Shown piece after piece: positions 1 to 29,303 of a DNA stretch of 29,303 bases (within the stretch, counting starts at the first letter, position 1; each line of letters starts with the position of its first letter). The stretch comes from Amoebophrya sp. A120 (Eukaryota; Protista; Dinoflagellata). The DNA lies in contig CAJINV010000005.1 in NCBI GenBank assembly GCA_905178155.1, positions 6,560,625-6,589,927 on the forward strand, given 5' to 3'. Under the pieces are notes generated by a model. The model was not told where the DNA came from and ran no database searches. It worked only from the letters and a program-made list of their open reading frames with translations. The position numbers and the translations under genes are program-made.

Positions 1-6
1 CCAAAA

Positions 7-474
7 CCTTCTGAAGGTGTGCTGCTTTTACTTTTTTGATTTTTGTCAAAGTGCGACAATTTTGAAAAAACCTTCAGAAGATTTTGAGTCTTCTGAAGGT
101 GTTTTTGGTTTTCCTGATTTTTGGCCATTTTTTACGAGAAAAAAAGCGGCAGTCTTCTGAAGGTTTGCGACATTGCTATATCGCGCAGACCTTCAGAAGA
201 CTGCCTACCTTCTGAAGGTTTAACAAAGTCGTTTTTTAGTCTTCTGAAGCTTTTTTTGTCAAAAAATCGAAAAAATTCTTCAGAAGGTGAAAAAAAACCT
301 TCAGAAGGTTGAACCTTCTGAAGGTTGCCCACAAAGGCCTCCGTTTCCGTTTTCGCGAGCTAGCTCTGCGCTTTTTACAATGAAAAATAGCCGGCCAGTT
401 TTTTTGACCTTCTGAAGGTTGAAAATCGAGTTTTTAGCTTCAGAAGCTCTTCAGAAGGTCAGACCTTCAGAAGC
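7..474. repeat. Array of about 14 palindromic CTTCWGAAG motifs; possible subterminal region of a DNA transposon continuing left of the window
   Basis: Motif seen near 8, 72, 90, 154, 191, 209, 241, 278, 299, 315, 409, 438, 448 and 465 with irregular spacing; not noticed elsewhere in the window. Confidence 0.75.
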
Positions 475-616
475 TTTGGGAGGAAGAAATACATATCTTG
501 CCCTTATAGTATATAGATTAAGTCATTATGCAAGCTGCATATTTTATACCACAAGCATTTGTACACGTATTTATGCATGCATGATTTGTGCGAGTTGAAA
601 ACCGAAATTATCACGG

Positions 617-3600
617 ATGGTCGATGAAATGGAAACTGTTGTTGAAGCTGAAGTAGTTGTAACTGGTCGTAGTTTTCTTCAGTATACGACGTTTGCCCCG
701 GTCGACAAGCAGGACGTAGTCCCTTCCGCGAGGATCCACGAGCAAAATGTGTCGCGTTGTGGACCTCAACATGCACTGCAGAGAGATCCTCTTGTTCCTG
801 TGATCAGTTTTTGGAGAGTTGTTTGCATGCACGACGACCCTCTTCGGCTTTCTGGACATGCACATGGGGCACTTTTCACTTTCATATGCGGTGGGAGAAA
901 CTTTCTCGGCGTGGGGGCGGTGGCTACCACGCGGCTGCAGCAGAAAACATCAGAGCGCGCCTGTGACCAGGAAGATAGTGCTGGCGTGGTAGTTGAGAAG
1001 GAGGATGTCGACGATTGTACATGCAAACCTGGGTACTCGAGAAATATAACTACCGTCGATGGTAGTTGGCAGTGGAACCCTAGCGAAGCGAGGGACGTTA
1101 ACCCCCCTACTCCCTGTAAAGCGGAGTCATGCGACCTGTCTTGTCCGACGGAGCCTGCGAGGATAAACTGCGAATCGTCCGAGGTCGCCGGGAAGGGCGG
1201 GATCTTTATGTCGAGCGATTTCAACGCTCACTCTCGGTGTCTACCCGAGCTAGACCTGCGAGGTATAACAGTCAGCGAGAACACTCTGCCAGCGAAGATT
1301 CTTGAATGGACGAAAGATCGCACGGAAACCGTCGGCGACACATCGGATGTTTACGAGAACCCGCCTTTTTCTCAAAGCGCCGGAAACTCAAATGGTAGGA
1401 GCATCCAGGAGGAGAAGTGTAAAAACCATTGTGCTGGCCATAACGGTGCTGGGGAGGATCCCTCTTGCCTCGGGTTTCTGTTGTGGAGGGCGAAGAAGGG
1501 GCCGGAGTGGACGACCGTGGATGCGTTACAAGGGGATTCAAATATGAACTGCAAATATATCTGGGTTTGGGAAGCTGTCGTGAATGTTTGTCATGCAGCT
1601 TTTCCATGCTTGATGAGGTCTGGAATGCTGTTGAACATAGCATCGCAGATTCTGGCGCACCAAGGTGGTCTATACCACGGTGCCTCTTCTGCATGAGATA
1701 TGTCGTCTCAACTTGATCAGAAATGAATAACTTTTGGCACCAGTCTTCTTACAATACAGAGTTTTGTGTGAGCGCGCCATTCCCAGGCCGCATCCATCAC
1801 TTCGAGGCCCGCCAGACATATTTGCAATGCATAGACGACACCGCGAGCAAGATGAAATGGCGGTGCAGATACTTCGACAAGGAAAGCGCTCCGAACGCCC
1901 TGGACACCTTGAAAGTGGTTCCCCTTGGCCTACCTCTTCGAGGTAGACTGGGGGGGGGAGTCAACAAGTGGTGCCCCTGTGTCATGTGTGCCGACAACCA
2001 GCTCTGGGACCAAAACTCGGGTCAGTGCACAGTATGCATTGCAAAAATGTCTGGGTCTGGAAACTTGTGATGCTGGGCGGCGTATCATGAGGAGGCCACA
2101 AGTGCTGGCTCAGCATGACAAGCTTCTGAGGTTCCAGGTGTTGCCTATTCTGCATGACAAACTGCGTTGCTGCATGACAGAAAAGTGGCGCTCTTGGGTA
2201 ACGTGCGTGACAGATTTGAGAGTCATGCCAGACAAGCATGACAAACATGCACTCTTCCAGACCCAGACATTTTTACATTTGATACACAGACTGCCCTAGC
2301 AATGCGTTTGCCAACGCCGGCAGAACTGCGTGTGTGTGCGACGGGAACAACGGCTACGCAGGGGACCTCACAGACCCGGCAGGAACAGGATCCTGCTCCC
2401 TTTGCAGTGAAGGGGTCTCGAACCAGGTTCCCAACGCGGCACACACGGCGTGTATCTGCAACTCGGCCAACGGTTACGCCGGTAACCTTGGCGCGGGAGG
2501 CACCTGCGCTCTTTGCTCAGCCGAAGGCCTGAACAAGGTTCCGAACGAAGCTGGCGATGCGTGTGTCTGTCCGGACTCGCTCCCGCACCTGAACAGCACA
2601 GACAACAGCTGTGTTTCATGTGGCGCAAACCAGCACTGGAACGAGACAGCAAACCAATGCGAAGACTGCCCTACCGGCGCGGTGGGCAACGCTGAAGGAA
2701 CTGAGTGTGTGTGTGACTCGGCCAGCGGGTATGCTGCCGATGCGGACAATAATTGTCAGTGCGATGGTGATGCCGGCTACGTCGCCGTTGCAGGTGAGAG
2801 CGCGTGCCAGTGCGATTCGGCTCGGGGCCTGGTGGAAGGGTCGGACAGCGGAACTTGTGTGTGCAACGCGGGACTCGGGTACGCCGGGCTTAGCGTGGAC
2901 GCATGCAACCTTTGCTCAGTTGTTAATCCGCAGTTGGTTGCGAACGACGCTGGCACAGGGTGTGTGTGCAACGCGGAACTCGGGTATCGCGTCGATGGGA
3001 ATGATAATGATTGTGAGTGCGATGCCGCCGGCGGCTGGCACCTCAATACCACGAGCGACAGCTGCGTCAGCTGTGAGGCAACTCAGTTCTGGAATGCTAC
3101 TGCAAACCTGTGCGTCGCTTGCGGGGCGAACGAAGTGGCCAACGCCACGGGTACCGGTTGTGTCTGCGACGCGGAGGGCGGTTACGAAGAGGGCTGCGTT
3201 GACGACGAATGCTTGGAGACGGCGTGTTTTGAAAGCTGCGACCTCACGTGCCCGACCGAAGACAGGGAGATCAACTGTCGGTCGGCCGCAATCGTTACTA
3301 TTGGAAAGGCGGGCCTGTACCAGAGGAGCGCGGAAGGACTGGAATCGATTTGTGCGCCTAAGCTTCTGGATACTGATGGGGATGGGGCTGATGATTTTGA
3401 CAACCACGAAGCCGCAGTTACGAATACCACAGTTCCCCAGCCGGATTGGGCGGCCAACGACACCGCCGGATCATCGTATGCCGACGGCCATGCGCAGGTT
3501 TGTGAATCCGCATGCGATGGCAAACGCGATCCGGACGACCGTATGGGTGCCTCAGATGTTACAAGCTCAGCCGTCACGACAAGAGAGTTGGGATTTTGTT

Positions 3601-6600
3601 TGGCATTTTGGGCAGCATGAGAAGCATACAGCGCCTTGCGCCTTTCGCAAAAATTCTCAGAGCCCGCGCCCTCGAACTTGTCACGCGCATCAAGTAGAAT
3701 TCTGTAGTGGGGGTAGACTGGAATGATCCAGTGGATCATGCAGTTTTTGCCTCACAGATTTCGATATTCTGTTCGTAGCTTTTGAGAATGTAACATTTGA
3801 GCAGTTTATAGGTCAGGACGGCGATTTGTGCGGCGGCTTCCTCCTGCTGGGTCTGGCTGGAAATGATTGGAAGTGCCGTTTTTTCAACCGCACCGTGCCT
3901 GCGTTGGAGCGAGCATCCTTCTATCACGAGGAAAACGAAGTCTCCCCTCGTCCCTATAGTGAAGTCAGAGATATATGTATTGCTATTGCTATTACAGGAC
4001 TTCTCATCGTCTCGCGCGGCAACGGCAACACCAAGTTGTAGCTGCTTTGCATTGTATTTGACTACAGCACCAGCAGATCATGAAACGTCTGCCCGGTCGA
4101 GCAGCTAACACATGCACAACCCAGTTTAGGATCAGAATCAGCCTCGAGCACGTTGCTGCGTTATGTACTACAGGGATCCGGCACAGTGACCGCAGTTGTA
4201 GATAGATACTTTACCCCTTTGCGTTGTAAGCAAAAAATGGGTCGTCCCAGGGAAGGCTTTTTCCAATCTGATAGACGTGCCGCAGGAGGATCATCACCCA
4301 CAATCAGAGGTGCCGCGAAGTGGTGCCCCTGCACCACGTGTAATCAGACCACCGAGATCTGGAACGAGACAGCGCAGGCTTGCCAGGGTTGTGCCGTGAA
4401 CAAGACGTCGAACGTATTACGATGAAAAATGCCCCCTCCCCATATCAAAACGGAAATCTGTGATGCAAATTTGGGGCCACAAATCAGCTTTGTGATGCTA
4501 GAAGGCAAAAGATGCGGACTGTAGTGCTGCCTAGCGTGGGAAAGCCTTGCAGCTCCAGGATGACAGGAGGCAACTGGAAGTGGGAAACAGCATGACAGAT
4601 TGCCTGCAATTTAGCCCGCAGCGTCGTCTCTTCGACTTCTAGCAATACAAGTCGATTTGTGTACTCAGATACAGCATCACAAATTCGCGCATCTTCCGTT
4701 TTCGATATGGGGTGGAGGCTTTTTTCACTTTGATAGAACGAGGCGGGGGACGCGTGCGCGTGCGACACGGAAAATGGGTACATCGACGACGGGGCCGGTG
4801 CGTGCCTGCTCTGCACGGGCAACAAAGAGCCGGACTCCAACGGGACTGCGTGCGGCTGCAACGCCAGCGCCGGGTGGCACCTGAATACAACGAGTGACGC
4901 GTGCGTGCAGTGCACGGAGGAAGCTGCGCCGCACTGGAACAGCACGGGCGAAGTGTGTGTGGGGTGCGCCACAAACCAGTCCTGGGACGCCACATCCAAT
5001 GCGTGTGTCGACTGCGACGCAAACAAGGTGGGCGACGCGCGCGGCACCGCCTGCGTGTGCGACGCCGCCCGCTGGCTCGTCGACGATGGGAAGGGCGGCT
5101 GCCGGCTCGAGGATTGCGAGCTGGACGTGAGGACCTGCCCCGCGGACCCGGCGGCAATCAACTGCGCGGCAGACGCATTCACCAGCTCGCGCGGCCGCTA
5201 CGTGCAGAGCGCCCTCGGCGGTCAGTCCCGGTGCGCGCCGGGCAACACTTCGGACGCCCTCCTGGCGGCGGTGGTGGGCGATGGCGTTTGGGAATATCAA
5301 ATGTAAAAATGTCTGGGTCTGGAAGAATGCAAGTCTGTCATGCTTGTCTGGCATGACTCTTAAATCTGTCATGCACATTACCAAAGAGCCTCACTTTTCT
5401 GTCATGCAGAAACGTAGTTTGTCATGCAGAATAAGCAACACCTAGAAGCTCAGAAACTTGTCATGCTGAGCCAGCAATTGTCGCCTCCTCATGATACGCC
5501 ACACAGCATCACAAGTTTCCAGACCCAGACATTTTTACATTGGATAGGGAACCGGATGACCCAACGAATGAAACCATCGGGATTCAGGAGCCACGGTGCG
5601 CTCAGCAATGCGACCGCCACCGCGCGACCTCCACCGCGGACGACTGTGTGGGGTATCTGCTCTGGAATGCGAACAATGGCTCGGTAGAAGACGCCGCCGA
5701 CGAGTGGGGCTGCAAGTACTTCAACCAAACCGTGCCCGCCCTGATGCACATATCAAATGTGAGAATGTCTCGGTCTGGAAGATTGCCGGGTTTGTCATGC
5801 ACATTTTGCATGACTCCTCAAGTCTGTGACGCATGCCCTAGCATCACAGATTTTTAGAGGGCTTCCTGATGCCTATTCCGCATGACAAATGCTCTTTCCG
5901 TGGTGCAAAATTTGGACTCTCTTTGCTGCTCATGCAATACAGATTTTTTTAGAATCCAAAATCAGCATGACAAGTTCGATTCTTCCAGACCCAGACATTT
6001 TTACAGTTGATAGCACATTGCTTGGAACGAAACTTTCGGGGATATCGAAAAGAAAAATCCCCCCTTCCCATATCGAAAGGCACGCCTCAGAGAATTTGTG
6101 ATGCTGATTTGTGGCCACAAATCGTTTCTGTCTTGCAAGAAAGCAGCGGCATACTCTCCGCCCCATTATGCAGGCGGTTTGTAATGCTGTCGGGCCTACA
6201 GCATAGACGTCCACCCACATGCCAAGTGCCTAGACCACCTCGGTGCATTGGCGTGATTATATGGGCCTGCAGTTCTCTACCGCAAGACAAGCCCGGTTTG
6301 TGTAAGTACGCAAGTCCAGCGTCAAAAGTTTGCTTTTGATGTGGGGAGGGGGGATTTTTCATTTTGATACGGGACCGCGTGGGGTTCGCCTCAAAGTGGT
6401 GTCCCTGCACCGAATGTCCGATATGAGAGTGCGCAACTCGTCGTCCCCGGTGTTTTCATTTCGCATGCAAAATCGCAATTTCAGATGTAGTTCGCTTTCT
6501 TCACTACTATGCATGACAAATTCCAGCAGAAGCCCAAACATTGCGACTTTCGGCATGTGAACTTGTCATGCACAACACCAGGTTCCAGTTCCACATGTTC

Positions 6601-8411
6601 ATGTGCTGGCATTTGTCAACAAATGAGGTGGAGGGGTGGGGTTGTGCACTCTCATACCCAACCACTACCGTGTACGATGCCGCTTCGGAGCGCTGTGTGT
6701 GTGATTTGTCGGCCGGCTACGCGGGGTCAGACTACAACTCCTGTAGTTTGTGCGCCGACTCGGAAATGGTCCCGAACGACGCGGGCGATGAGTGCGTCGC
6801 GTGCGATTCCAACCAGAACCAGCACTTCGACAGCTCGAAGAAACTACAGTGTACCACGTGTTTACCGGGACAACATTGGAACCCGCAGGAAAACACCTGC
6901 GTGACCTGTGCGGCCCCGAAGCCGGTCTGGAACAGCACGGGCTACGAATGCGTGGGCTGCGCTGCGGACCAGTTCTGGGACGCGGGTGCGAACGCTTGCG
7001 CCATATCAAATGCAAAAATGTCTGGGTCTGGAAACTTGTGATGCTAAAATGTGCATGATGGAAACGCTTCCGAATGCAGACCAGCATGACAACTGTCCGG
7101 AGCACTTTCTCATAGGCAGCCCGCATGAGAAACTGCGTCTTTGCATGACAAAAATGGCTGCGGCTTTTGTCGGTTATGCAATACAGATTTCCCAGGAATG
7201 TAAAGCTAGCATTACAAGTTACAACCTTCCAGACCCAGACATATTTGCATTTGATACGCCACGTGCCCGGAGAACTTCGAGTACAACGCGACACAACAAG
7301 TTATGGGGTTCTCAAACGTTCAGATTCTCAATTGTATACATGAATTCGTCATGCAAAATCGTCATGAGTATCTACATGATAATGATCAACAAGCTGCTCC
7401 TTCGCATGACAAGTTCTCGACGCTCCAGATAGCATTTAAGAATCTGCCGCCCCAATAAACCTGTAATGCCAGAAGCGCAATCTTCGCCCTTTCACTTTTG
7501 CCAGTCTTGCACCACAAATTCACGCAACAGTTGAGAGTGTAACACGTTTGAGAACTCCATACAAGCTTGCGTGGAGTCCACCTCCGGGCAGAACGCCACT
7601 TCCACCACGACGACCACGACGGACACCGTTGCGGTGGTCCCCACCACCACGACACCGAGCCCCGTAGAGGACACTCTGTGCAATCCCGCCGACCCAAACG
7701 AGAAGCTGTGCGGCCCCGGGGGGTATCAAATGAAAATATGTCTGGATCTGGATGAGTGCAACTTTGTCATGCACGTTTTGCATGAGCCATAATGTCTGTG
7801 ATGTATGCCCTAGCATCACAGATTTTTAGCAGGTTTCCTGATGCCTCTTCCGCGTGACAAATGCCCTCCCCACGTAGCACAAACTGGGCTCCTCCTCTTG
7901 CTGGTCATGGTGCAATACAGATTTTTTTAGAATCCAAAGGTAGCATCACAAGCTCCAACTTTCCAGACCCAGACATATTTGCAATGCATAGGGGGTGCTT
8001 CCTGGAGGTCGGGGGCGAACCGATGAGCCAGGCCATATCCTGAGTAAAAACATCCCCACACCAGAGTCAAGATGAGGATTTTGCAACACAAACCTAGAAC
8101 TTTTGGGGGTCACGCATCACAACTTGCAGTCCGTATTGTAGTGCAGGTTCGCAAGGCCAGCTGCATCAGAAATCCATCTGCTCATCCTGTATACAGCATT
8201 ACAAATTCCAAAACACGACTAAAAATGCCTCTCCTGGCGATGCGCATTACAAATGTTCCTGTCATTGCAAATCTGCATGACAACTCTGGTGTGGGGACGT
8301 TTTTACTCAGGATAGGCCACCGGCGGGGAGCAGGAAAGCAGTAGGGTTCAGAAAATTCATTCCCCCCTCCGCAAACTGCAAAGCAGAAAGTTTTTTCCTT
8401 CCGTGAAGTAG
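617..8411 (+). CDS. Large Cys-rich secreted/surface protein with three PAN/Apple-like modules and CxC/CxxC repeats (about 1380 aa, 14 exons)
   Basis: Inferred exons: 617-1541, 1835-2031, 2286-3540, 3812-3920, 4275-4413, 4737-5293, 5548-5749, 6014-6041, 6371-6420, 6658-7002, 7258-7300, 7563-7722, 7992-8034, 8316-8411. Joined length is 4149 nt with an open frame. The module CDLTCP..INC...CxxxC...CxGF...WxCxFF...KWCPC occurs three times, and there is a Thr-rich stretch near the C-terminus. Start is uncertain (ATG 617 or 827). Confidence 0.8.
1543..1833. mobile_element. TIR introner, family A (degenerate); intron 1542-1834 AT-AG
   Basis: Ends tatgaactgcaaatatatctgg ... ccagacatatttgcaatgcata; TSD eroded; removal restores frame (GDSN-DTASKMKWRC). 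Confidence 0.8.
2033..2284. mobile_element. TIR introner, family A; intron 2032-2285 GT-AC
   Basis: TIR core aaaaatgtctgggtctggaa / ttccagacccagacattttt; perfect TSD CACAG; inverted relative of 5295-5546. Confidence 0.9.
3542..3810. mobile_element. TIR introner, family E (degenerate); intron 3541-3811 GT-AG
   Basis: Ends tatgggtgcctcagatgttaca ... tgtaacatttgagcagtttata; frame restored into CGGFLL. Confidence 0.8.
3922..4273. mobile_element. TIR introner, degenerate family B-like; intron 3921-4274 CT-AG
   Basis: Ends tatcacgaggaaaac ... tttttccaatctgata; frame restored (ERASL-RAAGG...KWCPC). Confidence 0.65.
4415..4735. mobile_element. TIR introner, family B; intron 4414-4736 GT-AG
   Basis: TIR aaaaatgccccctccccatatcaaaacgg / ccgttttcgatatggggtggaggctttttt; perfect TSD GAACG. 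Confidence 0.9.
5295..5546. mobile_element. TIR introner, family A; intron 5294-5547 AT-AG
   Basis: Family A TIRs; perfect TSD GGGAA. Confidence 0.9.
5751..6012. mobile_element. TIR introner, family A; intron 5750-6013 AT-AG
   Basis: Family A TIRs; perfect TSD GCACA. Confidence 0.9.
6043..6369. mobile_element. TIR introner, family B; intron 6042-6370 AT-AC
   Basis: Family B TIRs; internal palindrome gatttgtggccacaaatc; TSD GGGGA/CGGGA. Confidence 0.9.
6422..6656. mobile_element. TIR introner, singleton family F; intron 6421-6657 AT-AC
   Basis: Ends tatgagagtgcgcaac ... gttgtgcactctcata (15/16 match); TSD TCCGA/CCCAA. Confidence 0.85.
7004..7256. mobile_element. TIR introner, family A; intron 7003-7257 AT-AC
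   Basis: Family A TIRs; perfect TSD CGCCA. Confidence 0.9.
7302..7561. mobile_element. TIR introner, family E-like; intron 7301-7562 TT-AC
   Basis: Ends tatggggttctcaaacgt ... acgtttgagaactccata (17/18 match); TSD CAAGT/CAAGC. Confidence 0.85.
7724..7990. mobile_element. TIR introner, family A; intron 7723-7991 GT-AG
   Basis: Family A TIRs; TSD GGGGG. Confidence 0.9.
8036..8314. mobile_element. TIR introner, family C; intron 8035-8315 AT-AG
   Basis: Ends tatcctgagtaaaaacatccccacaccagagt ... actctggtgtggggacgtttttactcaggata; perfect TSD GGCCA; inverted sibling at 23878-24156 (both 279 bp). Confidence 0.92.
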
Positions 8412-10836
8412 TGGATGCCGATTTGTATAATTATCAGCTTTGTAGTCGTCCCCTAGCGTACAGCGGAATAAAAGGAAGCCATGTTCTTGTGCTGGTCCTC
8501 GTGCAAGCGCAGTCTGCAGCCATTCTGTACTAGCCACGCATTTTGTGTGCACTACACGTGGTCGAAAATAAAGTTAAAGATATCTGTCATGTTGTTCAAT
8601 CGCTAGCCCGCTGAAGAATTACCGAGAAGACGGGCTTGGAAAGATAGTTTTCAAATAGTTATATGTACTGCCTGGTCTTGTTATTGTTTTGTTGAAATGA
8701 TCGGAAGGGGGGAATTATTTTTCCTTGTGATAGACAGCCAGAGCCAGGGCCTTATGGACACGACGGATGTGGACACGGGGTTTCTGATGCTGTGAGCTGC
8801 AGGGGCAGTGTGAAGGATGAGGCCTCATCAAAATGTTTCGGCGGCGCACAAAAGGAAGTAAAAATTCGTTACTGAGAATAAAATGTAAATGAAAATTGGA
8901 ATTCTCTACTTCATACCGAAGTTTAGAAGGTTGACGTGGAAAAACCCAAAACTCCTTGAAGTTGGAACAATTACACAAGTTCTTCCCGAAAGGGGTGATT
9001 CTTCGATCTCTTTACTTCTTTTTTTTTTTTTTTTTTTGTTTCGAAGCTTTATCAATCTATCATCAAGAAGACGCAGTGCATTCTTCTTGCTGCAGATGCA
9101 AATCGACCGCTGCTCGATCTACCTTTTAAATGTTTCTTTTTTTCCACAATTTTTCATAAACGCGAAGATTTTTCATTATTATGCAGAATTGATTTTTCAC
9201 AAGGTTTCGCACGCACATTTTTCAGGCACAATTTTTCACATTAACATGCAAATTAGAAGTTTGTTTCACATAGTACACTACAGTTTATTCACACGACCAC
9301 GACACCAATCCTTCCGCTAAATTTGCATTTTGACACTTCAGCTACTTTCAGTTTTATTTCACACTCGTTTTATAAGGTTTTTATTTTTTCGCTCATGATT
9401 TCTCAGGTTTCTAGTACTGCCGTGAGGATCCCAATCTGCGAGAACAAAGCGCCCCGCTTTGTGAAGGACGTACAAAGTACTAGACCCCCACGGTTTTTTT
9501 TCAAAAATCAAATCCCCACCGATATATTTATACGATTTGAATGTCGATGTCCCCAGCAGGAACACCCTAGAAATGAATAGAAAAAATAGCCCTCTCCAGA
9601 TCGATAGGACCCCGTGCAAGGACTACACAGCCACCCCTGCGTCCGCGTACTCCTGTGGAAGTTTTTTAGTCGTATTTTTGCGAGAAGAACGAGGGAGATC
9701 ATCAAGGTGGGATTACAAAGAAAAGTGTCCAGCCTCAAACCAGAGCGGCAATCGGAAAGAACAAGCCTCGGAACAGAAGTTGTGTTGTCCGCGGGCGTGT
9801 GGAAGAAGATTCAACTGAGATTCTGTTATCCGTAGCTACAAGCTTGTTCCTCTCTGCAACCGGAGGTTGAACTTGCAAAAAACTATAAAAGTCTTCCAGA
9901 CTGATGTGATGTGGAAAGGATTTTCTTCCCCTCATTATCCCCCCACTAAAACGACGCGTTTTGTCTATCAATATGAAGCTGCTGCAAGAACTAAGAGTAG
10001 GACCTTGCTCCCGCGGGTTTTGCTGGTAGGTGAAGGTGAGAATCTTCTGCGAAAAATCTGACGTAGTTCACGCGACGTCGCTGTTCAACAAAAAAAGGCT
10101 CTTACGAACACAAACGCCAGTATAGTCGTCCATAATTTGATTTTGAACAATGTCTCTTGTCGTGAATCGTACACGTGATGGCTTTCGATTAGGAAATTTT
10201 TTTGGGATATTGAGCAATTGCCGCAAAAAATTCATTTCGCACACGGCAAAACACAAGTGTCCTGTGCCGCTCGCGTTGTCGAAAGTATTCATCCAGCCCT
10301 GGCGGACACTAGCCGGCATGGCCATTGCAACCGTGTTGCATGAAGTTTTTTATGAGCGTACGTAGATGCCGTAGATCTATTTTCAAATGATCGTGCAGCA
10401 GAATGAATCTGACGTCGTGCAAAAGAATGCCTTGAACTCTGTCTCGTGCTCCTGGGAAAAAGAACTATACAGATTCGTACGGCATTTCGTCCGATTATTC
10501 AAGACATCCAAAAAAACAAAAAGACCTCGTCGCCGTACAACAAACCGGTTTTTGTCATTTTTCCTTCCCATCGTAGTTTTTGTTTGGTTTCGTTCGCTCG
10601 TCCCGTTTTCTTTCGCCTGCGAAAATTCAAATGCATCTTTATCATCTTCCGAATCGCGCCCAACAGGAGGACCATCCGCATGGACCTTTCTTTTCGTAGT
10701 TGAACTCGTTCCCGAGAAAAACCCTACTATCAAACACTGAAGGTCGTGAAGACGAGACCACGGACTTCATTCTTTTAAAGACACATCTACCCTGGTAGAG
10801 CCTTTTTTTTTCATCTACCCTGGTACAGAAACCACC

Positions 10837-13800
10837 ATGACGAGGCAACCTCCCACTGGAACTACGGGCGTTTGTCTCTCCGCCGCGACCAGGGGAAAAA
10901 CGACCACGCGGAAAACGACAGTGAGGATGCGGCTGCCCTCCGTGATGTCGGCCGTCACGCCCGCGTTGCTTGGCGGCGGCGGGATAAGCCTTCTCCTCGG
11001 TGTGGAGGCTGTGGTGACGACGCGGGTGCAGCAGAAAACTGCGTCACATGCTTCTGCTTACATCTATCCGTGTGACGGTGAGCATGAAGTAGAGACCAAT
11101 TGCTTCACCATCGGTGAAAATTCTTATTGCCTAAAATGTGGGTGCAACCCGGGTTACGCGAGAAAACATTGGCTCACGGGAGCATGGGTCACCAAAGCTC
11201 TTTTGCGGTCCGAGCCTCTTACTATTAAACCTTGTGAGGAGGTCTGCGACTTCACGTGTCCGACGGATCCTGCGAAAATAAACTGCGAGTCGAATGCGGT
11301 CAAGGATGCTCGTTTCGGTGAACCGCCGTCTGAGAAACCTGGGGTGTATGTGTCCAGCGGGGTGGACCCGGCCGCGGCGGGGAAATGTTTTCTGCCACTT
11401 GAAGGAGATGCCGATAATCTAGCAGAAATGGTGTTCGATTTCACCGGCTTCCGCACCACCTACGAGGACGCAACGCAAGCCAGTAACCATGTTATGCCGT
11501 GCAAATACATATGGCTGAGTCCTCTGAAGAATAAATGCGAGCTTGTGCTAAAGTCACTTCCCGTTGGCCGTACTGTGCACAGGTAGTAAAAGCGGCCCCG
11601 CTTTATTTCTTGTCACGACACGCAGATATGGTCGGTCGCTTTCGCATGGTGGTCGCTGAGCGTCGTCGCAAGAAAACATCGACTGCTTCGGCATGTAGTG
11701 CAGATTTATTTCTGAGCAATGCAAAAATGCATGACAACGGGACCCAGCTCCATATTTGCACCGCATAGCTTGGAACCAGAAGGAAAAGTGTGAGGAGTTT
11801 TGTGCTTCACAGGACGAGTGCCTCGGGTTCGTGCTGTGGAAGGGGGCAAAGAAGGCGGTAGATGAAGCTTGGGATATAGGTGATCTGACGGGGGCGGATT
11901 CTGATGGTAAGACAAAATGGCGGTGTGTATACTTCGACGGGTCAGAGGGTGTTGACGTGCTGGACGAGTTGGCAATGGTTCCAGAGGGCACGCTATGACC
12001 TGTAAATCTGTCTGGGCCTGGGAGAATGCAGATTTTTGCATACGGATACATATTAGTGGGGACCTGCGAGTAGAAGGTCCGCGATGCACGCGGAGCATAA
12101 CAAGATCCGCGAAGGGGTCTTCCTTGTGCTTAGTCCGCATAAAAAGAAATGGCCCGTGCGGGTCGTGAGAAAAAGTGTGCGCTTTCATTTCTGCTCACGA
12201 TGGTGCAAGACAGATTTTAGTGTGCTCCGGACCCAGCATCACAAGTTGCAATGTTCCAGAGGACCCAGACATGCTTGCAATGCATACACTCCGTATCGAG
12301 GCAGAATGGCATACGGCGTCCAGAAGTGGTGCCCCTGTACGGAGTGCAAGGATGGCCAGACGTTTGATACCAACTCGCAGAAGTGTAAATGCACCGGCGC
12401 CAACCAAGAGGTGAACGTTGCCGGAGACTGTGTGTGCAAGGACGGGTACAAGGATGACGGCGGGATTTGTGTCATGGATTGCGACCTGACGTGCCCCGTC
12501 GAAGTCATGTGCAAGGACTATGATGCGATTTACGGGTCCGACACGAAAATTCAAGGGGGCAGGTTCGTGACGCACCCGGTTGCGGAGAATGCTTGTGGTC
12601 CGCTGAACGATATGCATTGCAAATATATCTGGGTCGGGAAAAGGATTGCAACAGCTGCCATGCACATTTTGCATGACGCATGCTCTCTGTGATGTATGCC
12701 CTAGCTGCACCGAGGATTTTTTGAGTGCTTTTTGATCCTCTTTCCGCGTAGCAAAAAGTGGACGCCTCTTGCTGCTCATGCAATACGGATGTTTTTACAA
12801 TCCACAGGCAGCATTTTTGCCTGGCCAGCGAATGACCCCAGGGCAACCGGATGGCTGTTGCCTGGTTATCAGCGGCTTCGGCGATCGATCGTGCCCCTAT
12901 GGCCTTGTATTCCGGGTACTCCGGATCGCGCAACTAACCAACCAACAAGTTAGTTGGACTGCAAGTTCGATCCTCCTGTTGGGAATTGCTACAAGGTGTA
13001 CAACTTTTCCAGACCCAGACCACATATTTGCATTGCATAAAGGATATTGCAGGCAAGACTCACAAACAGCTGTTCGCGGACAACGTTATGACGTACGAAG
13101 CAGACGGCGGGAAAGGGGCACTGGCCCCGACTGCAGAGGATTGCGAAACAGAGTGCGCTGGAAATGCTGAGTGCGAAGGGTTTGTCACGTTCAATACCAA
13201 ACAAGACGGCGACAACGTCAACAAGTGGAAGTGCTATTGCTTTGGTACCAAGGCTGGAACCCATTATCCTTATCCAGACAGCAACAATGTGACGGACACG
13301 GAGAACGACAGAATTCGGCACCTCAGCAAGTGGTGCCCCTGCAATACCTGTCCAAATGGCAAGTTCTTCGACCCGACTGGTGCGCGGGGCAGTAATTGCA
13401 AGGAGTGTCTTGCAGATGCACATGCACCCAATTGGGACAGCAACAGTCACCAGTGCGTCGCGGAGTGCCCGAACGGTTACCCTGGTGCCGACTATCCCTA
13501 GTGGAAAAACCTACCCAGTACCCTGTATAGGTCAGACGGGAAATAGAAATAATTACAGTCATGATTTGCTACATCTAGAGGACAAATAATCCAGAAGTTC
13601 TTCTTCTTTTGGAACTTACGCATGACAAGCAGAACTTGAACTTTGGACATGCAAGGCAGTCCTGGCTAGCGTCCCTAGCCGCATAGCCAACTCACTAGCA
13701 TAACGAATTTCCAAACACGACTTCTTCTAAAGGGCTGCCAGGGGGAGTCGAGTGCTCTCTTTTTCTTTTGCTTCTCCGAGAAGCAAAAGAAAATCCAAAG

Positions 13801-16800
13801 AGAATTAACTGAAATCCATGCGCGAAAAGTTTCGAAAAAAAAAAGATTGGCAGGACAATTCTAGGTAGTTGGGTACGTTTTTCTACAGGATACAGACAAA
13901 GTGTGCGTCGCGTGCGGCGACAGAATGAAGCCCAACGAGGACGGGAATGCCTGCGAATGCGAAGACGGGTACGAGATGCAAGGGGACACGTGTGAGGCTC
14001 CCGTTTGTGATGACACCGTGACACTAAGTGACGGCGGTACTCCTGTTGCAGTTGAAAACGTACGGGCCTCCGACGGTAAGTGTGCGTGCTTAGGTGGCTA
14101 CAAGAGAAACACCACCAGTGGCTGGACGGAGGTCAAAGAAAAACAAGATGACCCCGACGCCCCGTACGTTCCGTGCCAGGCGGAGACCTGCGAACTCACC
14201 TGCCCGACGGCCCCGAGTGAGATAAACTGCCAGGCGGCTGCAATTACGGAAATCGTTGAGACAAACGGCAAAGGTATGTTCGTGAGAAGCCCCTTCGCCG
14301 GGCATTCCCGTTGTGCGCCCAAGCTGGAGGCGAACGCCACGAACGTTCGCCCCACAATCCTCGATCTGACGCTGAACTGGAGCGAATACGGGCAGGACCA
14401 AAAGCAAGCGACCAGCGGCAGCGGTCAGTTACCAGAGTGTGAGAAAACGTGCGCCAAAAAGCACGGCGACTCGTGCAAGGGTTTTCTGGTTTTCAAGAGC
14501 ACAGATGACGAAACCCTGGATGGTGGTAATAAGTGGAGGTGCCGGTTCTTCAACAACACCTATCCGGAAGTGGATATTAAAAGGAAAAAATCCCTCCTCC
14601 CTATATCAAAACAAAGTTTCTAATGCTGGATTTGCGTACACAAATCAGATCTTGCAATTGCAGGCCTATATCGAGCCTGAGCCGAGAGGTTTTGGCCTAG
14701 GCGCTTAGCATGACAGACGTTGACGCTGTACTAGGTCGAACAGCATCACAGACCGCCTGCATAATGCGGCGGACATTCTAAATCTGCCCTCTTGCGAGAC
14801 AGACGCCATTTGTGGCCACAAATCAGCGCCGCAAATCTTCAACAGCATGGCTGTTCAACATGGGGAGGGGGGATTTTTCCTGACGATAGATGAACTGGCT
14901 CCGTTAGACTTGCCCTCCGGAAGCGGAAGGAGCAACATTAAGTACATGAGCAAGTGGTGCCCCTGCACGACTTGCCCCGCGGACCGGCCGAACTGGAACC
15001 TGACTGATCAGGACTGCACCGCTTGCCCGCAGGCCACGCCGCATTGGCACGCCGCAAACCAGACCTGCGTCGCGGCCTGCCCGGCGGGAACACACGCGGA
15101 GGCAGAAACTGGGCATTGTGCGGAAAACGTTCTTGCCTGCTCTTGCCCCCACGGGATACGCATAGTGCATGTACTGGGTCTGGATGAGTGCGAACTCAAT
15201 GTTGTGATGCGTATTTTCTTAGATCACGCAGAAATCTGTCGTGCACTTGCCTTGGACACAAAATTTGAACAGAATTTTGCCCCCTTGCTTTTGTGATGTC
15301 ACCGAAAGATGAGGGCATCTGCTGATTATATGCGGATTTTTACGCAACACTGCAAAATGTCCTTTCTCAAGAACTTTTTGATGCTAGGACTTTCCTGCAA
15401 GCGAGACGACCTGGTGGGTCGTGCGAAAACACCATGACAATCTGCATTCACTCAGACGCCAGACATGTTTTTGGTTGATAGGGTACTCCGGTGGCGGATT
15501 TGGTCTGTGCCGCGAATTATGCATTGCAGAAGCATCGCTATCGTGCTTGTACTAGTGCAATACAAATTAATAGCGGAGCGTGACGAATGAGATTTGTCAT
15601 GCTGATGTAGCTTGAAAAAGAGACTTGTCATGCATGATTGCGATTAGTACGAGTGCGATGCTTTTGCGATGCATACGGATGAGGTGAAGTGCGAAAAATG
15701 CAATGCCGGGTTTCACGACGCTGGAAACGGCTGCGTGGCGAATGATATCAAGTGTAAAAATGTCTGGGTCTGGAAGATTGCGAGATTTGTCATGCGTATT
15801 TCGGATCACCCAAATGGCGTCTGATGCAGGCAAAAGCATCACAGGTTTTTGGCACGCCTCATGATGCCTGTCCCGCATGAGAAACTTCCTACTTGCGTGC
15901 CAAGAAATGGACAGCTTTTGGCGCTCATGCAACACAAATTTTTGCGTGTTCCAGAGTTTGCATCACAAGTTCCAACCCTTCCAGACCCAGACATTTTTAC
16001 AGGTGATAAACGAGTGCACGTGCGACAGCGGGTATGCAAAAAAAAAAAACTGTGTAAATGTAAGTTATCTGTGATGGAAAGCATGCTGAACACAGTATAC
16101 AGTTGTCATGCTAGCCAGGGATTATAGAGTCCGATTTGTTCATATGTGTTGCCCTACGTACTGGCTGCGCATCATGACAGGAGGTTTTCTCTGTGGTCAT
16201 GCAGAACTACATATTTGTCATGCTGTCGCGCCAAGACACCTAACAGTAACACTGACACAGTTTTTTTCTGGGATAGCGGGGCAGACACCGAGGTCGCAGC
16301 GACGGGAGAGGCATGTCCGACGCACGGAGAGAGCCTGTGCGTGTGCAAAGAGGGGCTTGTATGCATTGCAAATTTGTCTGGGTCTCCTGGAAGATTGCAA
16401 CTTGTCATGCTATAGCTTTGGACTCTAAAAAAATTTTTACAGCATGAAGAGCAGCAGGAGGACTCCAGTTGTTGCTATGCGTTCGCAGACGGCATTTCTC
16501 TTCATGCGGGAGAGGCAACATCAAGAAGCCCGTAAAAAACCTGTGATGCTAGGGCATGCATCACAAACATCATGGGTGATGCAAAATGTGCATGACGAGC
16601 GTTCCACTCTTCCAGACCCAGACATATGTGCAGCTGATAGCTCGAGCGGCAAAGCGACGGAACTTGTGCGACCACGACACTGTCCGACTGCCCCTGCACG
16701 CACGGCACCGGCGTATCCAAGAAAAAAACGTTGTAGGTGTAACTTTTTTGGAGGAGCAGCATTACAAATCTGTCGGGCATGACAGCAAAAACCTGTCATG

Positions 16801-17967
16801 CGCAGATAGTACGTGAAAACGCCCTTTAATGGGCCCTAATAAGCACGACAGACGCAATCATCTTGCATGTTGCGCATTACAAATTTACACTAACAACGTT
16901 TTTTTCTTGGATACGGCGCCGCTGGCGACCAGTGTCCGGACAAGGAGGAAAAGTGCACCGAGTGCGACGAGGGCTACAAGCTGGGCGTACCCTAGTGAAA
17001 AGTATCGTACTCGTATTGCAATCGTGCATTACAAAGTCTTTTCGTAAGGTAAATCCGCATTACAAATTTTTATTTTTCATGCTGAGGAAACTTGTAATGC
17101 ATTCATACGAGTACGATACTATTTTGCAATGCATAGGGCGCCACCAGCGGCAAGTGCGATGAGTGCGCCGAGGGGTTCGAGGACTCCGCGGGTGAGTGCG
17201 TGGCAGCTTCTCTCGCCCCTTTGGCGGAGCCTCCGTATTGTGAGGAAAAATCCCCCTACTTCCCCATATGGAAAACGCATCCGTCTCAGAATTTGTGATG
17301 CAGATTTGTGACCACAAATCCTGTCTGTCTTGCAAGAAGGCAAGAAGCCCAGAGTAGAGTCCGCCACATTATGCAGGCGGTTTGTGATGCTGCTCGCCTT
17401 ACAGCATAGAAGACATTGGTTATGCTAGTTGCCTAAGTCAAAACCTCTCAGCTCAGGCTTGGCGTATGCCTGCAATTCTCCACTGCAAGACAAATCCGAT
17501 CTGTGTACGGAACTCCAGCATCAGAAATTTCGTTTTGATATGGGGAGGGGGCATTTTTCCTTTTGATACTCCGAGCGAAAAACTGTGCGGAGAAGGCAGT
17601 TGTTTATGCATTGCAAATACTTGTGTCTGGGTCTGGAAGGATGCAAGTTGTGATGCTAATTCTGGATCGTGCAAAAATGTGTGTTGCATGAATGCCAAAA
17701 GCTGTCCACTTTTGACCAAGTAGAGTTAGAGAGGAAGTTTCTCATGCAGGATCATAGGCATGATAGGGATCATCTCACAGAATCTGTCATGCTAGGTCCT
17801 GCATTCCAGACGACATGGATCATGGAAAATCAGCATGACAAGCCTCGGAATTATCTTGATAATCCAGACCCCGACACGACATTTGCACTGGATATTGTTT
17901 TCTCGAAGTCAATGACGACCCAGAGGGGCAGCCGGCAGAACGAGAGGACGCGTTTCTCATGTTGTAA
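10837..17967 (+). CDS. Paralogous Cys-rich secreted/surface protein with three PAN/Apple-like modules (about 1050 aa, 15 exons)
   Basis: Inferred exons: 10837-11491, 11769-11992, 12288-12609, 13041-13491, 13894-14573, 14890-15155, 15482-15516, 15677-15744, 16010-16031, 16277-16358, 16641-16712, 16915-16986, 17137-17234, 17570-17603, 17896-17967. Joined length is 3153 nt with an open frame. It has a hydrophobic N-terminal segment, shares TTR(L/V)QQKT and EKLCG...CFLEV with the upstream gene, and contains the PAN-like EDCETECAGNAECEGF...WKCYCF. Alternative start ATG 10927. Confidence 0.8.
11493..11767. mobile_element. TIR introner, degenerate family A; intron 11492-11768 TT-AG
   Basis: Ends tatgccgtgcaaata ... 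tatttgcaccgcata; frame restored (SNHA-WNQKEKC). Confidence 0.8.
11994..12286. mobile_element. TIR introner, family A; intron 11993-12287 CT-AC
   Basis: Degenerate family A TIRs; TSD CACGC/CACTC. Confidence 0.8.
12611..13039. mobile_element. TIR introner, family A, with an approximately 175-bp nested insert; intron 12610-13040 AT-AA
   Basis: Family A TIRs and body, interrupted at about 12815-12989; TSD AACGA/AAGGA. Confidence 0.85.
13493..13892. mobile_element. TIR introner, family C-like (diverged); intron 13492-13893 CT-AC
   Basis: Ends tatccctagtggaaaaacctaccc ... gggtacgtttttctacaggata; TSD CCGAC/CAGAC. Confidence 0.8.
14575..14888. mobile_element. TIR introner, family B; intron 14574-14889 AT-AG
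   Basis: Family B TIRs; internal atttgtggccacaaat; TSD partly eroded (GTGGA/GATGA). Confidence 0.88.
15157..15480. mobile_element. TIR introner, degenerate family A; intron 15156-15481 AT-AG
   Basis: Ends tac...ctgggtctggatgagtgc / gcattcactcagacgccagacat...gata; TSD CGGGA/GGGTA. Confidence 0.75.
15518..15675. mobile_element. Short TIR introner, family G; intron 15517-15676 TT-AC
   Basis: Ends tatgcattgcagaagcatcgc ... gcgatgcttttgcgatgcata; TSD CGAAT/CGGAT. Confidence 0.85.
15746..16008. mobile_element. TIR introner, family A; intron 15745-16009 AT-AA
   Basis: Family A TIRs; TSD AATGA/AACGA. Confidence 0.9.
16033..16275. mobile_element. TIR introner, family D; intron 16032-16276 GT-AG
   Basis: Ends tatgcaaaa...aaaactgtgt / acacagtttttttctgggata; perfect TSD GCGGG. 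Confidence 0.88.
16360..16639. mobile_element. TIR introner, family A; intron 16359-16640 GT-AG
   Basis: Family A TIRs; TSD GCTTG/GCTCG. Confidence 0.88.
16714..16913. mobile_element. TIR introner, family D; intron 16713-16914 GT-AC
   Basis: Ends tatccaagaaaaaaacgttgt ... acaacgtttttttcttggata (perfect 21 bp); perfect TSD CGGCG. Confidence 0.92.
16988..17135. mobile_element. Short TIR introner, family G-like; intron 16987-17136 GT-AG
   Basis: Subterminal inverted repeat agtatcgtactcgtat / atacgagtacgatact; perfect TSD GGGCG. Confidence 0.88.
17236..17568. mobile_element. TIR introner, family B; intron 17235-17569 GT-AC
   Basis: Family B TIRs; perfect TSD CTCCG; opposite orientation to 14575-14888. 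Confidence 0.9.
17605..17894. mobile_element. TIR introner, family A; intron 17604-17895 TT-AT
   Basis: Family A TIRs; perfect TSD TTGTT. Confidence 0.88.
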
Positions 17968-18088
17968 ACAAGTTTTGGAACAACATACAAAAACATTTGC
18001 CCATTTCGTGGAGAAGAACGAGGGCAGAGTCAAGTACTAGAAATTATGACTCAAGAACAACGGGAGGAAATGAATTCTGCACTGTATC

Positions 18089-18297
18089 TATGCAAGAAAA
18101 AAACTGTGTAAGTGTAACTCTGTAATGCAGAATATGCAACAGACTTACGCCTGTCATGCCACACAACCACGAAGCTCTTTTTTCATGTGTGTTTTCCCTT
18201 ACAAGCCGCGCATGACAGGTTTTCTCTGTCATGTAGAGCAAATTTGTGATGCTGTCAGCCAAAGAAAGTTACACTTACACAGTTTTTTTCTTGGATA
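18089..18297. mobile_element. TIR element, family D, downstream of the stop codon (3' UTR or intergenic)
   Basis: Ends tatgcaagaaaaaaactgtgtaagtgtaact ... agttacacttacacagtttttttcttggata; perfect TSD GTATC. Confidence 0.92.
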
Positions 18298-18360
18298 GTA
18301 TCCGATACAATTCGACCTGTATTCGTTCTTGAAGAAGCTCCTGCTGGCGGCCTAAGGCAT

Positions 18361-19012
18361 GGCTAAAGGTAGAATAAAATGCTTTTGAGTTTATTTTTCT
18401 GTTCTGAAGCAGGAGTTGATGTTGATCTAGACGACGATCGTTGTTCATGTTATCACAAATTGATGACGAAGGGCCTGCTTTAGCATTGCACTTCCGCATG
18501 ACAAACGAAACAAAAAAAAACAGGTTGAGAAGAACGCAGGGCATGAGGAGATTGTCCTGGCCGTCACGGATTTTTTGCTCATTTTCATGCGCGGACTGAG
18601 CCATGATGTGCTGAAGGTAGAATAAAGTGCTTTTGAGTAGTGCTTTGTGGTTGTTGAAGATGCTGTCACAAATTGATGACGAAGAACCTGCTTTAGCATT
18701 GCACTTCCGCATGACAAACGAAACAAAAAAAAACAGGTTGAGAAGAACGCAGGGCATGAGGAGATTGTCCTGGCCGTCACGGATTTTTTGCTCATTTTCA
18801 TGCGCGGACTGAGCCATGATGTGCTGAAGGTAGAATAAAGTGCTTTTGAGTAGTGCTTTGTGGTTGTTGAAGATGCTGTCACAAATTGATGACGAAGAAC
18901 CTGCTTTACCATTGCACTTCCGCATGACAAAAAAAAACAGGTCGCGAGGAACGCAGTGCACGCGGAGATTGTCCTTGCCATCACGGATTTTTCCTCATTT
19001 TTCTGCGCGGAC
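18361..19012. repeat. Tandem repeat, 213-bp unit, about 3 copies
   Basis: ctgaaggtagaataaagtgcttttgag occurs at 18611 and 18824 (period 213), with a diverged copy near 18363. The central copies are near-identical. Confidence 0.9.
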
Positions 19013-19503
19013 AGACTACATTTTGATGAAGGACCAGCACCTTGTCCGACTACCTTACACCTGAGCAGGCCGCGGGAAGAAGCAGGTGGCTCTCTTCATT
19101 ACACAAGTGGAACTTTTTTTTTCTGAATATGCACCTAGTACAACTTTAAGTTTGTTACATGACACTACAGGTACATACACAACTACATTTTTTTGCAACA
19201 AAACGGTCTAAAAGTAAGCGCTTTTTTTTTTGATTATCACAAATACGCAGCTACGTAATCTTCTGTTTTTTTCGTTTTTTTATGCCAGTTCATTTTGATA
19301 AAAAACATAATCGCTCAACGTTTAAACTTGATATTGATTTTTTTTGTTTCGCATATGCTCTTTTTTTTTACAATTTTTTACAACAAACTATTGCCTAGAA
19401 GACCCTCTTTTCCTGTTTCACCACAAGCATCTCCCATCGCCGTTTTTCTTCGATAAAGAACTGGGCGCCATAGTATCCCTATGTATAGTAGTTGCGCGGG
19501 AAT

Positions 19504-19605
19504 AAGAAAGCCCGCCGGCTCACTGTGAGCCAGCGGGCTTTCTTTAGTAGCCGGCTGCTCACTGTATCGAAGTCCAGGACTGTGACACAGTCCTGGACTT
19601 CGATA
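19504..19605. other. Two adjacent 41-nt palindromes (20-bp arms, 1-nt loop)
   Basis: 19504-19544 has one mismatch and 19565-19605 is perfect; they are separated by 20 nt. Confidence 0.85.
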
Positions 19606-21242
19606 ATTGTACTCAACATATTTCTACTGCTGCTGTGAAGAGGATTTTGACCGGCGGCCGCACAAGGAAGCAGTTGTAGTGCAGCTCTTGCGCTTCAGTT
19701 TGATCTTCGAAACAGAAAAAAAAGCACTCCCCCACAATTTCACCCAAAGTATCGTAGACTTTTTGGCGACCCCGTAGTTCCACTTTCACTTTCACAGCCC
19801 CCCGAGTCGCATGCATAAGTACGGTATATATGATTCCCCCGATTATCATAACGTATAGCCCCCCGGCCCCGCCATCTTTGAAAAGAAAAACGCGTTCCGC
19901 AAGTGTTAGTCAGACTTTTGCATCTATCGACCACAGTGAGGGTCACCAGCCAAGATCAAGAACAGGGAGCTGCTTTTTTACTTTACAATCTCGCGCCAAA
20001 CTTCAGCCGGCGGCGTGTAGCTGACGTAGACGTAGACAGTATTCATCAGACTGTTTTATTTCTGGTTAGGCCGACGAAAGAAGGGAACGTGGTGGCTGGA
20101 GCGGACAGACTGCGCATGGATGTTGTAGGGAGTATAGAAATGTTACTATGAGCTTATTTTTCTACGCCAATTTTACCACGCCAGTAGCACTGTTCACCTC
20201 CTTGTCGTGACGAGGCTCTAACCTCCTAGAAAATAAGCGACGCGCTCCTCGTAGTTAGTAGGCAGGCAATGAATTTTTGCAGATGAAAAACTTCTAGATG
20301 TACTAAAAATCCTGCACGAATAAACTTCTAGATGTAATAAAAATCCTGGTTCGTGACGAGGTGGAAATGAGAAGAAGATGAGAAACTGCTTATCCCTCTG
20401 TTGGACGTTGATGATGCAAATCTGACACCCCCCCGAGATATTATCCCCAGCAGTATTTTTCGAACTTTCTTGCAACGCGAAAAAAAACAAAACAGAAAGA
20501 AACCCGTTCTGGCGGGCTGCTGGCGTTGGGTGTGATGTGCTATTTGCTTCCTCAGCACCGACTTTGCTGTCTGTTCCTCGTCCTTCCCGCATCATTTAGA
20601 AATGTGTACTTTATTTTCGGGAGCGTTTTGGTTGCCCTTGCCGCCCAGGCCCAGTCCCAAAAATGCATATTGAGGAGAAGGAGATGATTCGCCCTAGTAC
20701 TTCTCACTCGCGATTTTAGCGGTTAGGTACCAGGAGCTGCTCGTCGTTAATAAAAGGTTGAAAAGAGGAACAAAATCGAAGTTATCCTGTTGTGCAATAT
20801 CTTCAGTAGTTGTCGTCCTGGTCGTCCCTGTCGTCGTTGGCTTTCAAACAGGCAGGGAGAAGTAGGAAATACAATTATTTAGAAGTCTACTTTAATACGT
20901 CGTTCTTCATTTCTGCTCGTCCTTATCTTCGTCCCGGTGTGGTCCCAAGCACTACTACTCGTAGTTTACTTTTTTTCGTTTTCTGTGTGCGTTTCGTGCA
21001 AAATCATGTTAAGGAAGAGACGGTTTTTTTGTATTAATATCTTTTTGCACTGGCCAGGGCCTCAACCACCTCATGCAGCCCATCGACCCATCTCGAACTG
21101 ATAGTGCAGCCAACATCGGTTTTTATTTGCAAGTGCGTAGTGACAAGTCGAGCTTGAGCTGGATCATGCCCGCTTAAAAAACGCGCTCACTAGTATCATC
21201 TAGAAAAGACTACGAGCTGCTCGTAGTTTTCTAGTAAAGACG

Positions 21243-23336
21243 ATGAAAAACTACGAACAGGGACTTGCAGCTGCATCTACACTCACAAGTACGGTCGCCG
21301 ATCAGGTTCTTTATCACCAAGCAGGTACAACTACAAATAAAGTACTAGGAGCACCATCTTCTGAAGAGCACACAAATCATCTTGATGAGCATGTGTCGTC
21401 TATTATCTCTTCGGATGCGGTAAGCGAGTTCTTTGGGCAGGAGCTTCTTGGTAGCTTCACAAGTTTTACGGAGACCTATTATGCTGGTTCGGCAAGAATA
21501 CTCGTATTCCTGGACAACGTCTGCAGCGGGCTTTCGAGTTGGTTCATCGCAACTGTTAATTTCGTCTTCTCTGACCTGCTTCTGGAAATTCTGTTCTTCG
21601 TGCTGAACACGCTGGAGCCGGGTTTCTTGGCTGGTGAAACCTGGGTTACAACAAACGCAGTGTCGCCGGTTTGGGAAGGATCTTTTCATGTGCGAGAGTG
21701 GTGTTGTGGCTACGATGAAAATGATTTTTCATCTCATCTTGGCAGTAGTACCGGCAGAGAGTCACTATCCACAGAGGCACTGTCCAGAAGGCTATCAACG
21801 ACACTGGACACCGTGGCGACCGGTATCGCGTCTCTTACCCTCGGGTTGGAGGCGGTTTTCCTGCGGTTTTGTCTTTTTGCGAGCGGTGTGACGGTCGCTT
21901 TTCTTGGAAAAATTGGGGAAGTAGTAGTAGTAGTTGTTCTCTGGTTTGATTCATTTGGCGCAGGGGGTGGAAGACAAGCCGATGTGACTTCTGTGGCGTC
22001 AGTACAACCAGGACGACTGCAGGCGGCGACAGGACCTCCTGCGGCCACGATGGTGCAACAAGCAGGAGGCGAGGCTGGAACTTACATAGCTTCGTTGTAT
22101 AATGGAAACGTATCATGGAATATTAAAGCCGCATTACAAACTATGCTGGCCCGCAACTACACGATTCTCCGGATTCGCTACGCCCCGGGACTGCCGAAGT
22201 GGGAAAAAGTCACCGCTTTCCTGCACGATTGCCTGGAGCTGCTGTTGCATCCTGCTGACCCTGTTTGGGTCCTCTTCCTTGTCAGCTGCATACTGATCCT
22301 CGTTTTCTTGGCTTTTTTGCAGGCCGCCGTCGGACGAAGAGGCCGGAAGAGCGAAGCGCAAAAGGTGTTCTTGCTGTCGTCCGAAGTAGAGGAGCTGCGA
22401 ATTATAGGCAAGAGAGTGTTTATTTCAGCTACAGAAAAACAAGAGGAGGAGCCGATGTTGAACCAAGAGGATGAAGCTAGAAGAAGTACTGAAGAAATTA
22501 TAAAATCGGCACAGCTAGAAGACGCTGATGCAACTGTTGCTCCACTAGAAGTTTTGTCGCCATTTTCAAAACGGAGGGGGCTGTCGGCGGTTGTGGCGGC
22601 AGGGCATCGCATGTTGGAGAAGTGCGAGACGTACTGCAGGATAAAAATTGAGACGAGCTGTGGGGGATCATCTTCGAGGGAAAACATTAAAACGGAGACT
22701 AGTATAAGACTACCGGCGAACAAGAGCGGTAGTGGATTTGACAGTAGTACTGCCTCGTCTACTTCGCTGGCAGGGAACAAGGGTTATGATGTTGGTAAAG
22801 AGGATATGGAAGACCGGGAGCGAAGAGGGGTTCTGCTCGGCGATGAAGCTGCACGAGAGACCACACGGCAACAGCTTCATGGAGGCACAGCAGGCGTTGG
22901 GGAAGATCCCTACAAGGGCAGCTGCGTCCACCAAGTAGGCGCGGACATTATTATTGTCGAAAGAGCACCAAGACCAACATCAAGGGGAGGCGGAACAGCA
23001 GAGACAGACCTGACGAAAGAGCTACCAGTAGAAGATGAGCAGCGAGGTAGCTGTTCGCCGGGGGACCAAGTACTTCTACACGTTGGCTCTAGACGTACAA
23101 CAGATGGCACTAGAACGGAGAAATCGGCCATAAGAGGAACTTCTCCCGTCGAAGGTGTTGCGAGGAGGGGAAAAATGGCACAAAGTGGCTCAATAGCTGC
23201 TGCGGGACAACTCCCTGAGGATAAGGCTAAGACCATTAGGAAGAGAGAACATAATTCTTGTTACAAACTCTTCTGCTGTTGTTTCCAACAGGAGAACAAG
23301 GGGAAACTAAGTGTTGGAGATACCCAAACAAGATGA
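21243..23336 (+). CDS. Hypothetical membrane protein, 697 aa, apparently intronless
   Basis: Long uninterrupted ORF with hydrophobic segments (e.g. PVWVLFLVSCILILVFLAFLQAAV followed by GRRGRK), a low-complexity charged tail and a C-terminal Cys cluster CYKLFCCCF. Confidence 0.75.
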   Translation: MKNYEQGLAAASTLTSTVADQVLYHQAGTTTNKVLGAPSSEEHTNHLDEHVSSIISSDAVSEFFGQELLGSFTSFTETYYAGSARILVFLDNVCSGLSSWFIATVNFVFSDLLLEILFFVLNTLEPGFLAGETWVTTNAVSPVWEGSFHVREWCCGYDENDFSSHLGSSTGRESLSTEALSRRLSTTLDTVATGIASLTLGLEAVFLRFCLFASGVTVAFLGKIGEVVVVVVLWFDSFGAGGGRQADVTSVASVQPGRLQAATGPPAATMVQQAGGEAGTYIASLYNGNVSWNIKAALQTMLARNYTILRIRYAPGLPKWEKVTAFLHDCLELLLHPADPVWVLFLVSCILILVFLAFLQAAVGRRGRKSEAQKVFLLSSEVEELRIIGKRVFISATEKQEEEPMLNQEDEARRSTEEIIKSAQLEDADATVAPLEVLSPFSKRRGLSAVVAAGHRMLEKCETYCRIKIETSCGGSSSRENIKTETSIRLPANKSGSGFDSSTASSTSLAGNKGYDVGKEDMEDRERRGVLLGDEAARETTRQQLHGGTAGVGEDPYKGSCVHQVGADIIIVERAPRPTSRGGGTAETDLTKELPVEDEQRGSCSPGDQVLLHVGSRRTTDGTRTEKSAIRGTSPVEGVARRGKMAQSGSIAAAGQLPEDKAKTIRKREHNSCYKLFCCCFQQENKGKLSVGDTQTR

Positions 23337-23877
23337 AGCCTCCTGGGTCTTCTGATGGTCAAGAAACCTCTGCCTTTTTTTCCAGTTCCTACATGTGCAT
23401 TCTGTCGAGCATTTTTAGATACTACTTTGATGTTTCATGTCTCGAAATCAAAACGGCGTGATGCAATGCCGCGTCGGTTGCAAAAACATGATCGGAAATT
23501 TGAAGCTTAGCGTTCGGATCCTCGCTCGCCACCGCACAAGTGCTCGCTTGTCGTTATTGTTTTGGTGTTCTCTTTTTTGTGCAAATAGGAGCACAACACC
23601 CATCTTTGCTTCTCGTTGGCTTTCTAGACGAATCGAAGCGAAAGGTCCTAACGGAGGACACGAAGCCAGAACGTCGTTGAAAAAGTACTTGTCGCAAAGT
23701 AAAAAGAACCGAGAATGCTAGCGGGGCTATGTCGGTCGTATTTAATAGGGTGTTCTCACAAGACCGCATAATGATATCTCCAGTTGTACCACGGAGCTTT
23801 TCTTCCAGAAGAAGTGATGGTCACTGCGTGGTCTTCATGTTGCGTATAAATCGATGAAATAACTAAGGGTACAAGCG

Positions 23878-24156
23878 TATCCTGTGTAAAAACGTCCCCA
23901 CCCCAGAGTTGTCATGCAGATTTGCCATGACAGGAACATTTGTGATGCGCAACCCCATGACAGGCATTTTCAATCGTGTTTGGGAACTTGTAATGCTGTA
24001 AACAGGATCAGAAGGTCGATTTGTGATGCGGCTTTCCTTGCTAACTTGCACTACCTTACGGACTGAAACTTGTCATGCGTGACTCACAAAACTCCTAGGT
24101 TTGTGTTGCAAAATCCACATCCTGACTCTGGTGTGGGTACGTTTTTACTCAGGATA
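23878..24156. mobile_element. TIR element, family C, in non-coding DNA
   Basis: Ends tatcctgtgtaaaaacgtccccac ... gtgggtacgtttttactcaggata; perfect TSD AAGCG; empty homologous site at 25217-25221. Confidence 0.95.
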
Positions 24157-24184
24157 AAGCGAGCGCGGCACAACTCGTGGCCAA

Positions 24185-24674
24185 TAGTACTGCCTCGTCT
24201 ACTTCGCTGGCAGGGAACAAGAAGTGTCAGGATGTTGGTAAAGAAGATATGGAAGTAGAACGGGAACGAAATGGGCTTACTCTGCTTGATGGCGATAGAA
24301 GTACTATCAAAGCCGCACTAGAAGAAAGAACCCGGCAAGAGCCTCATGGAGACACTGCAGGCGTTGATGGGGATCCTCACAGGGCGGGCAGCAGCTGCTC
24401 CCACCAATTATGCAACGACAGTGTGGTCGAAAGAGCTGCACGTGCACCAACCGGAGGTGGAACAGAGACGGGCCTGACAAAATCGGCCTCTCTTCACATC
24501 GAAGATGTCGCGAAAAAGGCAGAAGTACAAGATTCAAGACTAGGTGCGGGGCTCCGCCCTGAGGGTAAGGGCATTAGGAAGAGAGGACATAAGCCTTGTT
24601 ACCAACTTTTTTGCTGCTTTTTCCAACAGGAGAACAAGGGGAAACTAAGTGTTGGAGATACCCAAACAAGATGA
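24185..24674 (+). pseudogene. 5'-truncated paralogous C-terminal fragment of the 697-aa gene (frame still open)
   Basis: The ORF-track 165-aa frame matches the tail of the 697-aa protein with indels; the N-terminal and membrane part is missing. Confidence 0.6.
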
Positions 24675-25241
24675 AGCCTCCTGGGTCTTCTGATGGCCTA
24701 GAAACTTCTGCCTTTTTTTCCAGTTCCTACATGTACATTTTGTCGAGCATTTTTAGATACTACTTTGATGATGTTTCATGTCTCGGAATGAAAACGGCGT
24801 GATGCAATGCCGCGTCGGTTGCAAAAACATGATCGGAAATTCGAAGCTTAGCGTGCGGATCCTCGCTCGCCACCGCACAAGTGCTCGCTTCTCGTTATTG
24901 TTTTGGTGTTCTCTTTTTTTGTGCAAATAGCAGGAGCACAACACCCATCTTTGCTTCTCTTCGGCTTTCTAGACGAATCGAAGCGAAAGGTCCTAACGGA
25001 GGACACGAAGCCAAAACGTCGTTGAAAAAGTACTTGTCGCAAAGTAAAAAGAACCGAGAATGCTAGCGGGGCTATGTCGGTCGTATCAAGGTTGTTCTCA
25101 CAAGACCGCGTAATGTTATCTCCACTTGTACCTCGGAGCTTTTCTTCCGGAAGAAGTGATGGGCACAGCGTCTTGGTGTTGCGTACATTAAATCGATGAA
25201 ATAATAAAAACATTACAAGCGAGCACTGCGAAACTCGTGGC
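24185..25241 (+). repeat. Tandem segmental duplicate of about 22745-24181 (3' part of the 697-aa gene and its downstream flank)
   Basis: Both copies start tagtactgcctcgtctacttcgctggcagggaacaa, share the coding end FQQENKGKLSVGDTQTR*, and stay similar through aactcgtggc. Confidence 0.92.
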
Positions 25242-25893
25242 TTTTTGCCCTGGATCGTCGTCGTATTTGTTGCTCCTGCACAGGTGAAATATCTTGGGGT
25301 ACTTTTAATACATGACTTCGTCAGGAGTCTTGTCGTGAAAGGATGACAAAGCTGCTAGTGCTACATGGGCAAAAATAAACGTCCTCGTGGTTTCTTGTTG
25401 GAGCTTCGTGTCGTGGTCCATTCCTTTACGGAGGTGCCCTATCTAGTTGCACAACCACCCTCAGGTTCTTCGTCTGATCTGGGTCGTGTACGACTTGTAC
25501 AGATTCAAGGTCGTTTCTACCAGCAGAATCGTTCAGATTCATAATCATAATTTCCCGCTTATTTGCAGCTCGTGTTATTTCTCTATTTCCCTACAATTGA
25601 TGTTCCAAGCGCTCCAACATGGGAAGAACCGAAGTAGAGCCAGTTTTTTTGCGCAAAGAATTGTACGTAACCGGGAAAAATTCTTGTAAGGCTTGTAAGT
25701 ACTACGTGGTACACGACCGAGGCTCGTAACTACGAGGCACAACTAGAACTACGGTAGTTGGAGCAAAATTTGAAAATAACTTCTTCTGGGTCGCATCAAT
25801 TACAGGGTAGAACAACGCAGAAGGTGAAGAAAAAATTGTGCTAAAAGTCATCAACAAAGAAAACCTAGCCGTGTACTACAACTGCACCAGATC

Positions 25894-28380
25894 ATGAGCA
25901 CGATGCCATCGTCCATGCAACGCCTTGCGGGGAAGAAGATGATCTTGTCCCCGTTTCTCCACTCTGTGATCACAACTACCTTCGGACCGGTTGGGCCCAA
26001 GAGCTTTTGCGGTGCGGTGAAGCCGAAAACGACAACGGCGACTACCCTTCTGCGCAAGCGCCACGGGGGGAAAAGAACTGCCGAGAAGAAGGCCGCGGCC
26101 CTGGCGAAGGAAGACAGCGAAGAGGGAGGACGAAAGTCTGGTGCACACTCCACCTCCGTCGTGCCCCCGGTTGCGCACCTCAATGTGCTGAAGCCGAATC
26201 CCTACGAGAGTTATACTCCCTATGAGGAGAAGGACTTGGGCTGGTGCACTGGGCCGAGTGATACGACGTACCGAAAGGAAAAATCCCCCCTCCCCGTATC
26301 AAAACGAAATTTCTGATGCTGGATTTGTGTACACAAATCCGGGCTGTCTTGCTGGAGAGCACTGCAGGCCCATACGAAGTGCGAGTAGACGGGTTTTGGC
26401 TTAGGCGCTTAGCATGAAAAACGTCGGCGCTGTAGGCCCAACATCATGACAAACCGTCTGCACAATGCGGCGGAGCGTGCGGCGTTGCCTGCTTGCAAGA
26501 CAGACGCGATTTGTGGCCACAAATCAGCATCACAAATTTCCAAAAATATATCTGAATTCTCAGTATGGGGAGGGGGATTTTTCCTTTCAATACGACGCCC
26601 GCCTTCCTCTTTCCCGTCTCGTCGCCGCACCTGAAGGAGATGCCGATGTTCGCGGCAGAGGTGACGAAGGGCAAGGAGCTGGAGGACAGGCTCGGCGAAG
26701 AAAGGTGGACGATAAACAACGGAAATCTGGTGGGCGGATGCTTCGAGAAGGGCGGGGTTTTGCTGCGCGGCGAAGTCCGGGACCTGCTGGCCATCGACAC
26801 GCTGACGGACAAAAATTTGGAGGCGAACGGGCTGTACCTCTGCGAGTCCTTTGTCGCCTTGGGTGGCCGAGAACTCGGAAATGTCAGCAGGCAGTCCCCG
26901 GTATCAAATGCAAAAATGTCTGGGTCTGGAAGGATGCAAGGTTTGTCATGCACATGTTGCGTGACTCTTGATGTCTGCGATGCATGCCCTAGCATCACAG
27001 ATCTTGTGAGGTGGGCTTTCTGATGCCTCTACCGCATGAGAAATGCCCTCTCGCCGTGGCCAAAACCAGACCTCTTTTGCTGTTCATGCAATACAGATTT
27101 TTGGATAATGCAGACGCAGCATCACAAGGTGCATTCTTCCAGACCCAGACATTTTTACATTTGATACCCGGGAGGACTGGACTCGGACTCTGACCTGTAC
27201 AAGGCCCCGATTACGGAGGAGGAGAAAGATATCGCAAGAAAAAACTGTTTCACTGTGAACTTGTGATGCATGGAATGGAACACAGAACTATTTGTCTTGC
27301 TACACCTCCAACGCATTGGATTTTTAAGGTGTTTTCCCTTGGGAAGCGCGCATGGCAAGTTTTCTGTGTCATGTGTAGCAAACTTGTGATGCGGATCTTG
27401 CAAAACCATCACAGTGAAACAGTTTTTTCGTGGGATAAGGGACTCACTTCGGCAGCGGACGAAGAATACGAGTGTCCAGATATCAAGAAAAAAAATCCCC
27501 CTTCTCCATATCAAAACGGAAATCCGTGATGCAGATTTGTGGCCACAAATCAGCCTTGTCGTGCTAGAAGGGAAAAGATGCGCACTGTAGCGCTGGGTGG
27601 CGTGGGAAAGCCTTGCATGTTCAGCATGACAGGAGGCGCCTGGAAGTGGGAAACAGCATGATAAATTGCCTGCAAACGGTGCCACAGGTGCGGCTCTTGG
27701 CCTCGCCTTCTGCAATTACAAGTCGACTTGTGTACTCAAATACAGCATCACAAGTCTCGTTTTCGATATGGGGAGTTGGGATTTTTCCTTTTAATACCAG
27801 ACCCCGGCCGTGCTCAAGTTTTGGAACGACCCGTGGATGGTGTGGTGTGTGGATGGACCCAGACCGGAACCTGGCGTCGGACGATCTCCGTCCTCCATGT
27901 TTGACAAAAAGCACCTCGATCTGGAACCCGAGTTGAGTCTGCACGACATTTTCCAAGCGATGCAGGCCGCAGGCGAAGACAACTACACGCTGCCGAAGGA
28001 CCAGCGCAGTGCCATCATCTCCGCCGCGTTGGACTCTATGACCTGCTCAAACGTATTACGATCTCAAACGTTACAGCAGAGTCTGGGTTTTTTTGCGTGT
28101 TGCATGATGAGCATGACAGACTCGTCGCACAGCGTAGTTCTTCCACTTTCTGCAACACAAATTGAGCCGAATTCTCATTGCAGTTTGGGCAATTTATTTT
28201 CCGGAACTTGTCATTCGCATCAATCCTGTGGGAGTAGGGTAAGTAGATGATGCACTTCTTGCATCACAGATGTCCGCAATACTGATTCTATGGTAAAATA
28301 ACCGATTTGAGATTGTGACAGCTGAGCAGCTTATACACTCAAAAGTGATCCTCTGGTACGGGCGGGGAGACAAAACGCTG
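25894..28380 (+). CDS. Hypothetical protein, possibly mitochondrion-targeted; 3' end interrupted or outside the window
   Basis: Inferred exons 25894-26267, 26594-26900, 27168-27228, 27439-27479, 27798-28035 and 28337-28380 join in frame under the same rule. The first 60 or so residues are rich in S/T/K/R and lack acidic residues. Confidence 0.7.
26269..26592. mobile_element. TIR introner, family B; intron 26268-26593 GT-AC
   Basis: Ends taccgaaaggaaaaatccccc ... gggggattttcctttcaata-like; perfect TSD CGACG. Confidence 0.9.
26902..27166. mobile_element. TIR introner, family A; intron 26901-27167 GT-AC
   Basis: Near-perfect TIR of about 30 bp; perfect TSD CCCGG. Confidence 0.92.
27230..27437. 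mobile_element. TIR introner, family D; intron 27229-27438 AT-AA
   Basis: Inverted repeat gaaaaaactgtttcactgtga / tcacagtgaaacagttttttc; TSD AAAGA/AGGGA. Confidence 0.88.
27481..27796. mobile_element. TIR introner, family B; intron 27480-27797 AT-AC
   Basis: Family B TIRs; perfect TSD CCAGA; close sibling of 4415-4735. Confidence 0.9.
28037..28335. mobile_element. TIR introner, family E; intron 28036-28336 CT-AC
   Basis: Ends tatgacctgctca ... tgagcagcttata; TSD GACTC/CACTC. Confidence 0.82.
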
Positions 28381-28381
28381 T

Positions 28382-28414
28382 TATCAAATGCAAAAATGTC
28401 TTGGTCCGGAAGAT
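28382..28414. mobile_element. Solo left TIR of a family A introner (interrupted)
   Basis: tatcaaatgcaaaaatgtcttggtccggaagatt followed by unrelated sequence; no right TIR before the window end. Confidence 0.75.
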
Positions 28415-28903
28415 TTCTAGATTACTACGAGAATCGAATAGCTTCGCCCGCTCGGCGTGACAGCGCAAACTTGCGCTAGAATGGGTAGTAGGGTTAGTGG
28501 GGGTGGTGGGTGAGGAAGCAAGGAAGGCGGCTCACTCCTGGGGGGAGGGAGACCGGCCCCAACCCGTCCCGCAGGAACGCGGAGCCGCTTGCGCGAACTT
28601 TTTTCGCAGAGGCGCAGTGGTACTCGGTAGGGAACACACGCGAAGCCTTCGTTGGGGGATGGCGCCGCAGTTTCCCGGTCGTGGGGAAGACCGCCGCAAG
28701 CCCCCCCCCTGTTTGCGCGATTCTGTCCCTGCGTACGTATTGAGGGTCCGACTTCGTACTTTTCCTGCGTACACATCAGAACCACCCAGACAGTAGAGGT
28801 CGCGTCTGCAGCAATGAAGGAACTAAAATCGCCCTCTCCTGCTGCCACGAAGAAACTTTTTAGCCCTCTATTGCGCAATACCCCGCGCAGGATAGACGAT
28901 GGC

Positions 28904-28927
28904 GATGATGATGATGATGATGATGAT
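28904..28927. repeat. (GAT)8 microsatellite
   Basis: Direct read of the sequence. Confidence 0.9.
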
Positions 28928-29303
28928 AAGACGATGATAAAAAAGCAAACGATCGATTAGAAAAGAAGATACGCATCCAAGGCTGTTAGAAGTTCAAGTT
29001 GCGCGGCCGGCCACGCAGTCATGCTGGCTAGCCGGCATGCGAGATCTGCAGTAGGCCAGGCCCAGGAGCAAGAAACGATGATCAAAAAGCTACGCCGGGC
29101 ACGTATGCCACAGGCGGGGGCGCGGGCAGGTTGCTTCGCCCTCGCGCTGGCGAACCCCTAGGGGCCTTGCTGCGGTTCATACTTACAATCGCCCCACCCT
29201 CTCATATCCACACTTCATCCCCGAACAGCGACGGTCTAGCTTTTGCTTTTCTTTTTACCACTGCAACCATTTACATTCATTTAGAGAAAGCCTAGCTTTT
29301 GCC

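Follow-up and report, generated by a model that had tools for sequence, protein, structure and literature searches.

Introns that derive from mobile elements have already been described in the very organism and gene set treated here, as the introner elements of Amoebophrya A120 and A25 (Farhat et al. 2021, PMC7789003). In the intron sections of that work, their inverted repeats start with TAT and carry a run of A further in, their direct repeats measure 3-5 nt (5 bp in the legend of Fig. S19), and the elements are about 240 nt long, hairpin-forming, MITE-like and supported by RNA-seq. The same sections give no clear terminal signature and call the border relative to the hairpin variable or unknown; in the commonest A120 case, a four-nucleotide repeat lies upstream of the 5' end. 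Dataset S2 of Gozashti et al. 2025 (PMC12130899) holds 58 A120 introner families: in 21 of the 58, they are mostly terminal inverted repeat (TIR) DNA elements of unknown superfamily, with target-site duplications (TSD) called as 2 to 5 or missing; the splice-site mechanisms assigned to them are of three kinds, and no common register is given.

Introners of Polarella, Symbiodinium, Aureococcus and Micromonas are likewise described, in published passages on them, as DNA transposons turned into introns via TSD bases. Certain classes function whichever way round they are inserted, and a TSD of 5 nt is given for one class in Polarella. According to these passages they need a G-starting donor (GT, GC or GA) and an AG acceptor, from the element or the TSD, which restricts their insertion sites. 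The case of Fritillaria borealis, as summarised in a review, comprises MITE-derived introns with TIR and TSD, mostly not GT-AG and removed by an adapted U2 spliceosome; preferred ends AG-AC and AG-AT are kept, as is U1. Euglenid nonconventional and hemistasiid diplonemid introns, from a lineage unrelated to A120, are similar in their non-canonical ends, TIR pairing that joins the intron ends at a fixed offset, TSD-like repeats and presumed MITE origin.

We analysed a window of 29,303 nucleotides of A120, with the following features outside the introns themselves:

1..890, +: 3' part of gene 1's long first intron; ATA at 884-886 followed by four bases
891..8795, +: gene 1, Cys-rich repeat protein, public P0002 (CAD7951635, 1297 aa)
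10837..17967, +: gene 2, Cys-rich protein, public P0001 (CAD7951639, 1036 aa), 14 TIR introns
18089..18297, no strand assigned: TIR element of the same kind, perfect 5-bp TSD, downstream of gene 2 and outside its reading frame
23878..24156, no strand assigned: TIR element in non-coding DNA, perfect 5-bp TSD, opposite orientation to 8036
25217..25221, no strand assigned: empty site, one copy of the 5-mer, in a duplicated copy of the segment holding element 23878
25894..28250, +: gene 3, public P0003 (CAD7951646, 407 aa), 4 TIR introns spliced

The first exon of gene 1 lies left of the window, and 14 TIR introns lie within 891..8795. The gene 2 protein is a paralog of that of gene 1. After its four spliced introns, the public model of gene 3 runs into a fifth element (28037). 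The public models were built from transcript alignments, according to section 25 of Farhat et al. (PMC7789003).

The elements are real TIR-transposon-derived introns and are among the already published A120 introners (Farhat 2021); the original prediction, made from this DNA alone, had drawn that link. It listed 32 elements starting with TAT (TAC in 3) and ending with ATA, and all are present, at 148-429 bp. The window has 32 TAY starts whose inverted-repeat score is at least 12, a count that is not exactly the intron list; this far exceeds chance, as each of 20 local shuffles has 0-2. A 5-bp TSD flanks the elements: identity is 0.81 at k=5 versus 0.23-0.38 at nine other lengths, and the duplication is perfect in 17 of 34 elements. 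It is directly evidenced by the empty site, where the 5-mer is single. We propose that the elements would be non-autonomous TIR transposons of Amoebophrya A120, duplicating 5 bp at insertion.

In all three genes, the intron has the form N-TAN…ATA-NNNN: it comprises the element and one complete copy of the TSD, and the mRNA therefore regains its pre-insertion length. We denote this register 1+4, for one base 5' and four bases 3' of the element. The introns, followed by the unspliced fifth element of gene 3, are, with TSD matches out of five:

1542..1837, +: element 1543-1833, TSD 1/5; register-informative
2032..2288, +: element 2033-2284, TSD 5/5; opposite orientation to element 5295, 90% identical
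3541..3814, +: element 3542-3810, TSD 2/5; in-frame GT-AG present, unused
3921..4277, +: element 3922-4273, TSD 0/5; register-informative
4414..4739, +: element 4415-4735, TSD 5/5; in-frame GT-AG unused
5294..5550, +: element 5295-5546, TSD 5/5
5750..6016, +: element 5751-6012, TSD 5/5
6042..6373, +: element 6043-6369, TSD 4/5; opposite orientation to 14575 and 26269
6421..6660, +: element 6422-6656, TSD 3/5
7003..7260, +: element 7004-7256, TSD 5/5
7301..7565, +: element 7302-7561, TSD 4/5; rules out register 0+5
7723..7994, +: element 7724-7990, TSD 5/5; in-frame GT-AG unused
8035..8318, +: element 8036-8314, TSD 5/5
8341..8736, +: element 8342-8732, starts TAG, outside the predicted 32; GT-AG and GC-AG available, neither used
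11492..11771, +: element 11493-11767, TSD 1/5; ends TT-TT; unique for 1+4 (protein and RNA contig)
11993..12290, +: element 11994-12286, TSD 4/5
12610..13043, +: element 12611-13039, TSD 4/5
13492..13896, +: element 13493-13892, TSD 4/5; 405 bases skipped by the RNA-like contig, element 400
14574..14892, +: element 14575-14888, TSD 3/5
15156..15484, +: element 15157-15480, starts TAC, TSD 3/5
15517..15679, +: element 15518-15675, TSD 4/5; register-informative
15745..16012, +: element 15746-16008, TSD 4/5
16032..16279, +: element 16033-16275, TSD 5/5; in-frame GT-AG unused
16359..16643, +: element 16360-16639, TSD 4/5; opposite orientation to 5751, 7724 and 26902; in-frame GT-AG unused
16713..16917, +: element 16714-16913, TSD 5/5
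16987..17139, +: element 16988-17135, starts TAC, TSD 5/5; in-frame GT-AG unused
17235..17572, +: element 17236-17568, TSD 5/5
17604..17898, +: element 17605-17894, TSD 5/5; opposite orientation to 15746 and 26902
26268..26596, +: element 26269-26592, starts TAC, TSD 5/5
26901..27170, +: element 26902-27166, TSD 5/5
27229..27441, +: element 27230-27437, TSD 3/5; register-informative
27480..27800, +: element 27481-27796, TSD 5/5
28037..28335, +: TIR element, TSD 4/5; predicted intron 28036-28339, unspliced in public model P0003

Register 1+4 fits all 32 junctions in the public proteins P0001-P0003, and the other five registers of element+5 length fit 29, 29, 27, 23 and 21. Among seven rules tried, it alone reproduces P0001 (1036 aa) letter for letter. 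Were one of the six registers picked at random, such a fit would arise with a probability of about 4e-4; leaving out the junction from which the rule was first drawn gives 2e-3. At the protein level, 12 of the 32 junctions distinguish registers and 20 do not; 11493 is the sole junction to fix 1+4 by itself, the register at the others resting on the assumption of one common rule. The 3' end of the first intron of gene 1, which enters the window from the left and ends in a TIR-like run, is compatible with 1+4, though not uniquely.

Direct RNA evidence comes from one assembled contig, record 9 of X3 (a run guessed to be RNA), which is RNA-like and shows four junction ends in one gene, gene 2. All four are matched by register 1+4 only, and the contig skips 1012 bases over three elements totalling 997 (15 extra). 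Among the raw reads, two RNA runs yielded 9 and 4 partial hits, with no joints. As the public proteins and the contig possibly come from the same RNA, these two lines of evidence may not be independent. Taken by itself, a single fixed 1+4 position is very probably the rule, based on these three genes. It agrees with the four-nucleotide upstream repeat noted in the intron sections of Farhat et al. (PMC7789003). The fixed register looks new, with only three genes behind it, since published accounts call A120 borders variable or unknown; what these genes add is a single register, exact TSD removal, function in both orientations and neglect of GT-AG.

The original prediction had instead proposed N-TAY…ATA-N, that is, removal of the element plus two bases, with one codon added per insertion. 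Its idea of one common rule and its 5' cut, one base before TAT, are borne out; the 3' cut lies four bases after ATA, not one, in both the RNA-like contig and the public proteins. Removal of element+2 does open the three reading frames, as claimed, but removal of element+5 opens the same ones, so frame cannot separate the two. In its favour, 8 of the 9 commonest A120 end pairs in Table S4 of Farhat et al. (PMC7789003) are NT-AN, although the aligner simulation presented below likewise puts such pairs near the top. The two-base rule fits 0 of 32 public-protein junctions and one of the four X3 contig ends, a non-discriminating one; for each intron, its predicted transcript exceeds the contig by 3 nt, and it calls for 75% AG or AC ends versus 47% published. 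We give it practically no credence. At 13493, element+2 is refuted by the 405-base skip for a 400-base element. The example junctions 2031/2286, 7300/7563 and 17603/17896 become 2031/2289, 7300/7566 and 17603/17899. Flanking-base counts were reproduced exactly (first A13 G11 C4 T4; last G14 C14 A3 T1), as was the count of 6 GT-AG among 32 under that rule, but those six introns are not GT-AG in reality. Splicing of all 32 elements was claimed; 31 are supported as introns, as element 28037-28335 is read through in P0003. Nor do the 32 include every interruption: gene 1 also has the TAG-start intron and the long first intron.

A further reading keeps the element+5 length and lets the register vary, the spliceosome sliding along the TSD to whichever position comes closest to GT-AG. 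Published ends of six large A120 families (n=1898; GT.27, AT.17, AG.29, AC.18) look like 1+4 and 4+1 mixed together, splice sites are called variable relative to the hairpin in the intron sections of Farhat et al. (PMC7789003), and the 20 non-discriminating junctions would allow it. However, 4+1 is ruled out at 9 junctions and 1+4 at none, and the excluded 4+1 ends include more canonical ones: AT-AG at 11493, CT-AG at 3922 and GC-AG at 8342. Moreover, a simulated aligner shifting towards GT..AG in perfect TSDs yields similar tallies without any biology; its scoring rule follows what we take to be the way BLAT slides introns. We consider sliding improbable.

Loss of the element with one repeat copy would also result from precise removal at the DNA level or from a reverse-transcriptase jump across the hairpin between direct repeats, and the RNA nature of X3 is a guess. 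Both are very unlikely. X3 behaves as RNA, its depth in the intergenic stretch 24921-25547 being 0 versus 35 in the DNA-like run X1, and only removal of the elements opens the reading frames. DNA excision conflicts with an unbroken X1 piece of 0 differences (10500-14643, depth 26) that spans four elements and the start of a fifth, although this is a contig and contigs drop rare variants. Template switching does not predict removal in the same register at junctions 3922, 1543, 11493 and 3542, with 0-2 of 5 repeat matches.

Invariant in 32 of 32 introns are +2T, +3A and ATA at -7..-5 (predicted at -4..-2), versus an information content of 0.12 bits at -1 and 0.15 bits at -2. None of the 32, in the 1+4 register of the public proteins, is GT-AG; 18 of 32 elements have an in-frame GT-AG no more than 12 nt away, and it is used at none of them. 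The earlier proposals that terminal G residues are ignored and that the TIR supplies the signal hold, and no junction resorts to a nearby cryptic GT-AG site. In these plus-strand genes, homologous elements are present and spliced in both orientations. Nine elements with a decayed TSD (19/45 matches) still pair at 25/27 of their three terminal positions, and their junctions keep the same register. Terminal dinucleotides are free, either orientation works and TSD identity is unnecessary in the three genes; unlike the Polarella-type introners, A120 elements need neither a G-starting donor nor an AG acceptor. Since the register survives TSD decay and both orientations are spliced, excision is measured from the TIR.

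Mismatches in the TIRs are more often of G-U than of A-C type (51 vs 28, p 0.013), whereas element interiors have no bias (52 vs 50); the excess is modest (p 0.04, 0.14 and 0.013 at 15, 20 and 30 nt), and it comes from elements that are related to one another. In 27 of 32 introns, the RNAfold prediction has +2 paired with -5. A purine occupies +1 in 25 of 32 (p 0.012 vs exon composition), possibly an insertion preference, and the A at -7 never varies, even though +4, its partner, is mismatched in 4 of 32.

On balance, we lean towards TIR transposons that duplicate 5 bp and are excised in register 1+4 by a putative modified U2-type spliceosome reading the TIR ends. Its cuts would fall one base upstream of the 5' TIR and four bases downstream of the 3' TIR, with both signals taken from the TIR ends and not from GT-AG. 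In such a scheme +2U and +3A would be the remnant of a GURA-type donor with +1 relaxed, the branch point would be an invariant A (-7 or -5), and the 3' site would be set by a fixed distance, not by AG; the TIR hairpin, with +2 paired to -5, would draw the intron ends together. In favour of a spliceosome are the match of +2T+3A to the canonical donor, the purine bias at +1, the A at -7 kept even with a mismatched partner, and the precedent of Fritillaria as reviewed. The intron sections of Farhat et al. (PMC7789003) also report nearly all spliceosomal proteins with U2, U4, U5 and U6 in A120, and 35% GT-AG introns. For A25, they describe the commonest intron starts as TT and the repeats as starting with TTA, which would give the same +2T+3A. 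Against it, the long stem would conceal both splice sites, -1 and -2 hold no conserved base, unlike AG-AC and AG-AT of Fritillaria, and element 28037 is unspliced in the public model. Apart from +2T, A120 introns have no fixed terminal base, and U1 is listed as not found in A120 or A25 in those sections. Hidden splice sites, no U1 found and unconserved -1/-2 fit a non-spliceosomal route.

Such a route, a possible but less probable one, would keep register 1+4 and employ a structure-guided nuclease and ligase measuring from the TIR stem. With respect to the extended helix, its cuts would produce a 3' overhang of 3 nt. The released intron may be circular, a form reported for the nonconventional introns of euglenids, which pair +4..+6 (CAG) with -8..-6 (CTG), compared with TAT at +2..+4 and ATA at -7..-5 in A120; RNase III-like and tRNA-splicing-like routes have been proposed for diplonemids. 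It accords with the lack of a conserved terminal dinucleotide, with GT-AG ignored even where perfect and in frame, with excision independent of orientation, with the G-U excess and predicted end pairing, and with U1 not being found. However, sequence is fixed and not pairing alone (TA at +2/+3 and ATA), the 32 introns hold no compensatory change, the A at -7 is kept when unpaired, stem positions 4-8 are often unpaired (19/45 pairs in old elements), and the A120 spliceosome is near-complete in the cited sections.

The elements that interrupt the three genes of the window are real and belong to the introners already published for Amoebophrya sp. A120 (Farhat 2021). The genes are:

891-8795, plus strand, gene 1, protein P0002 (CAD7951635)
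10837-17967, plus strand, gene 2, protein P0001 (CAD7951639)
25894-28250, plus strand, gene 3, protein P0003 (CAD7951646)

An unbiased inverted-repeat scan and a scan for TAY…RTA both recover these transposon bodies with terminal inverted repeats (TIRs), named here by their start in the window. TAY starts with an inverted-repeat score of at least 12 number 32, against 0-2 per shuffle in 20 shuffles. All 32 elements of the original prediction are present (13 in gene 1, 14 in gene 2, 5 in gene 3; 148-429 bp), and its counts of flanking bases and of six GT-AG pairs under its own rule are reproduced exactly. The elements are repeated, with several families inside the window; in the DNA-like run X1, the summed contig depth over element bins is thousands of times the flanking depth. 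Short, present in many copies and both orientations, and bounded by TIRs and a target-site duplication (TSD) of fixed length, they have the traits of MITEs or non-autonomous TIR DNA transposons. Introner traits given in the available text of Farhat 2021, which also describes hairpins, are found as well: inverted repeats starting with TAT, and direct repeats of 3-5 nt at the exon-intron border, here a 5-bp TSD. Together with exon queries, one per gene, that match the three A120 proteins at 100% identity, this bears out the earlier suggestion that the elements belong to the known introners. Removal at ends other than GT-AG is seen in an RNA-like contig (four elements) and at 32 protein junctions. 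This support does not extend to every element proposed as an intron: 28037 is read through in P0003, and our 32 junctions are the predicted list minus this one plus an extra intron at 8342-8732, which starts with TAG. The introner system itself was already known; the fixed register of removal is what is added here.

The length of the duplication is well defined. Left and right flanks are identical at 0.81 when five bases are compared and at 0.23-0.38 for lengths 1-4 and 6-10, which are rejected; the 5-mer is perfect in 17 of 34 elements. A segmental duplicate supplies the empty site: the 5-mer flanking element 23878-24156 on both sides occurs as a single copy at 25217. We take the combination of a 5-bp TSD with TAT…ATA ends to resemble retroviral-integrase-type elements. 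One A120 TIR family with homology to LTR elements is reported in the available part of Gozashti 2025. The target preference looks non-palindromic (first base C/G in 26/32, last base A/G in 24/32), perhaps because insertions that give the intron a purine at +1 have been favoured. Sub-terminal motifs like TTGTCATGC/TTGTGATGC recur on the 5' side of element interiors, with their complements on the 3' side, and are common to otherwise unrelated families (e.g. 5363-5432, 15620-15806); they are possible transposase binding sites.

Introns are removed by one rule, N-TAN…ATA-NNNN: a single fixed register, cutting 1 base before the element and 4 after it (register 1+4), takes out the element and one whole 5-bp TSD copy. 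The original prediction, N-TAY…ATA-N, removes two bases besides the element; its 5' end stands, whereas the 3' end lies four bases after ATA and not one. It had argued from restored reading frames, and these do open with element+2, but they open with element+5 as well, so that frame alone cannot set the intron ends. Totals of element+0, +1, +3, +4, +6 and +7 close the frames of genes 1 and 2 early, and element+8 (4+4) closes that of gene 1. Support for the corrected register comes from three genes, with four junction ends seen in RNA.

All direct RNA evidence comes from one gene 2 contig of 3490 nt in X3, a run guessed to be RNA, with no matching run on record as RNA; its depth is 0 in an intergenic bin where X1 has 35. 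The contig aligns without differences to 10672-11491 (record 1-820), 13043-13489 (1360-1806) and 13895-14572 (1807-2484), and the junctions are taken from these pieces. At element 13493, which is 400 bases long, the contig jumps 405 bases; over three other elements totalling 997 bases it jumps 1012, five extra each on average. With piece ends read as the leftmost joint, as deduced from the alignment tool's description and from 13493, register 1+4 is the only one to match all four ends; the predicted rule matches one, which does not discriminate. Of two runs searched as raw reads, X9 yielded 9 partial reads and X10 yielded 4, with no joints; these runs are uninformative on expression.

For the last nine introns of gene 2 and for all those of genes 1 and 3, the evidence is the public proteins, whose gene models were derived from transcript alignments because splice sites are non-canonical, according to the available text of Farhat et al.; these proteins and X3 may have a common RNA source. 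P0001 is reproduced letter for letter by register 1+4 and not by six other rules. P0002 departs from the 1+4 model only upstream of the window's first intron, as exon 1 of this gene falls outside the window. Register 1+4 is compatible with every one of the 32 junctions; the five remaining element+5 registers fit 29, 29, 27, 23 and 21, and the three element+2 registers, the predicted one included, fit none. Twelve junctions discriminate between registers, and 11493 is the only one that settles the choice by itself. If registers were random, all twelve would admit 1+4 with a probability of 4e-4 (2e-3 if 11493 is left out). Sliding registers, in which each intron would be cut at its own offset, are unlikely. 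A register that depends on orientation, with 4+1 for reversed copies, is also disfavoured: each of the nine junctions able to test 4+1 excludes it, although the nine include none of the reversed copies in matched pairs. Some exons between neighbouring elements are very short: 19 nt (16013-16031), 22 nt (8319-8340) and 25 nt (6017-6041). TIRs of adjacent elements could cross-pair around them, and the public proteins still retain these exons.

In register 1+4, +2T, +3A and ATA at -7 to -5 are invariant (32/32). Elements start with TAT in 28 cases, TAC in 3 and TAG in 1, giving T, C and G at +4; an A run follows, with A at each of +12 to +15 in 23-30 of 32, and -1 and -2 are almost without information. 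The end pairs are of 23 different kinds: GT-AG, the canonical U2 type, is absent (0/32), and the U12-type AT-AC occurs once (1/32). Minor-spliceosome snRNAs are absent in the available report of Farhat 2021. Use of nearby GT-AG sites had been named as an outcome that would overturn the prediction; in-frame pairs lie within 12 nt of 18 of the 32 elements, in seven cases right at the element ends, and none of the 18 is used.

The ends outlast the rest of the element. In nine elements with decayed TSDs (19/45 matches), the terminal three pairs persist (25/27) and stem positions 4-8 do not (19/45). This persistence is no search artefact in gene 2, since that gene has no other introns. Homologs occur in opposite orientations within plus-strand genes: 2033 vs 5295 (90% identity); 6043 and 17236 vs 14575 and 26269; 16360 and 17605 vs 5751, 7724, 15746 and 26902. 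The signals must thus sit in the symmetric ends and not in the interior. Among TIR mismatches, G-U-type exceed A-C-type by 31:16, 34:22 and 51:28 at 15, 20 and 30 nt (p 0.04, 0.14 and 0.013), against 52:50 in element interiors, with no strand bias; the excess modestly favours base pairing within the transcript. For +1 and -4, pairing is unsupported (7/32).

Elements insert with a 5-bp TSD and are then removed at fixed TIR offsets, by which the original length is regained. The mRNA keeps the first four bases of the left TSD copy and the fifth base of the right one. Excision from the DNA itself seems unlikely; X1 holds an unbroken piece across four elements, in one DNA run whose contigs drop rare variants and whose joints are not fully counted. 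Joints made by reverse-transcriptase jumps, and not by splicing, are likewise unlikely; the joints keep a single register also where few bases of the two TSD copies match. We lean slightly towards a modified U2 spliceosome, which would remove the introns, because +2U+3A is donor-like, +1 leans to a purine (25/32) and A at -7 is kept when its partner changes. Some reduced protist introns have a fixed distance between branch point and acceptor. The same reading draws on the host, since most parts of the spliceosome are present in A120 and 35% of its introns are GT-AG, as given in the available text of Farhat 2021.

Less probably, a hairpin-guided nuclease-ligase would act instead. It would suit the free 3' end, the missing U1 (Farhat 2021, available text) and the euglenid precedent (Mikina 2024 and Thakur 2025, in the parts available). 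Euglenid nonconventional introns likewise pair their two ends in a stem at a fixed offset and lack conserved terminal dinucleotides; their core of CAG at +4 to +6 and CTG at -8 to -6 is not found, and A120 has TAT at +2 to +4 and ATA at -7 to -5. Quite tentatively, A120 might possess a second, non-spliceosomal mRNA splicing pathway that reads the transposon's terminal hairpin (UA…AUA) and cuts outside it, by 1 base at the 5' end and by 4 at the 3' end. Were this so, transposon insertions with a 5-bp TSD would be erased scarlessly in either orientation and any sequence context, and A25, another introner-bearing Amoebophrya strain (with TTA ends), would have the same +2:-5 geometry, predicting TTA…TAA-NNN introns.

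In its available text, Farhat 2021 finds no clear terminal signature, with border positions variable or unknown; the four-nucleotide repeat that it places upstream of the 5' end agrees with register 1+4. The available rows of Gozashti 2025 give mixed TSD lengths and mechanisms for A120 (21 of 58 rows of Dataset S2) and TSD calls of 2 to 11, or missing, for A25 (28 of 60). We simulated an aligner that slides towards GT..AG inside perfect 5-bp TSDs and obtained GT.28-.34, AT.15-.16, AG.32-.39 and AC.17-.29. Published ends in six large families picked from the 21 rows are GT.27, AT.17, AG.29 and AC.18 (Gozashti 2025). Since the tallies are near each other, the published scatter is expected from annotation under a fixed or a sliding register. 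No statement of register 1+4 was found in the literature searched, with subscription journals mostly outside it and the sources compared in part: Farhat 2021, Gozashti 2025, Mikina 2024, Thakur 2025, PMC13326754 (tunicate), the Roy 2020 preprint and the Amoebophrya Kv genome.

The published authors left splice position and mechanism open; the corrected rule answers the position and opens the mechanism to testing. Where 'no clear signature' had been reported for tens of thousands of introns, one register gives a consensus that can be tested, with candidate branch nucleotides at -7 and -5; it permits re-annotation and can account for the published scatter through aligner sliding within the TSD. 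It also explains the invasion: with exact removal of one TSD copy and no need for GT or AG, a new insertion is silent at the protein level anywhere. For splicing biology the question becomes one of a spliceosome without a conserved 3' splice-site base or of a second pathway.

An Rfam scan of the window gave no match at the gathering score to group I/II introns or other curated RNA families. Searches with all three genes, limited to longer proteins, found no homologs outside A120. Pfam places DUF5874 above cut-off for an exon of gene 1 and below it for the whole protein; for host proteins and flanking ORFs it gave nothing useful (weak YdjO, DUF913 and Cnd1_N, all below cut-off). Genes 1 and 2 are paralogs arranged in tandem; both encode repeated Cys-rich modules (KWCPC, CxLxCP), their C-termini are similar, and their products are possibly surface proteins.

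The first intron of gene 1 exceeds 885 nt (window 1-890). Motifs of the kind CTTCTGAAG/CTTCAGAAG are arrayed over 1-480, and the TIR at the intron's end resembles the ones in elements 6043 and 17236; the intron may itself be a long element belonging to this group. At 28382-29303, a 5' TIR of the commonest family has no partner within the window, and this stretch is a candidate long or autonomous element. Two ORFs behind the TIR have no Pfam match; X1 depth at 28464-28891 is about 3-4x that of the flanks, with a diverged copy in X3. In the segmental duplication at 22739-25240, the 3' end of an intronless 697-aa ORF (21243-23336) and downstream DNA recur at about 24186-25240, with element 23878 in the first copy only. 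Short intergenic inverted repeats at 19490-19605 do not look, on visual inspection, like the TAT…ATA kind. Downstream of gene 2, at 18440-19015, lies a 213-nt tandem repeat with two full copies (97%) and a partial third.
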